Of a stretch of DNA of 63,160 nt, positions 1 through 63,160 are shown one piece after another (within the stretch, counting starts at the first letter, position 1; the number at the start of each line of letters is the position of its first letter). The DNA lies in the IMG/VR virus record IMGVR_UViG_3300042934_000776, positions 1 to 63,160 of that record; one strand, given 5' to 3'. Source of the stretch: a virus (lineage: Duplodnaviria; Caudoviricetes). Both the position numbers and the translations under genes were made by a program. The notes beneath the pieces are model-generated. The model was not told the DNA's origin, searched no databases, and saw only the letters and a list, made by a program, of their open reading frames with translations.

Positions 1-178
1 GACGCGCGAGCGTGACCTCACGGCCGAGGAGATCGCGGCGCTCGAGTGCCCGGTGCCCCCGGTCGACGAGGAGCCGACGCCTGAGCCGACCGAGACGCCG
101 GCGCCCGTGGTTCCCGCCGCGGCCACGCCGGAGGCGCTCGCCGTCACCGGTGGCCCGGACCTGAGTGCCGTCGGCATC
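1..178. repeat. Terminal direct repeat (circular overlap), copy 1
   Basis: Identical to 62983-63160 except at positions 127 (G/A) and 166 (T/C); lies inside one continuous ORF. Confidence 0.95.
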
Positions 179-253
179 ACCGCCGCGGCCCTCCTGGCTC
201 TCGGACTGGCGCTCGCCGCCACGGCGGCCGCGCGTCGTCGCCACCAGCAGTAA
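1..253 (+). CDS. C-terminal part of secreted, sortase-anchored surface protein (joins 62105..63160)
   Basis: PTPEPTETP linker, LAVTG motif, hydrophobic helix, RRRHQQ tail; in frame with the ORF at the window end. Confidence 0.85.
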   Translation, partial: TRERDLTAEEIAALECPVPPVDEEPTPEPTETPAPVVPAAATPEALAVTGGPDLSAVGITAAALLALGLALAATAAARRRHQQ

Positions 254-259
254 CCCACC

Positions 260-287
260 TGGGGGCCGGGTTCCGGCCCGGCCCCCA
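260..287 (+). terminator. GC-rich hairpin after the surface protein gene
   Basis: TGGGGGCCGGG-N6-CCCGGCCCCCA, 11-bp stem; no clear U tract. Confidence 0.5.
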
Positions 288-305
288 CTCTCGCGAAGGA
301 GAACC

Positions 306-908
306 ATGAACAAGCTTCAGCTAGATGTCGGCCAGTTCCACAAGGCGTTCGGACACCCGGCGCCGGAATTCCCCGTGGAGGCGATGACGCCTGCGGTCGC
401 CGACCTGCTGCGCAAGCGAGCGGCGTGGCTGCACGAGGAGGCCACCGAGCTCGAGGAGGCGTGCGACGAAGGCGACCTGGTCAAGGCGGTCGACGCGCTG
501 GGCGACAGCATCTACTTCGGGGTCGGCGGCTTCGTCGTTCTCGGCCACGACATGATGCCGTTCTGGGGCAACATCCAGGGCGCCAACATGGCGAAGCTGG
601 GGGCCGACGGGAAGCCGATCATCCGCGAGTCGGACGGCAAGGTGATGAAGCCGGAGGGCTGGGTTCCGCCCGAGCCGCTGCACAAGGCGTACATCGACGA
701 GGTGCGCCGGCGAACGGCGATCGAGAGCATGGCCCGCCAGTTGGCATACGCCGCCCACACCAACCCGGGGCACCCCGTCACGCTGTCACCGGTGGGCATG
801 ACGCCCAGTGACCTGCTGGCTGTCGCGGACCGCTGCCAGATGATCCTCGGAGGTCGCCAGGCCGAGGCCCTCTACCAGCAGATGGTCGACGAGATCGGGG
901 AGTTCTGA
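306..908 (+). CDS. MazG-like NTP pyrophosphohydrolase (DR2231/PRA-PH-like)
   Basis: EEATEL...DALGDSIY acidic motif, ANMAK...DGKVMKPEGW; RBS GAAGGAG before ATG 306. Confidence 0.85.
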   Translation: MNKLQLDVGQFHKAFGHPAPEFPVEAMTPAVADLLRKRAAWLHEEATELEEACDEGDLVKAVDALGDSIYFGVGGFVVLGHDMMPFWGNIQGANMAKLGADGKPIIRESDGKVMKPEGWVPPEPLHKAYIDEVRRRTAIESMARQLAYAAHTNPGHPVTLSPVGMTPSDLLAVADRCQMILGGRQAEALYQQMVDEIGEF

Positions 909-1093
909 TGAAGGTCCCCTGGACCCTGCGCTGGGCGCTCGCCTGGGCGGCGCTCACCGGCAGGTACATCACGATCAGCATGGACTCGAACCCGCAGTGG
1001 GGGACCACCTTCCGCTTCGACGTCGAGAAGACCAGGGTGAAACGGTGGCTGAAACGCCGTGACCGCCTACGCGCCAAGAGAGGAGCCAGCTGA
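908..1093 (+). CDS. Hypothetical protein
   Basis: TGATG coupling at both ends. Confidence 0.6.
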   Translation: MKVPWTLRWALAWAALTGRYITISMDSNPQWGTTFRFDVEKTRVKRWLKRRDRLRAKRGAS

Positions 1094-1530
1094 TGCCGAT
1101 CGCCGGCTACACCACAACCGTGCAGGTCTCGGGCACGCTCGACAAGATCACGAAGATGCTCACGAAGGCGAAGGTCCGGGGCATCCAGACCGAGTACGGG
1201 GACCACGGTGACCCCACCGCCCTCGTCTTCCGCCTGGACACGCCGTGGGGCGAGCGCCAGTACGCGCTGCCGATCAACGCGGAGGGCGTGCGCCAGACCC
1301 TGATCCGCGACCGGGTCGAGAAGCGCTACCAGACCATCGAGCAGGCGAACCGCGTGGCATGGCGGATCGCCCACGACTGGCTGCGCGCGCAGCTGGCGAT
1401 CATCGACGCCGGCATGGTCACCTTGCCCGAGGTCATGTTCCCCTACCTGATCCTCGGCGCCGACGACAAGAATCGCCCGGTGACCGCGTTCCAGCGGTAC
1501 GCCGACACTCAGAAGGAGATCTCCGCATGA
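1093..1530 (+). CDS. Conserved phage protein of unknown function
   Basis: QANRVAWRIAHDWLRAQLA motif; RBS AGGAG; coupled to neighbours. Confidence 0.75.
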   Translation: MPIAGYTTTVQVSGTLDKITKMLTKAKVRGIQTEYGDHGDPTALVFRLDTPWGERQYALPINAEGVRQTLIRDRVEKRYQTIEQANRVAWRIAHDWLRAQLAIIDAGMVTLPEVMFPYLILGADDKNRPVTAFQRYADTQKEISA

Positions 1531-2102
1531 CCGCACACAACCACGCCGAGCTCCTCCGGGAGTTCGGCTTCAACCTCAGCGACCTCGGCGTCGTCATGCT
1601 CAAGGTCGACCCGCTGCCCGTGAGAGAGTGGGTCGGCTTCGGCGACACCGAGGACGTCTGGGTCTACGCCCCCGAGGGGCATCGGTGGCCCTGGGTGAAG
1701 GGCCCGGTCGCTGAGACCGGCGCCCACGTCACGGTGAAGTACGGCCTGCTCGAGAAGGCGTACACGCCTCGCAGCATCAACGCCATCGGTCAGCTGATGG
1801 TGGACTACGAGCCTGGTACGGTACTGCGGACCGACATCGTGGAGATTTTCGAGGAGCCGGCGGTGTCCGAGCTCGGCTATGCCTGCATCGTCGCGCGCAT
1901 CGATGACGAGCCGCTGCGCAACTGGAACGCGGCACTGTCGGTCCTGCCGCACGTCGACACCTACGCCGAGTACAAGCCGCACCTCACCCTCGGCTACGTG
2001 AAGAAGGAGCTCGCGACCGTCATGGCAAAGCAGATGGCTCACCACCTCCCGAAGTACGTCACCACCACCGGACTCTCGTTCGGAGATCGGACACTCGCAT
2101 GA
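1527..2102 (+). CDS. 2H phosphoesterase, Acb1/T4 gp57B-like
   Basis: Two HxT motifs (AHVTVKYG, YKPHLTLGY); RBS GAAGGAG; ATGA overlap. Confidence 0.8.
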   Translation: MTAHNHAELLREFGFNLSDLGVVMLKVDPLPVREWVGFGDTEDVWVYAPEGHRWPWVKGPVAETGAHVTVKYGLLEKAYTPRSINAIGQLMVDYEPGTVLRTDIVEIFEEPAVSELGYACIVARIDDEPLRNWNAALSVLPHVDTYAEYKPHLTLGYVKKELATVMAKQMAHHLPKYVTTTGLSFGDRTLA

Positions 2103-2260
2103 ACGACCCGAAGCCCATCCGCCCCGGCCAGGAGCCGGAGGAACCGAAGCCCGAGCGGGTGCCGATGAACGCAGGGTCGTGGGTCCTGCTCATCGGCGCG
2201 CTCGTCATCTTCGGCGGCCCACTCGCCGTCTGGCTCTACCGGCTGGCGTTCGGGCTGTGA
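2099..2260 (+). CDS. Small membrane protein (53 aa, not in ORF track)
   Basis: MNDPKP...WVLLIGALVIFGGPLAVWLYRLAFGL; 4-bp overlaps at both ends. Confidence 0.65.
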   Translation: MNDPKPIRPGQEPEEPKPERVPMNAGSWVLLIGALVIFGGPLAVWLYRLAFGL

Positions 2261-2433
2261 CCAACGAACTACGGTGCGTGACGCACGAGCTCGCCGGGAG
2301 GCCATCGGCTCCCGGCACGTTCGTCGTGTTCGGCATGACCGTCTGCCGGTCATGCCTGCCGAAGGTGCAGAAGCTGCTCGAGGTCGGCTCTGCACGTGAC
2401 GTGCTGCGCGCGGCACGGAAGGGAGAACTGTGA
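2257..2433 (+). CDS. Hypothetical protein, possible Zn-binding
   Basis: GTG start with overlap; CxxH...CxxC. Confidence 0.55.
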   Translation: MTNELRCVTHELAGRPSAPGTFVVFGMTVCRSCLPKVQKLLEVGSARDVLRAARKGEL

Positions 2434-2729
2434 TGTGGGGACGGAAGGCGAAGCGCATCCGCGAGCTCGAGGAGCAGCTGGTCGACGCGCGCGAGAACGT
2501 GGCTCGGGTGAACGTGCAGATCCCGCGAGGGATGGTCATGGTCGCCGAGGTCCGTCGCGGAGTGTGGCATACGGTCAGCTACCGATTCATGGTCGACCAG
2601 ACGCTCAAGAACGTGGACTTCGGGGACGTCTCCGTGGTGGCCAACGAGCTCACGCCCTACTTCGACGGCAGCACGCCACCACCCGACGGCTACGACTATC
2701 GGTGGGTCGGCGATGTCACACCCGGATGA
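2430..2729 (+). CDS. Hypothetical protein
   Basis: Coupled ORF with RBS. Confidence 0.6.
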   Translation: MMWGRKAKRIRELEEQLVDARENVARVNVQIPRGMVMVAEVRRGVWHTVSYRFMVDQTLKNVDFGDVSVVANELTPYFDGSTPPPDGYDYRWVGDVTPG

Positions 2730-2982
2730 CGTGCCCGTCCCGACCGTCGCCGAGCTCGCTGCTCGGAACGACGGGTCCGCCGTCGTCACCCACTGGGTGA
2801 ACGAGGGCACGGAGAAGAACCCGAAGATGGTCCCGTCCCGGTGGCGACTGCTCGACAAGGGCTACGCCATCCTCGGCGAGGCCATGCGCACGAACGCCCT
2901 GGCGGCGATCGCGCGCGGGGAGGGAAACTGGCAGCAGCCGCCCTCCAGTCTGATCCTCGGAAGGAGTTCCAATGCACCCTGA
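2713..2982 (+). CDS. Hypothetical protein
   Basis: Overlapping operon ORF with GC3-rich codons. Confidence 0.55.
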   Translation: MSHPDDVPVPTVAELAARNDGSAVVTHWVNEGTEKNPKMVPSRWRLLDKGYAILGEAMRTNALAAIARGEGNWQQPPSSLILGRSSNAP

Positions 2983-3334
2983 CCGTCGGCGCGCAGGTCG
3001 CGCCATCCGCAAGCAGCGTCGCCTCGAACAGGAGCAGGCGCTGGATATGCTGCCCGCCATGGCGGCTTTCTTCGCACACCTCAGCGAGCTCTTCGGGTCC
3101 GCGTTCGAGGCCATGGGAAGGGCGTTCCTGGAGATCGGCCGCAGTATGCAGACCCCCCCAGAACGGAATCGGCTCGCGCTGACGCCCAGTCCAGGCGCCC
3201 TGCGCCTATCTGAGGCTTCGACGGGTCGCCCTACCCAAACGGGGGGTCAGGCGCTTAGATCGCATTCTGGCGTCTCGGCCTCGTCGGGGTGGATCGACGA
3301 GGCAGTCGACTTCGGGGGGTGGGAGGACCGATGA
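2972..3334 (+). CDS. Hypothetical protein
   Basis: RBS GGAAGGAG; ATGA overlap downstream. Confidence 0.55.
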   Translation: MHPDRRRAGRAIRKQRRLEQEQALDMLPAMAAFFAHLSELFGSAFEAMGRAFLEIGRSMQTPPERNRLALTPSPGALRLSEASTGRPTQTGGQALRSHSGVSASSGWIDEAVDFGGWEDR

Positions 3335-3507
3335 GGGCCGGCTTCGCGATCTCGCTCCTCATTGCCATCGGCATCGGAGTCGTCGGCATCGTCGGCGTTG
3401 TCGAGGAGTGGCGGACCGGCGAGCAGGTACTCGGCATGCCGGGCTGGCCGCTGCTGTTCATCGGCGGCCTCCAGATCCGAGTCCTGCTGCTCGAGGACCA
3501 CACATAG
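3331..3507 (+). CDS. Small two-TM membrane protein
   Basis: RBS GGAGG; two hydrophobic segments. Confidence 0.6.
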   Translation: MRAGFAISLLIAIGIGVVGIVGVVEEWRTGEQVLGMPGWPLLFIGGLQIRVLLLEDHT

Positions 3508-3516
3508 CAGGCAGCA

Positions 3517-3549
3517 GAAAGCCCCCAGCCGATCTGGCTGGGGGCTTTC
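3517..3549. terminator. Bidirectional terminator where the two arms converge
   Basis: GAAAGCCCCCAGCC-GATCT-GGCTGGGGGCTTTC between convergent genes. Confidence 0.85.
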
Positions 3550-3555
3550 GTGCGT

Positions 3556-4011
3556 TCAGCCGACGGCGCTGCCGACGTCGCCGTGCGCCAGGACCACCTT
3601 CACGGCCTGCTTGTCCACGTAGACCGGCACCCGGTCGGAGACATCCGGCGCCGCCAGAGCCTCCTTCACGGAGTCCGTGCGCATCGACACGCCCAGCTGG
3701 GTGAGCAGGGCGTTCACGCCGGCGAAGATGATCGCCATCGTGGTCGACGTCTGCCACTCGCCGCCGGCCACGATCACACCGACGATCGCACCAGCGACCG
3801 CGACGATGACGTTACCGCCGACCTTGAGCAGGGCAGCCCATCCGGTCTTCAGCAGCGGGACGAAGATCGCCACCGCCGAGCCCGCGGCCAGGCCGCCGAA
3901 CTCCCACTGCTCCTGCGGGGTGAAGACGTTGTCGGCCAGCGCCAGCTGCAGCGCGTAGACCAGCGTGCCCACGAGCGTGAGCAGGCCCGCGGCGTACTTG
4001 TTCAGGACCAT
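3556..4011 (-). CDS. Holin-like multi-TM protein
   Basis: About 4 TM segments, last gene of the lysis cassette. Confidence 0.65.
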   Translation of the reverse strand: MVLNKYAAGLLTLVGTLVYALQLALADNVFTPQEQWEFGGLAAGSAVAIFVPLLKTGWAALLKVGGNVIVAVAGAIVGVIVAGGEWQTSTTMAIIFAGVNALLTQLGVSMRTDSVKEALAAPDVSDRVPVYVDKQAVKVVLAHGDVGSAVG

Positions 4012-4022
4012 GTTGTTCCCCT

Positions 4023-4400
4023 TCAGTAGATCGTGCCAGTGAACGTGTCGCCACTGAGCGACCGTTCCTTCTTGCGAGCCATCCGCTGCGCCTTGCCGCG
4101 GTGGCGTTCACGGTGGAGGACGACATCCTTGCCCAGCCATGAGATCAGGATCAGCCCGTACAGCACGATGCGCACCGGCTCGACGATCCGGTTGCCCGTG
4201 AAGACGGAGAAGATGATGCTGGCGAGCACGAGCAGAAGCCCGAGCGCGCCGCTGAGAATGATCCAGCCGAACGGGTCTTCCCACCACTTCGTGAAGAAGC
4301 CGTAGACGAGCACGAACCACGCGATCGGCAACGCGCACGAGAAGAGAAGCCAGTCCGAAGGGGCTAGGCCGAGGCTCGCAATGTACTGCCAGATGGTCAC
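4023..4400 (-). CDS. Lysis-cassette membrane protein (putative holin)
   Basis: 3 TM segments, basic C-terminus; GTG start after AGGAG. Confidence 0.65.
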   Translation of the reverse strand: MTIWQYIASLGLAPSDWLLFSCALPIAWFVLVYGFFTKWWEDPFGWIILSGALGLLLVLASIIFSVFTGNRIVEPVRIVLYGLILISWLGKDVVLHRERHRGKAQRMARKKERSLSGDTFTGTIY

Positions 4401-4401
4401 T

Positions 4402-4626
4402 TCAACTCCTAAAGATGGCTCGCAGTTTCGGAGCATAACCATTCTCGACGTGCAGTTCGTTCACGGCGCGCACGGACGCCAGCAGCATATCGACAACCAT
4501 GTTGGTGCGCTCCACCCCGATCTCCGCAGTGCGCAGCCTGTTCTCCGCCACCTCGCGCTCGTGCACGGCTGTATCAGCCACCCCGGCGGGCAGTTCGTAC
4601 TCTGGCCCTTCCTGCTTTTCGCTCAT
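4402..4626 (-). CDS. Lysis-cassette hypothetical protein
   Basis: Coupled ORF ending ENGYAPKLRAIF. Confidence 0.6.
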   Translation of the reverse strand: MSEKQEGPEYELPAGVADTAVHEREVAENRLRTAEIGVERTNMVVDMLLASVRAVNELHVENGYAPKLRAIFRS

Positions 4627-5084
4627 GCCTCCGACGCCTCTCGGGCGATCTCGTTAAGAGATTGGATGACGTGCGTGTTCGCCCGCACGACCTCTGTCAT
4701 GGCGAATGCGGCATCCGTTACCTTCTCGGCCCGGGACCGATGGCCCTCGGCGGCCTCAGCGTTCGCCTCGTTGGACTTGTAGAGCTCAGCGTAACGCGCA
4801 CGCTCGAGGGTGAGTAGGGCCTCGTAATGACGGGCCTGCTCCTCCATGGCCGCCTTGTGCCGCGCGGCCGCTGGGGCGACGAACTCGATCCGGTTCATCG
4901 CCAGGCCCAGGATCCACGGCGCCGGCGAGAGTCCGAGTCCTGCCAGGATCACGAGCAGGGTCTGCCACCACTGCAAGTCCAGGAGGTCGATGATGATCGA
5001 CCCGCCGTTCGGGCTGGCTTCGCCCTTCAGAGCGTCGATGCTGACGACGAGGGCTTGCACGACCATCGCCAGCATCGGGTTCAC
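4623..5084 (-). CDS. Membrane protein with coiled coil (lysis cassette)
   Basis: TM helix then heptad-like region; directly after the endolysin. Confidence 0.65.
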   Translation of the reverse strand: MNPMLAMVVQALVVSIDALKGEASPNGGSIIIDLLDLQWWQTLLVILAGLGLSPAPWILGLAMNRIEFVAPAAARHKAAMEEQARHYEALLTLERARYAELYKSNEANAEAAEGHRSRAEKVTDAAFAMTEVVRANTHVIQSLNEIAREASEA

Positions 5085-6943
5085 GTCTGGTCCCCGAGTG
5101 CCTCAGTGAGTACCTCGGAGAGATACGCCGACGCAGCCAGCATCTCCTCAGCGTCAGCGACCGGGATCTGGACGAACTCCACGGGCGGCCCCACGGGAGG
5201 CTCGCCCGTGGCGGGGTCGAGCGCACCGGAGTGGAACATGTCGGCGAATGCGCGCACCTTGGCCGTGTCGATCCTCGAGCAGGTCGTCTCGTAGAACTCC
5301 TTGTGGAGGCGGATCGGCTGCGCTCGCAGGTAGGGGTTCTTCACCTCGACGATGTAGTGCAGGAAGCCGAGCGTCTTGTAGCCGAGGTCGGAGTCCGACG
5401 TGGTGATGAGCGGGTCATTCTCGCTCTTCCAGGCGTACGGGTTGCGCTGGCCAGTCGTCGCCGCGATCAGGTGCAGCGGGACCATGAGCGTGATCCGGCC
5501 GGCCGAGAGCACGTAGTTCACCGACAGCCCGGCCTTGCCCTGGATGTAGTTGACGTTTCCGTCATGCGAGCCACCCTCGCCGGGCTCGTTCCACCAGTGC
5601 GTGTGCGACTCGATCGGGTAGTACTTGGTGCCGTAATACTCGTACGCCGCCTTGTTCAGGTCGGGCTTGAGACACTCCGGGTCGATCCGCTCGTCGTAGC
5701 GGATCCACGCCGGGTAGTCGGCGGCCGTCGGCGTGACCATGTCGGGCGTGTACTCGTCGTCGTCCGGGTCCGTGCCATCCGGCGGCGCCTCCACCTCGAC
5801 CAGGCCCGTCGTGGACTGATCGGTGAAGCCGCCCGCCCACTGCCACAGTCCGTCGGCGGCGCGCTGGAACCAGACGTCCTGGCCCTCCACCTCCTGACTG
5901 TGCGCGAACGCCTTCATCTCGATGACGGCGCCGGCTGCCTCGACGGCGACGGATGCAACGCTCGTATACGGCTTGCCGCGCACGTTCGAGGGGTTCTCGC
6001 CCACCGTGCGCGTGATCTTCTCCGGCGGCTTCGGCGGGTTCAGGTCCGCGAGGTCATGCGTGCCTTTGTCCTCGAACCCACCCGACCAGAAGTAGTCGCC
6101 GGAGATCGAGCCACGGAACCAGACGCCGTTGCCCTCCACAACCTCGCCGTTGATCCAGCCGTTGAAGTCGCCGACGGCCCCGGGGTTGAGCGTCTGGGTG
6201 ACGCCGCCCGCGGTCGACGGCTGCAGCCTTCCGTTCGCGCCGTTCGGCCCTACCTTGCGCTGGTACGGCTGGATGACCGGCGGTGCCGGCGGGTTCAGAT
6301 CGGTCAGGTCATGCGTGCCAGTGTCGGTGAAGCCGCCCGACCAGAACCAGTTGCCCGAGATGCCACGGAACCACACCGGGTTCCCGCTGACGTTCTCGCC
6401 GTTCTTCCATCCGTTGAACGTGCCAACCACGCCCGCCTTCAGGAAGTCGACCTCGGGGGATGCCGTCGTGGGCTCCGGGGCCCGGCCCTTGACACCGTTG
6501 GGGCCCACGATGCGCTGGTTGCCGTCGATGGGGCCGCCGCCGACGTAGTGCTCGAAGTCGAGCGTCGGCGCCGCCCACGCCGCGCCAGGCCAGAGGGTCT
6601 GGTGTACGTGCGCGCCGTAGCCCCAGTCCGAGCCGTTGCCGGAGGCGCCGGTCTTGCCGATCTGCTGACCGCGAGCGACGCGATCACCGGGCTTCACCCA
6701 CACCTCAGCCAGGTGCAGTGAGCGCGTGGTGCGCCCGTCGTCGAGCACGTACTCGACGTACCGGCCGGTCGGCCCGTGGTTGCCGGTGCGCGTGTAGGTG
6801 ACGCGGCCGGCCTCGACGGCGAACAGCGGCGAGCCGTACGCGACGCCATAGTCGGTGCCCGGCTCGGAGCTCGGGGTTTCCCGATCGAGGTGGCACTGCC
6901 TCGAGCACGAGACATAGTCGGTGGTGGTTGGCAGTGCGTACAT
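5081..6943 (-). CDS. Endolysin: M23 peptidase + three SH3-like repeats + amidase-2-like domain
   Basis: M23 motifs (GTDY, HLAEV...GQQIG, AHVH), three repeats ending WF...WxGGF, C-terminal HWW...H...C; start MYALP at 6943. Confidence 0.85.
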   Translation of the reverse strand: MYALPTTTDYVSCSRQCHLDRETPSSEPGTDYGVAYGSPLFAVEAGRVTYTRTGNHGPTGRYVEYVLDDGRTTRSLHLAEVWVKPGDRVARGQQIGKTGASGNGSDWGYGAHVHQTLWPGAAWAAPTLDFEHYVGGGPIDGNQRIVGPNGVKGRAPEPTTASPEVDFLKAGVVGTFNGWKNGENVSGNPVWFRGISGNWFWSGGFTDTGTHDLTDLNPPAPPVIQPYQRKVGPNGANGRLQPSTAGGVTQTLNPGAVGDFNGWINGEVVEGNGVWFRGSISGDYFWSGGFEDKGTHDLADLNPPKPPEKITRTVGENPSNVRGKPYTSVASVAVEAAGAVIEMKAFAHSQEVEGQDVWFQRAADGLWQWAGGFTDQSTTGLVEVEAPPDGTDPDDDEYTPDMVTPTAADYPAWIRYDERIDPECLKPDLNKAAYEYYGTKYYPIESHTHWWNEPGEGGSHDGNVNYIQGKAGLSVNYVLSAGRITLMVPLHLIAATTGQRNPYAWKSENDPLITTSDSDLGYKTLGFLHYIVEVKNPYLRAQPIRLHKEFYETTCSRIDTAKVRAFADMFHSGALDPATGEPPVGPPVEFVQIPVADAEEMLAASAYLSEVLTEALGDQT

Positions 6944-6963
6944 GGTCGCCCCTCTGGTCGGGC

Positions 6964-7176
6964 CTATTCTGCCATGGGCTCCTGCTCGGCGACATGTTGG
7001 CCCGTGATGGTGTTGGCGAAGCATTCCTCGTCGTACGGGCCGACCTCGGACATGTCCTGCACGTTCGAGTCGAAGTCGGGGTTGAGAACGTCGTAGCGCG
7101 GCGGGGCGCCGGGGTCCACCGTGTGGAGGCCGCAGTCCTTACAGACCGGCCACCACGGGTATTCGGGGAGTGTCAT
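6964..7176 (-). CDS. Hypothetical protein
   Basis: RBS AAGGAA; fills the gap between tail and lysin genes. Confidence 0.55.
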   Translation of the reverse strand: MTLPEYPWWPVCKDCGLHTVDPGAPPRYDVLNPDFDSNVQDMSEVGPYDEECFANTITGQHVAEQEPMAE

Positions 7177-7185
7177 TGCTGTTCC

Positions 7186-7983
7186 TTACGGGATGGGAAC
7201 GACCGGAGGCCGCACATACCTGACCAGCATCTGGCCGCGCGTGGCGGGACGGGGTGTGCCGGCGGTCACCTGGTGAACCACCAGAGTCCCGGTCTGGCAC
7301 ACCACTCGGAAGCGCTCTGTCGCGGCGACGAAGATCGATGAATACTCGGCGCCGACGCTGGTGAAGATCGTGCTGAGCGGCTGGCCCCCGACGTTGGACC
7401 GCCATTCGATGGTGGCGTCGGTCGAATTCCTGATCTGCGTGTGATAGTCCGCGGCGCCCGTTCCGGTGCTCTGCAGAGTCCACCACGACAGGTCGTAGTA
7501 GCCGTATCGGAGGAACCGCACCCCATTGGTGTCGGAGGTGAACCAGTCGGCCCCGCCGCGCTCGCGGATCACGGCGTTCCAGCCACCGATGAGCGCGCCG
7601 CTCGAGGCGTTGAAGGTGGTCGACGGTTCGAGAACGATCTCAGGACCGAGTCCGGTGGGATACCACCCGGAAGTCGCACCGCCGGTCAGGCCCGGCACGA
7701 CGAGACCCTGGCTCGCCCAGCCGACAGGCGCGTAGAACGACTCTTCCCAGTCCTTGTCGATGTTGAACCAGACGATCCTTCTGTTCGCCAACGCGATCTT
7801 CTCGGGGGTCGTGAACAGAGCCGAGTCGCCGAACAGTGCGTCCCGCTCGGCTGTGGTGCCGCGCCCGACATCCTTCAGCTGTGGCGGCGTGATGCCACGC
7901 GCGAGCCGTGTCTCGAGGCCGCCGATCCGCTGCAGGATCCGATCGAACATGCCCTCGGGAGTGCGTGAGTACGGGTCGGTCAT
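7186..7983 (-). CDS. Minor tail protein
   Basis: Starts MTDPYSR (TGATG overlap); N-terminal coiled coil and GTTAERDA motif. Confidence 0.7.
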   Translation of the reverse strand: MTDPYSRTPEGMFDRILQRIGGLETRLARGITPPQLKDVGRGTTAERDALFGDSALFTTPEKIALANRRIVWFNIDKDWEESFYAPVGWASQGLVVPGLTGGATSGWYPTGLGPEIVLEPSTTFNASSGALIGGWNAVIRERGGADWFTSDTNGVRFLRYGYYDLSWWTLQSTGTGAADYHTQIRNSTDATIEWRSNVGGQPLSTIFTSVGAEYSSIFVAATERFRVVCQTGTLVVHQVTAGTPRPATRGQMLVRYVRPPVVPIP

Positions 7984-9227
7984 CACTCCTCCTCGGGGGC
8001 GTCGGAGTCGGCGCGGGTTGCCGGCGTCAGGGTGACCTGGATCTTCTCGCCCTCCGCGGTCTCGATCACCTTCACGATGTCGATCTTCTGCTGCTGCGCG
8101 AGCGGCCGGTAGTTCAGCGTCGCGCGCAGCGGAACCTGCACGCCAGGCACCAGCGAGTTCAGCTGGATGTCCGGGTTCAGCAGGATCGACGAGCCGTCGG
8201 GGACGCGCACCTCGATCGGCGCCGGCGAGCGACCACTGAGGTTGCGGCTCGCCTGCGAGTCGAGCTCCGGCTGCGAGGGGGCCTCGTTGCCCTCCTCGTG
8301 GTAGATCGTGTACATCGTGGTCCACGGCCCGTAGAAGTCCAGGTTGCGCAGCTGCAGCGCCTGGCCGTACATGCCGTTCTGGCCGACCGAGTACGCCGCC
8401 TGCGTGTGATCGGCGCCGTACTCGGTGACGATCACGTCGCTCTCGAAGTCGTTCGCGGTCATCGTGCCGAGCACGCCAAGGTGCCGGGAGACATCCCAGA
8501 TCAGGAGCTTGCGACCGAGCACTGTGAAGTCGATGCCATTCTGCCGGGCGAGCGACTGCAGGTGCGCCCCCACGGTGGTCTCGTACGCCTCCGTGACCAT
8601 GGCGGTCTCGGCCTCGTTCGGGAAGTGGCGGACATCCAGGAACGGCAGCACGTTGATGGGTGGATCGAGCGCCTCGAATGCCTTCAGGGTGACCAGCCAG
8701 TGGTCACCGGCATCGACGATGGTCCAGCCCTCGTCGATCAGGCCCGGCACCTCGGCGTCGTTCTGCGGGTTCTTCGACACCTGCATGGTGCGGCCGTTGG
8801 CGAGCTCGTACTGGATGATCTTCTCGATGCGTCCAGTCACCGTGTCGACGTGCTCGACGCCGCCCTCGGTGGCGTTCGAGTAGCGCTGCGTCAGCGGCTG
8901 GTAGTTCAGGTAGGTCGAGACGTCCTTCGCGTGGATCTCGGCGTAGGTCGAGTGCGACGCGATCCGGTGGATCGGCCCTTCCCAGACGCGCTCGCGGCCG
9001 CGGAACAGAACGAGCTCGTGCCGGTGAGTCCGGGCCTGGTTGATGATGCTGGCGTTCTCGCTGCAGGACTCGCCCTCGAGCCGGATCATCCCCTCCGACG
9101 TGTTGTCTCGGACTCGTGACCAGACCACCTGCGAGAGGCTGGTGAGTTCGTCGATCCGACGCGCGCCACCGCGCTCATAGATGAACGCGGTGTGGTGTTC
9201 GACACAGGTGGCCTTGGCTTCCGCCAT
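7983..9227 (-). CDS. Minor tail protein (Tal/baseplate hub-like)
   Basis: Position in tail module; VWEGPI motif. Confidence 0.75.
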   Translation of the reverse strand: MAEAKATCVEHHTAFIYERGGARRIDELTSLSQVVWSRVRDNTSEGMIRLEGESCSENASIINQARTHRHELVLFRGRERVWEGPIHRIASHSTYAEIHAKDVSTYLNYQPLTQRYSNATEGGVEHVDTVTGRIEKIIQYELANGRTMQVSKNPQNDAEVPGLIDEGWTIVDAGDHWLVTLKAFEALDPPINVLPFLDVRHFPNEAETAMVTEAYETTVGAHLQSLARQNGIDFTVLGRKLLIWDVSRHLGVLGTMTANDFESDVIVTEYGADHTQAAYSVGQNGMYGQALQLRNLDFYGPWTTMYTIYHEEGNEAPSQPELDSQASRNLSGRSPAPIEVRVPDGSSILLNPDIQLNSLVPGVQVPLRATLNYRPLAQQQKIDIVKVIETAEGEKIQVTLTPATRADSDAPEEE

Positions 9228-9230
9228 AGC

Positions 9231-11354
9231 TCACATCCTTTGGGTGACGAGGATGCGGGTCTCGAGGTTTCCAGCCGGGGCATCCAGGGGCACGTCCAGA
9301 GTAACGACATACCCGATGCCGCAGCGGAGCTCAGGCCATGTCGCCGGCACGCCGCCGGTTCCGTACAGCAGTCGGTTCGCAGAGATCGGCGCGTTGCCGG
9401 CGACGGCCGCCGTGACGCGCTGCGTGACGCCGTCGAGCCGCATCTCGGTCAGTGGCGGGATGTAGGTCAGGATCTGCTCCGACTCCCAGCCATCCTCCAC
9501 GACCTCTTCCGGCGGCAGGCCGTTCGGGTTGCCGTAGTAGCGGATGCGCACCTGGCGTTCCGCTTCCACGCCCGTGCGCAGCACCAGGGTCGGCAGGGTC
9601 GAGGACCACTCCCGCACCTCGACCGACGGGATCGTCAGCACGTAACGGCGCCACGTTCCCGTCTCCTCGATGCAGTCGGAGAGGATCGTGGGCAGCGTCG
9701 GCGGGGTGGGCAGCGGCGGGCAGTCCGGGTCGGCCAGCAGGTCCACGAACTGCGGCGGGAGCTCGTTGCGCGCCGAGACCGACTCGTTCGGCAGACCCAG
9801 CCACTGGTAGTCAAACTCGTTGGTGTCGGGGGTGTTGCCGTCGAAGTAGGGGAACAGGGCGGCGAGCGACACCATGGCATCGTCGATGTCGAGTGTGTCG
9901 CCCGAGAGCCACTCGGACCACCCATCACCCTCGGTGTCGTAGACGCGGAAGCTCATCTTCGTCGCCAAGGACGGCGTGCGATCGGAGACCCAGACTCGAG
10001 TCCACCCCGTCGTGTCGTCCACGACGACCGGAACGCCGGTCGAGAGGCCCACGAAGACATCCGCATCATCCCACCACAGGATGTCCATCACCAGGCGCTG
10101 GGGGCGTGACGGGCGCACATGCACGCTGGCGACATAGGTGGCGTTCTCCTCCACGGGAACGAAGACCCCGACGTCGAGGGAGAGGTAGGCGTCAGGCCCG
10201 CTGCGATCTGCCAGGAACGTGTAGCGGCCGTAGAATCCGCCGGAGCGACCGCCGGTGACGCGCTGGATCGGAGCCTCGGCGCCGTACCACCCGCGAACCG
10301 GCACGCCTATGGCTCGTGATGCGGAGAGGTTCGCCGTGCCGAGCCATCCGAACGTGATGTCCGTGCGAGCCGGCGAGGCGCCGTCGAAGTAGTCGCCGGG
10401 GTTCGTGTTCGGGTTCGGCTGCTGAACCGGCGTCCAGTCCGACATCGGGCTCTGGTATGAGCCGAAGAACGCGCTCGCGCGCCACTGATAGATAGTGCCG
10501 GGGGAGAGGCCGGGGATGACGATGGGTGAGTTTGCCTGCTCGACTGCTGTGACCGAGCCGGACCCGACGCGCCGCTCGACGCGATACTTGGTGACGCCTG
10601 TCGCGCCGCCAGGCGGCGACAGGGCGATCGTCGCCGACGTCCCCGAGAGGGATGGCGTGATGGTCACGCCTGGAGGTGTGGCCGGGAGTGTTGCCTGCGA
10701 GGTCACTGCCGACCATGGGCCCCACCCCATCATGTTGCGGCCGCGTGAGCGAGCGAACTGATTGGTGCCCGGGGTTCGTCCCGTGTAGTTGTGGGATCCC
10801 GAGGTGGCATGGAAGCGCTCGGCCACGTTCTGCGTGAACGCGGAGTCCGTCGCCATCTGCGACTGCCACTCGAGGACCGGCGCGCCGCCGTCGCCCTGGT
10901 TCTGGAAGAGGTACGTCAGCGAGGTGGTGGTGATGCTGGTGAACCCGACAGGCGCCGGGGCGGGCGGGACCGTGGCGACCGCAGCCAGGCTGAGGGTCGC
11001 CGTGTGGGACTCGTTGACGTTTCCGTACGTCGTCCGCATCCGCACGGTGACGTTGATCGCCCCGGCGTGATACACGTGGATGTCGCCGTGGTGCTCCCAG
11101 CGCAGCTGCCCGTTCTGGTAGCCGCCAGGCAGGAAGGGGTTGCTGGATCGGACAACAGCCCCGGCGACGCCGTCGATCGTACCGACGTGCTCACCGGCGC
11201 CGTTGTACTGCGACCCGGTGGTGCCGCCCGGGCCGTTGTAAGCGCGCAGCACGATGTGGACGTTGGTGCCGCTGCTGTTGGATGCCGTCGCGTAGGCATC
11301 CATCCAGAACTGGGTGGCCGGCTGGGTCTTGTTCAGGGGGCCGATCGTTACCAT
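9231..11354 (-). CDS. Minor tail protein with FN3-like and carbohydrate-binding domains, Dit-like C-terminus
   Basis: FN3-type motifs (GLSPGTIYQWR, GWGPWS), YFDG...W.G..N.S motifs. Confidence 0.75.
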   Translation of the reverse strand: MVTIGPLNKTQPATQFWMDAYATASNSSGTNVHIVLRAYNGPGGTTGSQYNGAGEHVGTIDGVAGAVVRSSNPFLPGGYQNGQLRWEHHGDIHVYHAGAINVTVRMRTTYGNVNESHTATLSLAAVATVPPAPAPVGFTSITTTSLTYLFQNQGDGGAPVLEWQSQMATDSAFTQNVAERFHATSGSHNYTGRTPGTNQFARSRGRNMMGWGPWSAVTSQATLPATPPGVTITPSLSGTSATIALSPPGGATGVTKYRVERRVGSGSVTAVEQANSPIVIPGLSPGTIYQWRASAFFGSYQSPMSDWTPVQQPNPNTNPGDYFDGASPARTDITFGWLGTANLSASRAIGVPVRGWYGAEAPIQRVTGGRSGGFYGRYTFLADRSGPDAYLSLDVGVFVPVEENATYVASVHVRPSRPQRLVMDILWWDDADVFVGLSTGVPVVVDDTTGWTRVWVSDRTPSLATKMSFRVYDTEGDGWSEWLSGDTLDIDDAMVSLAALFPYFDGNTPDTNEFDYQWLGLPNESVSARNELPPQFVDLLADPDCPPLPTPPTLPTILSDCIEETGTWRRYVLTIPSVEVREWSSTLPTLVLRTGVEAERQVRIRYYGNPNGLPPEEVVEDGWESEQILTYIPPLTEMRLDGVTQRVTAAVAGNAPISANRLLYGTGGVPATWPELRCGIGYVVTLDVPLDAPAGNLETRILVTQRM

Positions 11355-11368
11355 GTCAGACCCTCCCC

Positions 11369-13879
11369 TTACGGCACCGTGATGGCGACAGCATCAGCAT
11401 AGAGGCGGATGTCCGAGTTGCTGGCGGGCGTGGCGTTCGAGGACCAATTGACCACCGCGGTGACGTAGATCCGAGCGATCGTCACGCCCGGCGGAATGCT
11501 GGTGGAGGGGGCGGTGAAGGCGTGGCCTGCGACGTCTGCTGCGGCAGTGACGGTCCCCATGTCCAGGACCAGGATGGGGTTCGGCCCCCCGTCGCCGAGT
11601 TCCACCTGTCCCCGCAGGCTGACGATCTGAGCGCCCGTGGCTCCACCCACCGAGACTGCGGCAGCCCAGATGCTGAACGACGGGCGCTCGTCTGGGTCGA
11701 TCGCGGCGACGTCCTGAGTCATGTAGATCTGCATGCGCGCCTGGCCGCTGGCTGACGTCGACCCGTTGCCGAGGATGCGGGCGCGCATCGACGCGACGCC
11801 GGCGGCAGCGAGCTCGCCCGTGACGCGGCCGCTGGTGAAGTAGGCGTCCGGGGCGCTGCCGGAGTTCAGGGCAACGGATGCCGCCCACTGCGTCGAGTTC
11901 GTCTCGAGACTCGGGTTCGTCGCATAGTTGGTCGCGACGGTGAACCCGGCCCCCTCCGTGAGCTCCATGCTGGGGAAGGGGAGCAGGTTGTAGGCGATGT
12001 CCTGCACCACGCCCGGCACGGTCGGCGGCAGGTCGAGCTCACGTGTCGCGCCGAACACCCATGGCACCTCCGCCAGCAGCGTGAACTCGACGAGGCGGCC
12101 GACATGGATGCCGTCCTTCGACTTGGCCTCTCGAATGGCGAACGGGCCGGAGATGCCGCGCACACTGTGCAGGTATCGGCGCCAGTTGTCGACGTGCGGG
12201 TAGTACGTCTCGTCGGGCTCGGGCCCGATGTAGAACGCACGCGACTCGTAGGTCGAGGTGGACGCATCTGCCGCGCCGGTCCAGCCATAGCGGTAGAGCG
12301 GCTCGAGGCCGCCCGTGCCAGGGTCATCCGGGGTATCACCGTCGAAGTAGCCACCCGTGTACACCCCTTCGACGATCAAGAAGTCGTCGAACCAGACGTC
12401 CCCATTGCCCGCCGACGCTCCGTTGTAGAGCGACAGGGTAGTCGCAGTTGTGATGGTGGTGCCGTCGATGGTGAACGTGATCCGCAGCGGGTAGACCCCC
12501 GCGGCGTTCGGGGCTTGGGCCACGACGTCGCCCGCACTGAGGGACAAAGAGCGGGCCCGGGCGTGCAGGGCCCCGGCTTGGGGCGCCACGAGCCGAGCGG
12601 TGGCGAGTGCCGTGTAGGTCTTGCCCGTCTCCAAGCCGAGGGTTGCCAGCGTCGAGAAGTACGTGGAGTTGGTCCCGGATCCCGTGGGGATGACGCGCAC
12701 GGAGGCTGCACGGCTCGCCGCCCACTGGGTGGACGACACCGCAGCGCACTGCTGAGCGCTCGCCGGCTGGCCAGCCACCTTGACGCCCCGGAGTACGCTC
12801 GCGCTGGCGTTCGCAGTGCCCACCCAGACGTAGTCCAGGTCAGAATCGGTCGTCGGGGACGCTCCGCTGAACCAGTCCCCCACGTCACCTCCGGCGGCGA
12901 TGAGAACTCGGTCGATCTCCACCCAGTCGCCGGCGACATGCCCGCCGGCGGTGGTGAGGACGATCCCGGTGTTCGTGACGGCGGACGTCGCAGCGGACTG
13001 GGTGGTCTCAAACCACTGCCACTCGCTCGTGATGGCGATCGGCGGTCCGTTGGTGCTACCCAGGCGGAGGTTGCCGGTGAGGGTCCGGTTCGCCCGGGCC
13101 CGGAGGAGGATCCGATAACTCTGGCCGACGACGAAGGCGGGGGTTCCGATGGTGCGGATGCCGACCGGCTGATCGGTCTCGATCGCCCAGTGGGGCACTC
13201 CTCCCACCTGGCTCAGTGTCGACTGCCCCGCCGTCGCGCTGAAAGCCGTGAGGCCCGTCGCCGCAGGGTCGGTGAACTGGTTCCGTCGCACCTCGGAGAA
13301 CGAGCCAGGAGTGATCGTCTCGAAGGACGGGTTGGTGATGAGGTTGGTCTGCAGGCCCCAGTCGGTGTAGTACGTGTGGTCACGGCGGCGCGGTGGGCAG
13401 TCCACGAAGAACGCCGAGTCCGCCTCGCCGCACGCCCCGCCGTGGATGCCGCAGGCGTTCGGCTCGAGCACGTTGCGCAGCCAGGTCATGCCCGCCTCGA
13501 GCGCGTCGCCACCCTTCGCGGTCAGCCAACCGCGGACCCGGACCTCGCGCGGTCCGTGGCGATACCCGGAGGTCACTGCCCCGTCGCCGGACTTCTGGGT
13601 GACGGTGGCCTGTCTGGTCGAGTCCGACAGGCCCGCGATCTCCACGCCATACAGCCCCAGGAACCGACCGGTCACATCCGGGTCGTCCGGGTCATACCAG
13701 GGGGCCTTCGAGATCTCGTCGTAGGTGTACGCGATCCCGTGCTCCTCGGCGTCCGAGATCGTGTCGCACTCCGGGTCCTCGAGCCACGTCGCCGGGCAGT
13801 CGGAGGTCTGGGCGTAGCCGTATGCCCGCGCGGAGTTGACGACCTCGTTGCCACCGACGGCAAGGTAGTGATCGAGCAC
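11369..13879 (-). CDS. Minor tail protein (distal-tail-like, with inserted CBM domains)
   Basis: Directly after the tape measure gene; NLITNPSFE/NPSLE CBM-type repeats. Confidence 0.75.
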   Translation of the reverse strand: MLDHYLAVGGNEVVNSARAYGYAQTSDCPATWLEDPECDTISDAEEHGIAYTYDEISKAPWYDPDDPDVTGRFLGLYGVEIAGLSDSTRQATVTQKSGDGAVTSGYRHGPREVRVRGWLTAKGGDALEAGMTWLRNVLEPNACGIHGGACGEADSAFFVDCPPRRRDHTYYTDWGLQTNLITNPSFETITPGSFSEVRRNQFTDPAATGLTAFSATAGQSTLSQVGGVPHWAIETDQPVGIRTIGTPAFVVGQSYRILLRARANRTLTGNLRLGSTNGPPIAITSEWQWFETTQSAATSAVTNTGIVLTTAGGHVAGDWVEIDRVLIAAGGDVGDWFSGASPTTDSDLDYVWVGTANASASVLRGVKVAGQPASAQQCAAVSSTQWAASRAASVRVIPTGSGTNSTYFSTLATLGLETGKTYTALATARLVAPQAGALHARARSLSLSAGDVVAQAPNAAGVYPLRITFTIDGTTITTATTLSLYNGASAGNGDVWFDDFLIVEGVYTGGYFDGDTPDDPGTGGLEPLYRYGWTGAADASTSTYESRAFYIGPEPDETYYPHVDNWRRYLHSVRGISGPFAIREAKSKDGIHVGRLVEFTLLAEVPWVFGATRELDLPPTVPGVVQDIAYNLLPFPSMELTEGAGFTVATNYATNPSLETNSTQWAASVALNSGSAPDAYFTSGRVTGELAAAGVASMRARILGNGSTSASGQARMQIYMTQDVAAIDPDERPSFSIWAAAVSVGGATGAQIVSLRGQVELGDGGPNPILVLDMGTVTAAADVAGHAFTAPSTSIPPGVTIARIYVTAVVNWSSNATPASNSDIRLYADAVAITVP

Positions 13880-13889
13880 CTAGTGCCTC

Positions 13890-16646
13890 CTATCCGGCAG
13901 CCCGTTCGGCCAGTCGAGTCAGAACCTCGTTGGCAGTCCGGCGTGGGTCGCCCGACCGGTCCTCGACCACGATAGCGCCCGGCGCGATCGTGGTGACGTT
14001 GTCGCCGCCGGTGCGGATCTCGCGAGCGATCTCCCGGACCTCCGGGTTGATCCGACTCAGCGGCCGCCGCAGCGGCACGATGAGCTCCGGGCCGTCCTCA
14101 CCGGCGAGCGTCGGCCCCCGGGTGATCATGCCCGCAGCAGCGCGCGGCAGACCGGGGATGCTGGGGATCTTCAGGTCCACCAGGCCGCCCGTCAGGTCGC
14201 GGATGGCGCGGAGTCCCGCGTTGATCTTGCTGATCAGCGAGTTGACCAGGCTGATGACCGAGTTGACGGCGCCGGCGACGGTGGAGACGATGCCGCTCCA
14301 CACGCTCGAGACGATGCCGCCGAGCCCCGACCAGAAGCCGTTCCACGCGCCGGCGAGGCCGCCGAGTCCCTGGGTGATCGTGGACACGATTCGGTTCCAG
14401 CCGACTGCGACGGTGATGCCGACCATGGTCCAGAAGTTGTTCCAGCCGGCGACGACGCCGCCCCACCAGCCCTCGACGTTGCTCTTGATCGTGGCGAGGT
14501 TCTCGCCCCAGCGGGTGACGATCTGGTCGAGCCAGCCGCCCGTGTCGCCGGTGATCTGCGCCAGGAAGCCGTTCCACCCGGCAATGAAGCCAGCGGTCCA
14601 GGCGGGCAGCGTGGCATCCCGGAAGGTGGTCAGGATCGAACCCCAGCCGTTGACGAGCTCTGTCAGCCACGGGCCGAACTGCTCGTCGAGCCACTGCTTG
14701 AACTGGCCGATCCCGGCGCCGGTGTAGTCGCCGGGAGCGAAGATCTGGTCCCAGCCCTGGTTCCAGACCCCCTCCTGGCTGCTGATCATGTCGGAGATCA
14801 TGGTGGTCAGCAGCGCGCCGATCGCACCGATCGCGGCGCCGACCGGACCACCGAAGACGAAGCCGGCGGTCAGGCCGCCGACGAGCCCGGTGACCACGTC
14901 CTGGCCCGCGACCTCGCCATCCGTGACGCCCGGCAGAGAAGCCAGGACGCCCGCGGCGAGACCCGCGACTGCACCCTTCCAGGTGGGTGCCTTCTTCGTG
15001 ATGTCGTCGAACTTGCCGATGACGTCGGTGAGCACGCCCGATAGTCCGGCGATGCCGTTGACGCCCTTGACGGCCAGGAAGCCGGCGGCGATGGCCACGA
15101 GCCCTGCAGCGATGGCGTCCGGGTTCTGCCGCATGAAGTCGGCGAGACCCTGCACCAGAGGCGCGAGCGCGTCCGCGACGGCCTTGACGACGGGACCCAG
15201 GGTCTCGATCCCGCTGGAGAGGATGTCGCGCACGCCCGCGGCGAGGTCGATCATCGGCTGCCGTAGCGGCTCGAGCGCCTCCCCGAAGGTGCCCAGCGCA
15301 TCCGCGATGACGCCGAAGATGTCGAGCTCGCTCGCGAATTCGAGGATGCCGGCGCCGCCAGTGGCGATGAACCGCTCGATGTTGCCAAAGAAGTCGACGA
15401 GCCGGTCGACGGACTCCGGGGTGACGAGGTCGTTGAGCATCCGGGCCGTGGTGTCGAGCAGGGGGGCGAGTGCCCCGAAGATGCGGATGCCGTTGCCGAT
15501 CCACTCGTCGAACCCGGGTCCGTTGACGAAGGTCTCGAAGCGGTCGATGAGGGTGTCGAGGTAGCCGAGCAGCCCGTCGAGCGCCCGCTGGAAGGTGGGG
15601 TTGTTGAAGGCGGACAGGAGGGCCCGTCCCAGCTGCCCGACGGAGCGGACGACCCGGTCGAAGACGCTCGCCGAGGAGCGCACGAAGCCCGAGAGATCCT
15701 TGAACGCCTTCGTGCCCGGCTTGAGCTCGGTGGCCAGATCCTCGAGCAGCCGGCCGACGACGCGGCCGACCTCCTCGAAGTCGGGGGTGAGCGCGCGCAC
15801 CGTGGAGCCGAGCGAGCGCCACGCGCCCTCCGACCGGGCGAAGGCAGCGATCGACATGGCCCGGCCGAGCTCGCGGAACGAGTCCTTCAGGTCGTCGAGC
15901 CCGGCCCGTGCTGGGCGGAGCTCCGCTGGCAGGCCGTCGATGTCGCCCATGAGGACGGTCAGCGCCGAGATGGTGCCGATCAGGCCGATGCCGAGCGAGG
16001 CGACCGCACCGCCGAGCACCAGCAACCCGGACCCGGCGGCCGAGCTCAGCACCGCCAGCGAGGGGATCAGGTTGATGAACAGGCCGACGTAGAAGATGCC
16101 CTGGCGCAGCCCGTGGGTCATGCCGCGCCAGCGGTCGTTGAGTCCGCTGATCACCGAGCCGAGACCGCGGCCGCCGTCGCTGGCGTCCGCGAAGAACGAA
16201 CGCACCCGGCCCTGGACGCCGCGGAAGCTGTCGCCCAGCCGGTCGGCGGCCGCGCGGAGGCGGCCGGTGCTGTCGGTGGCCCTGTCGGCGGCTTCCCGGG
16301 TCTCGTGCATGACGAAGACGCCGCGCTCCGCAGCTTCTGCGAACTGGCGGGCAGGCCCGGCGTCGAGCGCTCGGCGGATGGATGCCCCGGCGTCGCCGAG
16401 AGCGGCCTGGAAGCGGCCGCGGAAGGCCGCACCCATCCGGTCGGCGAGGCGCCGGCCGAGGAGCTCGCCGAGGTCGTTGATCTGGGAGTCGGAGCCGAGC
16501 CCCTGCGCGAACGAGCGAGAGGCCCGGCGAGCGGCGGCCTGGCCGAGAGCCTGACCGATCCGATCGCCGAGCCTCTTCGCTTCGCTGGGGAGGAGGGTGC
16601 CGTCGATACCCGCGATCCAGTCGACTCGACCGACCGTCGTGCTCAT
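13890..16646 (-). CDS. Tape measure protein
   Basis: 918 aa, Ala/Gly-rich helical, periodic Trp repeats, C-terminal GEDGPELIVPL. Confidence 0.9.
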   Translation of the reverse strand: MSTTVGRVDWIAGIDGTLLPSEAKRLGDRIGQALGQAAARRASRSFAQGLGSDSQINDLGELLGRRLADRMGAAFRGRFQAALGDAGASIRRALDAGPARQFAEAAERGVFVMHETREAADRATDSTGRLRAAADRLGDSFRGVQGRVRSFFADASDGGRGLGSVISGLNDRWRGMTHGLRQGIFYVGLFINLIPSLAVLSSAAGSGLLVLGGAVASLGIGLIGTISALTVLMGDIDGLPAELRPARAGLDDLKDSFRELGRAMSIAAFARSEGAWRSLGSTVRALTPDFEEVGRVVGRLLEDLATELKPGTKAFKDLSGFVRSSASVFDRVVRSVGQLGRALLSAFNNPTFQRALDGLLGYLDTLIDRFETFVNGPGFDEWIGNGIRIFGALAPLLDTTARMLNDLVTPESVDRLVDFFGNIERFIATGGAGILEFASELDIFGVIADALGTFGEALEPLRQPMIDLAAGVRDILSSGIETLGPVVKAVADALAPLVQGLADFMRQNPDAIAAGLVAIAAGFLAVKGVNGIAGLSGVLTDVIGKFDDITKKAPTWKGAVAGLAAGVLASLPGVTDGEVAGQDVVTGLVGGLTAGFVFGGPVGAAIGAIGALLTTMISDMISSQEGVWNQGWDQIFAPGDYTGAGIGQFKQWLDEQFGPWLTELVNGWGSILTTFRDATLPAWTAGFIAGWNGFLAQITGDTGGWLDQIVTRWGENLATIKSNVEGWWGGVVAGWNNFWTMVGITVAVGWNRIVSTITQGLGGLAGAWNGFWSGLGGIVSSVWSGIVSTVAGAVNSVISLVNSLISKINAGLRAIRDLTGGLVDLKIPSIPGLPRAAAGMITRGPTLAGEDGPELIVPLRRPLSRINPEVREIAREIRTGGDNVTTIAPGAIVVEDRSGDPRRTANEVLTRLAERAAG

Positions 16647-16671
16647 GGACCCCTCCTCGCGGGCTCAGGGC

Positions 16672-16950
16672 CTACATCGCCGCGCCGAACTCGGCAAGCT
16701 CATCCTCGACGACCCTCGCGGACACTCTATCCGGGTCCGCCCCTGAAAGTGGAGCGATGATCGCCTCGTAGAACTTGGCGTGCTCCTTCGGGTCGTCGAT
16801 GTCCTTCGTGAACCAGGCGTAGACGAGGGTCAGAAAGCGTCCGAGGGGAAGCTCGAGGGGGTTGACACCGGCGAGTGCACACGCCCCGTCGATCTCCCAC
16901 CAGTTGTTGGCTGCTCCGGCGATGAGTCGGACGACGGCTGGGTAGGAAAA
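16672..16950 (-). CDS. Tail assembly chaperone, frameshifted (gpGT-like) extension
   Basis: Open -1 frame SYPAVVRL...WWEIDG...LPLGRFLTLVYAW...AAM* with no ATG of its own; shift near GAT TTT CCT ACC. Confidence 0.65.
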   Translation of the reverse strand, partial: FSYPAVVRLIAGAANNWWEIDGACALAGVNPLELPLGRFLTLVYAWFTKDIDDPKEHAKFYEAIIAPLSGADPDRVSARVVEDELAEFGAAM

Positions 16951-17357
16951 TCTGACCAGTACCCCACCATCTGACCCAGGAAGTCCATCAGGAACTCAAG
17001 CGGGATGCGCTGCTCCAGCGGGCCGGTGAGGCGATTGCGCAGCTTCAGGTACTCGCCAGTGCCGAGCTCCTGTTCGTGCGACTGGGCGCCTGGCTTCGGT
17101 GGGTTGTGCAGCAGTATGTCGCGGAGGCAGGCATCCACCTCAGATGCGGCATTCTCGGGGCGCGAGCTCGCGCCGAATGCGGTCGCCATCAGGAACAGGC
17201 GCTCTTCGGTGGGGCGAGTAAACGTGTACGCCTCCGAAAAGGTGACCTCGCCAGTGTCGTCGTCTCTTGTATCGAGGTTGATGCGCGCCTGCTGATTGAG
17301 GCGCTCCTTCTCTGCTCTGCGGCTCACGTGTGCGGTGAACGTCTGGGGCATGCTCAT
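16830..17357 (-). CDS. Tail assembly chaperone (gpG-like)
   Basis: Upstream of the tape measure gene; WSDFPTQPSS motif; RBS GGAAGGAG. Confidence 0.8.
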   Translation of the reverse strand: MSMPQTFTAHVSRRAEKERLNQQARINLDTRDDDTGEVTFSEAYTFTRPTEERLFLMATAFGASSRPENAASEVDACLRDILLHNPPKPGAQSHEQELGTGEYLKLRNRLTGPLEQRIPLEFLMDFLGQMVGYWSDFPTQPSSDSSPEQPTTGGRSTGRVHSPVSTPSSFPSDAF

Positions 17358-17400
17358 GCCGACTCCTTCCGTATAACGGCAGGATCAGGCTAGCACCGGC

Positions 17401-17814
17401 TCAGTAGCGACGCGCCACCAGTTCGCCCGCGCGGCGCAGCCATGGGTTGGGCTTCTGACCACGGACCCGCTTGCGGATCAGTGTCGGATAGCCGCCGCCG
17501 GCGGGCAGTCGCATCGCCCTCTTCGTCCGCGGGCGGATCCAGCCGCGGCCCTCGTTCGCCGTGCCGTCATGCACCCAGCGGGCGTGGCGCGCGTCGGCGA
17601 GGATGTTGAAGCCCTTGCGGAAGCGGCCGGTGAAGATGTCTCGGTTCTGGAAGACTTTGTGGCTGCGCTTCAGTCGGCCGGTGGTCCCTTGCGGGGCGTA
17701 GATCACGGCATAGCGGCGGATCTCCCACGCCCGGTCGCGGGTCCAGGTGGCGCCGTCGCCGATCTGGATCATGCGAACGATGTTCGACTCGTAGACGATC
17801 GCGATGTACGCCAT
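17401..17814 (-). CDS. Neck/tail-completion protein (HK97 gp10-like)
   Basis: AP..TGRLKRS, ARWVHDGT, GQKPNPWL motifs. Confidence 0.75.
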   Translation of the reverse strand: MAYIAIVYESNIVRMIQIGDGATWTRDRAWEIRRYAVIYAPQGTTGRLKRSHKVFQNRDIFTGRFRKGFNILADARHARWVHDGTANEGRGWIRPRTKRAMRLPAGGGYPTLIRKRVRGQKPNPWLRRAGELVARRY

Positions 17815-18290
17815 CAGAACGCTTCCTGGATCGTGAGGAGCCACTCACCGCCAGCGACCGAGTCCTCCTCGATGGGCGTGTACTCGCCCATCAGGTACTG
17901 GACATCCTCGAACTTCTCGCGGAAGCAGCAGCGGATCGCCTTGCGGATCGCGGCGATGTCGTCGAGCACCTGCTCGCTGATCCGGGCCACATCCGCCGGG
18001 TCGATATTGCCGTCGTTGTCCATCTGCGGCGCTGGGCGCAGTACGCCGACGGCCACCTGGTAGGCGAGCAGGCTCACGCACCCCTCGGTGATGTCCGGCG
18101 TCGGGAAGTTGACCGACGGGTAGGCGGTGATCAGCCGGACGTAGCCGACGCCCTCGCAGTCGCCGACGTAGTCGATGGGGATTCCCATGCCTGCGATCAA
18201 GCCGCAGAAGCAGAGCTCGGTCTGGTCGAGCTCTGCGCACAGACAGGCGGCGAGCTCGCCCATGACGGGCTTGATGACCGTGTCGGCCAT
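17814..18290 (-). CDS. Tail terminator-like protein
   Basis: Cys-rich; gene order; TGATG coupling. Confidence 0.65.
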   Translation of the reverse strand: MADTVIKPVMGELAACLCAELDQTELCFCGLIAGMGIPIDYVGDCEGVGYVRLITAYPSVNFPTPDITEGCVSLLAYQVAVGVLRPAPQMDNDGNIDPADVARISEQVLDDIAAIRKAIRCCFREKFEDVQYLMGEYTPIEEDSVAGGEWLLTIQEAF

Positions 18291-19138
18291 CAGACGACAC
18301 TCCACGTCGAGCGGCGCGGATTGCGGGTCCCCGGCGACAGCACGCGGGGCGCCTGCTTCAGGCCGTTCGGGTTGAAGATGCGGATGACCTGGTCGACCTC
18401 ACGGATGCCGGTGTAGCCGTCCTTGTAGAGGCCGGTGTCGACCTCCATCGTGGTGCCGCCGCGAGTGATCGTGGTGACACCGGCGGGCAGCCGGCACTTC
18501 TTGTCGCCGGTGCACGCCTTGAAGTATTCGGCGGCCAGCACGCCGGCTGCGAACCGGGTGATCTCGGTGGGCGCCGAGCCCCGGTAGTAGGTGACCTCGA
18601 AGGCCCCGATCTCGTCAGGGTCGAGGGCCATGTCCTGGCAGAGCGGCCACGGCCGGTCGGGGTCGAGCGAGACGAGCCGGTTGCCGTTGTCGACGCGGTA
18701 CGTGGCCCGCGGCTGCTCGACGCCGTCGATCTTGACCGACTCGATGGACCCGACCGGGCCCGGCAGGATGACCTCGCTGACGCGCGAGCAGCTGCAGTCG
18801 TCGGCGCGGCGGCATCCGCAGCCGTTGTACCAGTTGCCCCCGGAGAGGTAGGGCGTGAAGATGCCGCCGATGGTGCGCACCGGCAGGCCGCCGGTGCTGG
18901 TGGTGTCGACGACGGCCTCCATCCAGGTGCCCAGCCCCGCGCAGCGCGCCGCGCACGGACGGACGGTGTCGGGGCAGACGCCGATCTGGTAGGCCGTGAG
19001 CGAGGCGAGCGTGTACCAGGCCAGCGCCTCGGACCGGTGCATCACCGCCAGGGTCTCGGGATTGCCCCGCATCGCCTCGAGCTCGGCGACGGTGTAGGCG
19101 CACGTCCAGTCGGTGTCGGCCGGGTAGCACATGGTCAT
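18290..19138 (-). CDS. Head-to-tail adaptor
   Basis: VRPC...CGC...WPLCQD...CRLPAGVT...TGIREVD motifs typical of actinophage adaptors. Confidence 0.8.
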   Translation of the reverse strand: MTMCYPADTDWTCAYTVAELEAMRGNPETLAVMHRSEALAWYTLASLTAYQIGVCPDTVRPCAARCAGLGTWMEAVVDTTSTGGLPVRTIGGIFTPYLSGGNWYNGCGCRRADDCSCSRVSEVILPGPVGSIESVKIDGVEQPRATYRVDNGNRLVSLDPDRPWPLCQDMALDPDEIGAFEVTYYRGSAPTEITRFAAGVLAAEYFKACTGDKKCRLPAGVTTITRGGTTMEVDTGLYKDGYTGIREVDQVIRIFNPNGLKQAPRVLSPGTRNPRRSTWSVV

Positions 19139-19171
19139 GGCGACCTCCTCGGGCTCAGGATACCCGCCCGG

Positions 19172-20503
19172 TCACAGCAGCAGCCATTCCCAGTCCGGCG
19201 TCCCCGCCGAGGCGACCTCGATGCTCGAGCCACTGGGCACCAGATACTGGCCGGGGGCCGCGCCCATCGAGACGCCGCCGATCGTGACACCCGTCACGGC
19301 GCCGGTGATTCCGACCAGCGCGTCGCGGTAGTACGGGTTCTCCACCACCACGCCGGGGGTGAGGGCGGGCTGGTCGGCGCGCGCGCCCGGGGCGATCTGG
19401 TCGTTGATGATCCGCATGCCGGCAGCCCCGTTGATGGTCAGGAACTGCTGGTAGATGTCGAGCAGGTTGATCCGGCCGACGAGCCGATTGTCGGGGTCGT
19501 AGACGTGCTCGGTGAACGCCGTGACGCCCTCGCCGCCCATCAGGTCGATGATGACCTGGGCGTTGGCTCCGTTGTTGTAGAGCCAGACGTAGGTCGCCTC
19601 GACCAGCAGGTGGTCGATCTGGAAGCCGTGCGTGGTGTAGCGCTGCGTGCCGTCCGGCCACTGCGGGCCGCCGGTGCCCTGGATGACGACGCCGCGGTTG
19701 CAGTAGACCAGGCCGATGAACGCCGCCTGCGTGTGCTCGCCGAGCGCGATCCCGATCCCGAGCCCCTCGGAGGTGTACGCCCCGATGGTGTTGCGGACGT
19801 TGTTCCCGGTGCGCGGCATGTAGACACCCGCGGTGGTGATCTCGGTCGGGGCGCCGATGGCCGGCACGGTGTTCAGCGAGCGATCCGCGAAGACGGACGC
19901 CGTGACGAGGCTGGCGTTCGCGACGAGCCGGAGGTCGATGCCGATGAGCGCGGTGGCGGCGTAGGGCACCTGGATCTGAATGCCGTCGAAGACCACGAGC
20001 ATGTTGGAGAGCGTCGCGTAGGTGTCCTGCGGGGCGTCCGCCAGGTTCGTCGGGCCGCCGATGACGGAGGGGGTGCCGAACTCGGCGTCGTCCACACCGT
20101 CCGCGAGCGTCGACTTGAGGACGGTGCCCATCGACTGCGGCGCGTTCTGGTTCCAGTACAGGAACGCCCCGGCGTCGGCCGCACCCCGGATGGTGAGGAC
20201 GATCTTGCGGTTCGTGCCGATGTTGTGCGGGATGGGGATCTGCGCGTTGCCGTACTCGTGGCCAGGCACCGGGTCGCCCGCGATGAGGTACTCGGCGGGC
20301 TGCGCCTGCACGGTGACGGCGTAGTTGTGGTCCGGCGCGGCCGCGATCGCTGCGGCGATGCATGCCTTCCATGCCGCCGTGTCGTCGGTCACGCCGTCGC
20401 CGACCGCGCCATAGTCCTCCGGGTAGAAGGTGCCAGCCACCGAGCCTCCGGGGATCGCGGAGGGTGGGAACGTGCCGTCAGGTCGCAGGGAGAGCAGTCT
20501 CAT
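19172..20503 (-). CDS. Pectate-lyase-3-like beta-helix protein (putative glycan depolymerase/spike)
   Basis: DYGAVGDGVTDDTAA motif; start MRLLSL overlaps the upstream stop. Confidence 0.8.
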   Translation of the reverse strand: MRLLSLRPDGTFPPSAIPGGSVAGTFYPEDYGAVGDGVTDDTAAWKACIAAAIAAAPDHNYAVTVQAQPAEYLIAGDPVPGHEYGNAQIPIPHNIGTNRKIVLTIRGAADAGAFLYWNQNAPQSMGTVLKSTLADGVDDAEFGTPSVIGGPTNLADAPQDTYATLSNMLVVFDGIQIQVPYAATALIGIDLRLVANASLVTASVFADRSLNTVPAIGAPTEITTAGVYMPRTGNNVRNTIGAYTSEGLGIGIALGEHTQAAFIGLVYCNRGVVIQGTGGPQWPDGTQRYTTHGFQIDHLLVEATYVWLYNNGANAQVIIDLMGGEGVTAFTEHVYDPDNRLVGRINLLDIYQQFLTINGAAGMRIINDQIAPGARADQPALTPGVVVENPYYRDALVGITGAVTGVTIGGVSMGAAPGQYLVPSGSSIEVASAGTPDWEWLLL

Positions 20504-21888
20504 CAGGGCACCTCGAAGATGATGTCGATGGCGTAGTAGGCAGTCGTGGTGCCGGTGATGAGCGTGTTCACGCCACGACCGGGGTCGCTCGCCTGCGAAA
20601 GCGACACATGCCCCGCGGCCGAGAAGATCGGATCGGCCAGCAGGCCCGGGACGATGATGTAGTACTGGCCGCCCGCGTACTGCACCGCGAGGGTGAGTAC
20701 GTCGTTCTCGCCCGGAGTGGTGGTCAGCGCGGGCAGCGTGATCGGCTCGTCGAACAGGATCTCCGTCCACTCCCCGGCCACGCGCGTCGCGGTGTGCACC
20801 TTCGTCGCCACCGGAGTTGAGCCCCAGGTGATGGAGCCGGCCAACTGCGCGCCCTGGTAGTCGTTCAGGTAGGCGTACGCCGTGACGTCGGTGCCGAGCA
20901 GCGTCGGGTCCGCCGCCGGTGGGTTCCACAACTTGAGGCCCGTGACGACCACGGCCAGGTCAGTCTGGAACCGGTTGCCCTGTCGCAGCGATCCACCACC
21001 GTCGGTGTAGATGTCGGCAGCCCCAGGGCTCGCCGAGCCGAAGACAGAGGCGGATCCGGTCGGTGGGGCCGCCACGATCGTGCCGGTGTACAGCTGGTCG
21101 TCGGATCCGGCGGCGTTCGTCGCGCGCACGGTGAACGAGTAGGCTCCCGACCCAGTGGGGGTGCCGGCCACGACAGGCAGCCCGCCGTTGAGCGACACCG
21201 AGAGCCCTGCAGGGACGGTGCCGAGGGTGCTCACCGACGCGATGGGACCGCCCGTGTTGGTCAGCGTCTGCGTGAACGCCTGGTTCTGGGTCATCTCGTT
21301 GAGCGTGGGCGGCCCGATGACGGGCGGCGACAGCGAGGCGGCCACCGTCCAGGGGATGACCTGCTCGTCGCTGCCCGCCACGTTCTCGACGGTCACCGAT
21401 GCACTGCCCGAACCAGCGGCGGTCGGCGTGCCGGAGACGATGCCGGTGGCGCCCATCGTCAGGCCCGCGGGCAGTCCCGTCGCGCCGAAGGTGAGCGGCG
21501 GATCGCCGACGACGACGATCTGCTGCGTGAAGGGAGAGTTCATCACCATCGAGTTGAACGCGGTCGTGATGATCGTCGGCGGCTCGGGCGCCGGTGCCGG
21601 TGCCCCGCCGATGATGATGTCCTGCGACCCCATGGCAGGCGGGTCCGTGCTCTGGGTGGTTCGGGTGTCGATCCAGAGCACGAGCCCACCCGGCGGACCC
21701 GGTCGTGCCGGGCTCGGGTTGCCGTCGGTGACGAAGACGAACCGGGTGTAGATCGACAGGTCGGGAGGGAGTGCGATGTCGCTCTCGAGCCCGTCGACGA
21801 ACTCCCTGAGCGCCTCCCACGACGCGACCATCCCCGCATACCACGGGTCGGTGTTCTCCGCGGGAATGTCAGCCGTGAAGGGCATCAC
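20503..21888 (-). CDS. Virion fibre-like protein with two Ig-like (He_PIG-type) domains and a C-terminal beta domain
   Basis: GLPAGLT...SGTPT..G repeats; C-terminus resembles DUF4082-type domains. Confidence 0.75.
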   Translation of the reverse strand: MMPFTADIPAENTDPWYAGMVASWEALREFVDGLESDIALPPDLSIYTRFVFVTDGNPSPARPGPPGGLVLWIDTRTTQSTDPPAMGSQDIIIGGAPAPAPEPPTIITTAFNSMVMNSPFTQQIVVVGDPPLTFGATGLPAGLTMGATGIVSGTPTAAGSGSASVTVENVAGSDEQVIPWTVAASLSPPVIGPPTLNEMTQNQAFTQTLTNTGGPIASVSTLGTVPAGLSVSLNGGLPVVAGTPTGSGAYSFTVRATNAAGSDDQLYTGTIVAAPPTGSASVFGSASPGAADIYTDGGGSLRQGNRFQTDLAVVVTGLKLWNPPAADPTLLGTDVTAYAYLNDYQGAQLAGSITWGSTPVATKVHTATRVAGEWTEILFDEPITLPALTTTPGENDVLTLAVQYAGGQYYIIVPGLLADPIFSAAGHVSLSQASDPGRGVNTLITGTTTAYYAIDIIFEVP

Positions 21889-21909
21889 TCATCTCCTCTG
21901 AATTGGGGA

Positions 21910-21947
21910 ACGGCCCCGCCTGAACCGCTGAGTTCAGGCGGGGCCGT
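21910..21947 (-). terminator. Hairpin after the major tail gene
   Basis: ACGGCCCCGCCTGAAC-N6-GTTCAGGCGGGGCCGT, 16-bp stem; contains the stop of the frameshift extension. Confidence 0.7.
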
Positions 21948-22011
21948 GGCCGAATGCTCCATGACCGAACGGGCCGTGCCCGAACCCAGTGGTGGGGCCT
22001 ACGGGAAAGGG
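21934..22011 (-). other. Putative -1 frameshift site and C-terminal extension of the major tail protein
   Basis: Slippery C CCT TTC (22011-22005) two codons before the stop; -1 frame reads PFPVGPTTGFGHGPFGHGAFGHGPA*. Confidence 0.65.
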
Positions 22012-22934
22012 ATGACCACGTCGGTCGTGACGACCGTGCCGTTCGAGGTGGCGCGGATCGTGTACGTGCCGTTGGCGGCATAGACGTGAGTCACCGCCGC
22101 CGTGCCCGGCTCGACGTAGTCCCATGTCCCGTCACCGAACTCGACGTAGACCGGTGCCGTGCTGGCGCCGGTGAACGTGATGGCCGCCTCGGTCGGACCT
22201 GCGCCTTCCGCTGCCACGACCGCCGTGATCGGGGTCGCGTCCGGGTCCATGACCGGCCGGGTGCCGTAGAACGGCTCCGGCGGGGCCACCGTGACCCAGA
22301 TGAGCAGCTTGTGGTCGTCCGGGTCCAGCGGCGTGAGCAGCGGGGCAGCGACGCCGCCCACCGACATCACGTTGTACGGACCCGAGCCCCACTGGTTGCC
22401 GTCGCGCGTGCGCGCTCCGGCGATCGTGAAGTTGATCGCGCCGTTCTCGACGGTGTAGCCGTCGATGTAGCCGCCCTTGAGGTAGGGCGCCAGGAAGTAC
22501 CCGTATCGACCGGTTGCCGTGGGGTCCGTGCAGGCGTCCGCGGCCGGCGAGCCGGCCCAGACCTCGAGCGCGTAGCCACGGTCGCCGAGGCTGATCTTCG
22601 AGTTGATCGTGAAGCCGATCGCGTCCCCGTTCTCGTCGAGGTAGACGCGCTGGCCGGTGATCAGCGAGAAGAGCTCCGGGTCAACCTCACAGAAGACCGC
22701 GGTCATCGTGTACCCGACGAACTCGGTCTCGGCCGGCTCGTAGATGCAGCGCTCGCCCGCGGCGTTGGTCTGGTTGATCTCGTCGGTGTCGAGAGTGTTG
22801 GCCTCCCAGGCGACGGAGACGAACCCCTTCGACACCGCCTGCGAAGCATCCCCGTAGACGACGCGACCACAGCCATCGAGCCGCGTCGCGCGCATGCGAC
22901 GGCCCTTGACGGAGCCGTATCCCTTGGAAGCCAT
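21999..22934 (-). CDS. Major tail protein with C-terminal PKD-like domain
   Basis: RATRLDGCG...FCEVDPEL...ALEVWAG family motifs; FGDG...THVY...GTYTI. Confidence 0.9.
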   Translation of the reverse strand: MASKGYGSVKGRRMRATRLDGCGRVVYGDASQAVSKGFVSVAWEANTLDTDEINQTNAAGERCIYEPAETEFVGYTMTAVFCEVDPELFSLITGQRVYLDENGDAIGFTINSKISLGDRGYALEVWAGSPAADACTDPTATGRYGYFLAPYLKGGYIDGYTVENGAINFTIAGARTRDGNQWGSGPYNVMSVGGVAAPLLTPLDPDDHKLLIWVTVAPPEPFYGTRPVMDPDATPITAVVAAEGAGPTEAAITFTGASTAPVYVEFGDGTWDYVEPGTAAVTHVYAANGTYTIRATSNGTVVTTDVVIPFP

Positions 22935-22960
22935 CTGCTACTCCTTCGTGTGTCTGTCGA

Positions 22961-23431
22961 TCAGCCGGCGGCGGGCTTCGTCGCGATCTCGAGCTTCTGC
23001 TTGAGGTTCGCGCCGCTGGGGAACTCGACCTTGGGGTCCTGGTTCTCGGCCCACTCGTCGAACTGGGCGTGCGACCAGCCATCCCGCGGGGTGGCGGTCT
23101 TCGGGTCGTCGTCCTTCGGCTCGCCTGCCTCCTGCGTGCTGGCCGCCTGGGCGCCGGTGTCGCCAGCGTCGCCGGTTGCAGCGTCGCCGGTGGCGGCCGC
23201 GGTCGATGCGGCCGCGTCAGTGTTCGCATCGTCTGCAGCGTCCTCGCCGGACTCCACGCGGGTCGTCTCGTACTCGGCCGCGATATCCTCGGCGACGTGG
23301 TAGCCGCCGCTGACGGTGCGGATGCCAGCCTGACGGTCGGCCTTGATCTTGTCGGCCGCCTCGAGCAGCGCGAGCGCAACGCCGGGGGCACGCTTCACGA
23401 AGACGAAGCCTTCGGGAACTCGGATTGCCAT
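22961..23431 (-). CDS. Virion-associated hypothetical protein
   Basis: Between capsid and tail genes; acidic linker and short helical C-terminal motif. Confidence 0.65.
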   Translation of the reverse strand: MAIRVPEGFVFVKRAPGVALALLEAADKIKADRQAGIRTVSGGYHVAEDIAAEYETTRVESGEDAADDANTDAAASTAAATGDAATGDAGDTGAQAASTQEAGEPKDDDPKTATPRDGWSHAQFDEWAENQDPKVEFPSGANLKQKLEIATKPAAG

Positions 23432-23446
23432 GATGATCTCCTCAGA

Positions 23447-24190
23447 TCAGGGGGTTGTGATGGTGGACGTGACTCGAAACTCGCAGTCCACGGCGAGCAC
23501 GAAGACCTGCTCCGAGAGCGCGTAGTTGCGGTTCATGCGGGGGTCGAGCACCTCGCGGTCCGTGGAGCTCGAGTGCTCGACGAGCACTGCGCCGACGCCG
23601 CGGACGGAGCCGGGTGCGATGCCCCCCGAGGCGATGACCGGCGTGCCGTTCACCGTCGTCGGGAAGTCGTCGAGGCCCTTGATGCTGATCGCGCCGGCGG
23701 CATCCGCGAGCACGGCGTCATACCGGCTCATCAGGATCACGCCGCGGCCGATGTAGCCGCCGTCCAGCGCCTGGTCGACGCGACCGATCGCCTCGGCCAC
23801 GTTGGCGCCGGCGGTGAGCACCGTGCCCCCGTCAGCCCAGGCGGCAAGCAGCGTCTCGAGCTCGCGATCCTGGCCGCGGGCGAGGATGTCGCGCGCGCGC
23901 TGCTTCTCGTCCGGGTCGGGGTTCGCGTAGCACATGACGCCCGCGTACATCGTGAACGGGGCGCCGATGGCGTCGTCGACCTCGATGCCGTCGAACGTCT
24001 TGTCCGGGACCGGAGCCTCCGCGTAGCAGCGGTTCTCCTCGATGGTCGGGAAGGTGCAGGCGTCCGACTGGAAGACGACCGCCTCGGCGACACCGAGTCG
24101 ATCGTTCTGGCGGAACGTGGCGACGGGGCGGATGCCACCCTCGCGGTCCTCGCGAACCGGGGCGATGATCTGGATCGTAGGTCCGGGCAT
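23447..24190 (-). CDS. Second capsid protein (pentamer-type)
   Basis: Follows the major capsid gene; PFTMYAG...C...E pattern as in cluster-B-like actinophages. Confidence 0.7.
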   Translation of the reverse strand: MPGPTIQIIAPVREDREGGIRPVATFRQNDRLGVAEAVVFQSDACTFPTIEENRCYAEAPVPDKTFDGIEVDDAIGAPFTMYAGVMCYANPDPDEKQRARDILARGQDRELETLLAAWADGGTVLTAGANVAEAIGRVDQALDGGYIGRGVILMSRYDAVLADAAGAISIKGLDDFPTTVNGTPVIASGGIAPGSVRGVGAVLVEHSSSTDREVLDPRMNRNYALSEQVFVLAVDCEFRVTSTITTP

Positions 24191-24215
24191 GTGGCCACCT
24201 CCTCTCGGAGTTAGA

Positions 24216-24248
24216 GCCCGGGGCCGCTGGCCTGGCGGCCCCCGGGCT
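24216..24248 (-). terminator. Hairpin between the two capsid genes
   Basis: AGCCCGGGG(G)CCGC-loop-GCGGCCCCGGGCT; could tune capsid protein stoichiometry. Confidence 0.5.
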
Positions 24249-24254
24249 ACTTAC

Positions 24255-26033
24255 TCAGGGAGCGGCGGGTGCGCCGATGGCCGGGTAGCCGGTGGCGCCG
24301 TTGAGGTTGTCGAGGCCGACCGAGACCTTGACGCCGGAGCCGCCGGTGTTGGCGATGCCGAAGCCCTCCTCGAAGAACGCCGCCATGAACTGGTTCATGG
24401 TGAGGTCGTCGGTGTCGTACACCGTGTCGAGGTCGATGACGTCGGTCGCCAGACGGACGAACGCGCCGGCCGGGTACAGCATGTACTCGACCTTGTCGGG
24501 CCAGCGGGTCCAGGCCGCCGTGCCACCCGGGGTCGTGGCCGCGCCGGCGTTGATGCCCTGGTAGTCGCGCACGAACTGGGGGCTGATCTTCCGCTGGGCG
24601 AACCAGGCGTTGATCTGCTGGTCGGTGACCGAGATCAGCGAGCCGTCGGGACGGCGCGAGAGCTCGGAGCGGACCACGCCCTGCACCCACAGCGGGAAGA
24701 TGCCTTCCACGGTGGCGTTGAGCGGCATCGAGTACTGCTCGCGGAGTCGGGTCGCGTTGAGCTCGATGCTCGAGAGCAGGTCGCTCGTGGCCGAGTACGC
24801 CGTGGCCGTGACCGGGGCGAACGTGGTGGCCGCGCCGATGAGCGTCGAGATCCGCTGGATCGTCAGCGCGTTCATGCGGCGAGCGTGGACGATCAGGCCC
24901 AGGCCGAGGTAGCGGCGCAGGAGCTCCGGGTACGTCGCGTTGGTCAGCAGACCGGCGCGGATGGCGTACCCGACGGCGTCCATGCGGACCTCGTCCCAGT
25001 CGGGGCACTCGATGTCGAAGACCGGCTTCGGGGTGACCTGCGCCTCGACCTCCGCCTCCGTCATGACCCAGCCGAGGTTCGCCTCGATCAGCAGTTCGCC
25101 GAGGGTGGGACCCTTGGTGAACTGGATGCCGCCGCGGCGAGCGGTGAGCTCGGCGATGGAGAGCAGGCCGTCGGCCGACTCGAGCTCCAGGAAGCCGTAG
25201 ATCTGCTCCGAGGGGGAGCACCAGCCGCCAGCGGCGACGAGGGAGCCACCGCCGAGGCGCGACTCCTTCGCGGCGGCCATGATCAGGTCGTACTGATCCT
25301 CGGCCGACATCCGCTCGGTGATGGTGAACTCGTTCTCCGGCTTCTCGAGCTTCGCGACGCCGTAGCGCTGCGCGCTGTCGTGCAGGAAGCCGCCCTTGAA
25401 CGCGACATCCGCGACGGGGCCCTTGGCTCCGCGGCGGCCGGCGCGCTTGCCGGACGCGAACATCTTGCTGCGCGCGGCGTACGCCTGGGCGAGCTCCGAG
25501 AAGCCCTTGATCTCCTGCTGCGACTCGAAGCCGGGGATGTTGGCGGCCGCGACGATCGACAGTGCGCCGGAGCGCTCGACCACCTTGTCGACCTCGGCCT
25601 CGGTGATCTTGCCGGAGTCGGCGACCTTCGAGGAGAACGTGCGGGGCACGCGGGGCGTGGTCGTGGCGACGGCGGATGCCGACACTCCGACGAGCTCCTT
25701 GGCCTCTTCGACGACCTCTTCAGCGGCGGGCTCCTCGACCACCTCGGCGGCGGGCTCCTCAACCACCTCCGCGGGCTGAAGGGCAGCACGGGCCGCGGCG
25801 AGTGCCTCGGCGTCGGGCTTGTCGGCTTCGGCGATCTCTGCCTGGCGGTCCGCGATGGAACCGAGGTGGCCGTGCAGTGCGATGAGGTCGCGACCCTGCT
25901 CGGCGGTGATCGTGTCGTCCGGGATGGCGTTGAGCTCCTGAGCTTCCGCGAGGGCGGCTTCGTAGAGCTTCGAGATCTCCTCGGCGGAGAGGGCCGAGAG
26001 ATCCTCGGGCATCTGGAACTTCATGGGGGTCAC
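24255..26033 (-). CDS. Major capsid protein (hexamer-type) with N-terminal scaffold-like domain
   Basis: LVAAGGWCSPSE...ARRGG...CPDWDEVR...FFEEG motifs. Confidence 0.9.
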   Translation of the reverse strand: MTPMKFQMPEDLSALSAEEISKLYEAALAEAQELNAIPDDTITAEQGRDLIALHGHLGSIADRQAEIAEADKPDAEALAAARAALQPAEVVEEPAAEVVEEPAAEEVVEEAKELVGVSASAVATTTPRVPRTFSSKVADSGKITEAEVDKVVERSGALSIVAAANIPGFESQQEIKGFSELAQAYAARSKMFASGKRAGRRGAKGPVADVAFKGGFLHDSAQRYGVAKLEKPENEFTITERMSAEDQYDLIMAAAKESRLGGGSLVAAGGWCSPSEQIYGFLELESADGLLSIAELTARRGGIQFTKGPTLGELLIEANLGWVMTEAEVEAQVTPKPVFDIECPDWDEVRMDAVGYAIRAGLLTNATYPELLRRYLGLGLIVHARRMNALTIQRISTLIGAATTFAPVTATAYSATSDLLSSIELNATRLREQYSMPLNATVEGIFPLWVQGVVRSELSRRPDGSLISVTDQQINAWFAQRKISPQFVRDYQGINAGAATTPGGTAAWTRWPDKVEYMLYPAGAFVRLATDVIDLDTVYDTDDLTMNQFMAAFFEEGFGIANTGGSGVKVSVGLDNLNGATGYPAIGAPAAP

Positions 26034-26116
26034 TCCCTGGTAGAAGAAACGGGGATGGTTCGACTGGGCCTTTTGGCCTGGATCATCACCCGACTACGTC
26101 GGAAGTGAGCTACTGC

Positions 26117-26157
26117 TTCTGGCGGAGAGCTTGGCACGCTCTCCGCCAGAATGTCAA
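26117..26157 (-). promoter_or_regulatory. TTGACA abutting a 14-bp inverted repeat upstream of the capsid gene
   Basis: Minus strand TTGACA-TTCTGGCGGAGAGC-N7-GCTCTCCGCCAGAA. Confidence 0.45.
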
Positions 26158-26161
26158 CTCG

Positions 26162-26338
26162 TCACGCGGCGAGTTCGATGGTCTGCCCGTCGCTGCGGGT
26201 CTTCAGAGTCGAGCCGGCGTACATCCGCAGCGCCGCCTCGGCGCCCGGCTTCGTCGCGTACGACTTCGTCCGGCCGCTCGGCAGGGCCACCACCCAGGGC
26301 TCGGACGCCCCACCGTTGCTGCTGCCACATCCGCACAT
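26162..26338 (-). CDS. Small MCGC-start head protein (58 aa, not in ORF track)
   Basis: MCGCGSSNGG...WVVALPSGRTKSY; typical small gene between protease and capsid. Confidence 0.75.
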   Translation of the reverse strand: MCGCGSSNGGASEPWVVALPSGRTKSYATKPGAEAALRMYAGSTLKTRSDGQTIELAA

Positions 26339-26345
26339 GATTCCC

Positions 26346-28595
26346 CTACTTGGTCAGCTGGGCCAGGCCACGCCGGGCCCGGTCCAGAGCGTACTTCTGA
26401 ACGTCCGCGCGCGCGGACGAGAGCTCCTGCAGCAGATCCTGCCGGGCCTCCTGCGTGCGGTACTCCTCGATCGCGAGCTTCACCGTGTCGGCGATCAGCG
26501 CCGGGGTGATGACGATCGGCTCCGGCTCGGCGGACGCCGTGATCGTCTCCTGCCCGTCGGGCACGTAGATGCCCTCGCCGATGATCGTGCCGACGCCCGC
26601 GGCGGATGCCACCAGGGCGGGGTTCGGCATCGGGAAGCCGGCCACGTTGACGACCAGACCTGCGACGAGCTCGCGGTTGCCGCCCAGCTGGCGCCAGTCG
26701 CCGGAGATCCGGCCGGACGCCATGACGGCGTACAGCTTGTCGTCGGGCACGCCGGGACGCACTCGCCCGGAGAACCAGATGCCGTGCGCGTCCTCGCCAC
26801 AGGTCACGTCGGCGATGACGGTGCCGGTGTGGTCGTAGTGCGAGACGGCGTCGGCGGCCGACAGGAACCCGCCCGCGTGGCCGGTGTCCATGGTGAGCGA
26901 GCCGACGGCGACGGGGCCCTCGGTGGTGATCACGGTGCCGGTGCGGAACCAGGCATAGTCGGTGGCCGAACGCGGCGCGAGCGTGCAGCGGCCGGGACCC
27001 TCCGGGTTGCCGATGTGGCAGACGTTCCAGACGGCGATGTAGCCGGTGATCCGCTCCCCGTCGATCTGGATCCCGGTGGGGCCGTCGAAGCGGGGGTTGT
27101 CGAACAGGCGCGCGTCGACCGGGGCAGCCGCGGCGACGATCGTGAACAGCGGGGCCGGGGTCACAGCGCCGGACGCGACCAGCGAGTGCCCACGGCCGCC
27201 GCCCTCCTGGCCGGGCCAGACGCCGATGGCCTCCTTGTGCATGTTCGAGCAGAGGCCGGCGAGCCAGTCCGGGTTCTGGACGTACTTGGCCAGCTGCATC
27301 CGGCAGCGGTTGAAGTCGCCGGGGACGCCCCACTTGATCTTCGCCGCGCCCGCGCCGCGCACCCAGTATCGACGGATGCGTGCCGTCGCCGTCGGGTGGG
27401 TGATCCAGCCGGGGCCGTCCTTCGTGCCGGGCGCGAAGCCGGACGCGATGACCGCCTCGCGGTGCTCGGTGAGCATCCACAGCCGCTGCTCGTCGTCGTC
27501 CGTGAACGACTCGTACTGCTCGAGCTCGTCAGCGGTGAGCTCGCTGAGGTCGAAGATCCAGGTCTCAGCGGCCCAGTCCTCCGGGACCAGGTCTTCGCGC
27601 CCGAGCGCCTTCGCCCGCTTCTTGATGTGGGCGCGCGCGGCTTCCGGGTCGGAAGCGCGGCCGATGGCCTGGATGGCGTTGCGGAGGTCGCTGACGTTGG
27701 CGATCGGGAACGACCCGTCGGGCAGTGCGTCGCCCTTGTCGGCCAGACGCTTGCGCTCCTCGGTCGACACCTGCCGGAACGACTCCGCCCACATGGCCGA
27801 CGCGATGAGACCCTCGGCGATGGCCTGGGTTTCGACGCATCCGCAGTCCTCGAGCGCCGCCGCGGATGCCGCGATGGCCTCCTCGGTCATCTCGTCGGGG
27901 AACTCGTGGCCGAGCGCGATCCAGCCCTCCTGGAAGGCGCCGGTGGGGACCATGTCGAAGCGCCGGATGCGCGCGGCGTTGTACCAGCGCACCTCCTGCT
28001 TGCCGTCACCGACCATGAGGTCGAGGATCTGTTCGATCCCGACCTCGTCGAGTTCGACCTCTCCCTCGAGCGCCGATGCCTCGACGGGCTTGCCGCCGTT
28101 CTCGGCGTTGTCGCGCATGATGCGCTCGCGGAGGGCTTCCCGCTCCTCGGAGACGTCGACTTCGACCGAGTCGATGATGACCGAGAGCCCGTCGTAGGAG
28201 CCATCGACGATGGACTCGATCGCCTGGGCCGCATAGTCCTTCGTGGTCATGATGACGCCGCGCCAGCGCGTCTCGAACACGCCGTCGCCCTCGGTGGGGC
28301 TCGGAACGGTCCAGAATTCGTCGATCCGGCCGACCACGGCGACCCGGGAGTTGTCGCTGCCGTGCCCGTGCTCGAATTCGTAGCCGAGCGGCGCCGGCAG
28401 GCGGCCGAAGGAGAGCGCACCGGGCCGGAAACCGCGTCCGTCGCCGGTCGCCTTGCCTTCGAGCGTCGCCACGCCGTGGACGGGGATCTCAGTGATGAGC
28501 TCCTCGCCCTCTTCGAGCTCGTCGAAGGGCATTTCGTCGTCGAGATCGTCCTCGACGGACTCCGGGGCCTCCGCGACGGTCACCTTGTCGGCCAT
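26346..28595 (-). CDS. Capsid maturation protease (multi-domain)
   Basis: EGKATGDGR...VVGRID, ITGYIA.W..CH, SGDWR; inserted LPDGSFPI and RRYW...GDFNRC modules. Confidence 0.85.
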   Translation of the reverse strand: MADKVTVAEAPESVEDDLDDEMPFDELEEGEELITEIPVHGVATLEGKATGDGRGFRPGALSFGRLPAPLGYEFEHGHGSDNSRVAVVGRIDEFWTVPSPTEGDGVFETRWRGVIMTTKDYAAQAIESIVDGSYDGLSVIIDSVEVDVSEEREALRERIMRDNAENGGKPVEASALEGEVELDEVGIEQILDLMVGDGKQEVRWYNAARIRRFDMVPTGAFQEGWIALGHEFPDEMTEEAIAASAAALEDCGCVETQAIAEGLIASAMWAESFRQVSTEERKRLADKGDALPDGSFPIANVSDLRNAIQAIGRASDPEAARAHIKKRAKALGREDLVPEDWAAETWIFDLSELTADELEQYESFTDDDEQRLWMLTEHREAVIASGFAPGTKDGPGWITHPTATARIRRYWVRGAGAAKIKWGVPGDFNRCRMQLAKYVQNPDWLAGLCSNMHKEAIGVWPGQEGGGRGHSLVASGAVTPAPLFTIVAAAAPVDARLFDNPRFDGPTGIQIDGERITGYIAVWNVCHIGNPEGPGRCTLAPRSATDYAWFRTGTVITTEGPVAVGSLTMDTGHAGGFLSAADAVSHYDHTGTVIADVTCGEDAHGIWFSGRVRPGVPDDKLYAVMASGRISGDWRQLGGNRELVAGLVVNVAGFPMPNPALVASAAGVGTIIGEGIYVPDGQETITASAEPEPIVITPALIADTVKLAIEEYRTQEARQDLLQELSSARADVQKYALDRARRGLAQLTK

Positions 28596-28635
28596 TTCGG
28601 TCTCCTCAGTCGTTGACAGGGCCAGAGTAGCCCGT

Positions 28636-30441
28636 TCAGGCCGCCCGGCTCGAGGGCAGCAGCTGGAGAGCGGCCCTCAGAGACGCTCTGGACGGCTCGC
28701 GACGGCTCAGAATGACCGCGCGAGTGTACATGTCGAGCACGCGCTCGAGTTGCATGGCGTCGACACCGTAATCGTCGAGCCTGACGCACTCCCAGGCGTC
28801 CGCCAGAAGGTGATCGAGGTCCCCGCGCTCCACCTGGGCGTGCAGATACAGCCGGTTCGCGCTCGTGGGCGGCTCCTTGATCGAGAACTTCGTCTTGATC
28901 CGGTTGCCGGCACGCTGCAGCGCGCGGTCCACCATCTGCTCGCAGGCCATCACAAGCCCGTTGAGCTCGGCGGCGTTCGAGTTGGGGCGCTGCGGGAGCT
29001 CTCGGACGGGATGCTGGCGGATCGACGGCAGCGGACGGGCCTCCACGGGCGGTCGGCTATCGGTGATCTGCACGTCGAGGTCGACGCCGGACTCCTCGAG
29101 CGCCGCCTCGACAATCTCCGGCGTGGTCGAACCGCTGGCCGCGCGCAGTCGGAGGATCTCGGCGCGCTCCTCATCGGTCATCAGGTCGGACGGCTCGAAG
29201 CCGTTCTCGCGCGCGACCGCCTCGCGACCCAGGATGAGCTCGCGGTGGAGCTCGAGGGCTTCCTTCGAGCGGTTCGGACGCATCCGCATCGCCGACGTGT
29301 CGGCCATGATGGCGAATCGGTTCGGATCGTCGATGCCGGGCTCGCCGTCGAGGGCCACGCGGTAGTAGCCGGTAGTGATCGAGCTCGTGACGATGTGCAG
29401 CAGGGGCTCGGCGTGGATCTTGACGTTGTTCTCGTCGGACAGCCAGGCGTTCCAGTGGTTCGACCCGGCGTTGCCGAGCAGCACCTCGGGGGGCATGTCC
29501 ATGCCGGTCGCAACACCGGTGACGAGCTCGCGGCGCAGTGCGGGCGCCGCCTTGTCGAGCTCCGACCAGAAGTTGATGACCTTGACCTTGTCGACGAACT
29601 CTCCGGGCGTCTCGCCGATCAGCGGCATCATCGCCTCGGCCGACGACGGGTCCTCGATGGCGATCTGCATCCGCTCGAACAGCAGGTCGGCCAGGCCCTG
29701 GGCGTTGCCAGGCTGGATACTGTCGCGGACGATCGCGGGGTCGCCGGCATTCAGCTGGCGGACGGGTGCGGAGGGGAAAGATGTCTCCGACGGGACCAGC
29801 ATCATGCCGGCACCGGTCAGGCGGGAGTCGATCTGCGCCGCGATGCGCTTGCGCAGCTGCAGAAGTTCGCTCAGCGTGCCGAGCAGCGCGCGCGAGGGAG
29901 CATCGGCCTTTTTCTTGTTGCGGGGGTGGGGCTTCCAGATGTAGATGACCATCGGCTTGCCCTTGAGGGGCTTCCCGTTGACGCGCCAGGTGCCGCCGGA
30001 GCGGGTCACCTCGGTCGTCGCGGCCACCTGCCAGTCGTCAGGGTCCGTGGCCCCCTCGGTCATCGACGGGCCGATGAGATAGCCGCCGCCGGCGACACTG
30101 AGGTGGATGCCGAACTGGCGCAGCATCTCCGAGTGGCCCTCTTCGCCGCCGTAGAGCTCGTCGAGCGCGGCCAAGGCGACCGGATTCTGGGTCGGGGCCC
30201 ACTTCCCGTCGGCCCCCTTCTCCATGGCGACCAGCTTGGCCCGCGAGAGCAGCGCGCCGACGATGGCGCAGCCCTGGTGGTACTCCTGGATGAGGTCGAA
30301 GAAGTCCCACGCGGTGCGCATCCACTCTTCGCCGCCGCGCGCCTTCGAGTCCGTGTCGGTCTTGCCGGATCGGCGGGTCGAGTAGTTCTTCGCAGCCCCC
30401 AGAATGGCTGAGGCGCGAGGCGCGCGTTCCTTCCGCGGCAT
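28636..30441 (-). CDS. Portal protein
   Basis: AWDFF..., IWKPHP, SRLTGAG, GMDMPPEVLLG...NHWNAW. Confidence 0.9.
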   Translation of the reverse strand: MPRKERAPRASAILGAAKNYSTRRSGKTDTDSKARGGEEWMRTAWDFFDLIQEYHQGCAIVGALLSRAKLVAMEKGADGKWAPTQNPVALAALDELYGGEEGHSEMLRQFGIHLSVAGGGYLIGPSMTEGATDPDDWQVAATTEVTRSGGTWRVNGKPLKGKPMVIYIWKPHPRNKKKADAPSRALLGTLSELLQLRKRIAAQIDSRLTGAGMMLVPSETSFPSAPVRQLNAGDPAIVRDSIQPGNAQGLADLLFERMQIAIEDPSSAEAMMPLIGETPGEFVDKVKVINFWSELDKAAPALRRELVTGVATGMDMPPEVLLGNAGSNHWNAWLSDENNVKIHAEPLLHIVTSSITTGYYRVALDGEPGIDDPNRFAIMADTSAMRMRPNRSKEALELHRELILGREAVARENGFEPSDLMTDEERAEILRLRAASGSTTPEIVEAALEESGVDLDVQITDSRPPVEARPLPSIRQHPVRELPQRPNSNAAELNGLVMACEQMVDRALQRAGNRIKTKFSIKEPPTSANRLYLHAQVERGDLDHLLADAWECVRLDDYGVDAMQLERVLDMYTRAVILSRREPSRASLRAALQLLPSSRAA

Positions 30442-30515
30442 TCCGACCCCTCACATCGCGTCTCTGGCGCGAGAGCGCCCTGGCGGCATCATAGCTGGGC
30501 GGACCGCCGGACGCA

Positions 30516-30547
30516 CGAACACCCCGCCCTTCGGGTCGGGGTGTTCG
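30516..30547. terminator. Hairpin upstream of the portal gene
   Basis: CGAACACCCCG...CGGGGTGTTCG. Confidence 0.5.
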
Positions 30548-30620
30548 GCTTCAGAAGCGAGCGATGTGCAAGCCTCGTCCCAGTCGAGATGAGCGTATCA
30601 GTCTCCGCCGGGGAAAGCAG

Positions 30621-30653
30621 TGAGCCCCCGAGACTGGGGGACTCGGGGGCTCA
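30621..30653. terminator. Second hairpin between the DUF1360-like and portal genes
   Basis: TGAGCCCCCGAG-N9-CTCGGGGGCTCA. Confidence 0.5.
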
Positions 30654-30691
30654 AGGTGCTGGGAACACCATGCCTGGGTGGTGACGACAGG

Positions 30692-31033
30692 CTACTCCTG
30701 CTGGCCGTCCCTGACAATGACCATCGGGGCGAGATAGCCGATAGCGAGGCCGCCCCAGAAGATCCACCACGCCCATGCGACCCACTCGACATGCTGGCCG
30801 CCGATCCACCAGCCGATGCACGCGAGCGCGACCCAGAACGCCAGGCACCACCAGCAGAACAGCAGCATCATCCACTCGCCCTCACGGGTCATCCGGCGCC
30901 ACAGGTCCCGGACCCAGACGCTCGGCGGGAAGTCGTCGTAGACGATCGCGCGCGTCAGCCGTGCCACGCCGAGCACGGCGACAGCCACGTGCAACAGGAT
31001 GTACGGCAGCGTGTCCCAGGTGATCTCGATCAT
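30692..31033 (-). CDS. DUF1360-like membrane protein
   Basis: ARLTR..VYDD...LLFCWWCLAFWV. Confidence 0.8.
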   Translation of the reverse strand: MIEITWDTLPYILLHVAVAVLGVARLTRAIVYDDFPPSVWVRDLWRRMTREGEWMMLLFCWWCLAFWVALACIGWWIGGQHVEWVAWAWWIFWGGLAIGYLAPMVIVRDGQQE

Positions 31034-32565
31034 CGGGCTAGTCCCTTTCGCCAGTTCTTCATTGCGTGCCTCGAGCCGGGTGCGTGGCTGCTCGGCGTTC
31101 GTGTGGAGCCCTTCGGCACGCCCCAGCTGGTCTCACCCTGCTGCTTGCCGGACAGCTGGGTGAGGCCCCAGACCAGCGCGTCGATGCGGTCAGGTGAGCC
31201 GGGAGTGACGTCGGGCACCCAGGTGAGCATCTGATCTTCAAGGTCGGCGAGCTCCGCCATCTCCTGGTGGGTGACGAGCTTCTGCTCGTAGATGCCGGCG
31301 ATCGGGTCGGCGCGGACCGCCTTGCCCCGCTTCGCCTTGACCTGGTCGATCTTGCCCTTGAAGCCGGACAGCCGCAGCACGGTCGTGGCGGTGTCGCCGC
31401 CGTACCGCTCGAGCACGATCGCATCGGCCTCGTACTTCGCGTAGAGCCGCTGCGCTTCCTTCGCCCAGCCCTCCGGGGTGTACGCGCCGGTCGCGTCCTC
31501 GAAGACGTGGTAGCGGTCGCCGCGCTTGCCGCAGACCACGATGCCGGTGAGGTCGGAGGTCTTGTCCTTCGAGCCGGCCGGGTCGACGGCGACCACGATC
31601 CGGTCCATGTCGGACGGGACGTACCGCTCGCGGCGCAGCCAGTCGGCCTCCCACAGCGCGCCCTCGACATCCTCGAGCAGCATGGCGTCGAGCTCCTGCT
31701 TGCCCTTGCGGGTGCCGCGGAGCGGGTTGATGACGCGGCGCTTGTACCCCTCGTCCAGGTTCTTGATGTTCACCGACGTGGGCACCTGCACCAGGATGGT
31801 CCGCGGCGCGACCATCAGGTCACCCTCCTCGTCGTACTGCGGATTGCCGTCGCCGTCGAGCAGTTCCTGCCCCTTCTCGGCGATCCGCTCCTTCGTCCAC
31901 GGCACCGGCAGTGGGCTCGAGGTGAGCAACGTCTTCGCTCCACCGGGGACGCCCATCGACCGCAGCCCCAGGGTGTAGTTCGACCACACCTCGTCGATCA
32001 GGTCGATGTGGCACGGCTCGTCGATCCAGCCGGCGCCGTGCTCCGGGCCACGCAGCGACTCCGGCTCCTCGCCGGAGTAGCCGAACGCCTTCGCGCCGTT
32101 CTCGAAGGTGAACTCCTTCAGGGCGGGCTTCCAGTCCCAGGCTTCGCCGGCCTCTTCGCAGGCGACGATGAGACCGGCGGGCCCTTCGACCATGGTGGCG
32201 CGCACGTCGACACCACGGCGGCCGATCAGAGCGATGCGACCAGTGACCAGCGCCATCTGCCGGGTCCAGTGGCCACCGGCTTTCGTCTTGCCGGCACCAC
32301 GGCCCGACATGTAGAACCAGGTGTCCCAGTCGACGCCGCGCGGCGGCCACTGGTCGCCGCGCGCGTGCCGGTCGGGAGCACCTTCGTGCGGCTCGCCGTC
32401 GCAGCGGCGGCCGCGGTGGCAGAACCAGACCTTCGTGTCGTCGGACTTCTTCTTGCGGTAGCGCGCCATCACCTCGGCGCGCTGCTTCTCCGGCAGCCGG
32501 TCGATCTTCTTCAGGAGCTCGAGCGCGTCAGCGTTCGGAAGTCTCTGCGGCATTACCAGGGTCAC
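31030..32565 (-). CDS. Terminase large subunit
   Basis: Walker A GRGAGKT, Walker B GWIDE, nuclease VAVDP...SPDRIDA. Confidence 0.95.
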   Translation of the reverse strand: MTLVMPQRLPNADALELLKKIDRLPEKQRAEVMARYRKKKSDDTKVWFCHRGRRCDGEPHEGAPDRHARGDQWPPRGVDWDTWFYMSGRGAGKTKAGGHWTRQMALVTGRIALIGRRGVDVRATMVEGPAGLIVACEEAGEAWDWKPALKEFTFENGAKAFGYSGEEPESLRGPEHGAGWIDEPCHIDLIDEVWSNYTLGLRSMGVPGGAKTLLTSSPLPVPWTKERIAEKGQELLDGDGNPQYDEEGDLMVAPRTILVQVPTSVNIKNLDEGYKRRVINPLRGTRKGKQELDAMLLEDVEGALWEADWLRRERYVPSDMDRIVVAVDPAGSKDKTSDLTGIVVCGKRGDRYHVFEDATGAYTPEGWAKEAQRLYAKYEADAIVLERYGGDTATTVLRLSGFKGKIDQVKAKRGKAVRADPIAGIYEQKLVTHQEMAELADLEDQMLTWVPDVTPGSPDRIDALVWGLTQLSGKQQGETSWGVPKGSTRTPSSHAPGSRHAMKNWRKGLAR

Positions 32566-32902
32566 GCGGCTGCACCTCCCAGCGCCCGTAGAGCGCCCCG
32601 TCCAGATCCTTCGTCGGCTTCGAGCCGACCCGGCCGATCGGGGTGATCCCCGCGTCGAGCTCGAACAGGTCGACGGCCTCGAGCCCGAGGTCCATCGCCA
32701 CGACGGCCAGCGTAGCGCGCCGGATGTACCCGGAGATCGAGATGCCGCGCTTGCGGGCGGCGATCACCAGGAACCGGTGCGCGGCGATCAGGAAGCCGAC
32801 ACGGGAGATGTGCGCGGAGTCGCTGGCGCCGCGGGTGCGTGTCTTCGTGTCGTGCGATCGCGCCGCAGCCTGATCGCGGACTAGGTCGCGCCAGCTAGTC
32901 AT
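32528..32902 (-). CDS. Putative ribbon-helix-helix DNA-binding protein
   Basis: AARKRGISISGYIRRA. Confidence 0.55.
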   Translation of the reverse strand: MTSWRDLVRDQAAARSHDTKTRTRGASDSAHISRVGFLIAAHRFLVIAARKRGISISGYIRRATLAVVAMDLGLEAVDLFELDAGITPIGRVGSKPTKDLDGALYGRWEVQPRDPGNAAETSER

Positions 32903-33051
32903 GTTCCCGACACCGTCACCATCGTCGCGCAGTCTCGGCACTCGATCTCTTCGCCACTCGGCTCGACATCAGGAGGCTGAGTCTCCTGCACCTCACCGCA
33001 AACCGGGCAGGTCCACACGTACCAGGCGACGGCCTGGGCCTCCTCGGTCAT
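32899..33051 (-). CDS. Small zinc-ribbon protein
   Basis: WTCPVCG...IECRDC; ATGA overlaps. Confidence 0.65.
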   Translation of the reverse strand: MTEEAQAVAWYVWTCPVCGEVQETQPPDVEPSGEEIECRDCATMVTVSGT

Positions 33052-33254
33052 CGGCCCGTGCGGGGGAACGTGCGCCGGGTCCGAGGATTCCCGGCACGGC
33101 GCAGCTTCGCGGCCGGCGTGTCCTTCAACAGCACGCGCCACATCCCCGCGATCCGCGCGTCACGCGCAGCCACGGGGATCGGCTCGAGCGCCAGGGAGGC
33201 GCGGCCGCTCTTGTGGAAGCGCCGCGTGAACCAGACCTTGTTACGCCTCGTCAT
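33048..33254 (-). CDS. Basic hypothetical protein
   Basis: RBS GGAGG; coupled. Confidence 0.5.
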   Translation of the reverse strand: MTRRNKVWFTRRFHKSGRASLALEPIPVAARDARIAGMWRVLLKDTPAAKLRRAGNPRTRRTFPRTGR

Positions 33255-33879
33255 CGTCGACCACCTCCGCGTCCTCGACATCCTCGACGTCCCAGATCGA
33301 CGCCTCCTGAGTGATCTCGCCCTGGTGCTGCTGCATGAGCACCTGCACCATCGCGTTGAGCTCGGCGGTGTCGGCGGTGACCTCCATGCGGGTCGGTGCC
33401 TTCGCGCCAGTGATGGTGGCGTGCGTCTGCAGCGCCTTCAGCGCCTGGTCGTGCCAGCGGATCTTGTCGGTGTTGGCGATCTTGTTGCCCTTGTCGTCGA
33501 CCAGGTAGTCGGCGGACGCCATCCGCATCGCCTGGCCGAGCAGGTTCTCGGCGCGCATCGCCTCGACCTGGCGGAGCGTCTCCCAGTTCTCCACCGGGTG
33601 CAGGTTGGCCAGCGCCGAGTAGTACGCGGTCTGTGCGGACTGGACGCTGGCGTAGCCGAGCTCCTTGACCACCTCGGGCCACGGCGTGCCCACCATGCGG
33701 AGGTTCACGACCGCGGCCGCGCGCGTGTCAGGGGTGGTGAGCGCGTCCGGTTCGACGGCGAGCGGCGGCAGCTGCGGGATCCGCTCCTTCAGCGGCTTCC
33801 GCTTCTTGCCTGCCTTGCCGGCGGCCGCGCGCTGCTCCGACTTGCGCTTCGGCTTCGGAGCGTCGAAGTGCTGGGTCAT
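33241..33879 (-). CDS. Putative terminase small subunit
   Basis: HTH (LRMVGTPWPEVVKELGYAS), GAKAP motif, acidic DAEVV tail; upstream of terL. Confidence 0.7.
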   Translation of the reverse strand: MTQHFDAPKPKRKSEQRAAAGKAGKKRKPLKERIPQLPPLAVEPDALTTPDTRAAAVVNLRMVGTPWPEVVKELGYASVQSAQTAYYSALANLHPVENWETLRQVEAMRAENLLGQAMRMASADYLVDDKGNKIANTDKIRWHDQALKALQTHATITGAKAPTRMEVTADTAELNAMVQVLMQQHQGEITQEASIWDVEDVEDAEVVDDDEA

Positions 33880-34094
33880 CCGATCCTCACCGTGACGTCG
33901 AGCCCGCGGAGGTGCACCCGGCCGAACGCGCCCAGCTTGGCCATCTCCGGCGCCGACAGCAGCGCGTACCGCTTGGCGCGGCCGGGCTCGAGGATCTCGC
34001 CGGACTCGGTGACGACGTCGGGCTCACGGTCGATGACCCACCACGACGACTTGAAGCACTGGCTCTTGCGCTTGGCCTCGACTCCAGAGATCAT
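33876..34094 (-). CDS. Hypothetical protein
   Basis: RBS AAGGAGG; ATGA overlaps. Confidence 0.55.
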   Translation of the reverse strand: MISGVEAKRKSQCFKSSWWVIDREPDVVTESGEILEPGRAKRYALLSAPEMAKLGAFGRVHLRGLDVTVRIG

Positions 34095-34249
34095 CCCCGG
34101 TCCTCCTTCTGCAGCTGACGGTAGTAGGCGGAGGTGTCGGAGAGGCCGCGGCGAGCTTTCTTGCGCTCGAGGTCCGCGGTTTCTTCGTCGTTCAGACGGA
34201 ATGCGACCAGCTTGTTGCGGACGCTCGTCCCGTCTGTCTTCCGACCCAT
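34091..34249 (-). CDS. Ribbon-helix-helix protein, 52 aa (not in ORF track), probably leaderless
   Basis: MGRKTDGTSVRNKLVAFRLNDEETADLERKKARRGLSDTSAYYRQL; TAGCGT 7 nt before ATG, no SD. Confidence 0.75.
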   Translation of the reverse strand: MGRKTDGTSVRNKLVAFRLNDEETADLERKKARRGLSDTSAYYRQLQKEDRG

Positions 34250-34259
34250 GCGTTATACG

Positions 34260-34574
34260 CTACCTCGGGCAGCCCAGATCGCGCCATCGCTCGACGGCAT
34301 CCTGCGACGGGAACTCGAAGATGTGCCCGAACGGGACGCCGGGGTCCAGCCGGTAGGTGCGGGTGCCGGCTTCGCTGTCGAGAACCACCATGATGCCGCG
34401 CCCGGCCGGGTCGACCAGCATCCGTTCCGCCATCGTCTCGAGCGCCTGATGCTGCATCGCGATCTGCGTCATCGTCAGTTGGCGGATGATGTCCTGCGTC
34501 TGCCGGATGTACTCGTCCAGGTCGAACGCGCGGTGGCCGCCGACGATCTCCCAGAAGTCCTCGTCTGTAGTCAT
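34260..34574 (-). CDS. Hypothetical protein
   Basis: Coupled ORF with RBS. Confidence 0.6.
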   Translation of the reverse strand: MTTDEDFWEIVGGHRAFDLDEYIRQTQDIIRQLTMTQIAMQHQALETMAERMLVDPAGRGIMVVLDSEAGTRTYRLDPGVPFGHIFEFPSQDAVERWRDLGCPR

Positions 34575-34798
34575 GTGAACCTCACCCCTTTCCGCTGGAA
34601 GACTTCGGCGCCGCGCTGCTCAGCCTCCTCGAAGCGCTGATGCACCGATGCCGCTGACTCCATGATGCCCATTGCCGCGTCGTCGCCGACCAGTGCGGCG
34701 ATCATGCTGAAGGTGACCAGCATCCCGTTACGGTCCGCTTTCTCCCGGTACGCCTGCAGTGCGACCCGCTCGCACCACTGCGGCAGCGAGATGTTCAT
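34571..34798 (-). CDS. Hypothetical protein
   Basis: MNISLPQW; ATGA overlaps. Confidence 0.6.
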   Translation of the reverse strand: MNISLPQWCERVALQAYREKADRNGMLVTFSMIAALVGDDAAMGIMESAASVHQRFEEAEQRGAEVFQRKGVRFT

Positions 34799-35295
34799 GC
34801 GGCCCTCTTCATCACGGTGACCTGACGGCTGACGTCCACGTGCACGATCGGCAGACCGCGGCCGAGCGCCTTCTGGACGCAGGACGCGGTGCCGCCGGTC
34901 TGGTGGAACGGGTCCCACACGGCGATGACCAGGTCGGCGGCGTCCAGCATCCGGTCGTTGCGGGCGTGGAGGGCCTGCACGCTGTAGCGCGGCGCGATCT
35001 CCCACACCCGGGCCGAACGCCCCTGCAGGTACTGCCAGGTCGCCTGGTCCGTCCTCGACCACTTGTCGGCCTGCTGCGGGAACGGCACGAACGACCATAG
35101 CGGGACGCCGGCGGCCAGGACCGCCGACGCCCACCAGGTGTCGGCGCCGAGCGCGAGCCCGGAGATGCCGACCTCCATGCCGTCGTCGGCCAGCTTGAAC
35201 GCGAGCCGCTCGAGCTCACCGGCCGCCCACACCTGTGCGCCTTCGGACAAGTGCTGCGGCCGGTGGCCCGTGACCATGACCCGGGTGAAGCTCAT
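34795..35295 (-). CDS. SLOG-superfamily protein (YspA/DUF1273-like)
   Basis: VTGHRP, SGLALGAD, RNDRMLD...AVWD...GGTASC. Confidence 0.85.
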   Translation of the reverse strand: MSFTRVMVTGHRPQHLSEGAQVWAAGELERLAFKLADDGMEVGISGLALGADTWWASAVLAAGVPLWSFVPFPQQADKWSRTDQATWQYLQGRSARVWEIAPRYSVQALHARNDRMLDAADLVIAVWDPFHQTGGTASCVQKALGRGLPIVHVDVSRQVTVMKRAA

Positions 35296-35489
35296 CGCTC
35301 GCATCCGCAGGTCGCGGTGTGCAGGTCTCCGTGCGTTCCGTCGGGCCCGAGGGGGCGGTGACGGTCGATCTCGTCGATGAGATGCTGGAGGTGCTTCTCA
35401 CCACGGACTACGCAGGACTCTGCCTGGCAGAGCGTCTCGCGCATCATCTTGAGCTCAGCCGGATCGACCCAGAGCGCTGCGAGCGTCAT
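35292..35489 (-). CDS. Hypothetical protein
   Basis: HRPLGPDGTHGDLHTATCGC motif; coupled. Confidence 0.6.
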   Translation of the reverse strand: MTLAALWVDPAELKMMRETLCQAESCVVRGEKHLQHLIDEIDRHRPLGPDGTHGDLHTATCGCER

Positions 35490-35938
35490 TGCCACATCAC
35501 CCCGAGGTCGCGATTCCAGTGCGCCCAACCCTGGTGAAGATCGGTCCCGTCGCAGCGGTGCGAGTCACCGCTCATCAGGATGTGCGAGGCGCACCGATGC
35601 CGTGGGTCGGCCGCCCCGCCCCACGCGATCCCGTACTTGAGGTTCGCGGCATGGTGCTCTTCCCACTTCGGGTCGACCGAGGGGGCGTCGGCCATTCCGG
35701 TCGCCAGGTCGCCGTCCTCGGCACTCCCGGTCTTCTCAAGTTCGGACCACTTGATCTGCTCCTCCTCCTGGCGCCGCAGCGTGTCGCCGCGGGCAGCTTC
35801 GAGCATCTCGTCGAACTCCTCCTCCTCGAGCGTCGAGTTGGTCTCAAACCAGGTGCCCAGCCGGGCGATGGTCGCTTCACGCTCCTCGTAGCTGAGGGTG
35901 GCGATCAGGGCGGTGCGGATCTTGTCAGTGCTCGACAC
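35486..35938 (-). CDS. Hypothetical protein
   Basis: RBS GAAGGAG; C-terminal C/H cluster. Confidence 0.65.
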   Translation of the reverse strand: MSSTDKIRTALIATLSYEEREATIARLGTWFETNSTLEEEEFDEMLEAARGDTLRRQEEEQIKWSELEKTGSAEDGDLATGMADAPSVDPKWEEHHAANLKYGIAWGGAADPRHRCASHILMSGDSHRCDGTDLHQGWAHWNRDLGVMWQ

Positions 35939-36176
35939 GGGTTTCTCCTTCTGTTCGGTGGGCGGCCAGGAAGGCTTCGCCCTTGGGTGTGATCCATGAG
36001 TATCTCGGGGTGGTGCCGTAGTCCGAATGACCCTTGTCGGATGCAGACAGGGCTTTGTACAGCACCAGCTTGGGCGGGTAGCCGGCGGCGATCAGCGAGT
36101 CGAAGCCGTGGATGCCGTGCTCGGCGAGCGCGCGCAGCCACACCACCATGGGCAGGTCCGGGCTCGGGGCGGTCAT
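35925..36176 (-). CDS. Hypothetical protein (possible winged helix)
   Basis: DKGHSDYG...WITPKGEAFL. Confidence 0.55.
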   Translation of the reverse strand: MTAPSPDLPMVVWLRALAEHGIHGFDSLIAAGYPPKLVLYKALSASDKGHSDYGTTPRYSWITPKGEAFLAAHRTEGETRVEH

Positions 36177-36412
36177 CGGCGATACCACCGGATCTGCAGC
36201 ATGCGCTGGCCGGCGGCAAGTCGGTAGTCGGCGGGCAGTACGAGTGCGGTGAGGTGCTGCCGAATGCCAGCCCACTTCCCGCGAGTCTGCATCCGGGAGG
36301 TGATGACCTCGTAGCTTCGCCCAGTGCCGGTGCGGACGACATCGCCCGCCTCGAGCACCATCACCCGGGTGTCGACGTAAAGCTTCACGATCGCTCCGAC
36401 GGGGGCGGTCAT
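36173..36412 (-). CDS. Hypothetical protein
   Basis: RBS GGAGG; coupled. Confidence 0.55.
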   Translation of the reverse strand: MTAPVGAIVKLYVDTRVMVLEAGDVVRTGTGRSYEVITSRMQTRGKWAGIRQHLTALVLPADYRLAAGQRMLQIRWYRR

Positions 36413-36798
36413 GCCTCCTCCGGCAGCTTCGGCCACACGCCGGTCTCAGCGGTGGCGACCATGTACGGGATGGGCTCCGGGAAGTCCGGGTCGACGATCG
36501 GCTCGTCATCCTTGTCGAACAGCACGTTGCCGTCCTCGTCGGTGAGATAGATCCAGTGCTCCCGGCGCTCCACGGTGAGGGTGATGTCGCCGTGCTGCTC
36601 GACCCCCTCCCGCTCGATGGTCCGGGTGAGGTTCTCCACCAGCATCCGGTGCGCATGCTCGGCGACCTCCGGGTACTTGTCGGCCAGGGTGGCGCCGTAC
36701 TCGGCGCGCATCATCCGCACCATGGCGCGCTGCTCGTGATAGCTGCCATCGTCCAGCCGCCAGAGTCGGATGCCGCGCCACTCGTTGATCAGCTTCAT
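36409..36798 (-). CDS. Hypothetical protein
   Basis: MKLINEW; ATGA overlaps. Confidence 0.6.
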   Translation of the reverse strand: MKLINEWRGIRLWRLDDGSYHEQRAMVRMMRAEYGATLADKYPEVAEHAHRMLVENLTRTIEREGVEQHGDITLTVERREHWIYLTDEDGNVLFDKDDEPIVDPDFPEPIPYMVATAETGVWPKLPEEA

Positions 36799-37271
36799 CG
36801 CCGTGCCCCGCAGTCGAAGCATTCCTGGCTGCCGGACGTGCGCCACGCCCAGCGGTGCCGGTGGCCGATGAACGCGGGGTCCGGGTTGTCGTGAGGGGTG
36901 AGGAAGTCGACATTGATGGACCCGATCGTCCCGCCGATCCGACCGGAGGCGATCGCGTCAGTCAAGTCTGGACCGATGATGATCGGCCGACCGCCTGGAC
37001 GTCGTCGCCGCTCGTCGGTGGGACTCAGGGGCTGGCCAGGGCGGGCCGCCGCCTCCCGAACCATGTCGACCCACTGCCGTGCAGCTTCGCGGACCGTGGT
37101 GGGCTCGGGCTCCGGTTCGTCTTCGACCCAATACTCGCCGCTGCTGAACGCAGTGCTGATCGCCCACCGGACCGCGTCGCGGGTGGTGGTGAAGTGGTCG
37201 TGCGAGCCGTGGGTGTCGGGCATCTGGTCGATGATCTCATCCCAGCTGTCCCGTGGCCTGTCCTCGGACAT
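36795..37271 (-). CDS. Hypothetical protein, first gene of the leftward arm
   Basis: RBS GGAAGGAG before MSEDRPRD. Confidence 0.65.
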   Translation of the reverse strand: MSEDRPRDSWDEIIDQMPDTHGSHDHFTTTRDAVRWAISTAFSSGEYWVEDEPEPEPTTVREAARQWVDMVREAAARPGQPLSPTDERRRRPGGRPIIIGPDLTDAIASGRIGGTIGSINVDFLTPHDNPDPAFIGHRHRWAWRTSGSQECFDCGARR

Positions 37272-37290
37272 GTCGCTCCTTCCCAGCGGT

Positions 37291-37317
37291 TGTGTCATGT
37301 TATAGTAACACCATGAC
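37291..37317. promoter_or_regulatory. Divergent promoter/operator; leaderless -10 for the HTH gene
   Basis: TATAGT (37301-37306) 6 nt before ATG 37313; nested inverted repeats TGTTA-TAG-TAACA and GTCATG...CATGAC. Confidence 0.6.
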
Positions 37318-37543
37318 TGCCACCGCTCGCAATATTGAGCCTCTCCTGGCGCCGCAGGAAGTCGCCGACATCCTGGGCGTGCAGGTGTCGACGCTGGTGC
37401 GATGGCGCCGGCTGAAGCAGGGGCCTCCGTACGTCCGGGTCGGGCACCGCACGGTGCGCTACCAGCCGGAGGCGATCGAAGCGTGGATGAAGGCACGCAC
37501 AGGTCGCCCTCTGGTCGCACTGCCGCAGCCCGATCAGGACTGA
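37313..37543 (+). CDS. Excisionase/MerR-like HTH DNA-binding protein
   Basis: LLAPQEVADILGVQVSTLVRWR...GPPYVRVG..VRY. Confidence 0.85.
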   Translation: MTATARNIEPLLAPQEVADILGVQVSTLVRWRRLKQGPPYVRVGHRTVRYQPEAIEAWMKARTGRPLVALPQPDQD

Positions 37544-37547
37544 CCCG

Positions 37548-37910
37548 ATGCCCGCGCTTCGGACGCACGGCTTCGTCCCGCACTGGTTCCCGCGGGATGC
37601 CGTGTCGACGTACGGGTTGGCGCTGTCCGATCAGGCCGTCTTCTATGTCATCTGCGATCAGGCCGACGCCCATGGCCGTGCGAAGGCGTCGCAGCGTCTC
37701 ATCGGCGAGCGCACCGGCATGGCCCGGTCCACCGTGCAGGCCGCTCTCGACCGGCTGATCTCGCTCCACCTGCTCGAGGTGTCCTGGCCGAACGGGGTGA
37801 AGTCGGCCACCCAATACCAGGTGCCAGAGGCGATGCCGCTGCCTGCCCCGGCGATCGCCGCCCCCACCCGTCGCGATGAGTCGCAGGTCCGTGCGCGCCG
37901 CGTCGGCTGA
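37548..37910 (+). CDS. Winged-helix protein, replication-initiator N-domain-like
   Basis: AVFYVICDQAD...ASQRLIGERTGMARSTVQAALDRL...Y. Confidence 0.75.
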   Translation: MPALRTHGFVPHWFPRDAVSTYGLALSDQAVFYVICDQADAHGRAKASQRLIGERTGMARSTVQAALDRLISLHLLEVSWPNGVKSATQYQVPEAMPLPAPAIAAPTRRDESQVRARRVG

Positions 37911-38050
37911 GGCCCGATGGTCGGTCCTCAAAGTTACCGGATGAGGCCCGATCATCGTGCCAGTTGTCATAGTATGGCGAACCCTCAAATTAGGTCGTAG
38001 AGGCCCGATGATCGGTCGAGGGGGTGCCTTTGAGGCCCGATGATCGGGCC
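37908..38050. repeat. Four iteron-like direct repeats GAGGCCCGATSRTCG
   Basis: Copies begin at 37909, 37943, 38000 and 38032, immediately after the wHTH stop. Confidence 0.85.
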
Positions 38051-38351
38051 CCTTAGGTATAGACGGCCAACTTTCCGTTTCCGATGCCTCCAACTCTCCC
38101 ATTCACGGGACCTGTTCTCGAGCTCGACCGGAGCGTCAGCGGAGGGTCGAGCGAAGCCGCTTCAGCCTCTCCTCCCGGGCTTGTTCTCGCATGGCGGTCG
38201 CTCGACCTCCGCTCCGCTGCGGCTCGCTCTTGCGTGGTGGATTCTGGTATTTCGTATAACGCTATTTCTGGGGGAGGCACTTGCATGTCACCTGGCCGAG
38301 CGGGCCACCGCCGAACCGCGCCAGCCGGAACCGTGAGGGTGGGGGGCCCTC

Positions 38352-38368
38352 AATTCACCGGGTGAATC
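38352..38368. repeat. 17-bp palindrome, copy 1
   Basis: AATTCACCGGGTGAATC (1 mismatch to consensus). Confidence 0.9.
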
Positions 38369-38392
38369 GGTCCGGTCGCCACGGCAGAGAGT

Positions 38393-38423
38393 CACTTGCA
38401 TTACCGGGGCCATCCGGTAGTGT
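38393..38423 (+). promoter_or_regulatory. Early promoter P1
   Basis: CAC-TTGCAT-N16-TAGTGT; near-identical to 42047-42077. Confidence 0.7.
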
Positions 38424-38475
38424 TGTCTTTGTGGGCGAGCACTGCCCACAACCGAACCGGCGGCACCGGCACAGC

Positions 38476-38492
38476 GATTCACCCGGTGAATC
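38476..38492. repeat. 17-bp palindrome, copy 2
   Basis: GATTCACCCGGTGAATC, just upstream of an RBS. Confidence 0.95.
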
Positions 38493-38511
38493 GAGACAGG
38501 AACTGAGAACG

Positions 38512-39258
38512 ATGGACACGAAGAGCACAACCGAAGAGGTCACCCACCTCACTGCCGAACTGATCGGCAAGCTGGCCACGGCCTACGGCGACACCGATAA
38601 GGCGCTGACGGATCGGGCCCTGGCTGTGAATGCCGCCCTGGCCTACGGCGTCGACGTCAAGACGATGGCCGCCGATATGGCCGCCGCGAACCGTGCGAAC
38701 CCCGCCATTCCGGCCGTGGTTCCTGCGACTCTCGGCTACGCGCGGTTCGCCATCACCGTGGCGGAGGCCATCGGCACGGACCTCCGCGCGTGGATCTCGC
38801 GGGACCGTAAGGCGGTCGCCGACACGATCCGCGCGGGCAAGCGCGTGGGCCTCAAGGCGGCGGGGACGGCCGTCCGCGACGCGCTGAAGCCGATCGACAA
38901 GTCCAAGCACTTCGAGCGCGAAGAGATCGCGGTCACCGTGGTGACCGATCTCCTCTCGACGATCCTCCCGGAACCCGCCCCGGCGACGCCGCGTCAGAAG
39001 AAGAGCGACGGACCGGACGAGATCGACGGCGAGACCGGCGGCAAGAAGGAGACCGTCAGCGAGACCATGACGGCCGCCGCCGCGCTGGCCACCGTGCGAG
39101 CGCTCACGGCGTGGCTGACGACGGGTTCCGGCACCTGGTCGCCGGACCTCGAGTCCGCCCTGTCGGAGCTTCGGACCGCGGCCACGGCCAGCCGGAAGCG
39201 CGGCCAGGGCGAGACCGCCAAGCTCAAGGGGGCGCGCGTCGAGACTCCCGCCGCGTGA
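38512..39258 (+). CDS. Hypothetical protein, first gene of the early arm
   Basis: MDTKSTTEE; Ala/Lys/Thr-rich helical, strong GC3 bias. Confidence 0.75.
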   Translation: MDTKSTTEEVTHLTAELIGKLATAYGDTDKALTDRALAVNAALAYGVDVKTMAADMAAANRANPAIPAVVPATLGYARFAITVAEAIGTDLRAWISRDRKAVADTIRAGKRVGLKAAGTAVRDALKPIDKSKHFEREEIAVTVVTDLLSTILPEPAPATPRQKKSDGPDEIDGETGGKKETVSETMTAAAALATVRALTAWLTTGSGTWSPDLESALSELRTAATASRKRGQGETAKLKGARVETPAA

Positions 39259-39330
39259 CACGACCGGAGCGGCCGTCGGGTGAGGTGTCCCCGGCGGCCG
39301 CTCCCACGCCCGGCAGTAGCTGCGGCCCCC

Positions 39331-39347
39331 GATTCACCCGGTGAATC
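39331..39347. repeat. 17-bp palindrome, copy 3
   Basis: GATTCACCCGGTGAATC, intergenic. Confidence 0.95.
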
Positions 39348-39442
39348 GTGGGCGACAGGTGCCACCTGGCCCCGCATCGACAACACGTCGATATCTCAAC
39401 GAAGATGGCCGCACATGGTGCGACCGGGAAGGACAGGCCATC

Positions 39443-39673
39443 ATGGCCAGCATGCGGAAACTCCGGCGGAACGCGGAGCACGCGGCAGCCGCCTACCGGG
39501 CTGCAGCCGCCGACGTCATCACGGCGACACTCAACGAACGGACCGCCGGACGCGAACCGTCCGACAGCCCCGACGTGCAGCGACTCAGGCGCCGGTCCGG
39601 CGCGTACCACGCACAGTGGCTCGCCGCAGAGCGCCGCGTCGAAGAGAACCTGTCACGGGAGGTGGCATCGTGA
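39443..39673 (+). CDS. Hypothetical protein
   Basis: RBS GGAAGGA; GTGA overlap downstream. Confidence 0.6.
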   Translation: MASMRKLRRNAEHAAAAYRAAAADVITATLNERTAGREPSDSPDVQRLRRRSGAYHAQWLAAERRVEENLSREVAS

Positions 39674-39933
39674 GCGAGCGCCAGACCCGCGGCGACTGGA
39701 TCGCCGCCATCATCACCGCTGCACTCGTGTTCGCAGTGATGCTGTGGATGCTGCACCTGGCCACCGATCACCCTGCGCACCCGCCGGTCGAGATCATCAA
39801 CGAAGATGGCCTGGCACCGTGCCCCACCGAAGACTCGACCGACTGCTACTGGGATGCCGACACGATGGGCAACGGCCACGGCCGCGACGTCATCGACCTC
39901 GGCAGTGACGGGGTTGTGGAGGTGTCGCCGTGA
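39670..39933 (+). CDS. Membrane protein with PCxxEDSxxCYWDA...GNGxG motif
   Basis: One TM helix plus a motif recurrent in actinophages. Confidence 0.7.
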   Translation: MSERQTRGDWIAAIITAALVFAVMLWMLHLATDHPAHPPVEIINEDGLAPCPTEDSTDCYWDADTMGNGHGRDVIDLGSDGVVEVSP

Positions 39934-40316
39934 ACGCTGAGCAGATCCTCGACACCCTCGCCAGGCTGCAAGCCGACGTCATCCAGACCGGCTGGGAACG
40001 GGAACGGGAGCAGCGTCGCGCCGCCAGAATGGCAGCGATCACTGCCGCCGACCTGCACCCGTTGAAGGTGGCGCGTGACCTCAACGAAGCTGCGATCGCC
40101 GCCCGCGACAGGATGCTGGACGCGGTCCGGCATCACCGTCTCACGCAGGCTCACAACAGCCTGACGTGCCCCATCTGCGAGGGCCCGAAGTCCCCGAACC
40201 CGGCGGACTACACCTGCCCTGCCTGCCAGGCGCCAGCCGGCCAGCCGTGCACCCAACCGACCAACACGGGACGCCGGCCGGTGCGCTGGCATCACGCCAT
40301 GCGGGGTGCGCTGTGA
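39930..40316 (+). CDS. Zinc-finger protein
   Basis: CPICE and CPACQAPAGQPC...HHAMR. Confidence 0.65.
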   Translation: MNAEQILDTLARLQADVIQTGWEREREQRRAARMAAITAADLHPLKVARDLNEAAIAARDRMLDAVRHHRLTQAHNSLTCPICEGPKSPNPADYTCPACQAPAGQPCTQPTNTGRRPVRWHHAMRGAL

Positions 40317-40444
40317 ACCGCGGCCGCATCAACGCGCCAGCCCTGCTGGCCGCGGTCTGCCTCACCGTCGTCGTGCTCGCCATGGCGGCAGCCTGGGTGA
40401 CGCTCGTTGTCGCCGTCGTCCACTCTGTGAACGGCACCCCGTAA
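40313..40444 (+). CDS. Small membrane protein (43 aa)
   Basis: GTGA overlap; hydrophobic. Confidence 0.5.
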   Translation: MNRGRINAPALLAAVCLTVVVLAMAAAWVTLVVAVVHSVNGTP

Positions 40445-40499
40445 GTAACCAGATCCCCTGGCCCCTTCGGCGCACGCCTCCGGGGCTCTCAACAAACCT

Positions 40500-40516
40500 G
40501 ATTCACCCGGTGAATC
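40500..40516. repeat. 17-bp palindrome, copy 4
   Basis: GATTCACCCGGTGAATC upstream of an RBS. Confidence 0.95.
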
Positions 40517-40543
40517 GGACCACCACAACGAAGGAGAAACGAG

Positions 40544-40756
40544 ATGAGCGGACGCAAAGCGAAGCAGGCACGACGCCTCGAGAACGAGGGTCAGCCGTAC
40601 TTCAAGGAGATCAAGCGCCCCACCACGGCGTACGTCCCCCGCAAGGAGCAGCAGGAGCGCCGACGCCGCGAGCGTGCCTCCGCGAAGCGTGCCGCGGAGA
40701 CCAGCGCGAAGATGCTCTCCGCGTTCACCCGCGGCCGCGAGAAGGGCCTCAGCTGA
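40544..40756 (+). CDS. Small basic protein
   Basis: RBS GAAGGAG; Arg/Lys-rich. Confidence 0.7.
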   Translation: MSGRKAKQARRLENEGQPYFKEIKRPTTAYVPRKEQQERRRRERASAKRAAETSAKMLSAFTRGREKGLS

Positions 40757-40941
40757 TGGTCACCGTCTCGCCCGTCGCCGCGAAGGCGATCGTCGGCACC
40801 CGTTACCGCGTGCTCGACCTCAACGCCCGGCGCACCATCGCCCACGGCCTCACCCTGGGGCAGGCGCACGACCTCATCAAACAGGGCAAGGCTGCGAACC
40901 AGCAGGCCCGCTTCGACATCAGGACGGAGACCCGATCATGA
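40756..40941 (+). CDS. Hypothetical protein
   Basis: TGATG coupling. Confidence 0.6.
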   Translation: MVTVSPVAAKAIVGTRYRVLDLNARRTIAHGLTLGQAHDLIKQGKAANQQARFDIRTETRS

Positions 40942-41336
40942 GACAGCATCCCGGCAAGTACGCCGACATCGTCGACGAGTGGCTGCACCAGACCGCCATC
41001 AAGGAAGACGACGGGTTCGGCGACGTCGAAGCGCCCACCGGCTACGTGTTCAAGTTGGACGTCGACCCGGACGCGGAGGGCCACGAGTCCGCGTGGCTCG
41101 AGCGCAAGATCGCCGAGTGGTACGGCCCGTTCTTCCTGGTCATCGAAGACAGCCAGGGCACGATGCTGTTCCCGTACTACGCCACCGCCGAAGAGCGGGA
41201 CCAGGCGGCCCAGGAGCTCAGCGTGATCTACGACACCTGGGTCGACGCCGACGAGGACGAGGGCTGCGAGGGTCACGAGTCGCTCGCCGGCGCCCACATG
41301 GGCGAGTCGATCTACTGCGACGGGTCGTGCCGCTGA
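40938..41336 (+). CDS. Acidic hypothetical protein
   Basis: GDVEAPTG motif; C-terminal CEGHESL.G.HMGESIYCDGSC. Confidence 0.7.
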   Translation: MRQHPGKYADIVDEWLHQTAIKEDDGFGDVEAPTGYVFKLDVDPDAEGHESAWLERKIAEWYGPFFLVIEDSQGTMLFPYYATAEERDQAAQELSVIYDTWVDADEDEGCEGHESLAGAHMGESIYCDGSCR

Positions 41337-41740
41337 TGTTCACCTCACGCAAGCAGATCCGCCACGCGCTCGAGGCGTACATCTCGCAGGTCGAGCGCAC
41401 CGGTCAGTCAACGAACCTGGAGCAGCAGCTGTTCGCCGCCCTGCAGGGACTCGTCGCCGACCTGAAGGACCGGATCGGCGACCTGCCGTCCGGCGATTCA
41501 CCGAGTGAATCGGCAGCAGTCCATCCGGTGGCCGACGCAGCGCGCTGCACGCAGGCCGGCTACCACCTGGGCGGCTCACGCCACGTCCGCGCCGTCTGCC
41601 CGACGGTCACCGCCACCATCCCCTCGACAGGGGGCGTGACCCTCGGCGAACTCGCCGAGGACATGAGCGATTGGCGCCGAGTGGGCGTAACCCGCGGCGC
41701 CGTCGAGTACGTCATCAACCAGGTGTGGTGGGAGCAGTGA
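41336..41740 (+). CDS. Hypothetical protein (contains palindrome copy 5 at 41495-41511)
   Basis: Coupled ORF; GATTCACCGAGTGAATC encodes DSPSES. Confidence 0.65.
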   Translation: MFTSRKQIRHALEAYISQVERTGQSTNLEQQLFAALQGLVADLKDRIGDLPSGDSPSESAAVHPVADAARCTQAGYHLGGSRHVRAVCPTVTATIPSTGGVTLGELAEDMSDWRRVGVTRGAVEYVINQVWWEQ

Positions 41741-42045
41741 GCCTCGAGCGCGTGGTCCTCGGTCTGCTCGAGGCGGTCGAGAAGTCCAACGAACAGGTCG
41801 GTCACTATACCGACGTCGACCTGCTCTGCGCCTGCGGCCGCGAGGCAGACCTCGCGGGTGACGAACAGGATGCGACTCGGGTCTGGGACCTGGTCGAGCA
41901 CGCCCTCTTCGATCACACCACGGCTCACGACATCCTGCTCGAACGGCGGATGCGGCTGATCTCATCCAACGAGATGCGCCTGGTCGCCGGCTATGAACCA
42001 GCAACCGAGGCGGAGCAGAAGTGGCGGGAGCGGCAGTCCCTGTAG
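41737..42045 (+). CDS. Hypothetical protein
   Basis: GTGA overlap; RBS GGGAG. Confidence 0.6.
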   Translation: MSLERVVLGLLEAVEKSNEQVGHYTDVDLLCACGREADLAGDEQDATRVWDLVEHALFDHTTAHDILLERRMRLISSNEMRLVAGYEPATEAEQKWRERQSL

Positions 42046-42046
42046 C

Positions 42047-42077
42047 CACTTGCATTACCGGGGATATCCGGTAAGCT
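42047..42077 (+). promoter_or_regulatory. Early promoter P2
   Basis: CAC-TTGCAT-N16-TAAGCT. Confidence 0.7.
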
Positions 42078-42118
42078 AGACGAAGTCGGGCGGGTCGAGA
42101 AACGCCTGATCAACGAGC

Positions 42119-42135
42119 GATTCACCGAGTGAATC
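42119..42135. repeat. 17-bp palindrome, copy 6
   Basis: GATTCACCGAGTGAATC abutting an RBS. Confidence 0.95.
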
Positions 42136-42151
42136 GGGAAGGAGAACGGTC

Positions 42152-43717
42152 ATGGGCAGCAACTACCACGACCACGACGCCATCGCCATGCGGTGGGTCG
42201 ACCGGGCCTACCACGGCCAGCAGTTCGCCAACGCCCGCAAGGGCGCCAACCTGCACGACGAAGGCGACTCGATCTACAGCTACGGCCACCACTTCGAGGT
42301 CGCCCGCATCCTGCGGGACCACAAGCGCCGCCCCGTCGGGTGGCTGCTCAACGGCAACACGTACAGCAACACCACGAACAAGCACCAGTTCGCGGTGCGC
42401 AACGCCATCGCCCGCAACGGGCGCGGCCTGCCGAGCGTGACCATCCCGCACGACGCGCTCGCCGCCGCTGGCATCGAGCTCGAGTCGGTGCAGATCGTCA
42501 ACGTCCAGCCGGACTGGTGGACCGAGCGTGAAGAGCGCCGCTTCAGCCGACCCGAATCCTGGGTCACCCGCGAGACGCGCACCGAGATCGGCGGCTGGCA
42601 GAACACCCTGACCGGCGAGTACCGCAGCCGCGTCACCTACTGGGGACCGGATGCCGTCAGTCAGCCGAAGGTCGAGTGCGACCACGTGCTGCCCGACCCG
42701 CCGGGACCATGGAAGCCAGGCTTCAACTGGTATCGCGACGCCGCGGCCGACCATGCCCGGGAGATCCACGAGCGCGCGCGCCACGGCGTGTGGGAGGAGG
42801 TGCCGTCGATCACTCGCAGCACCGGACGGGTGCGCATCTTCTCGTCCTCGAACGTCGAGTGGGACATCGAGGACGACCCGGAGTCGCCGATCGGCGTGGC
42901 CTACACACGCATCGTGCGGCGCCACTGGCTCGGTGCGTCGCTGATCAAGGCGGCCACGATTCACCAGGTGAATCGGAAGCACGACGCCTGCAACGGCACC
43001 GGCGTGGGCGAGGAGCGCTGGGTCTACAACGGCATGAGCGGCGAGGGTCCGCTCACCGAGGACGAGATGGCCCGCCACCTGCGCCACGAGCAGTTCGTCA
43101 TGGAGCGCAACGGCGGCATCCGCCAGCCGGTGCAGCACCACGTCGAGACGTACAGGCGTGAGGACTTCTGCTTCGGATGCAGCGGTCGCGGCACGATCCG
43201 GGTGCCCCGGCGCCGGTGGGCGTACTACCTCAGCGGGTTCGATCTCAACGAGACCCGGCCGAGCTACTTCTTCTGCGAGCTCCCGCCGAAGAGCGCCCCG
43301 ACCACGGTGGCGGAGGCGTACGAGGCGTTGAAGCCGGCATCCGTCAAGCTGGCGGAGGCGATGGGCCGCGAGGTGAAGCGTCAGGGTGACATCTTCGCCA
43401 TCCCGGTGCCGTCGGTCGACACGGCGCAGCTGAAGCGCGACGGCGAGTACCGCCGGTACGCATCCGAGATGGTCACCGAGACCATCTGGAACCGACGAGG
43501 TCGACCGCGCGAGGTGCGCATGCGTCGGTCCGAGCACCTGGCGCACGTCCTGGACACCAACCACGAGTGCACCGAGGTCGTCACCATCAACGGACAGACG
43601 TACGGTCGGGGCACCATGGTGCACTCGCCCGGCGACCGCCTGCCCGACCACAAGCGCCTGCAGCTGGGGAAGACCTGGCACCTGTTGGTGAAGAACACCG
43701 TCCCGATTGGAGCCTGA
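42152..43717 (+). CDS. Large early protein of unknown function (contains palindrome copy 7 at 42958-42974)
   Basis: Strong RBS; YSYGHHF...YSNTTNKHQ N-terminal module; RQGDIF...H...H C-terminal module. Confidence 0.85.
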   Translation: MGSNYHDHDAIAMRWVDRAYHGQQFANARKGANLHDEGDSIYSYGHHFEVARILRDHKRRPVGWLLNGNTYSNTTNKHQFAVRNAIARNGRGLPSVTIPHDALAAAGIELESVQIVNVQPDWWTEREERRFSRPESWVTRETRTEIGGWQNTLTGEYRSRVTYWGPDAVSQPKVECDHVLPDPPGPWKPGFNWYRDAAADHAREIHERARHGVWEEVPSITRSTGRVRIFSSSNVEWDIEDDPESPIGVAYTRIVRRHWLGASLIKAATIHQVNRKHDACNGTGVGEERWVYNGMSGEGPLTEDEMARHLRHEQFVMERNGGIRQPVQHHVETYRREDFCFGCSGRGTIRVPRRRWAYYLSGFDLNETRPSYFFCELPPKSAPTTVAEAYEALKPASVKLAEAMGREVKRQGDIFAIPVPSVDTAQLKRDGEYRRYASEMVTETIWNRRGRPREVRMRRSEHLAHVLDTNHECTEVVTINGQTYGRGTMVHSPGDRLPDHKRLQLGKTWHLLVKNTVPIGA

Positions 43718-43718
43718 C

Positions 43719-44060
43719 ATGCCCCTCTTTCACGATGCCCACCCGAATGCCGAGCACCCGGACCGGCCCGACCACGAGGACTTCCGGCTGCTCGCTGAAC
43801 TCATGCAGGATCTCGACCGGCAGGCCGAGTTCGGGGTGCCGGTCGAGGAGCTCGTGCCCGCCGACCAGAATTCGGTGATCTACGCGGCGGACCAACGGCT
43901 GCTGCGCGCGCTCGGCCCGGGTTGGCTGACTCTGACTCGGGCGATGAAGATGACCCTGCTCGCCGTGTACCTGGACGCCTTCACCCTGGGGACGTCCTTC
44001 GCCAACCGTCGGCATGCCGACAACGAGACCGGCACTGCCGGAGAAGGGAGCTCATCGTGA
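43719..44060 (+). CDS. Hypothetical protein
   Basis: PDRPDHEDF..L motif. Confidence 0.65.
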   Translation: MPLFHDAHPNAEHPDRPDHEDFRLLAELMQDLDRQAEFGVPVEELVPADQNSVIYAADQRLLRALGPGWLTLTRAMKMTLLAVYLDAFTLGTSFANRRHADNETGTAGEGSSS

Positions 44061-44227
44061 GCACCACCACCCTCGAGCGCGCCGAGGTCACCGCACCTCC
44101 CGTCGCGCTCACCAAAGCGCAGGAGGATGCCCTGATCGGGCTCGCTGCGTCCACCGAGAAGCCTGCGCGCGTGCGCAGCCTGCGCCATGAGGTGCGGGCC
44201 TGGTCTCTCGGCGGCAACGTGGACTGA
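44057..44227 (+). CDS. Hypothetical protein
   Basis: GTGA overlap; RBS. Confidence 0.5.
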   Translation: MSTTTLERAEVTAPPVALTKAQEDALIGLAASTEKPARVRSLRHEVRAWSLGGNVD

Positions 44228-44289
44228 TGTCCGCGGGCCGCTGCCGGCATCTTCCCCCGCTGCCGGCGGCGGTTCGGGTATCTCAGCCC

Positions 44290-44306
44290 GATTCACCAGG
44301 TGAATC
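44290..44306. repeat. 17-bp palindrome, copy 8
   Basis: GATTCACCAGGTGAATC, intergenic. Confidence 0.95.
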
Positions 44307-44349
44307 TCAACGCATATGGCATGCCCGGCATGCCTGGAAAGGAATGGAC

Positions 44350-44628
44350 ATGCCTGAGCGCAACAAGCAGGGCTACCTGCGCGCCGAGCAGCTGCGCGCC
44401 GGTGAGATCGAGCAGTACGCCGTCGCCCGCGGCATCCGCTACGTCGAGATCAGCCTCGGCTGGACGCCCACGTCGCTCGATGACGACCAGCAGGGGTACT
44501 TCTGGGTGCACCTCGTGATCCGCAAGGGCACCCGCTACGGCCGCCTGGTCGAGGATCGCACCCTGACGTACGACGACATCGACGAGGCGCGCGAGCGCTT
44601 CCGCAATCTGATGAAAGCCCACCCGTGA
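44350..44628 (+). CDS. Hypothetical protein
   Basis: RBS GAAAGGA. Confidence 0.65.
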   Translation: MPERNKQGYLRAEQLRAGEIEQYAVARGIRYVEISLGWTPTSLDDDQQGYFWVHLVIRKGTRYGRLVEDRTLTYDDIDEARERFRNLMKAHP

Positions 44629-44643
44629 TTCACCTGGTGAATC
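44627..44643. repeat. 17-bp palindrome, copy 9
   Basis: GATTCACCTGGTGAATC between a stop codon and the next RBS. Confidence 0.95.
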
Positions 44644-44659
44644 GAGAAAGGACACGACC

Positions 44660-45373
44660 ATGAGCGAGATCATCGAACTGACCGAGACGGCGCGACTGCT
44701 CGTCGAGCAGGATGCCGACGCGGAGAACCCCCGCAAGGACTGGGACATGGCGACCGGCTTCGTGAAGATCGGCGACCGCGGAGACTCACGCCTGGCGCGG
44801 GTGCCCGCCGTGCACCGCTTCGACAGGCTGAGCGAGGCGTACTACCGCCTGCTCGACACCGCGGGCATCTACTTCACCGACGTCCTGTTCCGCGCGTACG
44901 TCCGTGCCGAAGCGCAGACAGCGCGTTGGGCCAGGATCTTCTACGGCCTGCACGTCGAGTACGACCACGAGCACGGCGGCTTCTGGTTCGTCGCCCCCGA
45001 GCAGATCAAGGTCAACAACGAGCACGGTGGTGACTGGTCCTCGCTCGAGAAGCAGGCCGAGGTGATCGCCTCCGAGCAGAAGACGTACCGCCAGTGGGCG
45101 GAGGGTGAGGTGTACACCGTCGTCCTCGAGCGCGTCGCTACGTTCGAGAAGGTCACGCATCATTCAGACGGGACGCTCGAGCAGGTCGCCGGCAGTGAGT
45201 GGGAGGTGGTCGAGTCGATCGGGGGCTGCTACCTCGACGACGACTACACCGCGCAGGTGGTGGCCAGCGAATACTTCAACCTCACGACCGAGGAGACCGA
45301 GGCACTCGGCCTGCCCGAGCGGGTGCGGCCGGAGATCCCGGTCATCGAGGCGACCGTGAGCGGAGAGTACTGA
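44660..45373 (+). CDS. Conserved acidic early phage protein
   Basis: D..ENPRKDWD...Y.QWAEGEVY...ESIGGCY motifs. Confidence 0.75.
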   Translation: MSEIIELTETARLLVEQDADAENPRKDWDMATGFVKIGDRGDSRLARVPAVHRFDRLSEAYYRLLDTAGIYFTDVLFRAYVRAEAQTARWARIFYGLHVEYDHEHGGFWFVAPEQIKVNNEHGGDWSSLEKQAEVIASEQKTYRQWAEGEVYTVVLERVATFEKVTHHSDGTLEQVAGSEWEVVESIGGCYLDDDYTAQVVASEYFNLTTEETEALGLPERVRPEIPVIEATVSGEY

Positions 45374-45639
45374 TGGCCACCTTCCTGAACATCGGCTACA
45401 ACGTCCGCAACTGGGCCATCTTCAAGATCGCAGACGGCGTCACAACCGAGCAGATCCAGGCCCTGCGCGACGCCATCGACAGCGACGAGAACGACGACGC
45501 GCTGGAACTGGCGAGCAAACTCGAGGCGGAGGGACTCCTCGAGTTCGACAGCAACGAGCGCGACACCAACCCGGGCTACTGGGGCAACACCGAGACCGGC
45601 ATCTGCACCAACATCATCGACGTCTACGAGGAGGACTGA
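45373..45639 (+). CDS. Acidic hypothetical protein
   Basis: TGATG coupling. Confidence 0.65.
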   Translation: MATFLNIGYNVRNWAIFKIADGVTTEQIQALRDAIDSDENDDALELASKLEAEGLLEFDSNERDTNPGYWGNTETGICTNIIDVYEED

Positions 45640-45641
45640 CC

Positions 45642-45992
45642 GTGCCCCCCGACATCGAGAGCTCTGTCAATCTCGGCATCCACCACGTGCTGAGCAAGCT
45701 GCGCCGACAGCGCCGCACGCACGGCTACGGCACCGTTGACCCGAAGCTGCACGACCGGCTGCTGCAGGAGGAGCTCGACCTCGGGAACATCACCGGCGAC
45801 ACGCTGCGGGAGATGGTGACCGAGGCCGTCAAGGATGCGACGGGCGACATCCTCCGATGGGAGACCGACCAGGCGGAGCGCGTCCTCGAGTCGGTCGACC
45901 AGATCAACCGCAGCAAGATCGACAGCTTCGTGCTGCACACGTTCATCCAGCGCGAGCGACGCGCTCTCGAAGAGAAGAGGGACCAACTGTGA
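45642..45992 (+). CDS. Hypothetical protein
   Basis: RBS GAGGAG; GTG start. Confidence 0.65.
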   Translation: MPPDIESSVNLGIHHVLSKLRRQRRTHGYGTVDPKLHDRLLQEELDLGNITGDTLREMVTEAVKDATGDILRWETDQAERVLESVDQINRSKIDSFVLHTFIQRERRALEEKRDQL

Positions 45993-46384
45993 CCACGTAC
46001 ATCACCTTCGGGTACGACCACGCCAACATCCACCCGGCCATCGGCACCGACCTGCACCAAGGCTTCCTGGCGATCGACCTCGGCGACGACCTGCACGAGT
46101 CGGTCGCACGCGACGTGGCCGTCGCCATCATCGGCGAGCAGTGGGCCTTCAGCTACCCGACACCCCCCGGCGCGGACCGACCCGACCGCCCCGACTGGTA
46201 TCGCAAGGGCGAGATCGCTCGTGTCGTGCTGATCAACGAGGGGCGACGCCAGGACATCGTCCGCCAGATCGCACACACCCACGAGATGCACAACAGCGGA
46301 TCGAGCGACGACGAACTCGAGTCGCTGCAGACCGCACGAGACATGCTCGCCGAGCTTATCGGCTACACCCACGAGGAGGACTGA
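45989..46384 (+). CDS. Hypothetical protein
   Basis: YITFG.DH...WAFSY motif. Confidence 0.65.
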   Translation: MTTYITFGYDHANIHPAIGTDLHQGFLAIDLGDDLHESVARDVAVAIIGEQWAFSYPTPPGADRPDRPDWYRKGEIARVVLINEGRRQDIVRQIAHTHEMHNSGSSDDELESLQTARDMLAELIGYTHEED

Positions 46385-46385
46385 C

Positions 46386-46832
46386 ATGACCCTGAAACTG
46401 ACCATCGAACGCGAGGTCCAGCCGAGCGAGGTGGCAAGCCTAGTGTTCGGCACCGGCGCCCTCACCTGGGGCTGGTGGGGCCACGTCTCGCTGCGCCGAC
46501 CGACCTACGAAGAGCCCCCCGAGGGCGGCAAGCGCATCGCCGACTACGAGATCATCACGGATCCGCTCGAGGTGCCCCTCTTTGAGGACGACCGATTCTT
46601 CATCACGGTCGACGACCCGCAGGAGGCCGAAGGCAGCGGCAAGGTGCTGCGCAAGACGCTGTCGATGGCGTCGATCGTGCACGCCGCCGGCCGCGCCATC
46701 CGTGGCGACGGTGCCCACATCGACGACGAGTCGAGCCGTGACATGGCCCGCGAGGATCTCGGCTATGCCGACGCGATCGCCGGGGATGCCGTGCTGCAGC
46801 TGGCCGTGTTCGGGAGCGTCGTCTATGGCTGA
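46386..46832 (+). CDS. Conserved hypothetical protein
   Basis: DA..GDAVLQLAVFGSVVYG C-terminal motif. Confidence 0.75.
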   Translation: MTLKLTIEREVQPSEVASLVFGTGALTWGWWGHVSLRRPTYEEPPEGGKRIADYEIITDPLEVPLFEDDRFFITVDDPQEAEGSGKVLRKTLSMASIVHAAGRAIRGDGAHIDDESSRDMAREDLGYADAIAGDAVLQLAVFGSVVYG

Positions 46833-47193
46833 GCGGGATGTCGAGACGCGCGTCCAGGCTGCGACCGAGTGGGCACTCGACACCTACGGGGTGAAGCCCT
46901 TCAGCATCGTCGGTGGCCAGCGGCTCACCAACATCGTGCAGTCAGCAGTGCGTCACGCCCTGTCCGATTCACCAGGTGAATTGCAGTACCACGATGGCGA
47001 TTGGGCATTCGACATCGACGAGGAGTCCGGCGAGGAGGCGGTGTGGATCGACCTGCAGCTGTTCGACCCGGACGACCCGGACCCCAGCGTGCGGCATGTC
47101 AATGCCGTGCTCACACTGTCAGACGTGGAACTCCGCGGCCTCGTCGAGGCTGGGCAGGAGATCCTCGCGGAATCAAGGAGGCGGTTCGCATGA
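46825..47193 (+). CDS. Hypothetical protein (contains palindrome copy 10 at 46966-46982)
   Basis: GATTCACCAGGTGAATT encodes DSPGEL. Confidence 0.65.
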   Translation: MAERDVETRVQAATEWALDTYGVKPFSIVGGQRLTNIVQSAVRHALSDSPGELQYHDGDWAFDIDEESGEEAVWIDLQLFDPDDPDPSVRHVNAVLTLSDVELRGLVEAGQEILAESRRRFA

Positions 47194-47561
47194 CCGACAG
47201 CAAGATCGAGATCTTCATCAACACGTTACTCGGCAACAACGCCATCGTCACTGCGTACGCCCGCACCGAGGCGGAGCTCGACGGTGACGGCCAGTTCGTG
47301 CACGTCCTGATCGGCGACACCGTCATGACGCGCGTACTCGACGAGTGGGTGCTGCACGGCAACCGCTCGTGGACTCAACTCGGTGAGGAAGATCAGAGCC
47401 ACATCGCTCTGGCATGGACAGACCCCGAGGGGAACGTCCGGGTGGTCACACTGCGGGTCGACGACACCACCTGGCTGTGGCCACTCGACCGACTGGTCGC
47501 GATCCTCCCGTACAACGACCTGTCGTTCGAGCGCCTCGACCGCCCCTCGCCCGAGGGGTAG
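47190..47561 (+). CDS. Hypothetical protein
   Basis: RBS AAGGAGG. Confidence 0.65.
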   Translation: MTDSKIEIFINTLLGNNAIVTAYARTEAELDGDGQFVHVLIGDTVMTRVLDEWVLHGNRSWTQLGEEDQSHIALAWTDPEGNVRVVTLRVDDTTWLWPLDRLVAILPYNDLSFERLDRPSPEG

Positions 47562-47585
47562 GGTTACCGGGCGGAAGGAGTAACT

Positions 47586-47843
47586 GTGAGCGACCCCTTG
47601 CTCGGGGATCTCGAGTCCATCGAAGTCGAGATCCCCGAGGCGGACGAGATCGACGACTCGCTCGCCATCGACGCTGACGACTACATGCAGGAGCCGCCCG
47701 AGTTCGGGGACTTCGACGTGTGGTGCGAGACCACCAACGACTGGGTCACCGTCTGGCGACCCGGAACCGACGGCCCCTGGTTCTGTCGCAACTGCGGCAA
47801 GACCGACCATCCATTCAGAGACCACGAAGGAGCAGGAGCATGA
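47586..47843 (+). CDS. Acidic protein with C-terminal Zn ribbon
   Basis: RBS GGAAGGAG; WC...WFCRNCG. Confidence 0.65.
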   Translation: MSDPLLGDLESIEVEIPEADEIDDSLAIDADDYMQEPPEFGDFDVWCETTNDWVTVWRPGTDGPWFCRNCGKTDHPFRDHEGAGA

Positions 47844-48154
47844 CCCACACGAGCCTGCGTCTGCGGCATGCAGACGCCCCCCTCCAGAACCACATCATCG
47901 AGCGGATCAGCGAGCTCCTCATGTCCCGCGACGACGAGGTGCCGCCGGACGGCTACGACCGCGTCGACTACCGCCTCGAGATCGTGTTCGCGGCGTACGA
48001 CAACGAGCCGGACGACCCGGGCCAGCCGGTCGCCGACCTGCTCACCGACCTGATCCACCTGTGCAACCAGAAGAACTGGGATCTCTACGCCCTGCTCGAG
48101 CGCGCCGACAAGATGGCGGGGCGGGAGTGGGACGAGTGGGGTGGCGAGCGATGA
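47840..48154 (+). CDS. Hypothetical protein
   Basis: VADLLTDLIHLC motif. Confidence 0.7.
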   Translation: MTHTSLRLRHADAPLQNHIIERISELLMSRDDEVPPDGYDRVDYRLEIVFAAYDNEPDDPGQPVADLLTDLIHLCNQKNWDLYALLERADKMAGREWDEWGGER

Positions 48155-48444
48155 TGGTCACGCTGCACGCGGCCACCATCGAGTGGAGCGACGACTCCGT
48201 GGACCCCGGTCTGTTCGTCGCAGCCACCCTCGAAGAGGTGCGCACTCAGGTGCGCGCCTGCATCGAGGACTGGTACGACGGCTTCGACGAGGACACCGAC
48301 GTGCACGGCTTCGTGCGCGGGGAGGGCCTCGAGATCGAGGACTGGGAGACCTGGCACACGACGCTGCACGAGATGGATGGCACCCCGTGGGTGACGTTCT
48401 TCGAGCGCAGTGTCACGATCCCGATCACGGTGCGTCGTGACTGA
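48151..48444 (+). CDS. Acidic hypothetical protein
   Basis: ATGA overlap. Confidence 0.6.
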   Translation: MMVTLHAATIEWSDDSVDPGLFVAATLEEVRTQVRACIEDWYDGFDEDTDVHGFVRGEGLEIEDWETWHTTLHEMDGTPWVTFFERSVTIPITVRRD

Positions 48445-48664
48445 GGCGACGACCTGGTTCCGCGTCGACCGGAAGACGGCGAAGTGGCACATGACTCGGA
48501 CCGTCGTTCCGGGTGAGTTGAGCATGAACGTCTACCTCGGCGTCTGTGGCGCCGGGGTGGGCGGCTCGCCCGAGCGAGAGCCGGCCATCCTCATCACCGA
48601 GACCGAACCGCCCGCTGCCAACACGTGCAGCCGATGCCGAAAGAGAGGGAGCCACCATGCCTGA
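48437..48664 (+). CDS. Small Zn-binding protein
   Basis: WH...CG...CSRC. Confidence 0.55.
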   Translation: MTEATTWFRVDRKTAKWHMTRTVVPGELSMNVYLGVCGAGVGGSPEREPAILITETEPPAANTCSRCRKRGSHHA

Positions 48665-49016
48665 ATTGCGACAGACGATCACCGTCGCGATCGACGGACA
48701 GGAGCTCGCCGGCGCGCACTCGCTCGAGTGGGAGACGAAGCGCAAGGAGATCACCGCTGCCGGCGCGCTCGGCGTCGCCAACCACACCGGCGTGATCGGC
48801 GTCCTGCTCAACGGACATGCCGCCGTCCGGCTGTGGCTGCACGAGGACGAGTCCGGCTACGTCGTGATCGACGTCGTCGATGGGCAGAACGGCGCGCACC
48901 TGGCCCGCATGCACGCAGAGCTCGGCGGCCTGGTGCCGCCGCGCACCGGATCAAAGCAGCGCAGAGAGCGCCGCTTCGGAGACGACTGGAAGGGGAACCA
49001 GGGTGGACATGGATGA
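48657..49016 (+). CDS. Hypothetical protein
   Basis: RBS GGGAG. Confidence 0.6.
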   Translation: MPELRQTITVAIDGQELAGAHSLEWETKRKEITAAGALGVANHTGVIGVLLNGHAAVRLWLHEDESGYVVIDVVDGQNGAHLARMHAELGGLVPPRTGSKQRRERRFGDDWKGNQGGHG

Positions 49017-49218
49017 CCCGATCGTGTGGAAGCAGCCGGTCCAGCGGATCGAGCGACACGAGGCGGACACCCCGCTGGCTCGCCATGCCGTGGCTGAGAG
49101 GGAGTTCAGCGAGCACGTCAACAACTTCCCGTGCGGCGGCGGGCTCTGCTTGGTCCGCCGGGCGCGCGATGACCTATACCAGGACTACACCGGCAAGCCT
49201 CATGTGAGCGCGCGATGA
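49009..49218 (+). CDS. Hypothetical protein
   Basis: Coupled ORF. Confidence 0.5.
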   Translation: MDDPIVWKQPVQRIERHEADTPLARHAVAEREFSEHVNNFPCGGGLCLVRRARDDLYQDYTGKPHVSAR

Positions 49219-49586
49219 CCCTCGACCCTTCCGGCGTGCGCACTCGCCTGCCGGTCAGCGAGTGGCCGGAGAAGCACGGCCCGCACCTGCGCGGCACCTG
49301 GTACGCCCGGCGTCTGAAGCGTGGCGAGTACACTCGGCGGCCGCACTACTTCGTGTGGCCCGAGTCGCGCTCGCTGTGCGAGAAGTCGACGCGCCGCCCC
49401 GACGACCTGGTGCTCAACCCCGACACCGGCCGGACGATGGAGGTCGACCCGCTGATCAAGGACTTCCAGACACGCACGCTGTGCGGTATCTGCCTGATGC
49501 TGCTCGAGCCAGGCCCAACCACCGCTGACATCGTGAACGCATACGTCCCGGTGTGGGTGTTGCGCGATTCACCGGGTGAATCGTGA
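49215..49586 (+). CDS. Zn-binding hypothetical protein (ends in palindrome copy 11 at 49566-49582)
   Basis: PHYF...SLC...CGIC; C-terminus DSPGES. Confidence 0.6.
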   Translation: MTLDPSGVRTRLPVSEWPEKHGPHLRGTWYARRLKRGEYTRRPHYFVWPESRSLCEKSTRRPDDLVLNPDTGRTMEVDPLIKDFQTRTLCGICLMLLEPGPTTADIVNAYVPVWVLRDSPGES

Positions 49587-49858
49587 CCCGCGGGCGCCCG
49601 CAGGGGTCGAAGAACATCCCGTGGGATGCGATCGTCGCCCGCCTGCGTCGGCAGCCGAATACGTGGATGCTGTTCGGCGCGCTGTCCGCCGTACCCGACC
49701 GCACCATCGCCACCATCCGCCGCCGCGAGCGCCACGCCCTGCGCCTCGACGACGGTGTCATTCGGGTGCGTCGCAAGGCAACCGTCGTCGTTGACGACCG
49801 AGTGCTGTGCACCCTGTACGTGAAGTTCGAGACCAAGGAGAAGCCCCATGCCGAGTAA
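49583..49858 (+). CDS. Putative DNA-binding protein
   Basis: RGRP...WDAIVARLR..PNTW motif, basic. Confidence 0.6.
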   Translation: MTRGRPQGSKNIPWDAIVARLRRQPNTWMLFGALSAVPDRTIATIRRRERHALRLDDGVIRVRRKATVVVDDRVLCTLYVKFETKEKPHAE

Positions 49859-50129
49859 CCGCAAGCGATTCTGGGTGAGCACCCGCAAGTTCGACAAGGC
49901 GATGCGATTCGCCAAGCTCTCCGGGCTGCCCAGCGTCTCCGCACTGGTGCGTGGCTGGTACGAGGATTTCCTCGAGAACGGGACGGACTTCCGGCCCGAC
50001 GAGATGAAGGAGATCCAGGCGGTGATCCCGGAAGGGATCGTCGCTCAGGCCGACGAGAAGGCTGCCTCGCTGGGCTTCACGATGCGAGACCTGGTGATGC
50101 ACCAGATCGACCAGATCGAAGAGCTCTAG
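49848..50129 (+). CDS. Tandem ribbon-helix-helix-like protein
   Basis: Two units: RFWVS...SVSALVR and IQAVIP...TMRDLV. Confidence 0.6.
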   Translation: MPSNRKRFWVSTRKFDKAMRFAKLSGLPSVSALVRGWYEDFLENGTDFRPDEMKEIQAVIPEGIVAQADEKAASLGFTMRDLVMHQIDQIEEL

Positions 50130-50138
50130 GCAGGAGAA

Positions 50139-50169
50139 GGGCCCCGCACGTGTCGAGGATGCGGGGCCC
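50139..50169 (+). terminator. Hairpin after the RHH gene
   Basis: GGGCCCCGCA-N11-TGCGGGGCCC. Confidence 0.5.
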
Positions 50170-50263
50170 AATGCCTGTCCCGAGTTGGAAGGAGAACTGG
50201 CGGTGCCAGAGTATCACCGCCTCGGCCTCGACACCCGACACCGAACCACCCCGAAGGAGAACC

Positions 50264-50818
50264 ATGAAGAACACTATCGCCGCGGTCGCCGCGGCCGCCG
50301 CCCTGCTGCTGACCCTGGCCGGATGCGCCAGCGTTCCGCCCGCACCCATCAACGAACCGGCGCCGGAGGCATCCCTCGCCGCACCGCCGGAGAAGCCGGA
50401 GGTGGTGCCGCCGCCGGCACTCGACCTGCTCGCGTTCGGCGAGGCCATGACCTGGGAGGACGGCATCCAGCTGTCTGTCTCGGAGGCCGCGCCCTTCACG
50501 CCCGGCGAGTACGCCGCGGGCGTCATCGCCGGGCAGCCGGCGATCGTCTTCACGCTCGTGATCACGAACAACTCGGACGCTGTGCTCGAGCCGATGGCGT
50601 ACGGCACGCTGTCCTCCGGGGGCCAGGAGGCGTCGGAGATCTTCGACATGGGCAACCCCATCGGGGAGATCGGCGGCAGCCCCTCGACAGCGATCCTGCC
50701 CGGCCAGACGGTGCAGTGGCTCGAGGCGTACAGCGTCGTTGACCCGGCCAACCTCACCTTCCAGGTGTCGCCGACGTTCAGCCACGAGGACGCCATCTTC
50801 ACGAACGTGGCGCCCTGA
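50264..50818 (+). CDS. Lipoprotein (DUF4352-like Ig fold)
   Basis: Signal peptide with LAGC lipobox; ITNNSD...ILPGQT. Confidence 0.8.
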   Translation: MKNTIAAVAAAAALLLTLAGCASVPPAPINEPAPEASLAAPPEKPEVVPPPALDLLAFGEAMTWEDGIQLSVSEAAPFTPGEYAAGVIAGQPAIVFTLVITNNSDAVLEPMAYGTLSSGGQEASEIFDMGNPIGEIGGSPSTAILPGQTVQWLEAYSVVDPANLTFQVSPTFSHEDAIFTNVAP

Positions 50819-51036
50819 TGCCCGGGCCGATCAAGCTCACCACCGAGGAGCTCGCCGCGACCCTGCGTTGGATGGCGACGCTCATCGACGGCGACGACAG
50901 CGCGGGCGGCAGCCTGCAGTACGAGTGGAGTGAGCAGCCCGGCGTGTACAACGTCGAGGGTGCCATCCGGTACGGCAACTCGATGGGGCAGGGGAGCATC
51001 CGCCTGTTCCAGCACATGGACACGGGGGAGATGTGA
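50818..51036 (+). CDS. Hypothetical protein
   Basis: TGATG coupling. Confidence 0.6.
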   Translation: MPGPIKLTTEELAATLRWMATLIDGDDSAGGSLQYEWSEQPGVYNVEGAIRYGNSMGQGSIRLFQHMDTGEM

Positions 51037-51263
51037 GCTCCTTCATCCAGGTCAAGGTCGTCGGGCGCGATATGCCGACCTTCCTCCGCATCGACTCGAT
51101 CACGCAGATCGAGTGGTTCATGCGGGGAGAGGGGCAACCCTCCTGGTCGTATCTGACCATCGACGGCAGGGCAGCCGACGAAGGTGTCACCATCGAAGAA
51201 GCGCCGCCCGTCTTTGTCGCGCGGCTCAACCGAGTGGGAGGAGGTGATACACATGGCAGCTGA
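51033..51263 (+). CDS. Hypothetical protein
   Basis: GTGA overlap; RBS. Confidence 0.6.
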   Translation: MSSFIQVKVVGRDMPTFLRIDSITQIEWFMRGEGQPSWSYLTIDGRAADEGVTIEEAPPVFVARLNRVGGGDTHGS

Positions 51264-51516
51264 GAAGCCCCCGATCCGCATCACGAAGCAGCGCGCACAG
51301 GCGTTCCTGAAGGCAGCCGACCGCGGCATCGACGAGTGGAAGGCCGAGCTCAAAGAGAACTACGGCGTCGTCTTCACTCGCGATGGCATGATCGAACTCG
51401 ACGAAGAATCGTTCGCTCTGCTCACCGCGGAAGAGCAGGGGATCGTGCTCGAGATCCTCGACGATCTCGAGCGTGCGATCGACACGCTGGCGATCTTCCG
51501 ACGCCGGTACGGCTGA
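51253..51516 (+). CDS. Hypothetical protein
   Basis: RBS GGAGGTGA. Confidence 0.65.
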   Translation: MAAEKPPIRITKQRAQAFLKAADRGIDEWKAELKENYGVVFTRDGMIELDEESFALLTAEEQGIVLEILDDLERAIDTLAIFRRRYG

Positions 51517-51523
51517 CGATGAA

Positions 51524-51563
51524 GGGCCGTCAGATCGGGACTAGCCTCGCGATCTGACGGCCC
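51524..51563 (+). terminator. Hairpin ending the early region
   Basis: GGGCCGTCAGATCG-N12-CGATCTGACGGCCC. Confidence 0.6.
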
Positions 51564-51657
51564 CTATGCTGTGAGCACGCCAATGCCTCGACGCCATTCT
51601 CCGGCTTCGAGGCTTCCTTTAGCAAGCCCAGGAGTTATACGAAATGGTGAACACCTG

Positions 51658-53610
51658 ATGGGAGCCGCGTACGATCGGCTCCTCGAAGCCCTCTCATCAC
51701 ACGGCTACAAGATCAAGACGCTCGGCCGAGACCGAGCGCGCAGCGGATGCCCCGGACATGGTGGCGAAGACCTCAACCTGTCCATCGCCGTCGGCGACCA
51801 GGGCGTGCTGCTGAAGTGCCACAGCTACGACTGCCCGGCCGGCGACATCGCCAACGGAGTCGGCCTCACCGTCGAGGATCTCTTCGACGAGAAGGGTCGC
51901 GCCGTCTACGACTACGGCGGCGGCCACCGTGTCACTCGCAAGCGCACCCGCGACGACAAGCAGGTCTTCCAGCAGAACAAGCCCGAGGTCACGAACCTCT
52001 ACCGTCACCCCGACTCGAAGCCGTTCGACGAGTGGCCCGAGGTGGTGCTGGTCGAGGGGGAAAAGTGCGTCGATGCGGCGCTGCGCCTCGGCGAGCAGTG
52101 TGTGACGACCTGGCCGGGCGGCGCGAACGGCGTCGGCCAGGTGGACCTGGCACCCCTCGGCGGGAAGATGATCCGCATCATCGCTGACAACGACGAGCCG
52201 GGACTGCAAGCTGCAGCCCGGCTCGTCTCACGTCTCAGCGGCCTCGCCACCGTGCAGGGCGTGTGGACGGCGCCCGGTCACAAGGAATCAGTGGATGACC
52301 TGTGGCTCAACGGCGGATCCCTCGCCGATCTGATCCCCGCGCAGCTGCCGCGCGACGAGGAGCTCGAGCCGCCGCGCGAAGAGCCCGCCCGATCCCTGTC
52401 GCTGCGCACCCTCAGCGACATGAAGTCCCGCCGCACCCGGTTCCTGTGGGAGAAGATGATCCCGCTGTCTGCCGTCACCCTCATGGCCGGACGTGGCGGC
52501 GTGGCCAAGTCGACGTTCGCGATCTGGCTCGCCGGCCAGATCAACCAAGGCATCCTGCCCGGCGAGCTCAGTGGCGCTCCCGCGCCCGTGCTCTACGTCT
52601 CTCACGAGGACTCGCCTGAAGAGGTCGTGATCCCCCGCGTGGACGCGAACGGCGCCGACCGCAGCAAGTTCCACCTGCTCGGCATCCAGTCGAAGGAGAT
52701 GGGCGGCGTCGTCGTGCCGAGGCTCCCCGAAGACCTGCCGATCATCCGTCAGGCGATCGCCGAGACCGGCGCCCGAGTGCTGATTATCGACCCGATCACC
52801 TCCACCCTCGGTGGCGGCGACAACGACAAGATGGCTGAGGTCCGCATGGTGATGGACCCGCTCAACCAGATGGCCTCCGAGCTCGGCGTGAGCGTGCTGG
52901 GGATCGCACACTTCCGCAAGGGTGGCGGATCCCAGTCCGACATGATCTCCGGCTCACACGCCTGGCGTGACGCCGCTCGTGCCGTGATGCTGTTCGCTCG
53001 AGACGACGAGGCCGACGTCACGGTCATGACGCTCGACAAGATCAACTCGGGACAGGCAGGCAAGTCGTTCCAGTACCGCCTCGACATCGTGCAGCAGATC
53101 ACCGACGAGGGCACGCTCACCGACGTGGGTCACGTCGTCTGGGAGGGCGATAGCGCGCAGTCTGTCGGCGACATCATCAACCACGAGGCCGAGCGCAACC
53201 GCCAAGGCGACCTGGCCAACGAGCTCCTCGAGTTCCTGCGCTCGTTCGACGGCCGAGCCGTCTCCTCGCAGGACATCACGAAGCACTTCACCACCGATGG
53301 CGTGAAGCCGAACACGGTGACCGCCAATCTGAAGAGGCTGGTGGTCCGGGGCCTGGTCGAGAAGCCCGCCTACGGCCAGTACCAGGCGGTGATGCCGAAG
53401 AATGACACCCCTCGCGCGCGTGGGGGGGTCAGACCTGTCACACCTGTCATAGCTGCTTCTGGAATGACAACTATGACAACAATGATCCCCCCACACGCGC
53501 GCGCGCACGAGGCGTCAGAGTCCGAGGACTCCGACCTCTGCCGCGGATGCGGGTATCCCCTGTCCCCTGCGCTGATCGCAGCGGGCGAAGCGAAGCACGC
53601 GACGTGCTGA
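51658..53610 (+). CDS. DNA primase-helicase (Zn-binding + Toprim + RepA/AAA_25 helicase)
   Basis: CPGH...KCH..C, LVEGEK...ADND..G, GRGGVAKS, LIIDP, IAHFRK. Confidence 0.9.
   Translation: MGAAYDRLLEALSSHGYKIKTLGRDRARSGCPGHGGEDLNLSIAVGDQGVLLKCHSYDCPAGDIANGVGLTVEDLFDEKGRAVYDYGGGHRVTRKRTRDDKQVFQQNKPEVTNLYRHPDSKPFDEWPEVVLVEGEKCVDAALRLGEQCVTTWPGGANGVGQVDLAPLGGKMIRIIADNDEPGLQAAARLVSRLSGLATVQGVWTAPGHKESVDDLWLNGGSLADLIPAQLPRDEELEPPREEPARSLSLRTLSDMKSRRTRFLWEKMIPLSAVTLMAGRGGVAKSTFAIWLAGQINQGILPGELSGAPAPVLYVSHEDSPEEVVIPRVDANGADRSKFHLLGIQSKEMGGVVVPRLPEDLPIIRQAIAETGARVLIIDPITSTLGGGDNDKMAEVRMVMDPLNQMASELGVSVLGIAHFRKGGGSQSDMISGSHAWRDAARAVMLFARDDEADVTVMTLDKINSGQAGKSFQYRLDIVQQITDEGTLTDVGHVVWEGDSAQSVGDIINHEAERNRQGDLANELLEFLRSFDGRAVSSQDITKHFTTDGVKPNTVTANLKRLVVRGLVEKPAYGQYQAVMPKNDTPRARGGVRPVTPVIAASGMTTMTTMIPPHARAHEASESEDSDLCRGCGYPLSPALIAAGEAKHATC
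53413..53505. repeat. Imperfect inverted repeat with 9-bp-periodic TGTCA/TGACA units
   Basis: CGCGCGCGTGGGGGGGTC..CCTGTCA x2 / ATGACAAC x2..GATCCCCCCACACGCGCGCG. Confidence 0.7.
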
Positions 53611-53623
53611 TGGAAGGAGCACC

Positions 53624-53947
53624 ATGAACACCCCGTACCCGGATCGCTACATGCAGCAGGTGCTGCGCGAGGCGGATGAAAGACGTCGCGAGGCCGAGCA
53701 GCTTCAGGCTGACTTCGATGAGCGCGTGCGCGTCGCGCTCGACCGCTACACCCACGACCCCGTCTTCCACGCCGAGGTCTACCAGGTCGCCCGGGTCATC
53801 GACAACGATGACGACTTCGCCCGGCTGTTCGACGAGGAGGGGCCTGACTCGGCGTGGGAGATGGCGCTCGGGCTCGCACTGAAGGCTGTCGTCGCAGTGC
53901 ATGAGCAGCGCCCGGGCGGCCTCCTGCACATAGAGGGAATGCAATGA
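53624..53947 (+). CDS. Hypothetical protein
   Basis: RBS GGAAGGAG; RYTHDPVFHA motif. Confidence 0.7.
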   Translation: MNTPYPDRYMQQVLREADERRREAEQLQADFDERVRVALDRYTHDPVFHAEVYQVARVIDNDDDFARLFDEEGPDSAWEMALGLALKAVVAVHEQRPGGLLHIEGMQ

Positions 53948-54129
53948 CCTGGCCAACCGCGGAGCGACAGACGCTCGACTGCCAGGCGTGCGGCAACGTC
54001 GTCAAGGTGCTCACCCCTGCAGAGGTCCAGATGGTTGCCGCCAACCCGTACAACTTCATCGTCTACTGCAGAGACGCCATCTGCCAGGAGGCGGCGAGAG
54101 CCGATGCCCGACGAGAGGGGCTGCTGTGA
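53944..54129 (+). CDS. Small Zn-binding protein
   Basis: CQACG...YCR...C. Confidence 0.6.
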   Translation: MTWPTAERQTLDCQACGNVVKVLTPAEVQMVAANPYNFIVYCRDAICQEAARADARREGLL

Positions 54130-54266
54130 ACGACGACGAACTGCCCGAAGACCTGGGAACCCCGGCGCCTGACCGCTGGTGGCTGCGGCCGATGTTCCTG
54201 ATCGCCACCGCCTGCACACTCGGCTGCGCCGGTGTGCTGGTCCACGGGATCGGGGCGATCTCATGA
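54126..54266 (+). CDS. Small membrane protein
   Basis: GTGA overlap; one TM helix. Confidence 0.5.
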   Translation: MNDDELPEDLGTPAPDRWWLRPMFLIATACTLGCAGVLVHGIGAIS

Positions 54267-54592
54267 GGGTCTACACGCTGCGCGAGGCAGCCGTCGAGCT
54301 CGACCGGATCATCGACGAGCGGACCGACTTCGACAGCGAACGCTGGCTGCCGGGCCTGGCTGGCATCGAGATGACGATGAGCCTGGTGGAGATCGTCGAG
54401 GCCGAGCCGCCGGCGCCGACACGCGAGTACCGGCAGGGCGGCCGCCAGGTCGGGAAGACGGCGGAGATGGCAAGGCTGATCGCGGCCATGACCGGGCTGC
54501 ATTTCGAGACGGTGATGGACCTGCTCGCCGCGGGCTGGTCGTACACCGAGGAGGAGGGGAAGGCACCGAGATGGACACGCGACTCACACTGA
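54263..54592 (+). CDS. Hypothetical protein
   Basis: ATGA overlap. Confidence 0.6.
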   Translation: MRVYTLREAAVELDRIIDERTDFDSERWLPGLAGIEMTMSLVEIVEAEPPAPTREYRQGGRQVGKTAEMARLIAAMTGLHFETVMDLLAAGWSYTEEEGKAPRWTRDSH

Positions 54593-54861
54593 AGGTGGGG
54601 TTGCTGTACCGCATCCACGAAGGGTGGGTGTCGACGGAGGTCATAGCCGCCCGGCTGGGCGTGCCGATCGGCCAGGTCGTGCGGGTGCGCGACTGGCTGA
54701 ACGCACGCGGCTACCTCGAGCGCGCGATCGACGCGCCGGTCAGTCGATGGGTAGCGACGCTCGAGTTCGAGACGCTGTGGAACGAGCTTCTGCCGGGACG
54801 GGCGTGCCCGTTGTCGTTCTGCTCGACAGCCCGGGCGCGTGGGTCACTTGCGCAAGGTTAG
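54571..54861 (+). CDS. Winged-HTH protein
   Basis: STEVIAARLGVP...LNARGYLER. Confidence 0.55.
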   Translation: MDTRLTLKVGLLYRIHEGWVSTEVIAARLGVPIGQVVRVRDWLNARGYLERAIDAPVSRWVATLEFETLWNELLPGRACPLSFCSTARARGSLAQG

Positions 54862-54885
54862 TGGACCACTAGACTGTGTATAACG
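54845..54885 (+). promoter_or_regulatory. Promoter P3 for the recombination operon, with GTATAACG box
   Basis: CAC-TTGCGC-N16-TAGACT followed by TGTATAACG. Confidence 0.6.
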
Positions 54886-54902
54886 AAATGGAAGGGGGCC
54901 GC

Positions 54903-55157
54903 ATGGCCGACAGGCGATACGACCGCAACGTGGGATACCTCGAACTCCCGCTCATCCCCGACGACAAGTTCATCGCCGGGGCGATCGTCATCCTCAGCGA
55001 TGAGGAGGGCGAGCTCAGCACCCAGTTCGTGGCCGAGAGCCTCGACATGGTGCCAGATGTGAAGCAGCAGGAGGAGATCACCGCGACCGTCACCGAGGCG
55101 TGGCGCGAGGCGAATCTCCACCCCGTCAGCTGGGATTGGGGACGTCATGCAGATTGA
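54903..55157 (+). CDS. Hypothetical protein
   Basis: RBS GAAGGGGG. Confidence 0.6.
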   Translation: MADRRYDRNVGYLELPLIPDDKFIAGAIVILSDEEGELSTQFVAESLDMVPDVKQQEEITATVTEAWREANLHPVSWDWGRHAD

Positions 55158-55335
55158 GATCACCATCGACACGGATGGTGCCCGCACCACCGTCATGCAC
55201 GAGTTCGGCCTCGAAGTCCACAACGTGCAGCAGGCAGACGGACAGGTCGCAGCCCGCTTTGAGACGCCCGACCTCAACACCGTCGCCACCAGCGTCGCCC
55301 GCCACGCGGCGGACGTCCACCGGCTCACCCTCTGA
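55147..55335 (+). CDS. Hypothetical protein
   Basis: Overlapping operon ORF. Confidence 0.5.
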   Translation: MQIEITIDTDGARTTVMHEFGLEVHNVQQADGQVAARFETPDLNTVATSVARHAADVHRLTL

Positions 55336-55367
55336 GCCACAACCCTCCCGGAAGGAGAACCACTGCA

Positions 55368-55544
55368 ATGAGCCTGTTTGAAGCCCAGCGGACCGAGGAA
55401 GAGGTCGACGAACTCGCGAACCTCGCGTTCGAGATCAAGGACGAGATCGGCAGTCGCTACCCCGGCATGTCCTATGAGGACGGCATCACCAACACCATCG
55501 ACTGGCTTCGCGGCCACTCGGACAACCCGCTCGAGGAGAACTGA
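55368..55544 (+). CDS. Small conserved phage protein (58 aa, not in ORF track)
   Basis: SRYPGMSYEDGI...IDWLRG motif; RBS GGAAGGAG. Confidence 0.7.
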   Translation: MSLFEAQRTEEEVDELANLAFEIKDEIGSRYPGMSYEDGITNTIDWLRGHSDNPLEEN

Positions 55545-56227
55545 TGTCCTACGGAATGCCCACCCTCGTCGTCGGGAACCTGACCGCCGACCCCGAACTG
55601 AAGTTCTCGCAGAACGGCAAGCCGTACGTCCGGCTCACCATCGCGAACACCCCCCGGGTGAAGGACCGTGACACGAACCAGTGGTCCGACGGTCCCGCCT
55701 CGTTCATCGGAGTCACCCTCTACGACGACTACGCCACCAATGCCGCGGCATCCGTGACCAAGGGCACCCGCGTCGTCGCGTACGGCGAGCTCGAGAAGCG
55801 GGTCTGGCAGGACTCGAACGGCCTCGACCGCGAGTCGCTGCAGCTGGAGAACGTCACCACGTTCGCCGTCGACCTCCGGTTCGCACAGGCCAACGTGCAG
55901 CGCGCCGCGAAGGGCGGCCAGCAGCAGGCGCCCGCGCAGCAGCAGGGCGGCCAGCAGTACGGCCCGCCCCAGGGTGGCCAGTACGGTCCCCCGCAGGGCC
56001 AGCAGTACGCCCCCCCGCAGGGTCCGCCGCAGCAGTATGGGCCGCCACAAGGGGCTCCGTCGGCGCAGGGGCAGTGGCCGTCGCAGGGCGGCCCTGGCCC
56101 GCAGCAGTTCGCGCCGCCGCAGCAGCCACAGCAGGGCTACCCGGCACCTGCCGGCCAGCCGCAGCAGCCGCCTGCACAGCAGGGTGCCGCGCCCGGCTAC
56201 CAGTACCCCGACGAGACCCCGTTCTGA
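55544..56227 (+). CDS. ssb: Single-stranded DNA-binding protein
   Basis: VVGNLTADPELKF OB-fold; Q/G/P-rich linker; DETPF tip. Confidence 0.95.
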   Translation: MSYGMPTLVVGNLTADPELKFSQNGKPYVRLTIANTPRVKDRDTNQWSDGPASFIGVTLYDDYATNAAASVTKGTRVVAYGELEKRVWQDSNGLDRESLQLENVTTFAVDLRFAQANVQRAAKGGQQQAPAQQQGGQQYGPPQGGQYGPPQGQQYAPPQGPPQQYGPPQGAPSAQGQWPSQGGPGPQQFAPPQQPQQGYPAPAGQPQQPPAQQGAAPGYQYPDETPF

Positions 56228-56237
56228 GGAGCAGACC

Positions 56238-56462
56238 ATGGACCACGAGAGCATCGCGAGCCTGAAGACGCGCATTGCGACCGAGCCGGAGGGTAACGGC
56301 TTCGTTCACTCGTCCCTGATGGAGGGTGAGGACCCGACCGCCCTGGTTCGGTCCCTCCTTGCCGCCGGTGGCACCACCACCGCTGTCACTGCCGGTGGCG
56401 GCCCCGACGGGGTCATGGTGCACTGGCGGCCGCGCACCCCCGAGGAGATGGTGGAGTCATGA
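56238..56462 (+). CDS. Hypothetical protein
   Basis: RBS GAGGAG. Confidence 0.55.
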   Translation: MDHESIASLKTRIATEPEGNGFVHSSLMEGEDPTALVRSLLAAGGTTTAVTAGGGPDGVMVHWRPRTPEEMVES

Positions 56463-56653
56463 CCATCGAGGAGTTGATCGAGTTCCTGGAGAGGCGCCTG
56501 AAGGCGGGCAAGATCCACGGTCTCGGCTCGGTGAAGATCCGCGACTTCCGCGTCTCTGACGAGGCGATGGAAGCAGGGTCGAGTGGCTACGCCGACCTCG
56601 AAGAGGTGCTGGTCGTCGGCGACGACGTCTACCTCCTGCCGTCGGAGGACTGA
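56459..56653 (+). CDS. Hypothetical protein
   Basis: Coupled at both ends. Confidence 0.6.
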   Translation: MTIEELIEFLERRLKAGKIHGLGSVKIRDFRVSDEAMEAGSSGYADLEEVLVVGDDVYLLPSED

Positions 56654-57219
56654 TGGACTCCCCGATCGCCATGGGGATCGACGTCAGCCTGACCCGTACG
56701 GCCGTCGCCTTCGTCGGAACCAACGACGAAGGCGACGGCCCGGTGGTCGACACCTACTCGATGGGTCGCAGAGGGTCTCGCGACGAGTCCCTGATGCAGC
56801 GCCGCGAGCGGATCACCACCCTGCGCGAGCTGGTGATCCGCACGCTCACCGAGAACATGGAGCGGCCGCGTGTCGCCATGATCGAGGACGTCCCGTTCGG
56901 CACGCCCGGTGGCTCCACCACGGACCGGGCCGCCCTCTGGTGGTTCATCGTCGAGGGCCTCCACCAGGAGGGCATCCCGACCGTGGCGGTGAACGTCTCG
57001 AAGCTGAAGATCTACGCCACAGGCAGGGGCAACAAGCACGAGAAGGACGAGGTCACCGTCGCCCTGATCCGCCGCTATGTCGACGCGCCGATCCAGAACA
57101 ACGACGAGGCCGACGCCACGGGGCTCGCCATGATGGGCGCTCGCCTGCTGGGTGAGCCGTACGAGAAGTCACTGCCGCAGACGCACCTGCGGGCGATGGA
57201 AGGACTGGCGCTGCCGTGA
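56653..57219 (+). CDS. RuvC-like Holliday junction resolvase
   Basis: MGIDVSL..T, MIE, LKIYATGRG...K, NNDEADA. Confidence 0.9.
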   Translation: MDSPIAMGIDVSLTRTAVAFVGTNDEGDGPVVDTYSMGRRGSRDESLMQRRERITTLRELVIRTLTENMERPRVAMIEDVPFGTPGGSTTDRAALWWFIVEGLHQEGIPTVAVNVSKLKIYATGRGNKHEKDEVTVALIRRYVDAPIQNNDEADATGLAMMGARLLGEPYEKSLPQTHLRAMEGLALP

Positions 57220-57752
57220 TCCTGACGCCTGAGCTCGAGCAGCAGATCATCGCGATCATCGAGATGCACCCTCGAGAATCGCTGGTGCTGCCCGACTGGG
57301 CGTATGGCACGGATGGGCGGGTGGTGGTGCTGGTCGACGGGATCCCGATCGACCTGCACCGCCACCTGCACAACAAGCTGATCCGCCCACTCGGTTACCA
57401 CGAGAGGATGTGGCAGCGCGGCGAGAACGGCAACGTCAACCCGCACCTGTTCGACGTCGTCGCCGGCACGAAGTCGGCGCGCACCGAATGCGCCAAGGGT
57501 CACGCCTACGAGGGGAACGAGGCCCCTCCGAACAGCCGTGGCTACCGATGTCTGACCTGCTACCGAGACTCGTATCGGAAGCCGGGCGTGATCCCGAACG
57601 GCGAGAAGACGCGCTGCCCCCAGGATCACGAGTACACCCCGGAGAACACCTACATCGGCCGTGACGGGAAGCGTCGCTGCCTGACCTGCAAGAGAGACCG
57701 CAACCGCCGCTACATGCGGCGGCGGCGGTCACCCCGGAAGGAGAACCCATGA
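57216..57752 (+). CDS. Degenerate HNH-like protein with two CxxxHxY...RCxxC Zn modules
   Basis: HR...NVNP HNH remnant; CAKGHAY...RCLTC and CPQDHEY...RCLTC. Confidence 0.7.
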   Translation: MILTPELEQQIIAIIEMHPRESLVLPDWAYGTDGRVVVLVDGIPIDLHRHLHNKLIRPLGYHERMWQRGENGNVNPHLFDVVAGTKSARTECAKGHAYEGNEAPPNSRGYRCLTCYRDSYRKPGVIPNGEKTRCPQDHEYTPENTYIGRDGKRRCLTCKRDRNRRYMRRRRSPRKENP

Positions 57753-58849
57753 ACGACCAGACCCCCTGGATCCGCCAGCCGCGCCAGCCCGCACCTCACA
57801 TCAAGTACGCCCACTCGCTCGGCCGCGGCATGCTCACGTTCGAGCAGATCACCGAGCTCGTGAAGGCGATCAACCAGCTGTACGTCGCCCAGAAGAACAA
57901 GATGTCGTACCTGTCCCAGCACCAGGCGCGCGCCGAGATGAACCGCATCTTCGGCTACGGAAACTGGGACTCGAAGGTCGCCTCGATGCGCTGCGACTAT
58001 GAGGAGCGCATCGGTGACAACACCGACCCTCGCTGGCCGAAGGACTTCCGCACGAAGCAGCCGAAGGTCTCCGGCTCTGGCGCCTACTGGGTCGTCGGCT
58101 ACGAGGGCTCTGTCCATGTGGCGATCCGCGACCTGTGGGGGATGCCGGTCGCCGAGTACCTCGAGTTCCACTTCGAGGAGTCGGCGCCGCAGCCCAACCG
58201 TGGCGAGGCCCGCGCCCTCGCGCTCACCTCGGTCGAGTCGTACGCACTGCGCCGGTCGCTGATCAACCTCGGCGACCGCTTCGGGCTCGGTCTCTACAAC
58301 GGCGGATCGGTCGCCCCGCATGGGCAGTACACGATCCAGCTGGAGCCGGGCATCCTGTTCGACTGGAAGCCTGTCGACGCTCAGGGTCAGCAGCCGGCCA
58401 CAGCCCCTGTGCCCCGGCAGCCCTCCCACGAGACGATCGCCGCGGAGCCCGCCGTGCCCGAGGGCTGGGCGGAGCAGGCTGCGGTGGGCGCACTCGAGGC
58501 CCCGGAGCCGACACCCGGCACGGCGGATGCCGCGGTCGCGCAGATGGGCCTGCAGTCGCCGCCGGTGACGCGGCCGCCGGTGGCGCAGCGGTTCCCGCAG
58601 GCCCGCGAGCAGGTTCAGCAGATGAACCAGGAGGCGCGCGCACAGGCCGGGGGTGGCTACCCGGCCCCGCCGCAGCAGCAGGGTGGGCCTGCACCGAGCA
58701 TCGCCCCCGGCGCGACTGACGCGCTGCGCGCCCGGATGCAGGGCGCCTTCAAGGTGGATGCGGAGGACGAGCGCGAGCGGTATGAGCGCGAGAACGACTA
58801 CGCGAATGAGCAGGCGATGCAGCAGCACCGTGGGGGCGTGGTCGAGTAA
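57749..58849 (+). CDS. Rad52/Sak-like single-strand annealing protein
   Basis: SYL...MNRIFGYGNWD...ALRR...LGDRFGLGLY. Confidence 0.85.
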   Translation: MNDQTPWIRQPRQPAPHIKYAHSLGRGMLTFEQITELVKAINQLYVAQKNKMSYLSQHQARAEMNRIFGYGNWDSKVASMRCDYEERIGDNTDPRWPKDFRTKQPKVSGSGAYWVVGYEGSVHVAIRDLWGMPVAEYLEFHFEESAPQPNRGEARALALTSVESYALRRSLINLGDRFGLGLYNGGSVAPHGQYTIQLEPGILFDWKPVDAQGQQPATAPVPRQPSHETIAAEPAVPEGWAEQAAVGALEAPEPTPGTADAAVAQMGLQSPPVTRPPVAQRFPQAREQVQQMNQEARAQAGGGYPAPPQQQGGPAPSIAPGATDALRARMQGAFKVDAEDERERYERENDYANEQAMQQHRGGVVE

Positions 58850-60321
58850 TGGCCGAGCTCATCCGGGACAAGGCGCTCGAGGACGCCCTGCTCGCCGCGG
58901 TGATCGCCGACCAGAACGAGCGGCCGCGGACCAAGCAGATGCTCATCGGCCCGTCGGAGATCGGCGGATGCCGCGAGCTCGTGCGCGCGAAGATTTTCGA
59001 GGACCGCTCCACCTTCCTGCCCGACACGCACTGGCACACCGCCGCGCACGTCGGCACGGTGATGGGCGAGGATCTCGAGCGGATCTTCGGCGAGCGTCTC
59101 GGTGCGGCCACGCAGCAGCGCGTCACCATCGAGCTCGAGCGGCTCGGCCTCAGCGTGTCCGGCGCGATCGACCTGATCTTCATCCGCAACCAGGTCGTCT
59201 GCGACCTGAAGGGCACCGGCGCGTTCGGGTCTGTGCAGTACGAGGGCGGCGTGAAGCTCGACTACTACATCCAGATCTCGCTCTACGTGTGGGGCCTGGT
59301 CAAGGCTGGCATCCTGCAGCCTGGTGCCGAGGGTCGGATCGTCTACTACGACCGGGTCGGTGGCGAGCAGACGTTCATCGCCGTCGTGGTCACCTGGGAA
59401 GCGATCCTCAACTACGTCGACCTGGCGCAGCGCCGCCTGCAGGAGGTGCTGAACGCACAGGCCGGGATCGAGGCGGGCCAGCTGAGCATGGCCCACCACC
59501 TCCGCGACCACGTGCCGTCGTTCTGCTTCTCCGAGAAGGTGCAGTGCCCGCGCCGCATGCACTGCTGGGGCGGGTCTGACTGGGCGCCTCTCCAGGTGCA
59601 CGACGACGCCGACCTGCAGCGCGCGACCGTCGAGTACATCGCCGGTCGCAAGCTGGAGAACCGCGGCAAGGCGATGAAGGAGCAGGCGCGTGGCCTGCTC
59701 AAGGGCGTCGAGGGTCACGTCGTCAACGGCGAGGAGATGGGCGGCCTGGTCGGCTGGAAGAGCGGCCGCATCTCCGTGGTGGAGATCGAGGCACTGCCTG
59801 CCGTGCAGGATCTGGTGGACGAGGTCTCGACCGAGTGGGCGAGGGGCGAGACGCGCGAGCCGTTCAAGCCCTCGGACCTGGCCGACCCGGCAAAGGTCGC
59901 GGAGCTCAATGCGCGCGGCGTGGTGAACGTCGCCGACGAGTACCCGCCCGACCCGGAGGCAGAGCAGATCTTCATCGAGGAGGTCACCGGTACTCACATC
60001 AGTTCGATGTCGATCGTCCCGAAGGGCGAGGGCACCGGCTGGATCGAGCCAGTAGAGGCCGATTCACCCGGTGAATCACCCCCGGACGACATGCCGTTCC
60101 AGGGTGGCGGGCTGGTCACTGCGGACGAAGTCCAGGCGTGGCCGACGCCGCCCGAGCAGGTGCTCGAGCAGCACGGCCAGGATCTGACGGCCGATCAGGT
60201 CGCGTACCTCGAGCGCAAGGCGGAGGAGGCGCGACAAGCGCCGACGACCAGCGCCGAGCGTCTCTCGCAGCTGCAGAAGGACGTCGCCGCTGATCGGAAG
60301 CGTCGTGCCGGCAAGGCGTGA
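58849..60321 (+). CDS. Cas4-like PD-(D/E)XK exonuclease (contains palindrome copy 12 at 60061-60077)
   Basis: GPSEIGGC, GAID...DLK, Q...Y, C-terminal C...CP...C. Confidence 0.85.
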   Translation: MAELIRDKALEDALLAAVIADQNERPRTKQMLIGPSEIGGCRELVRAKIFEDRSTFLPDTHWHTAAHVGTVMGEDLERIFGERLGAATQQRVTIELERLGLSVSGAIDLIFIRNQVVCDLKGTGAFGSVQYEGGVKLDYYIQISLYVWGLVKAGILQPGAEGRIVYYDRVGGEQTFIAVVVTWEAILNYVDLAQRRLQEVLNAQAGIEAGQLSMAHHLRDHVPSFCFSEKVQCPRRMHCWGGSDWAPLQVHDDADLQRATVEYIAGRKLENRGKAMKEQARGLLKGVEGHVVNGEEMGGLVGWKSGRISVVEIEALPAVQDLVDEVSTEWARGETREPFKPSDLADPAKVAELNARGVVNVADEYPPDPEAEQIFIEEVTGTHISSMSIVPKGEGTGWIEPVEADSPGESPPDDMPFQGGGLVTADEVQAWPTPPEQVLEQHGQDLTADQVAYLERKAEEARQAPTTSAERLSQLQKDVAADRKRRAGKA

Positions 60322-60334
60322 CGCGGAGGGGCGG

Positions 60335-60652
60335 ATGCTCCGCGGGACGTCGAACACCAACAGCCGTGGCTCGGCGACCGAGAGGCGGAAGCGGAAGTGC
60401 TGGATGCTGTCCTGGTATGGGGACGGCATCTCGTGCCTCTGCTTCGCTTGCGGGAAGGTGCTGCTGTACACCACGCTCGAGGCGGACCGGATCATCCCCG
60501 GCGTGTTCGGCGGAGGCTACGGTCGTGGCAACATCCGCCCATCCTGCGGCCCGTGCAACCGGCACGGCGGCAACCTCGTGAAGCGGTGGATCCGCGAGCG
60601 AGTCCCTAAACGCGAGATCCTCCGGCGCTGTCGCGTCGGGGACTTCGTCTGA
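60335..60652 (+). CDS. HNH endonuclease
   Basis: CFACG...DRIIP...GG.Y...NIRPSCGPCN. Confidence 0.8.
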   Translation: MLRGTSNTNSRGSATERRKRKCWMLSWYGDGISCLCFACGKVLLYTTLEADRIIPGVFGGGYGRGNIRPSCGPCNRHGGNLVKRWIRERVPKREILRRCRVGDFV

Positions 60653-60672
60653 ATCTCTTGGAAGGAGAACGC

Positions 60673-61149
60673 ATGACCGACATCTATCTGGCATCCTCGT
60701 GGCGAAACGAACTGCAGCCTGGAGTGCTGGCAAAGCTCCGCGAGAAGGGGCACGCCGTCTACGACTTCCGCAACCCGGAGGATTCCTGGACGCGACCCGA
60801 TCGTGGGGATGACAGCGGCGGGTTCCGTTGGTCCGAGATCGACCCGCAGTGGGAATCCTGGACGCCGTGGGCATATCGCCAGGCGCTCGAGACGGAGACC
60901 GCCCGCTTCGGCTACATGAACGACCACCACGCGATGCTGCGCGCCGAGGTCGGGGTGCTCCTGCTGCCCTCTGGGCGCAGCGCGCACATCGAGGCCGGCT
61001 ACTTCGTCGGGCACCCCGACAAGCGGCTGTACGTGATCGTCCCCGACGAGCTCAAGCCGCTCGATGGCTGGGAACCGGAGCTCATGTACAAGCTGGCTGA
61101 CGGGATCTTCGGGTCCGTCGACGAGATGCTGAACGAGGTGAACCCCTGA
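60673..61149 (+). CDS. Nucleoside 2-deoxyribosyltransferase-like protein
   Basis: IYLASSWRN...D...LLLPSGRSAHIEAGY; RBS GGAAGGAG. Confidence 0.75.
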   Translation: MTDIYLASSWRNELQPGVLAKLREKGHAVYDFRNPEDSWTRPDRGDDSGGFRWSEIDPQWESWTPWAYRQALETETARFGYMNDHHAMLRAEVGVLLLPSGRSAHIEAGYFVGHPDKRLYVIVPDELKPLDGWEPELMYKLADGIFGSVDEMLNEVNP

Positions 61150-62078
61150 TGCCGTATATCGCCTACGTCGAGCCGAAGAACTTCCGGCCGAGCTCGCTCG
61201 CCATCATCGAGCTCGCTGACGAGATTGCGACCAGCTACAAGCAGCGCGGCTTCAACCTGACGCTGCGCCAGCTGTACTACCAGTTCATCTCGCGGGACTT
61301 CTTCCCGAACAGCGAGCAGTCATACAACCGGCTCGGGTCGATCATCAACGACGCGCGCCTGTCGGGCCTGATCAACTGGGACCACATCGAGGACCGCGGC
61401 CGCGAAGCGCACCAGGTCGACTGGCTCGGCCACGTGCCGCCGGACCTCACCACGCAGATCAGCTACCTGCAGTACAGCCACTCCCTCGACCTGTGGGAGG
61501 GGCAGGACCGCCGCATCGAGATCTGGGTGGAGAAGCAGGCGCTCGAGGAGGTGGCGCAGCGCGCCGCGGGCAGCTACCGTGTCGGCTACTTCGCCTGCAA
61601 GGGCTACGTCTCGCAGTCGGAGATGTGGCGTGCCGGCAATCGACTGCGCGAGGCGATCGACGAGGGCCAGGAACCGCTGATCCTGCACCTGGGTGACCAC
61701 GACCCTTCGGGCATCGACATGACGCGCGACATCGAGGATCGGCTGTCGATGTTCGCCGGCGAGGAGATCGAGGTGAGGCGGCTGGCGTTGAACATGCCGC
61801 AGATCCGCGAGCTCAACCCGCCCCCGAACCCGGCGAAGATCACCGACTCCCGGGCTGGCAGCTACATCGCGAAGTACGGCACAAAGTCGTGGGAGCTTGA
61901 CGCCGTCTCGCCCGAGCGGCTCGTGCAGATCATCCAGGACGAGATCGCCGTCGAGCTCGACCTGCCGCTGTTCGACGAGAAGCGCCAGGAAGAGCGCGAA
62001 GGTCGCCAGATCTACATCAACCTCTCCGCCAACTGGGCGGAGGCGGAGCAGCTGCTCCGCGACAACGGGCTCATCTGA
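61149..62078 (+). CDS. Spo11/Topo VI-A-like protein (5Y-CAP + Toprim)
   Basis: TLRQLYYQ, IWVEK, KGY.S, GDHDPSG, RLALN, WELDA. Confidence 0.8.
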   Translation: MPYIAYVEPKNFRPSSLAIIELADEIATSYKQRGFNLTLRQLYYQFISRDFFPNSEQSYNRLGSIINDARLSGLINWDHIEDRGREAHQVDWLGHVPPDLTTQISYLQYSHSLDLWEGQDRRIEIWVEKQALEEVAQRAAGSYRVGYFACKGYVSQSEMWRAGNRLREAIDEGQEPLILHLGDHDPSGIDMTRDIEDRLSMFAGEEIEVRRLALNMPQIRELNPPPNPAKITDSRAGSYIAKYGTKSWELDAVSPERLVQIIQDEIAVELDLPLFDEKRQEEREGRQIYINLSANWAEAEQLLRDNGLI

Positions 62079-62104
62079 GTCCCCCGATGGAAGGAAACGA
62101 ACGC

Positions 62105-63160
62105 ATGAAGAAACTCATCAGCGGCGGGGTCGCCTCGCTGCTCGTTGCCGGCGGGCTCGTGCTCGCCAGCGCCAGCGGCGCGAGCGCGCATACGCCCAGC
62201 GTCATCGCGGAGTGTGACCACCTTCTGGTCACCGCCGAGAACTACCAGACGAAGCCGGGCGCGGATGCCGTGACCGAGCAGCGTCTCGTCAGCGAGGCGG
62301 TGCCCTACCAGCCCGCCGTGTATGGCGAGCCGCCGCTCATCACCCCCGCGGTGGAGTACCAGCCGGCGGTCTACGAGACGGAGTACGAGTTCCGTCACAA
62401 GATCCTCGTCTGGAAGACGAAGTGGTCGACAGACCCGAACTGGAACGCCGAGGAGAATGACCACTCGCTGGGCTGGTACGCCACCGGCGAGACCCGCCAG
62501 GGTGCGCTCATCTCCGCCGAGGTCCCGGCGCAGGACGCGGTCTACGGTCCCGCCCCGCTGATCACCCCGGAGGTCCCGGCACAGGATGCGGTGTACGAGA
62601 CGGTCGAGGTGACGCCGGCGATCCCCGCTGACGACACACCGAACACCGTCGAGGTCATCATCGACGGCACCTCGCTGGGGGTCGCCGAGTTCGGCACCTC
62701 GGGTGAGTGGTTCGTGCCGCTGGCTGGGACCGGCCACACCTACACGGTGATCTTCACCGCGTGGAACGACCCGGAGGGCCAGCACGGCTGGACGAAGACG
62801 ATCGAGGGCGTGACCGAGCACTGTGCCGGACCGCAGCCCGAGGATGAGGTCGTCGTCGGCGAGTGGGTGACCGGCTCGTACGAGTGCGGCGACACCACCG
62901 TCACCGAGACCCGCGTGACCACGACCACCACCTACGTGCTGGTCGACGGTGAGTGGGTGGGCGACACGACTCAGACCGAGGAGACGCGCGAGCGTGACCT
63001 CACGGCCGAGGAGATCGCGGCGCTCGAGTGCCCGGTGCCCCCGGTCGACGAGGAGCCGACGCCTGAGCCGACCGAGACGCCGGCGCCCGTGGTTCCCGCC
63101 GCGGCCACACCGGAGGCGCTCGCCGTCACCGGTGGCCCGGACCTGAGCGCCGTCGGCATC
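62105..63160 (+). CDS. Secreted sortase-anchored surface protein, N-terminal part (376 aa in total with 179..253)
   Basis: Signal peptide MKKLISGGVASLLVAGGLVLASASGASA; PAVY/PAQDAVY repeats; open to the window end; not in ORF track. Confidence 0.85.
   Translation, partial: MKKLISGGVASLLVAGGLVLASASGASAHTPSVIAECDHLLVTAENYQTKPGADAVTEQRLVSEAVPYQPAVYGEPPLITPAVEYQPAVYETEYEFRHKILVWKTKWSTDPNWNAEENDHSLGWYATGETRQGALISAEVPAQDAVYGPAPLITPEVPAQDAVYETVEVTPAIPADDTPNTVEVIIDGTSLGVAEFGTSGEWFVPLAGTGHTYTVIFTAWNDPEGQHGWTKTIEGVTEHCAGPQPEDEVVVGEWVTGSYECGDTTVTETRVTTTTTYVLVDGEWVGDTTQTEETRERDLTAEEIAALECPVPPVDEEPTPEPTETPAPVVPAAATPEALAVTGGPDLSAVGI
62983..63160. repeat. Terminal direct repeat, copy 2
   Basis: Matches 1-178 with 2 mismatches. 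Confidence 0.95.

Follow-up and report, generated by a model that had tools for sequence, protein, structure and literature searches.

A predicted −1 frameshift appends a three-repeat peptide to the major tail protein of a Microbacterium phage relative and may anchor a fibre-like protein

Where does the major tail protein of this phage end, and what would an extension of it be for? The window, which is the whole stretch of 63,160 nucleotides analysed here (IMGVR_UViG_3300042934_000776), represents a complete siphophage genome of 63 kb, whose relatives include the Microbacterium phages Squash, Hyperion and OneinaGillian. A first-pass annotation had proposed that some ribosomes slip back by one base at the 3' end of the tail gene and add a peptide with three FGHG repeats, which would serve as a docking or metal-binding tag on a fraction of the tail-tube subunits. 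The tail gene, the shift site, the extension, the hairpin around its stop and the two genes that follow all lie on the minus strand, and positions are those of the window.

The tail gene (21999..22934) encodes 311 residues in the 0 frame. Its product matched PHROG 792, 'major tail protein', with an E value of 1.6e-78, and its relatives carry the same annotation. The protein consists of an N-terminal beta-rich domain, a disordered linker and a C-terminal PKD/Ig-like domain; Pfam PKD (PF00801) was recognized at residues 242-298 with 25.0 bits, for a cut-off of 23.5. The AF2 model was mediocre as a whole (pLDDT 60.5), with the Ig-like domain at residues 238-308, where the strands of a beta-sandwich reached a pLDDT of about 75-92, and a Foldseek search with this model recovered PKD domains (for example 4xed, probability 1.00). 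Weak fold matches to the tail-tube proteins T5 pb6, lambda gpV, DT57C, Chi and Douge were obtained (E 3e-3 to 5e-2); no tail-tube match in the fold search reached E<=0.001, and a sequence search against solved structures found nothing at E<=0.01. The structural module contains no second tail-tube candidate in the part that runs from the neck genes to the tape measure gene. On the basis of the PHROG label, the gene position and the weak fold matches, the product is probably a tail-tube protein, and its Ig-like (PKD) domain is already encoded in the 0 frame, before the shift site.

At its 3' end the gene reads GAC GTG GTC ATC CCT TTC CCG TAG. The slippery heptamer C_CCT_TTC (22005..22011) stands in the X_XXY_YYZ phase on the codons of Pro309 and Phe310, and the 0-frame stop TAG (21999..22001) follows one codon past it. 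After a slip of one base, the codons would be CCC GTA GGC CCC ACC ACT GGG / TTC GGG CAC GGC CCG / TTC GGT CAT GGA GCA / TTC GGC CAC GGC CCC / GCC TGA, which give the extension PVGPTTGFGHGPFGHGAFGHGPA and its stop TGA (21936..21934; together 21934..22005), with three pentapeptide repeats at 21940..21984. The resulting protein would end in ...IPF-PVGPTTG-FGHGP-FGHGA-FGHGP-A and count 310 + 23 = 333 residues, as compared with 311, and the predicted trans-frame peptide that spans the junction is ..VVIPFPVGPTTGFGHG... The added 23 residues are rich in Gly and Pro and contain no folded Ig-like, FN3 or carbohydrate-binding domain. What the first-pass annotation had read at this gene end, namely the in-phase heptamer, the −1 reading and the two protein lengths, is present in the DNA as described, and the three repeats are indeed built from different codons.

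The heptamer C_CCT_TTC fits the bacterial frameshift rules of Sharma et al., and by bacterial rules the re-pairing is cognate both from CCU to CCC and from UUC to UUU (PMC4066793). Among the 74 gene-like ORFs of the window, an in-phase X_XXY_YYZ heptamer occurs within the last five codons in two, and an in-phase CCCTTTC was found only here; CCT represents 7.1% of the proline codons of the window. However, 76% of these 74 ORFs (GC 67.7%) have at least 22 open −1 codons past the stop, so that the window taken alone is weak proof, and it is the comparison with relatives that makes the frameshift more than a matter of chance.

Twenty-one distinct versions of the site were compared, originating from 10 phage records, the window and uncultured contigs; the phages that carry it are Microbacterium phages (the Squash/Hyperion/OneinaGillian group and Hendrix). 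The heptamer CCCTTTC is found in phase in 19 of the 21 versions. One version has G_GCT_TTC, which retains the shift-prone tetramer U_UUC, and one (contig L026), whose tail protein is 44% identical to that of the window, has the canonical heptamer G_GGA_AAA at the same place. The stop is located one codon past the shift site in 20 versions and four codons past it in L164, and both the codon between heptamer and stop (CCG, GCC, ACC, AGC, GCG) and the stop itself (TAG, TGA, TAA) are variable. Three (F/Y/L)-G-H-G-P repeats are encoded in the −1 frame in all 21 versions, with conservative replacements at the aromatic position (F, Y, L) and the His kept in repeats 2 and 3; the conservation of the heptamer and of an aromatic-Gly repeat, which the first-pass annotation had put forward as a check, was thus found in the related phages. 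The rare CCT is invariant across the CCCTTTC versions, whereas the Pro codons within the repeats vary freely (CCG 12, CCT 8, CCA 8, CCC 6).

The tail proteins that bear the site are diverse: those of Hendrix and Rasputia are 36% identical to that of the window over residues 1-219 and have a different C-terminus, and the DNA match to these two phages begins exactly at the heptamer (query position 60). This gene end is common to 44 records of isolated phages, and a frameshift is annotated at the tail gene in none of the 10 phage records checked. Fifty-six tail-protein homologues end in PFP, and an in-frame aromatic-G-x-G repeat tail was absent from the best 120 of 795 homologues; the out-of-frame arrangement appears to be maintained.

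The coding character of the extension was analyzed on 22 distinct 42-nt repeat cores. When read in the −1 frame, the minimal changes at codon positions 1, 2 and 3 numbered 9, 7 and 32 (chi-square p = 5.8e-6), and 64% of the differing codons were synonymous, versus 5.1% and 6.5% in the two other frames; the analysis was also run with the in-frame versions described below included. These figures indicate that the extension evolves as protein-coding sequence, and in the −1 frame only, and with the conservative F/Y/L replacements they strengthen the first-pass proposal, based on codon differences between the repeats, that selection acts on the peptide. For the 36 nt upstream of the heptamer, an ungapped count made to look for a switch of codon phase at this point gave 23, 21 and 20 changes; it speaks neither way, since indels had shifted the register. 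The peptide that the −1 frame encodes before the heptamer shows no conservation and is rich in Arg and His, as would be expected for an off-frame of a real gene.

Furthermore, the same peptide occurs on other proteins. On contig L020, a 235-aa protein encoded directly behind the tape-measure gene carries the three-repeat tail in frame at its C-terminus, and on L023 another structural protein does so as well; these in-frame tails encode the same peptide with different codons. The repeat motif is also present inside a 747-aa protein of the baseplate region on L025. Seen across these genes, the repeat peptide looks to be a real protein element.

Downstream of the heptamer, a perfect 15-bp GC-rich hairpin of the terminator type (CGGCCCCGCCTGAAC / GTTCAGGCGGGGCCG, 21911..21946) contains the −1 stop, as the first-pass annotation had noted, in its 5' arm. 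In the RNAalifold consensus of 20 sequences, this distal hairpin is the only well-kept structure and starts about 60 nt past the heptamer; at pair columns 91/113 both sides have changed, from G-C to A-U, in 4 of the 20 sequences. When the alignment was read by eye, 11 of the 20 versions were seen to have the −1 stop inside the 5' arm, and in most of the remaining ones it precedes the arm by 4-13 nt. The hairpins of L026 and L161 are placed differently, and the in-frame versions of L020 and L023 have no hairpin, being followed by the next gene after 5 nt or with an overlap. Near the heptamer, the same 20 sequences gave just two short, mostly invariant helices and no convincing conserved stimulatory structure 5-9 nt after it, and no conserved Shine-Dalgarno-like sequence was noticed upstream of it in the alignments read by eye. 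As the best heptamers without stimulators reach about 0.3% in E. coli (PMC4066793), the long form may be very rare.

Could this conserved segment be something other than a translated extension? A non-coding element made of a terminator and three 15-bp repeats, for example a protein- or RNA-binding site, might mimic an ORF in a GC-rich genome, and it would agree with the long open off-frames that are usual in this window, with the records checked, which annotate no shift, and with the lack of a stimulatory structure. It is however highly improbable, because the three-nucleotide periodicity of change matches a single frame, other genes encode this peptide in frame with other codons, CCT is invariant in the heptamer, and L026 has a different heptamer at the same place. 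The repeat peptide could also be made alone, from an internal start in the −1 frame. The window does have a 63-codon −1-frame ORF with an ATG at 22125, and in 8 of 20 versions an ATG, GTG or TTG is found in this frame 21-27 nt before the heptamer. However, 12 of 20 versions are free of such codons between −36 and +30 relative to the heptamer, those that do occur are at non-conserved positions, the peptide encoded upstream has the marks of an off-frame, and the conserved in-phase slippery site is left unexplained, so that this origin deserves hardly any credit. As for a shift whose role is mainly regulatory, −1 ribosomes would melt the terminator-like hairpin and tune read-through into, or translation of, the fibre gene, the peptide being incidental. 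The position of the −1 stop in or shortly before the 5' arm and the conservation of the hairpin, with one pair changed on both sides, are in favour of this idea, but selection on the amino acids (synonymous third-position changes, F/Y/L replacements), the persistence of the peptide in L020 and L023 without any hairpin and the different placement of the hairpins in L026 and L161 make it very unlikely.

The comparison argues strongly for the −1 frameshift product, which is very probably real, and the extension is likely translated as part of the tail protein. A literature search on these phages yielded no proteomic, ribosome-profiling or reporter evidence.

What, then, would the peptide do? The gene that follows (20503..21885), preceded by a Shine-Dalgarno-like GAGGAG (21893..21898) and starting at the ATG at 21885, encodes a fibre-like protein of 460 aa (Pfam He_PIG, E 5e-14). 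N-terminal alignments revealed that this protein begins with a conserved head, MPFTADIPAENTDPWY.. (about 21742..21885), which contains PAENTDPWY and is followed in the window by He_PIG Ig-like domains. The distal parts behind the head vary, from He_PIG Ig domains in the window to a beta-helix in L020 and coiled-coil-like stretches in Squash and Hendrix. Phage fibres and tailspikes have a conserved N-terminal anchor domain joined to variable distal parts, and the conserved head with its variable distal parts resembles this arrangement; unlike in those anchors, the proposed partner of the head is a short peptide supplied by a frameshift and not a folded adaptor or baseplate domain. In homologues a coiled-coil-like stretch follows the head; it is missing from the partner protein of the window, and a trimer is therefore less certain here.

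The next gene (19172..20497) encodes 441 aa from the ATG at 20497 and is pectate-lyase/tailspike-like by weak Pfam and PHROG evidence: Pect-lyase_RHGA_epim was obtained at E 0.003, below the cut-off, and the PHROG tailspike matches are weak. It belongs to the same insertion, which separates the tail-tube gene from the head-tail adaptor gene, and its link to the frameshift feature is uncertain. Its product is not homologous to the Squash gp32 'phosphoesterase' encoded at the same place (best E 0.22); thus, only the head of the first downstream gene belongs to the module.

Searches started from the downstream N-terminus identified 16 distinct contigs, and in 15 of them a three-repeat tail was present immediately upstream, encoded by frameshift in 13, in frame in one and cut by the contig end in one. 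The exception, L036, sits on the contig that bears the motif in another tail protein (L025). These searches specified no repeat number, and the repeat count was three in every tail that they returned. On L020 and L023, too, the gene behind the tail encodes this N-terminal head. The repeat and head types pair perfectly in our sample: F-type repeats with ..W..L.FVNGLE, L-type repeats with ..FIGGLR.FVNALE and Y-type repeats with ..R..D..LK. This co-variation was considered as a sign of co-evolution and is read instead as shared ancestry, because the head positions that vary are not part of the predicted interface and the two elements lie side by side. Tail and partner N-terminus are only about 100 nt apart, and both their co-occurrence and their co-variation could therefore reflect one recombination cassette rather than binding.

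Relatives without the tail were also found. Eight of them (L005-L012) have neither the heptamer nor a coding −1 frame, and relatives without the extension read CCG TTC at the place of the heptamer. L005, the closest uncultured relative found via the tail protein (80% identity), lacks the whole feature, which is therefore dispensable. When the five tail-less relatives L005-L009 were searched for the head domain, it was detected in none of them at E<=1, four of these records being at least 90% complete, and it was recovered from the window itself (E 2.8e-23) and from all four positive controls with a tail (E 1.5e-15 to 2.9e-22). The first-pass annotation had counted relatives lacking the heptamer or the open −1 frame among the observations that would refute the frameshift; such relatives exist, but L005-L009 lack the partner gene too, and they represent loss or absence of the whole module rather than counter-examples. 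Outside these relatives, a tblastn search with the 25-residue extension against the phage collection gave no match, a null result that is uninformative on distribution since the short repetitive query was probably masked. A repeat-based DNA pattern matched at least 120 loci in bacterial genomes; a loose three-repeat match was present in two, both inside unrelated ORFs, the head motif was found at none of the loci listed, and no prophage copy was among the matches listed.

The complex formation was modelled with three copies of the head (residues 1-90), a trimer being assumed, and a 30-residue −1-frame peptide, the first five residues of which (DRRGH) belong to the −1 frame upstream of the shift and thus to no part of the predicted product. 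The model scored 0.73, and the best of three controls 0.00. Of solved complexes, 58 of 80 attain this score mark, as do 2 of 110 mismatched pairs; these counts hold only roughly here because custom alignments and three copies were used. At least 95% of the contacts agreed between runs, with a partner pLDDT of at least 73. In each of the three copies, residues 7-17 and 19 of the head (within 21829..21867), the invariant P-E-N-P-W-Y stretch, are predicted to contact peptide residues 10-28, which hold the three repeats. The model lends support to a putative binding of the peptide to the head, and the docking role that the first-pass annotation had suggested has gained support both from it and from the co-occurrence with the downstream head.

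A real frameshift could nevertheless supply a peptide with a role other than docking. Through its His and aromatic residues it might bind metal or the cell wall, it might stick to itself in a pH-dependent manner like the GHGxY-repeat peptides, or it might act as an arm to neighbouring tail-tube subunits. All the evidence for the frameshift fits such roles equally well, as does the conserved His of repeats 2 and 3, and linkage over about 100 nt would explain why tail and next gene occur together. The Tyr-type tails contain GHGPY, the repeated pentapeptide of the self-coacervating squid-beak peptide DgHBP-2 (PMC9845597); DgHBP-2, by contrast, comes from a structural protein of an animal, has five repeats and coacervates alone, and the likeness is one of resemblance, with no homology. 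However, in L020 and L023 the tails are on other proteins and the same head comes next, the lone head gene without an upstream tail shares its contig with a different tail protein bearing the motif, tail and head disappear together in relatives, and the complex model passes its controls. A role of this kind appears rather unlikely, though it carries by far the most weight among the alternatives. Docking of the downstream protein by the repeat peptide, suggested by the co-occurrence and by one structure model, is the reading that we consider reasonably probable.

According to the docking explanation, which as a whole we hold to be somewhat likelier than otherwise, most ribosomes would end at the TAG and produce the 311-aa tail protein. 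A minority would slip back by one base, with tRNA-Pro on CCU and tRNA-Phe on UUC of C_CCU_UUC, because both tRNAs re-pair cognately with CCC and UUU. The slipped ribosomes would read 23 further codons and give the 333-aa form ending in PVGPTTG-FGHGP-FGHGA-FGHGP-A. In this form, assuming a tail-tube location, the extension would hang off the outward-facing C-terminal Ig-like (PKD) domain, and the three aromatic-Gly-His-Gly-Pro repeats would act as a plug for the head (..PAENTDPWY..) with which the downstream fibre-like protein begins, probably with one repeat per protomer if the head is trimeric, as assumed. The frameshift rate would then set the number of tail-tube subunits that bear a fibre.

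More tentatively, and with somewhat less than even confidence, the (F/Y/L)GHGP tail and the PAENxDPWY head can be seen as a portable plug-and-socket of Microbacteriaceae phages. The three-repeat chain would thread a fibre or depolymerase trimer and so bridge a single tube subunit and a three-fold fibre. The plug would have been grafted onto several ring-forming tail proteins, namely the tail tube, a post-tape-measure protein and a protein of the baseplate region, and on the abundant tube protein it would be kept out of frame, the frameshift rate setting the number of fibres or enzymes. A search of the literature found no description of a pair formed by a GHGP-repeat plug and a PAENxDPWY head.

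The frameshift extensions of tail and capsid proteins known to us carry a binding domain of their own. In SPP1, where the gp17.1 shift is +1, a folded FN3/Ig-like domain is added immediately behind the tube domain, whereas here a 23-residue repeat peptide follows a PKD domain encoded in the 0 frame. The two systems are alike in that one tail-tube gene with a frameshift at its 3' end gives a short form and a C-terminally extended form, gp17.1 and gp17.1* in SPP1, and the SPP1 tube contains the two at 3:1 (PMC8718954). The TpeX extension of the 936-group lactococcal phages is similar too: the programmed shift there lies behind an Ig-like adhesin domain in the major tail protein, and some of the tube subunits become decorated (PMC6669499). 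TpeX differs in being long (470-530 residues in total) and in having its own carbohydrate-binding module; the extension described here would recruit a separately encoded protein. Frameshift-extended major tail proteins are also made by the Listeria phages PSA, A118 and A500 (tsh) and by the Lactobacillus phage A2; the Listeria phages differ by a +1 shift at CCC_UGA, A2 uses −1, and their extensions are domains, Ig-like where described, in contrast to a repeat peptide.

In T7, 10A and 10B come from one major structural gene with a −1 shift close to its end, and the extension is not Ig-like; 10B is however a capsid protein without a repeat peptide, and the cited passage mentions no partner protein (PMC5009743). 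The lambda G/GT pair depends on a −1 shift that is conserved in the tail gene cluster and fixes the ratio of two products (PMC5009743), but neither G nor GT, which are chaperones, is part of the virion, and the shift is in a different gene. A G/GT-type joined CDS is annotated in Squash, and the CCCTTTC that it overlaps does not stand in the phase of the 0 frame. The candidate tail assembly chaperone of the window lies at 16830-17357, with A_ACC_CCC in the overlap. The feature described here is thus a variant of the frameshift-extended tail proteins, in which the addition of a short repeat peptide rather than a folded domain is new.

If the shift is real, the 44 isolated phages that share this gene end are annotated without one form of a virion protein, and the ends of actinophage tail-protein genes, besides the chaperone genes, would be worth scanning for such sites. 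Both the frameshift and the docking of the downstream protein are directly testable with phages already grown on a harmless soil bacterium; the laboratory host of Squash, Hyperion, OneinaGillian and Hendrix is Microbacterium foliorum. If both hold true, the tail and head would form a compact, transferable peptide-domain pair, and the recruitment of a separate fibre or enzyme by a short adaptor peptide would be a new way of controlling the copy number of an accessory virion protein.

The gene of the major tail protein, a minus-strand ORF (21999..22934, 311 residues; PHROG 792 'major tail protein', E 1.6e-78), ends with the codons GAC GTG GTC ATC CCT TTC CCG TAG. As stated in the first-pass annotation, these contain, in the correct phase, a slippery heptamer of the X_XXY_YYZ type, C_CCT_TTC (22011..22005, minus). 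Past the slip, the -1 frame is open and reads PVGPTTG FGHGP FGHGA FGHGP A before a TGA stop (21936..21934, minus), which would give a product of 333 instead of 311 residues. The same annotation was correct in placing this stop within a downstream hairpin and in reporting different codons for each of the three FGHG repeats. The hairpin, a perfect 15-bp terminator-like structure (21946..21911, minus; columns 84-120 of an alignment of 20 site versions), has the stop in its 5' arm. It is retained by most relatives, with one pair changed on both sides, from G-C to A-U, in four sequences. Eleven of the 20 aligned versions have the -1 stop within the 5' arm, so that a ribosome terminating in the -1 frame would melt the hairpin.

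From the window alone, it could hardly be said that the site is more than a chance occurrence. At least 22 open -1 codons follow the stop in 76% of its 74 gene-like ORFs, and an in-phase heptamer falls within the last five codons of two of them; CCT is a rare proline codon there (7.1%). It is the comparison with relatives that decides this question. Gene ends were compared in 10 annotated phage records, in metagenome contigs, in the window and in uncultured viral contigs found via the tail protein, the repeat pattern or the N-terminus of the next gene. Among 21 distinct site versions, 19 carried an in-phase CCCTTTC with the repeats in the -1 frame, confirming that the heptamer and an aromatic-Gly repeat are conserved in related phages. 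The two remaining sites were G_GCT_TTC (locus L032), where the U_UUC tetramer is retained, and G_GGA_AAA (L026), one codon ahead of a TAG, in a tail protein 44% identical to that of the window over residues 2-228 and with a different C-terminus. The 0-frame stop was found one codon past the heptamer in 20 of the 21 versions and four codons past it in L164, while the codon past the heptamer, the identity of the stop and, freely, the proline codons inside the repeats varied. The same heptamer and extension were present in Hendrix and Rasputia, 97-kb phages unrelated to the group of Squash, Hyperion and OneinaGillian, whose tail protein ends in ..WAPFS and is 36% identical to that of the window over residues 1-219; the DNA similarity with the window sets in precisely with the heptamer (query position 60).

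SallyK and Casend have tail proteins with identical last 15 residues and differ in their cassettes: in the former, F-type repeats are paired with a W-type head (the conserved N-terminus of the next gene's product), in the latter, L-type repeats are paired with one of F-type. Phinky and Fizzles (Squashvirus) have the Y-type cassette of OneinaGillian. Judging from these sequences, extension and head seem to be swapped together by recombination, with a breakpoint near the heptamer.

Twenty-two distinct frameshift-type repeat cores of 42 nt were analyzed for the coding signature of the -1 frame. The minimal changes at -1-frame codon positions 1, 2 and 3 were 9, 7 and 32 (chi-square p = 5.8e-6), or 8, 6 and 34 when the in-frame versions were added, and 64% of the pairwise differing codons were synonymous in the -1 frame vs 5.1% and 6.5% in the remaining frames. 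The aromatic position is exchanged solely among F, Y and L, and the least conserved histidine is that of the first repeat. Three repeats were demanded in collecting the cores; the head-based searches had no such demand, and all the tails that they yielded had three repeats. Twelve of 20 versions offer no codon around the site that could serve as a -1-frame start.

The same peptide occurs in frame elsewhere. In L020, ..GYGHGPYGHGAYGQS forms the C-terminus of a 235-aa protein encoded after the tape measure gene; in L023, another ORF terminates in ..GYGHGPYGHGPYGKGI; and in L025, GFGHGPFGHGLFGHGS is internal to a 747-aa baseplate-region protein (reverse strand). The 120 best-matching homologues of the tail protein from a large protein collection all lacked an in-frame tail of this type. 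In L020 (43-7374), an HNH-endonuclease-like ORF follows the tape measure gene and the next protein looks split: its 235-aa N-terminal part with the repeat tail is followed by a head-bearing beta-helix protein (637 aa) and by a 371-aa ORF similar to the C-terminal portion of L025's 612-aa protein. A tail-plus-head cassette seems to have been inserted into that split gene.

The conserved heptamer, the -1-frame coding signature and the in-frame copies of the peptide strongly support the frameshift originally proposed. The simplest reading, which we hold to be very probable, is that a programmed -1 frameshift yields a minor, longer tail protein. C_CCT_TTC fits the heptamer rules of E. coli, in which U_UU.C ranks among the three most shift-prone tetramers and, with U as Z, cognate re-pairing of the P-site tRNA is also allowed (PMC4066793). 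Close to the site, the analysis revealed no conserved stimulatory structure; the distal hairpin was the sole robust one, and the shift rate may therefore be low.

The assignment of the 311-aa protein to the tail tube rests on the PHROG match, the annotation of relatives, its being the sole candidate in the tail module, and weak fold matches. Its C-terminus carries a PKD/Ig-like domain (PF00801, 25.0 bits vs a cut-off of 23.5), also matched by PKD domains in the fold search. The model was mediocre (pLDDT 60.5), its matches to tail-tube proteins (T5 pb6, lambda gpV, DT57C, Chi, Douge) did not reach E<=0.001, and no solved structure matched the protein by sequence.

The window (63,160 bases) spans a complete virus record. 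On its minus strand, the portal, a MuF/protease fusion, the major capsid protein and two small genes precede the tail protein gene, which is followed by a 460-aa He_PIG Ig-like protein, a 441-aa pectate-lyase-like protein, a head-tail adaptor, neck proteins, a 175-aa chaperone candidate, the tape measure, the distal tail protein, minor tail proteins and the lysin. The He_PIG ORF (20503-21888, minus) is listed with a GTG start at 21888; the ATG at 21885, separated from the hairpin by a ribosome-binding site, GAGGAG (21893-21898, minus), agrees with the start of all homologues (MPF..), and the protein therefore probably has 460 residues. The next ORF (19172-20929, minus; 585 aa as listed) carries the GDGxTDD motif typical of pectate-lyase-like tailspikes and probably starts at ATG 20497, directly past the upstream stop. 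Its 441-aa product is unrelated to the 'phosphoesterase' that Squash and Hendrix encode at this place, which makes the insertion's second gene exchangeable. The 175-aa ORF (16830-17357, minus; gap to 16646) is overlapped by a -1-frame ORF towards the tape measure gene, probably a G/GT-type chaperone frameshift, with A_ACC_CCC as candidate slip site; the joined chaperone CDS annotated in Squash (L172 11149-11801) overlaps an out-of-phase CCCTTTC. The closest isolates are Squash, Hyperion, OneinaGillian and their kin (about 63-66% protein identity), named Cluster EG by Jacobs-Sera et al. 2020, who describe their major tail protein gene as atypically upstream of some head-to-tail connector genes (PMC7302621).

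In every tail-bearing locus, the next gene starts with M-P-(F/Y)-N-x-x-L-P-A-E-N-T-D-P-W-Y or a close variant. Past this head, the proteins differ: that of the window continues with He_PIG Ig-like domains, that of L020 with a right-handed beta-helix, and those of Squash, Hendrix and others with coiled-coil-like stretches. A conserved head with a variable remainder corresponds to the build of a fibre or tailspike anchored by its N-terminus. A head-only search, independent of the repeat, returned 16 distinct contigs, 15 of which had a three-repeat tail directly upstream (13 by frameshift, one in frame, one cut by the contig end). The exception, L036, shares its 44-kb contig with L025, where the motif lies inside another tail protein; the head gene there follows an extension-less tail protein, the sole case in which the two proposed partners are not adjacent. 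Conversely, the head was found in none of five relatives devoid of heptamer and tail (L005-L009, E<=1; four records at least 90% complete), the nearest of which is 80% identical and ends in IPFP with CCG TTC, while four tail-bearing positive controls matched at E 1.5e-15 to 2.9e-22 and the window at E 2.8e-23. A further tail-less record, L010, gave a marginal match outside the motif (E 0.0025, 14 bits).

With about 100 nt between tail and head, much of this co-occurrence could be due to nothing more than linkage; the other carriers in L020 and L023 and the trans arrangement of L025/L036 argue for more than linkage, few as these cases are. Direct binding was modelled with three heads of the window (residues 1-90, 18-row alignment), a trimer being assumed, and a 30-residue -1-frame peptide (18 rows) whose first five residues lie outside the predicted product. 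The complex scored 0.73, against 0.00 for the best of three controls. Of 80 solved complexes, 58 attain this mark, as do 2 of 110 mismatched pairs; both counts apply only roughly here, because the modelling relied on our own alignments and on three head copies. The runs agreed on at least 95% of contacts, with a partner pLDDT of at least 73, and placed residues 7-17 and 19 of all three heads against peptide residues 10-28, i.e. the three repeats. The model supports, rather than shows, binding between extension and head, by which the extension would dock the downstream fibre-like protein onto the tail protein. Docking is the best-supported function and a reasonably probable one; its main rival is some other role of the repeat peptide. 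The Tyr-type tails (L003, L004, L015, L018, L020, L023, L024), YGHGPYGHGPYGH, contain the pentapeptide GHGPY, the repeat unit of the self-coacervating squid-beak peptide DgHBP-2 (PMC9845597); this likeness is convergent and a lead only.

Frameshift-extended tail-tube proteins are an established class. SPP1 gp17.1* adds an FN3 domain, with short and long forms at 3:1 (PMC8718954); in TpeX of 936-group lactococcal phages, a shift past the adhesin domain adds a carbohydrate-binding module (PMC6669499); Tsh of Listeria phages PSA, A118 and A500 is extended by a +1 shift at CCC_UGA, Lactobacillus phage A2 uses a -1 shift, and the extension of T7 10B is not Ig-like (PMC5009743). The present case shares with these the gene, the place after an Ig-like domain and the two-form logic. 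It differs in that its extension is a 23-residue repeat peptide, and therefore not a folded domain, and appears to recruit a separately encoded protein. We found no description of it in the consulted portions of the literature on Microbacterium phage tail-protein frameshifts or on the repeat peptide, nor does the consulted text of Jacobs-Sera et al. 2020 mention a frameshift in the Cluster EG gene (PMC7302621). This gene end is shared by 44 records; it is unannotated in the 10 isolate records checked, none of which marks the tail protein CDS as joined, although that of Squash does so for the chaperone CDS. Both the frameshift and the docking are directly testable, and the relevant phages are in culture.

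Follow-up and report, generated by a model that had tools for sequence, protein, structure and literature searches.

A lineage-specific version of the Cluster EG inverted repeat, possibly an operator array, in the early arm of a 63-kb lytic phage genome

Introduction

Stoperators of Cluster A mycobacteriophages are asymmetric, orientation-dependent sites bound by the monomeric immunity repressor of temperate phages, and the bound protein stops elongation. These sites are treated in the accessible parts of PMC9283540 and PMC6550527, and they are contrasted with the repeats of Cluster O mycobacteriophages in the accessible part of Cresawn et al. 2015 (PMC4351075). In that text, the Cluster O repeats are 17 bp long (TGTTCGGNNNCCGAACA) and of unknown function, and the authors predict that they are bound by a dimeric protein. 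In Cluster EG phages, an 18-bp inverted repeat, GATCAACCNNGGTTGATC, was reported upstream of early-gene starts, with copies 14-22 bp before the start codons (accessible part of Jacobs-Sera et al. 2020, PMC7302621). Its function is given as unknown in the available sections of that paper and of the OneinaGillian paper (PMC9224216).

In this study, we analysed a window of 63,160 nucleotides of phage DNA in which twelve copies of a short palindrome lie along one arm. The array resembles Cluster A stoperators in that many copies of one short site are placed in short intergenic spaces along operons. However, the stoperators are asymmetric, whereas the window site is symmetric and no integrase or repressor was found. 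With the Cluster O repeats, as far as the accessible text of PMC4351075 describes them, the window shares a short invariant inverted repeat, a higher density toward one genome end, the lack of an integrase, and a sizeable intragenic fraction (about one third of the Cluster O copies). The Cluster O copies number more than 30, are found genome-wide and are not closely linked to gene starts, whereas the window has 12 in one arm only, and the Cluster O phages, host and sequence are unrelated to those of the window. The initial annotation of this DNA had compared the layout with that of the Cluster O repeats, but the EG repeat is closer and the phage is syntenic with Cluster EG.

Results

The window comprises the complete 63-kb genome of a lytic phage. 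It shows protein-level synteny with the Cluster EG (Gillianvirus) Microbacterium phages, and 50 of its 99 ORFs match Kelcole in synteny by tblastn. A relative, G001, is about 70% identical to the window, with aligned blocks at 65-83% nucleotide identity. As the initial annotation had observed for the window, no tyrosine or serine integrase was found there or in G001. The source phage is an uncultured soil phage.

The window holds twelve copies of the 17-bp palindrome. Ten were exact and two carried a single arm mismatch (in copy 38352, A at position 1; in copy 46966, T at position 17), compared with 0.00 and 0.09 expected from 100 dinucleotide shuffles. A scan of the whole window with the sharper pattern GATTCACCNGGTGAATC, allowing up to 3 mismatches, recovered these twelve alone and no weaker copy, so that none exists at 2-3 mismatches. 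The 7-mers GATTCAC and GTGAATC were confined to array copies across the window (11/11 each). The copies, which carry no strand assignment, are as follows, with genes taken from the map of an ad hoc gene caller made for this analysis.

38352..38368, no strand: copy 1, AATTCACCGGGTGAATC, upstream of early promoter P2
38476..38492, no strand: copy 2, in the 5' leader of the first early gene, 19 nt before ATG 38512
39331..39347, no strand: copy 3, intergenic, 72 nt past stop 39258 and 95 nt before ATG 39443
40500..40516, no strand: copy 4, intergenic, 27 nt before ATG 40544
41495..41511, no strand: copy 5, within gene 41327-41740 (DSPSE), centre CGA
42119..42135, no strand: copy 6, intergenic, 16 nt before ATG 42152 of a 521-aa gene, centre CGA
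42958..42974, no strand: copy 7, within the 521-aa gene (IHQVN)
44290..44306, no strand: copy 8, intergenic, 37-43 nt before ATG 44344/44350
44627..44643, no strand: copy 9, overlapping stop TGA 44626-44628, 16 nt before ATG 44660
46966..46982, no strand: copy 10, within gene 46825-47193 (DSPGEL), last base T
49566..49582, no strand: copy 11, last six codons (DSPGES-stop) of gene 49215-49586, abutting GTG 49583
60061..60077, no strand: copy 12, within the PD-(D/E)XK exonuclease gene 58849-60321 (DSPGES), in a variable linker

Seven copies (1-4, 6, 8 and 9) were classed as intergenic and five as coding on this map. Nine fall within 6.29 kb (P ~2e-5 under uniform placement), with spacings of 124, 855, 1169, 995, 624, 839, 1332 and 337 bp, followed by 2.3, 2.6 and 10.5 kb. 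All 12 are in the plus arm (P ~1e-4), and the GATTCACCNGGTGAATC pattern found no copy in the minus arm (3556-37271). The analysis thus reproduced the twelve positions, the two mismatches and the centres reported in the initial annotation, as well as its count of nine copies in 6.3 kb and its split into seven intergenic copies and five encoding DSP(G/S)E or IHQVN peptides. Its view that the early-arm array is non-random agrees with the shuffles, the placement statistics and the empty minus arm. The structural arm is free of copies in the window, although G001 has 3 extra copies outside its early arm.

The centres were CCG in four copies, CAG in three, CGG and CGA in two each, and CTG in one, so that 10 of 12 have the form C-N-G. 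The flanking base was C at -1 in 10/12 and G at +1 in 10/12. Therefore, the repeat unit has arms of 8-9 bp around one central base, and the true unit is the 17-19 bp palindrome cGATTCACC-N-GGTGAATCg. The layout is 8-1-8 (9-1-9 with the flanks) rather than the 7-3-7 proposed earlier. In 10/12 copies the inner C is matched by a complementary inner G, a pairing that would not be possible in a hairpin whose loop is one base long.

The first two copies lie on either side of an early promoter, in a module made up of the following further elements.

38335..38349, plus strand: G-rich box, GAGGGTGGGGGGCCC, just upstream of copy 1
38396..38423, plus strand: early promoter P2 (TTGCAT, 16-nt spacer, TAGTGT)
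38512..39258, plus strand: first early gene, 248 aa, no known domain, target of the bracketed promoter

The P2 spacer contains TACCGG-N6-CCGGTA. P2 was not recovered by a strict sigma-70 scan; it is a conserved block in G001, and its homologue in Kelcole, OneinaGillian, RubyRalph and SadLad (TTGACA-16-TAATGT/TAGTGT) lies 87-127 nt from the physical right end of those genomes. The two promoters of the initial annotation fared differently, in that P2 is conserved in G001 and the EG-type phages, whereas P1 (TTGCAT at 38281) lacks a -10 hexamer and shows no conservation. In Kelcole, the ortholog of the first early gene is gene 106, with which the gene order stops at the right end of that genome. 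An equivalent of copy 1, preceded by the G-rich box, is found upstream of the homologous promoter in G001, Kelcole, OneinaGillian, RubyRalph and SadLad. The G-rich box, site, promoter, second site, RBS and first gene occur as a joint module in the window, G001, RubyRalph and SadLad, whereas only the upstream copy is present in Kelcole and OneinaGillian. In this module every phage carries a motif of its own. The centre of copy 1 is about 36 bp before the -35 hexamer of P2, and across the phages this distance was 36, 27, 20.5 and ~37.5 bp, with no helical phase kept. Since the upstream copy precedes the transcription start, it is absent from the P2 transcript.

G001 has counterparts for all 12 sites in the same order. 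In nine positionally matched pairs, 140 of 144 specified bases were identical, compared with 32-56% identity in the ungapped flanks. These results point to purifying selection on the sites. Copy 2 is matched at 17 nt from the start codon in G001 and at 18 nt in RubyRalph and SadLad, and the G001 counterpart of copy 3 (41459) is 18 nt ahead of its gene's start. Upstream of the 521-aa gene homologue, a copy of the phage's own motif was present at 15-41 nt in six of the seven other genomes called and at 123 nt in the exception, G006; in RubyRalph it lies at about 20 nt by GenBank coordinates. Within genes, both conservation and turnover were observed. Copy 10 sits at orthologous codons in G001 and the arrangement of copy 11 is identical there, while three of the five intragenic copies are at other codons of the same ortholog. 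These include copy 5, about 70 codons further on in another frame, and copy 12, 45 codons earlier. In the window, G001 and Kelcole, the 521-aa gene carries a single copy each time, and its codon and frame differ in all three; these copies arose by substitutions without indels. A copy with one mismatch stands in OneinaGillian at the relative position used by Kelcole. Intragenic copies that are kept yet shift codon and frame agree with the earlier proposal that selection acts on the DNA and not on the peptides. The Kelcole ortholog of gene 49215-49586 lacks the DSPGES tail.

The window and the EG phages share the phage backbone and a homologous end module (G-rich box, site and promoter). The arrays are alike in having 8-12 copies in the non-structural arm by one genome end, mostly in short gaps and 14-30 bp before gene starts, and the half-sites are identical at 6 of 8 positions. 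The window arm differs from the EG arm at the other two, and its centre is one base instead of two. Intragenic copies make up 5/12 in the window and 1/12 in Kelcole by the ad hoc calls (up to 3 by GenBank), and one OneinaGillian site was noted as not start-associated. Given the synteny and the published GATCAACCNNGGTTGATC repeat, the window array is therefore a new sequence and spacing form of a known repeat. The window palindromes are a lineage-specific version of the EG repeat already described, yet unexplained, in cultured relatives. Phages of both M. foliorum and M. paraoxydans carry the EG motif, and the more distant relatives G005-G008 have four other palindrome types. Motif type tracks the phage lineage rather than the host.

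No binder for the palindromes was found among the candidate genes examined. The genes at 37313 (HTH_17) and 37548 (winged HTH), proposed earlier, encode the sole clear DNA-binding-domain proteins near the control region. However, neither has a homologue in G001, where the identical motif is kept at 12 places, and they are therefore poor candidates. Of the other genes put forward, those at 38512, 49583 and 49848 have no recognisable domain, and the mapped ORF around 54571 (54263-54592) has no Pfam match. A small RHH protein (34091-34249) and a 212-aa HTH protein (33241-33879) were rejected, as their DNA-reading parts do not track the motif type. A PF24623 zinc finger (39930-40316) was also rejected, since G005 and G008 lack it, as do RubyRalph and SadLad in the part from 44 kb to the end.

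Discussion

The best explanation, which we hold with about even confidence, is that the palindromes serve as operators, bound by a symmetric protein that the phage itself encodes, that has co-evolved with them and that would control the early operon. A symmetric binder is the most economical reading, and it is probably dimeric. This reading draws on the symmetry of the sites, the lack of weaker copies, their conservation and turnover, the shared end module and the lineage-bound motif. P2 is bracketed by two copies, whose centres stand about 70 bp before and 54 bp after the inferred start; judged by EG homology, no more than about 130 bp separate P2 from the physical end of the genome. The remaining copies follow every 0.3-1.3 kb through the first 6.3 kb of the early operon and then become sparser. 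Once the binder had accumulated, occupied sites would shut P2 and, along the operon, would halt host RNA polymerase or slow it down. The outcome would be a symmetric, lytic-phage counterpart of stoperators that times an early-to-later switch. Against it count the lack of a fitting binder among the candidates examined, the variable distance from the upstream copy to the -35 hexamer, and the start-proximal placement, strand bias and host hairpins described below. Overall, the array, the DNA-level selection and the symmetric binder of the initial annotation are retained here, its Cluster O comparison and 7-3-7 layout are replaced, and its two HTH candidates are disfavoured.

A serious rival, which we consider possible at lower confidence, is an RNA-level element, in which each copy in the long early transcript would form a short hairpin 5' of the RBS. 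A sequence-specific RNA-binding protein or nuclease would read this hairpin and so control how the downstream cistron is translated, how it is processed or how stable it is. Functional analogues would be translational operators and the RNase III sites found between early genes of T7. Among ten intergenic gaps longer than 90 nt, drawn from the window, G001 and Kelcole with window/G001 pairs not independent, nine have their copy in the half nearer the start codon; it stands 15-43 nt ahead of that codon irrespective of gap length. This placement, like the published position of the EG copies 14-22 bp before start codons (accessible part of PMC7302621), fits an RNA or translational role at least as well as an operator. 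Every window copy is in the transcribed arm. The centres are also strand-biased in Kelcole (all 7 non-palindromic centres in one orientation) and in the G006 early arm (C 16, G 3, A 1), with no such bias in RubyRalph, SadLad, G008 or the window. In Microbacterium chromosomes the same 17-mer is present only as the tip of longer hairpins, and there, as at G001 2764, it caps long covarying stems after stop codons. However, the promoter-upstream copy is conserved in six phages although it lies ahead of the P2 start, and intragenic copies are maintained 207-744 nt from any start. The isolated RNA hairpin is weak (-5.7 to -8.1 kcal/mol) and had no Rfam match; none of the 12 copies has a T-run on the transcribed strand, and the scan flagged only the minus-strand reading of 40500. 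None of the four one-sided arm variants in the window and G001 is compensated (three mismatches and one G-U pair in plus-strand RNA), whereas the Kelcole/OneinaGillian DTR copy is two-sided (A...T) and keeps both pairing and symmetry. The inner C/G complementarity has no hairpin rationale.

Recruitment or titration of a Microbacterium protein, whose target the phage would copy, appears unlikely. The exact 17-mer was found in 6 of 151 Microbacterium genomes (7 copies; 5 copies in 5/150 without the genome chosen for having it) and the EG motif in 3 of 151, compared with 0/151 for each control (two reversed motifs, and a same-composition palindrome and its reverse). But host copies are rare (145 of 151 genomes have none, and no genome has more than 2), and therefore no conserved regulon is visible; among the best 80 of at least 120 loci, a collection-wide scan gave only single, taxonomically scattered matches. 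The motif type also switches between related phages, and phages of two host species share one. We give a similarly small chance to an end-proximal structural array for DNA entry, end protection, replication start or parS-like segregation. Copy density peaks beside the inferred physical end and falls inward, with a similar gradient in G001 and Kelcole; in EG phages one copy is in the terminal repeat, and copies within long genes fill gaps. The parS-like idea of the initial annotation is not borne out by the five genomes searched, none of which has a ParB_N domain; a 1.46-kb homologue in RubyRalph holds no copy, and therefore there is no strict spacing rule. Such an array would also leave the start-proximal bias unaccounted for. 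Functionless palindromes spread by mobile insertion, gene conversion or restriction-type site bias seem very improbable. In relatives some copies are found at new positions, and the DSPGES tail extends gene 49215 in a way not seen in Kelcole. One G001 copy has taken the place of the tip in a terminator hairpin, the outer stem of which has a homologue in the window. Against this, the copies in the 521-aa gene arose without indels, the array is confined to one arm, and all 12 sites are kept in order across a pair of genomes only 70% identical.

Genome organisation and the palindrome array

The window record is 63,160 bp long with 67% G+C and is rated 100% complete in IMG/VR. Its gene map, drawn by ad hoc, codon-usage-based calling, has two arms.

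3556-37271, minus strand: minus arm, syntenic with the annotated terminase-to-lysin A region of Kelcole, a cultured Microbacterium phage of Cluster EG (genus Gillianvirus)
37313-63160, continuing at 53-3507, plus strand: plus arm
34795-35295, minus strand: YpsA/SLOG-family protein (Pfam E=7.8e-8), encoded among the genes that separate the control region from the terminase

Kelcole gave tblastn matches for 50 of the 99 window ORFs, in the same order and at 27-75% amino acid identity, and nucleotide matches span just 3-7% of the queries. No tRNA genes or Rfam families were found in the window. Neither tyrosine nor serine integrase (PF00589, PF00239) was matched in the window or in G001, an uncultured relative of about 70% identity, which agrees with the lack of an integrase cassette described in the initial annotation.

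A palindrome reported to occur twelve times was recovered in full, with copies starting at 38352, 38476, 39331, 40500, 41495, 42119, 42958, 44290, 44627, 46966, 49566 and 60061. A scan with GATTCACNNNGTGAATC gave 10 exact and 2 one-mismatch copies (0.00 and 0.09, respectively, expected in shuffles), and a scan with GATTCACCNGGTGAATC allowing up to 3 mismatches still gave 12 copies and added none. Both 7-mer arms are restricted to palindromes in the window (11/11 each). Ten copies have a C-N-G centre, the other two (41495 and 42119) CGA; the flanking bases are C at -1 and G at +1 in 10 copies each. The unit is therefore cGATTCACC-N-GGTGAATCg. Under uniform placement, the location of all 12 copies in the plus arm has P ~1e-4, and that of nine copies inside 6.29 kb has P ~2e-5. 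Four copies lie 16-27 nt before the downstream start and one abuts the next start; three others are 37-43, 95 and 143 nt ahead of the start that follows, and the remaining four are deep in genes. We conclude that the palindrome array is a real, strongly selected feature.

The end module and the early promoter

The following features were examined around the early promoter.

37908-38059: four copies of GAGGCCCGAT(G/C)ATCGG (core CCGAT-N-ATCGG), directly 3' of the HTH genes 37313 and 37548
38396-38423, plus strand: early promoter P2, TTGCAT-16-TAGTGT, in a block conserved in G001
38402-38417: inverted repeat TACCGG-N6-CCGGTA in the P2 spacer, conserved in G001

When reverse-complemented, the right ends of four cultured EG-type phages (Kelcole, OneinaGillian, RubyRalph and SadLad) all read genome end, G-rich box, motif copy and then promoter, with the motif copy 53-57 nt from the end. 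Their promoter, TTGACA-16-TAATGT or TAGTGT, is homologous to P2 and has a similar spacer palindrome. By this end-module homology, the physical end of the window is predicted to lie near 38295. RubyRalph and SadLad carry a second copy 18 nt upstream of the first ATG, and P2 is likewise bracketed by two copies, centred at about -70/+54 in the window and -61/+54 in G001 from the inferred start. P2 transcripts cannot include the copy upstream of the promoter. P1, a further promoter proposed at TTGCAT 38281, was discarded since it has no -10 hexamer and is not conserved. Over window 36500-50500, no sigma-70 promoter was found by a strict scan or by a looser one (at least 9/12 matches).

The P2 spacer repeat, which was flagged as a stem-loop by the terminator scan and occurs in variant form in all four EG-type phages, may be a second operator. 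The repeats at 37908-38059 are possibly the own operators of regulators 37313 and 37548; a close relative in the public sequencing run X3 has another palindrome in their place (loose contig end at 38019).

Conservation and turnover of the sites

G001 (63,791 bp) contains 15 copies of the window motif and can be aligned to the window blockwise, the blocks having 65-83% nucleotide identity. Each of the 12 window copies is matched by a G001 counterpart with order and gene context kept. Over the nine pairs matched by position, identity reaches 140 of 144 specified bases, compared with 32-56% in the ungapped flanks. Two of the three surplus G001 copies are within minus-arm genes, and the third is a hairpin tip at the convergent arm junction.

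Window 3517-3550: arm-junction hairpin, tip unrelated to the 17-mer
G001 2755-2789: arm-junction hairpin with homologous outer stem, tip formed by the 17-mer (copy 2764, the tip of a long terminator-like hairpin)

Intragenic copies 46966 and 49566 occupy orthologous codons in G001, and copies 41495, 42958 and 60061 lie in the same ortholog at other codons. The gene for a 521-aa protein carries one copy of the phage's own motif in the window, in G001 and in Kelcole, at three positions and in three frames of a gap-free alignment; in the OneinaGillian homologue, a copy with one mismatch stands at the same relative position as in Kelcole. These copies arose through substitutions that also changed amino acids, and selection therefore acts on the nucleic acid. 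This bears out the initial annotation, which had suggested selection on the DNA. As to whether copies arose by insertion, a check it had suggested for the DSPGES peptides, the tail encoded by the copy in gene 49215 is a C-terminal extension; the copies in the 521-aa gene leave no gap. A copy within this gene is not a strict rule, since the RubyRalph homologue has none.

In four DNA runs, weak evidence for constancy of the first two copies and P2 came from the lack of change there among 40 of 485 differences listed, a comparison that covers differences more than ~30 nt from contig ends. One contig from run X2, which contains a near-identical relative, has 15 substitutions beside these copies and P2, with copy 1 of that contig falling outside the assessment.

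Relation to known repeats and to palindromes of the wider family

In its account of repeats, the description of Cluster EG (Gillianvirus) phages reports an 18-bp inverted repeat of unknown function, GATCAACCNNGGTTGATC, present 8-10 times at the right genome end, 14-22 bp before start codons, and compares it to the 17-bp Cluster O repeats of PMC4351075 (Jacobs-Sera et al. 2020, PMC7302621). The same description is given again in the corresponding text on OneinaGillian in 2022 (PMC9224216). We found 12 copies each in Kelcole and OneinaGillian with up to 2 mismatches, and 11 each in two phages of another Microbacterium species, RubyRalph and SadLad. The window resembles these genomes in having a near-invariant inverted repeat in 12 copies (8-12 per genome in the EG type) with 2 arm mismatches in total, confined to the non-structural arm beside the inferred genome end and accompanied by a homologous terminal promoter module. 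However, its consensus is GATTCACCNGGTGAATC and not GATCAACCNNGGTTGATC: the half-sites agree at 6 of 8 positions and the centre has one base instead of two. Palindrome scans of the window yielded its own motif only and no EG consensus. The array therefore belongs to a documented, mechanistically unexplained repeat class but is new in its sequence and spacing.

The Cluster O repeats, TGTTCGGNNNCCGAACA, are described in the relevant part of their report as exceeding 30 copies genome-wide (PMC4351075). The window motif differs from them in sequence, in its 12 copies and in its restriction to a single arm. Among the literature matches listed, motif strings returned primers and unrelated papers only, and there was no Microbacterium phage transcriptome. 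To our knowledge, dispersed short palindromes have been on record for some ten years from several clusters of actinophages, with no mechanism known for them. Cluster A stoperators are asymmetric, are oriented with transcription and belong to temperate phages with an immunity repressor and integrase, whereas the window site is a palindrome in a genome where, as in G001, no integrase was matched. N4-type hairpin promoters serve a virion RNA polymerase from a very large phage gene; this possibility was rejected, as the largest window ORF (918 aa) is syntenic with Kelcole's annotated tape measure protein. Pfam found no polymerase domain in 60 plus-arm and control-region proteins of the window.

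More distant relatives, found through the 521-aa protein, carry other palindromes.

Palindromes of the more distant relatives
G005: TGTCGGAATTCCGACA, 4 copies; TGTAAAGC-NNN-GCTTTACA, 4-6 copies
G006: GGAAAGTA-N-TACTTTCC, 25 copies with up to 2 mismatches
G007: AGAGGGCCCTCT, 8 copies
G008: GAAAGTC-N-GACTTTC, 25 copies; GAAAGTC-NN-GACTTTC, 8 copies

These copies lie mainly in the early arm, frequently 11-45 nt upstream of start codons. That the palindrome trait is common to the group while its sequence is lineage-specific points to a cognate factor evolving with the phage.

In G008, all eight two-base-centre copies lie within 2.6 kb (12438-15006) among few called genes, and the one-base-centre form is found across the early arm; this cluster may be an origin or control hub. 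An unrelated phage, G003 (L285-L287; 44,716 bp, 46% G+C, terminal repeats), contains a 25-bp palindrome, gttaGATTCACA-N-TGTGAATCtaac, nine times; its 7-mer arms are those of the window motif, and the copies are spaced ~2-6 kb apart over the entire genome. It gives no lead because no proteins are shared with the window group except for one 25-residue match (E=8e-4).

Search for a putative binding protein

Pfam searches of 60 window and 10 G001 proteins, and PHROGs searches of 10, matched only two HTH domains, a weak NikA-like RHH and a weak zinc finger as DNA-binding domains. Genes 37313 (HTH_17) and 37548 (winged HTH), orthologs of the Kelcole genes annotated 10 and 9, respectively, had been named as candidate binders; both are poor candidates, as G001 has no homologue of either. 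The small RHH and a 212-aa HTH protein were ruled out by alignment. The PF24623 zinc finger (39930-40316) was ruled out as a universal binder by its distribution, its full-length form having one real homologue.

Among non-structural families, only the 521-aa protein (C-terminal domain), SSB and a PD-(D/E)XK exonuclease were present in all eight gene-called genomes; a 102-aa Cys2-His2-like protein (gene 41737), the primase/helicase and a RecA-like protein were present in seven. The 521-aa protein (tblastn) and the 102-aa protein also occur in RubyRalph and SadLad.

42152-43717, plus strand: 521-aa protein
41737-42045, plus strand: 102-aa protein with a Cys2-His2-like domain

The 521-aa protein has 330 database homologues, all unnamed. 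Its AF2 model (pLDDT 86.9) matched no PDB fold at E<=0.001 and resembled only uncharacterised or DUF8033 viral models and unnamed Atlas clusters; the sequence gave chance-level SH3 matches only against the PDB. The N-terminal part is like the DUF8033 models, and the C-terminal 170 aa exist as a stand-alone phage protein. Judged by its sequence, the protein may be an enzyme, because about 40 residues are invariant and many of these are H, D, E or R. The model of the 102-aa protein (pLDDT 80.4, built on 6 sequences) had no significant match to PDB folds. Its Cys2-His2-like domain and the C-terminal zinc finger of 39930-40316 are encoded by separate genes in the window and G001; Kelcole (gene 98) and OneinaGillian have both in a single fusion protein of 144 aa.

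Explanations for the array

From the sequence comparisons, we give roughly even chances to the array being a set of operators for a candidate co-evolving, phage-encoded DNA-binding protein that would control the early operon. The principal alternative, an element acting at the RNA level, we regard as possible but rather unlikely. It is consistent with the position of copies close to the start in 9 of the 10 gaps that exceed 90 nt, irrespective of gap length (the sole exception, 39331, lies 95 nt upstream of ATG 39443), and with a strand bias of the centre in Kelcole and G006, although not elsewhere. The symmetry, however, is complete including the inner C/G, which counts for DNA; one copy lies upstream of the promoter; the stems are weak (-5.7 to -8.1 kcal/mol); variants of the arms, in the window as in G001, affect one side only, with no compensating change; and intragenic copies are maintained. 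No RNA sequencing run containing window 38000-47999 was found. Intrinsic terminators were rejected, as the terminator scan marked only the minus-strand reading of copy 40500 and the stems are weak.

Copies in host chromosomes also lean towards RNA. Most of those folded (n=12) are tips of longer, terminator-like, G+C-rich hairpins, with outer stems that vary from locus to locus; several stand directly 3' of stop codons and several after housekeeping genes. Sites for a host factor, as suggested initially, are improbable: the exact window 17-mer occurs in only 6 of 151 Microbacterium genomes (7 copies), the EG 18-mer in 3 and the control motifs (reversed; same-composition palindrome) in none, so there are too few chromosomal copies to make up a host regulon. 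Pfam-matched ORFs flanking them are ordinary genes, namely those for a class II aminoacyl-tRNA synthetase, for alcohol dehydrogenases and for transporters. We give equally little credence to a structural array at the genome end; for its parS-type form, proposed initially as a loading array, no ParB_N domain (PF02195) was matched in the window, G001, OneinaGillian, G005 or G006 (controls matched in 11 of 14 genomes). Selfish or neutral palindromes are the least probable, and mobile REP/MITE-like insertions were rejected, since the copies in three 521-aa orthologs align without gaps.

A more specific form of the operator reading, which is speculative and on the whole unlikely to be right in full, is that strictly lytic EG-like actinophages use a programmable "symmetric stoperator" that would have switched specificity five times or more among related lineages. 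The array would begin ~55 bp from the genome end, bracket the early promoter and run through the early operon. Its reader would be a fast co-evolving protein from a family with no recognised DNA-binding fold, with the 521-aa DUF8033-containing protein or the 102-aa Cys2-His2-like protein as candidates.

Together with its relatives, the window makes up a natural specificity-swap series, with a common backbone and end module and at least five different palindromes; therefore, a binder and its recognition code should be findable by covariation. Both should also be testable in cultured EG phages on the teaching-lab host M. foliorum. If the sites meter the early operon in lytic phages, they would provide compact, orthogonal operator/regulator pairs; if they act as RNA, they would represent a novel form of control at the level of the cistron in high-G+C phages.

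Variation in early genes among near-identical relatives

Gene 40938-41336 is cleanly missing from the near-identical relative in run X2 (joint at window 40930-41332), and gene 45373-45639 from that in run X3 (joint at window 45375-45640). At these two loci, the relatives differ from the window by the clean presence or absence of single genes.
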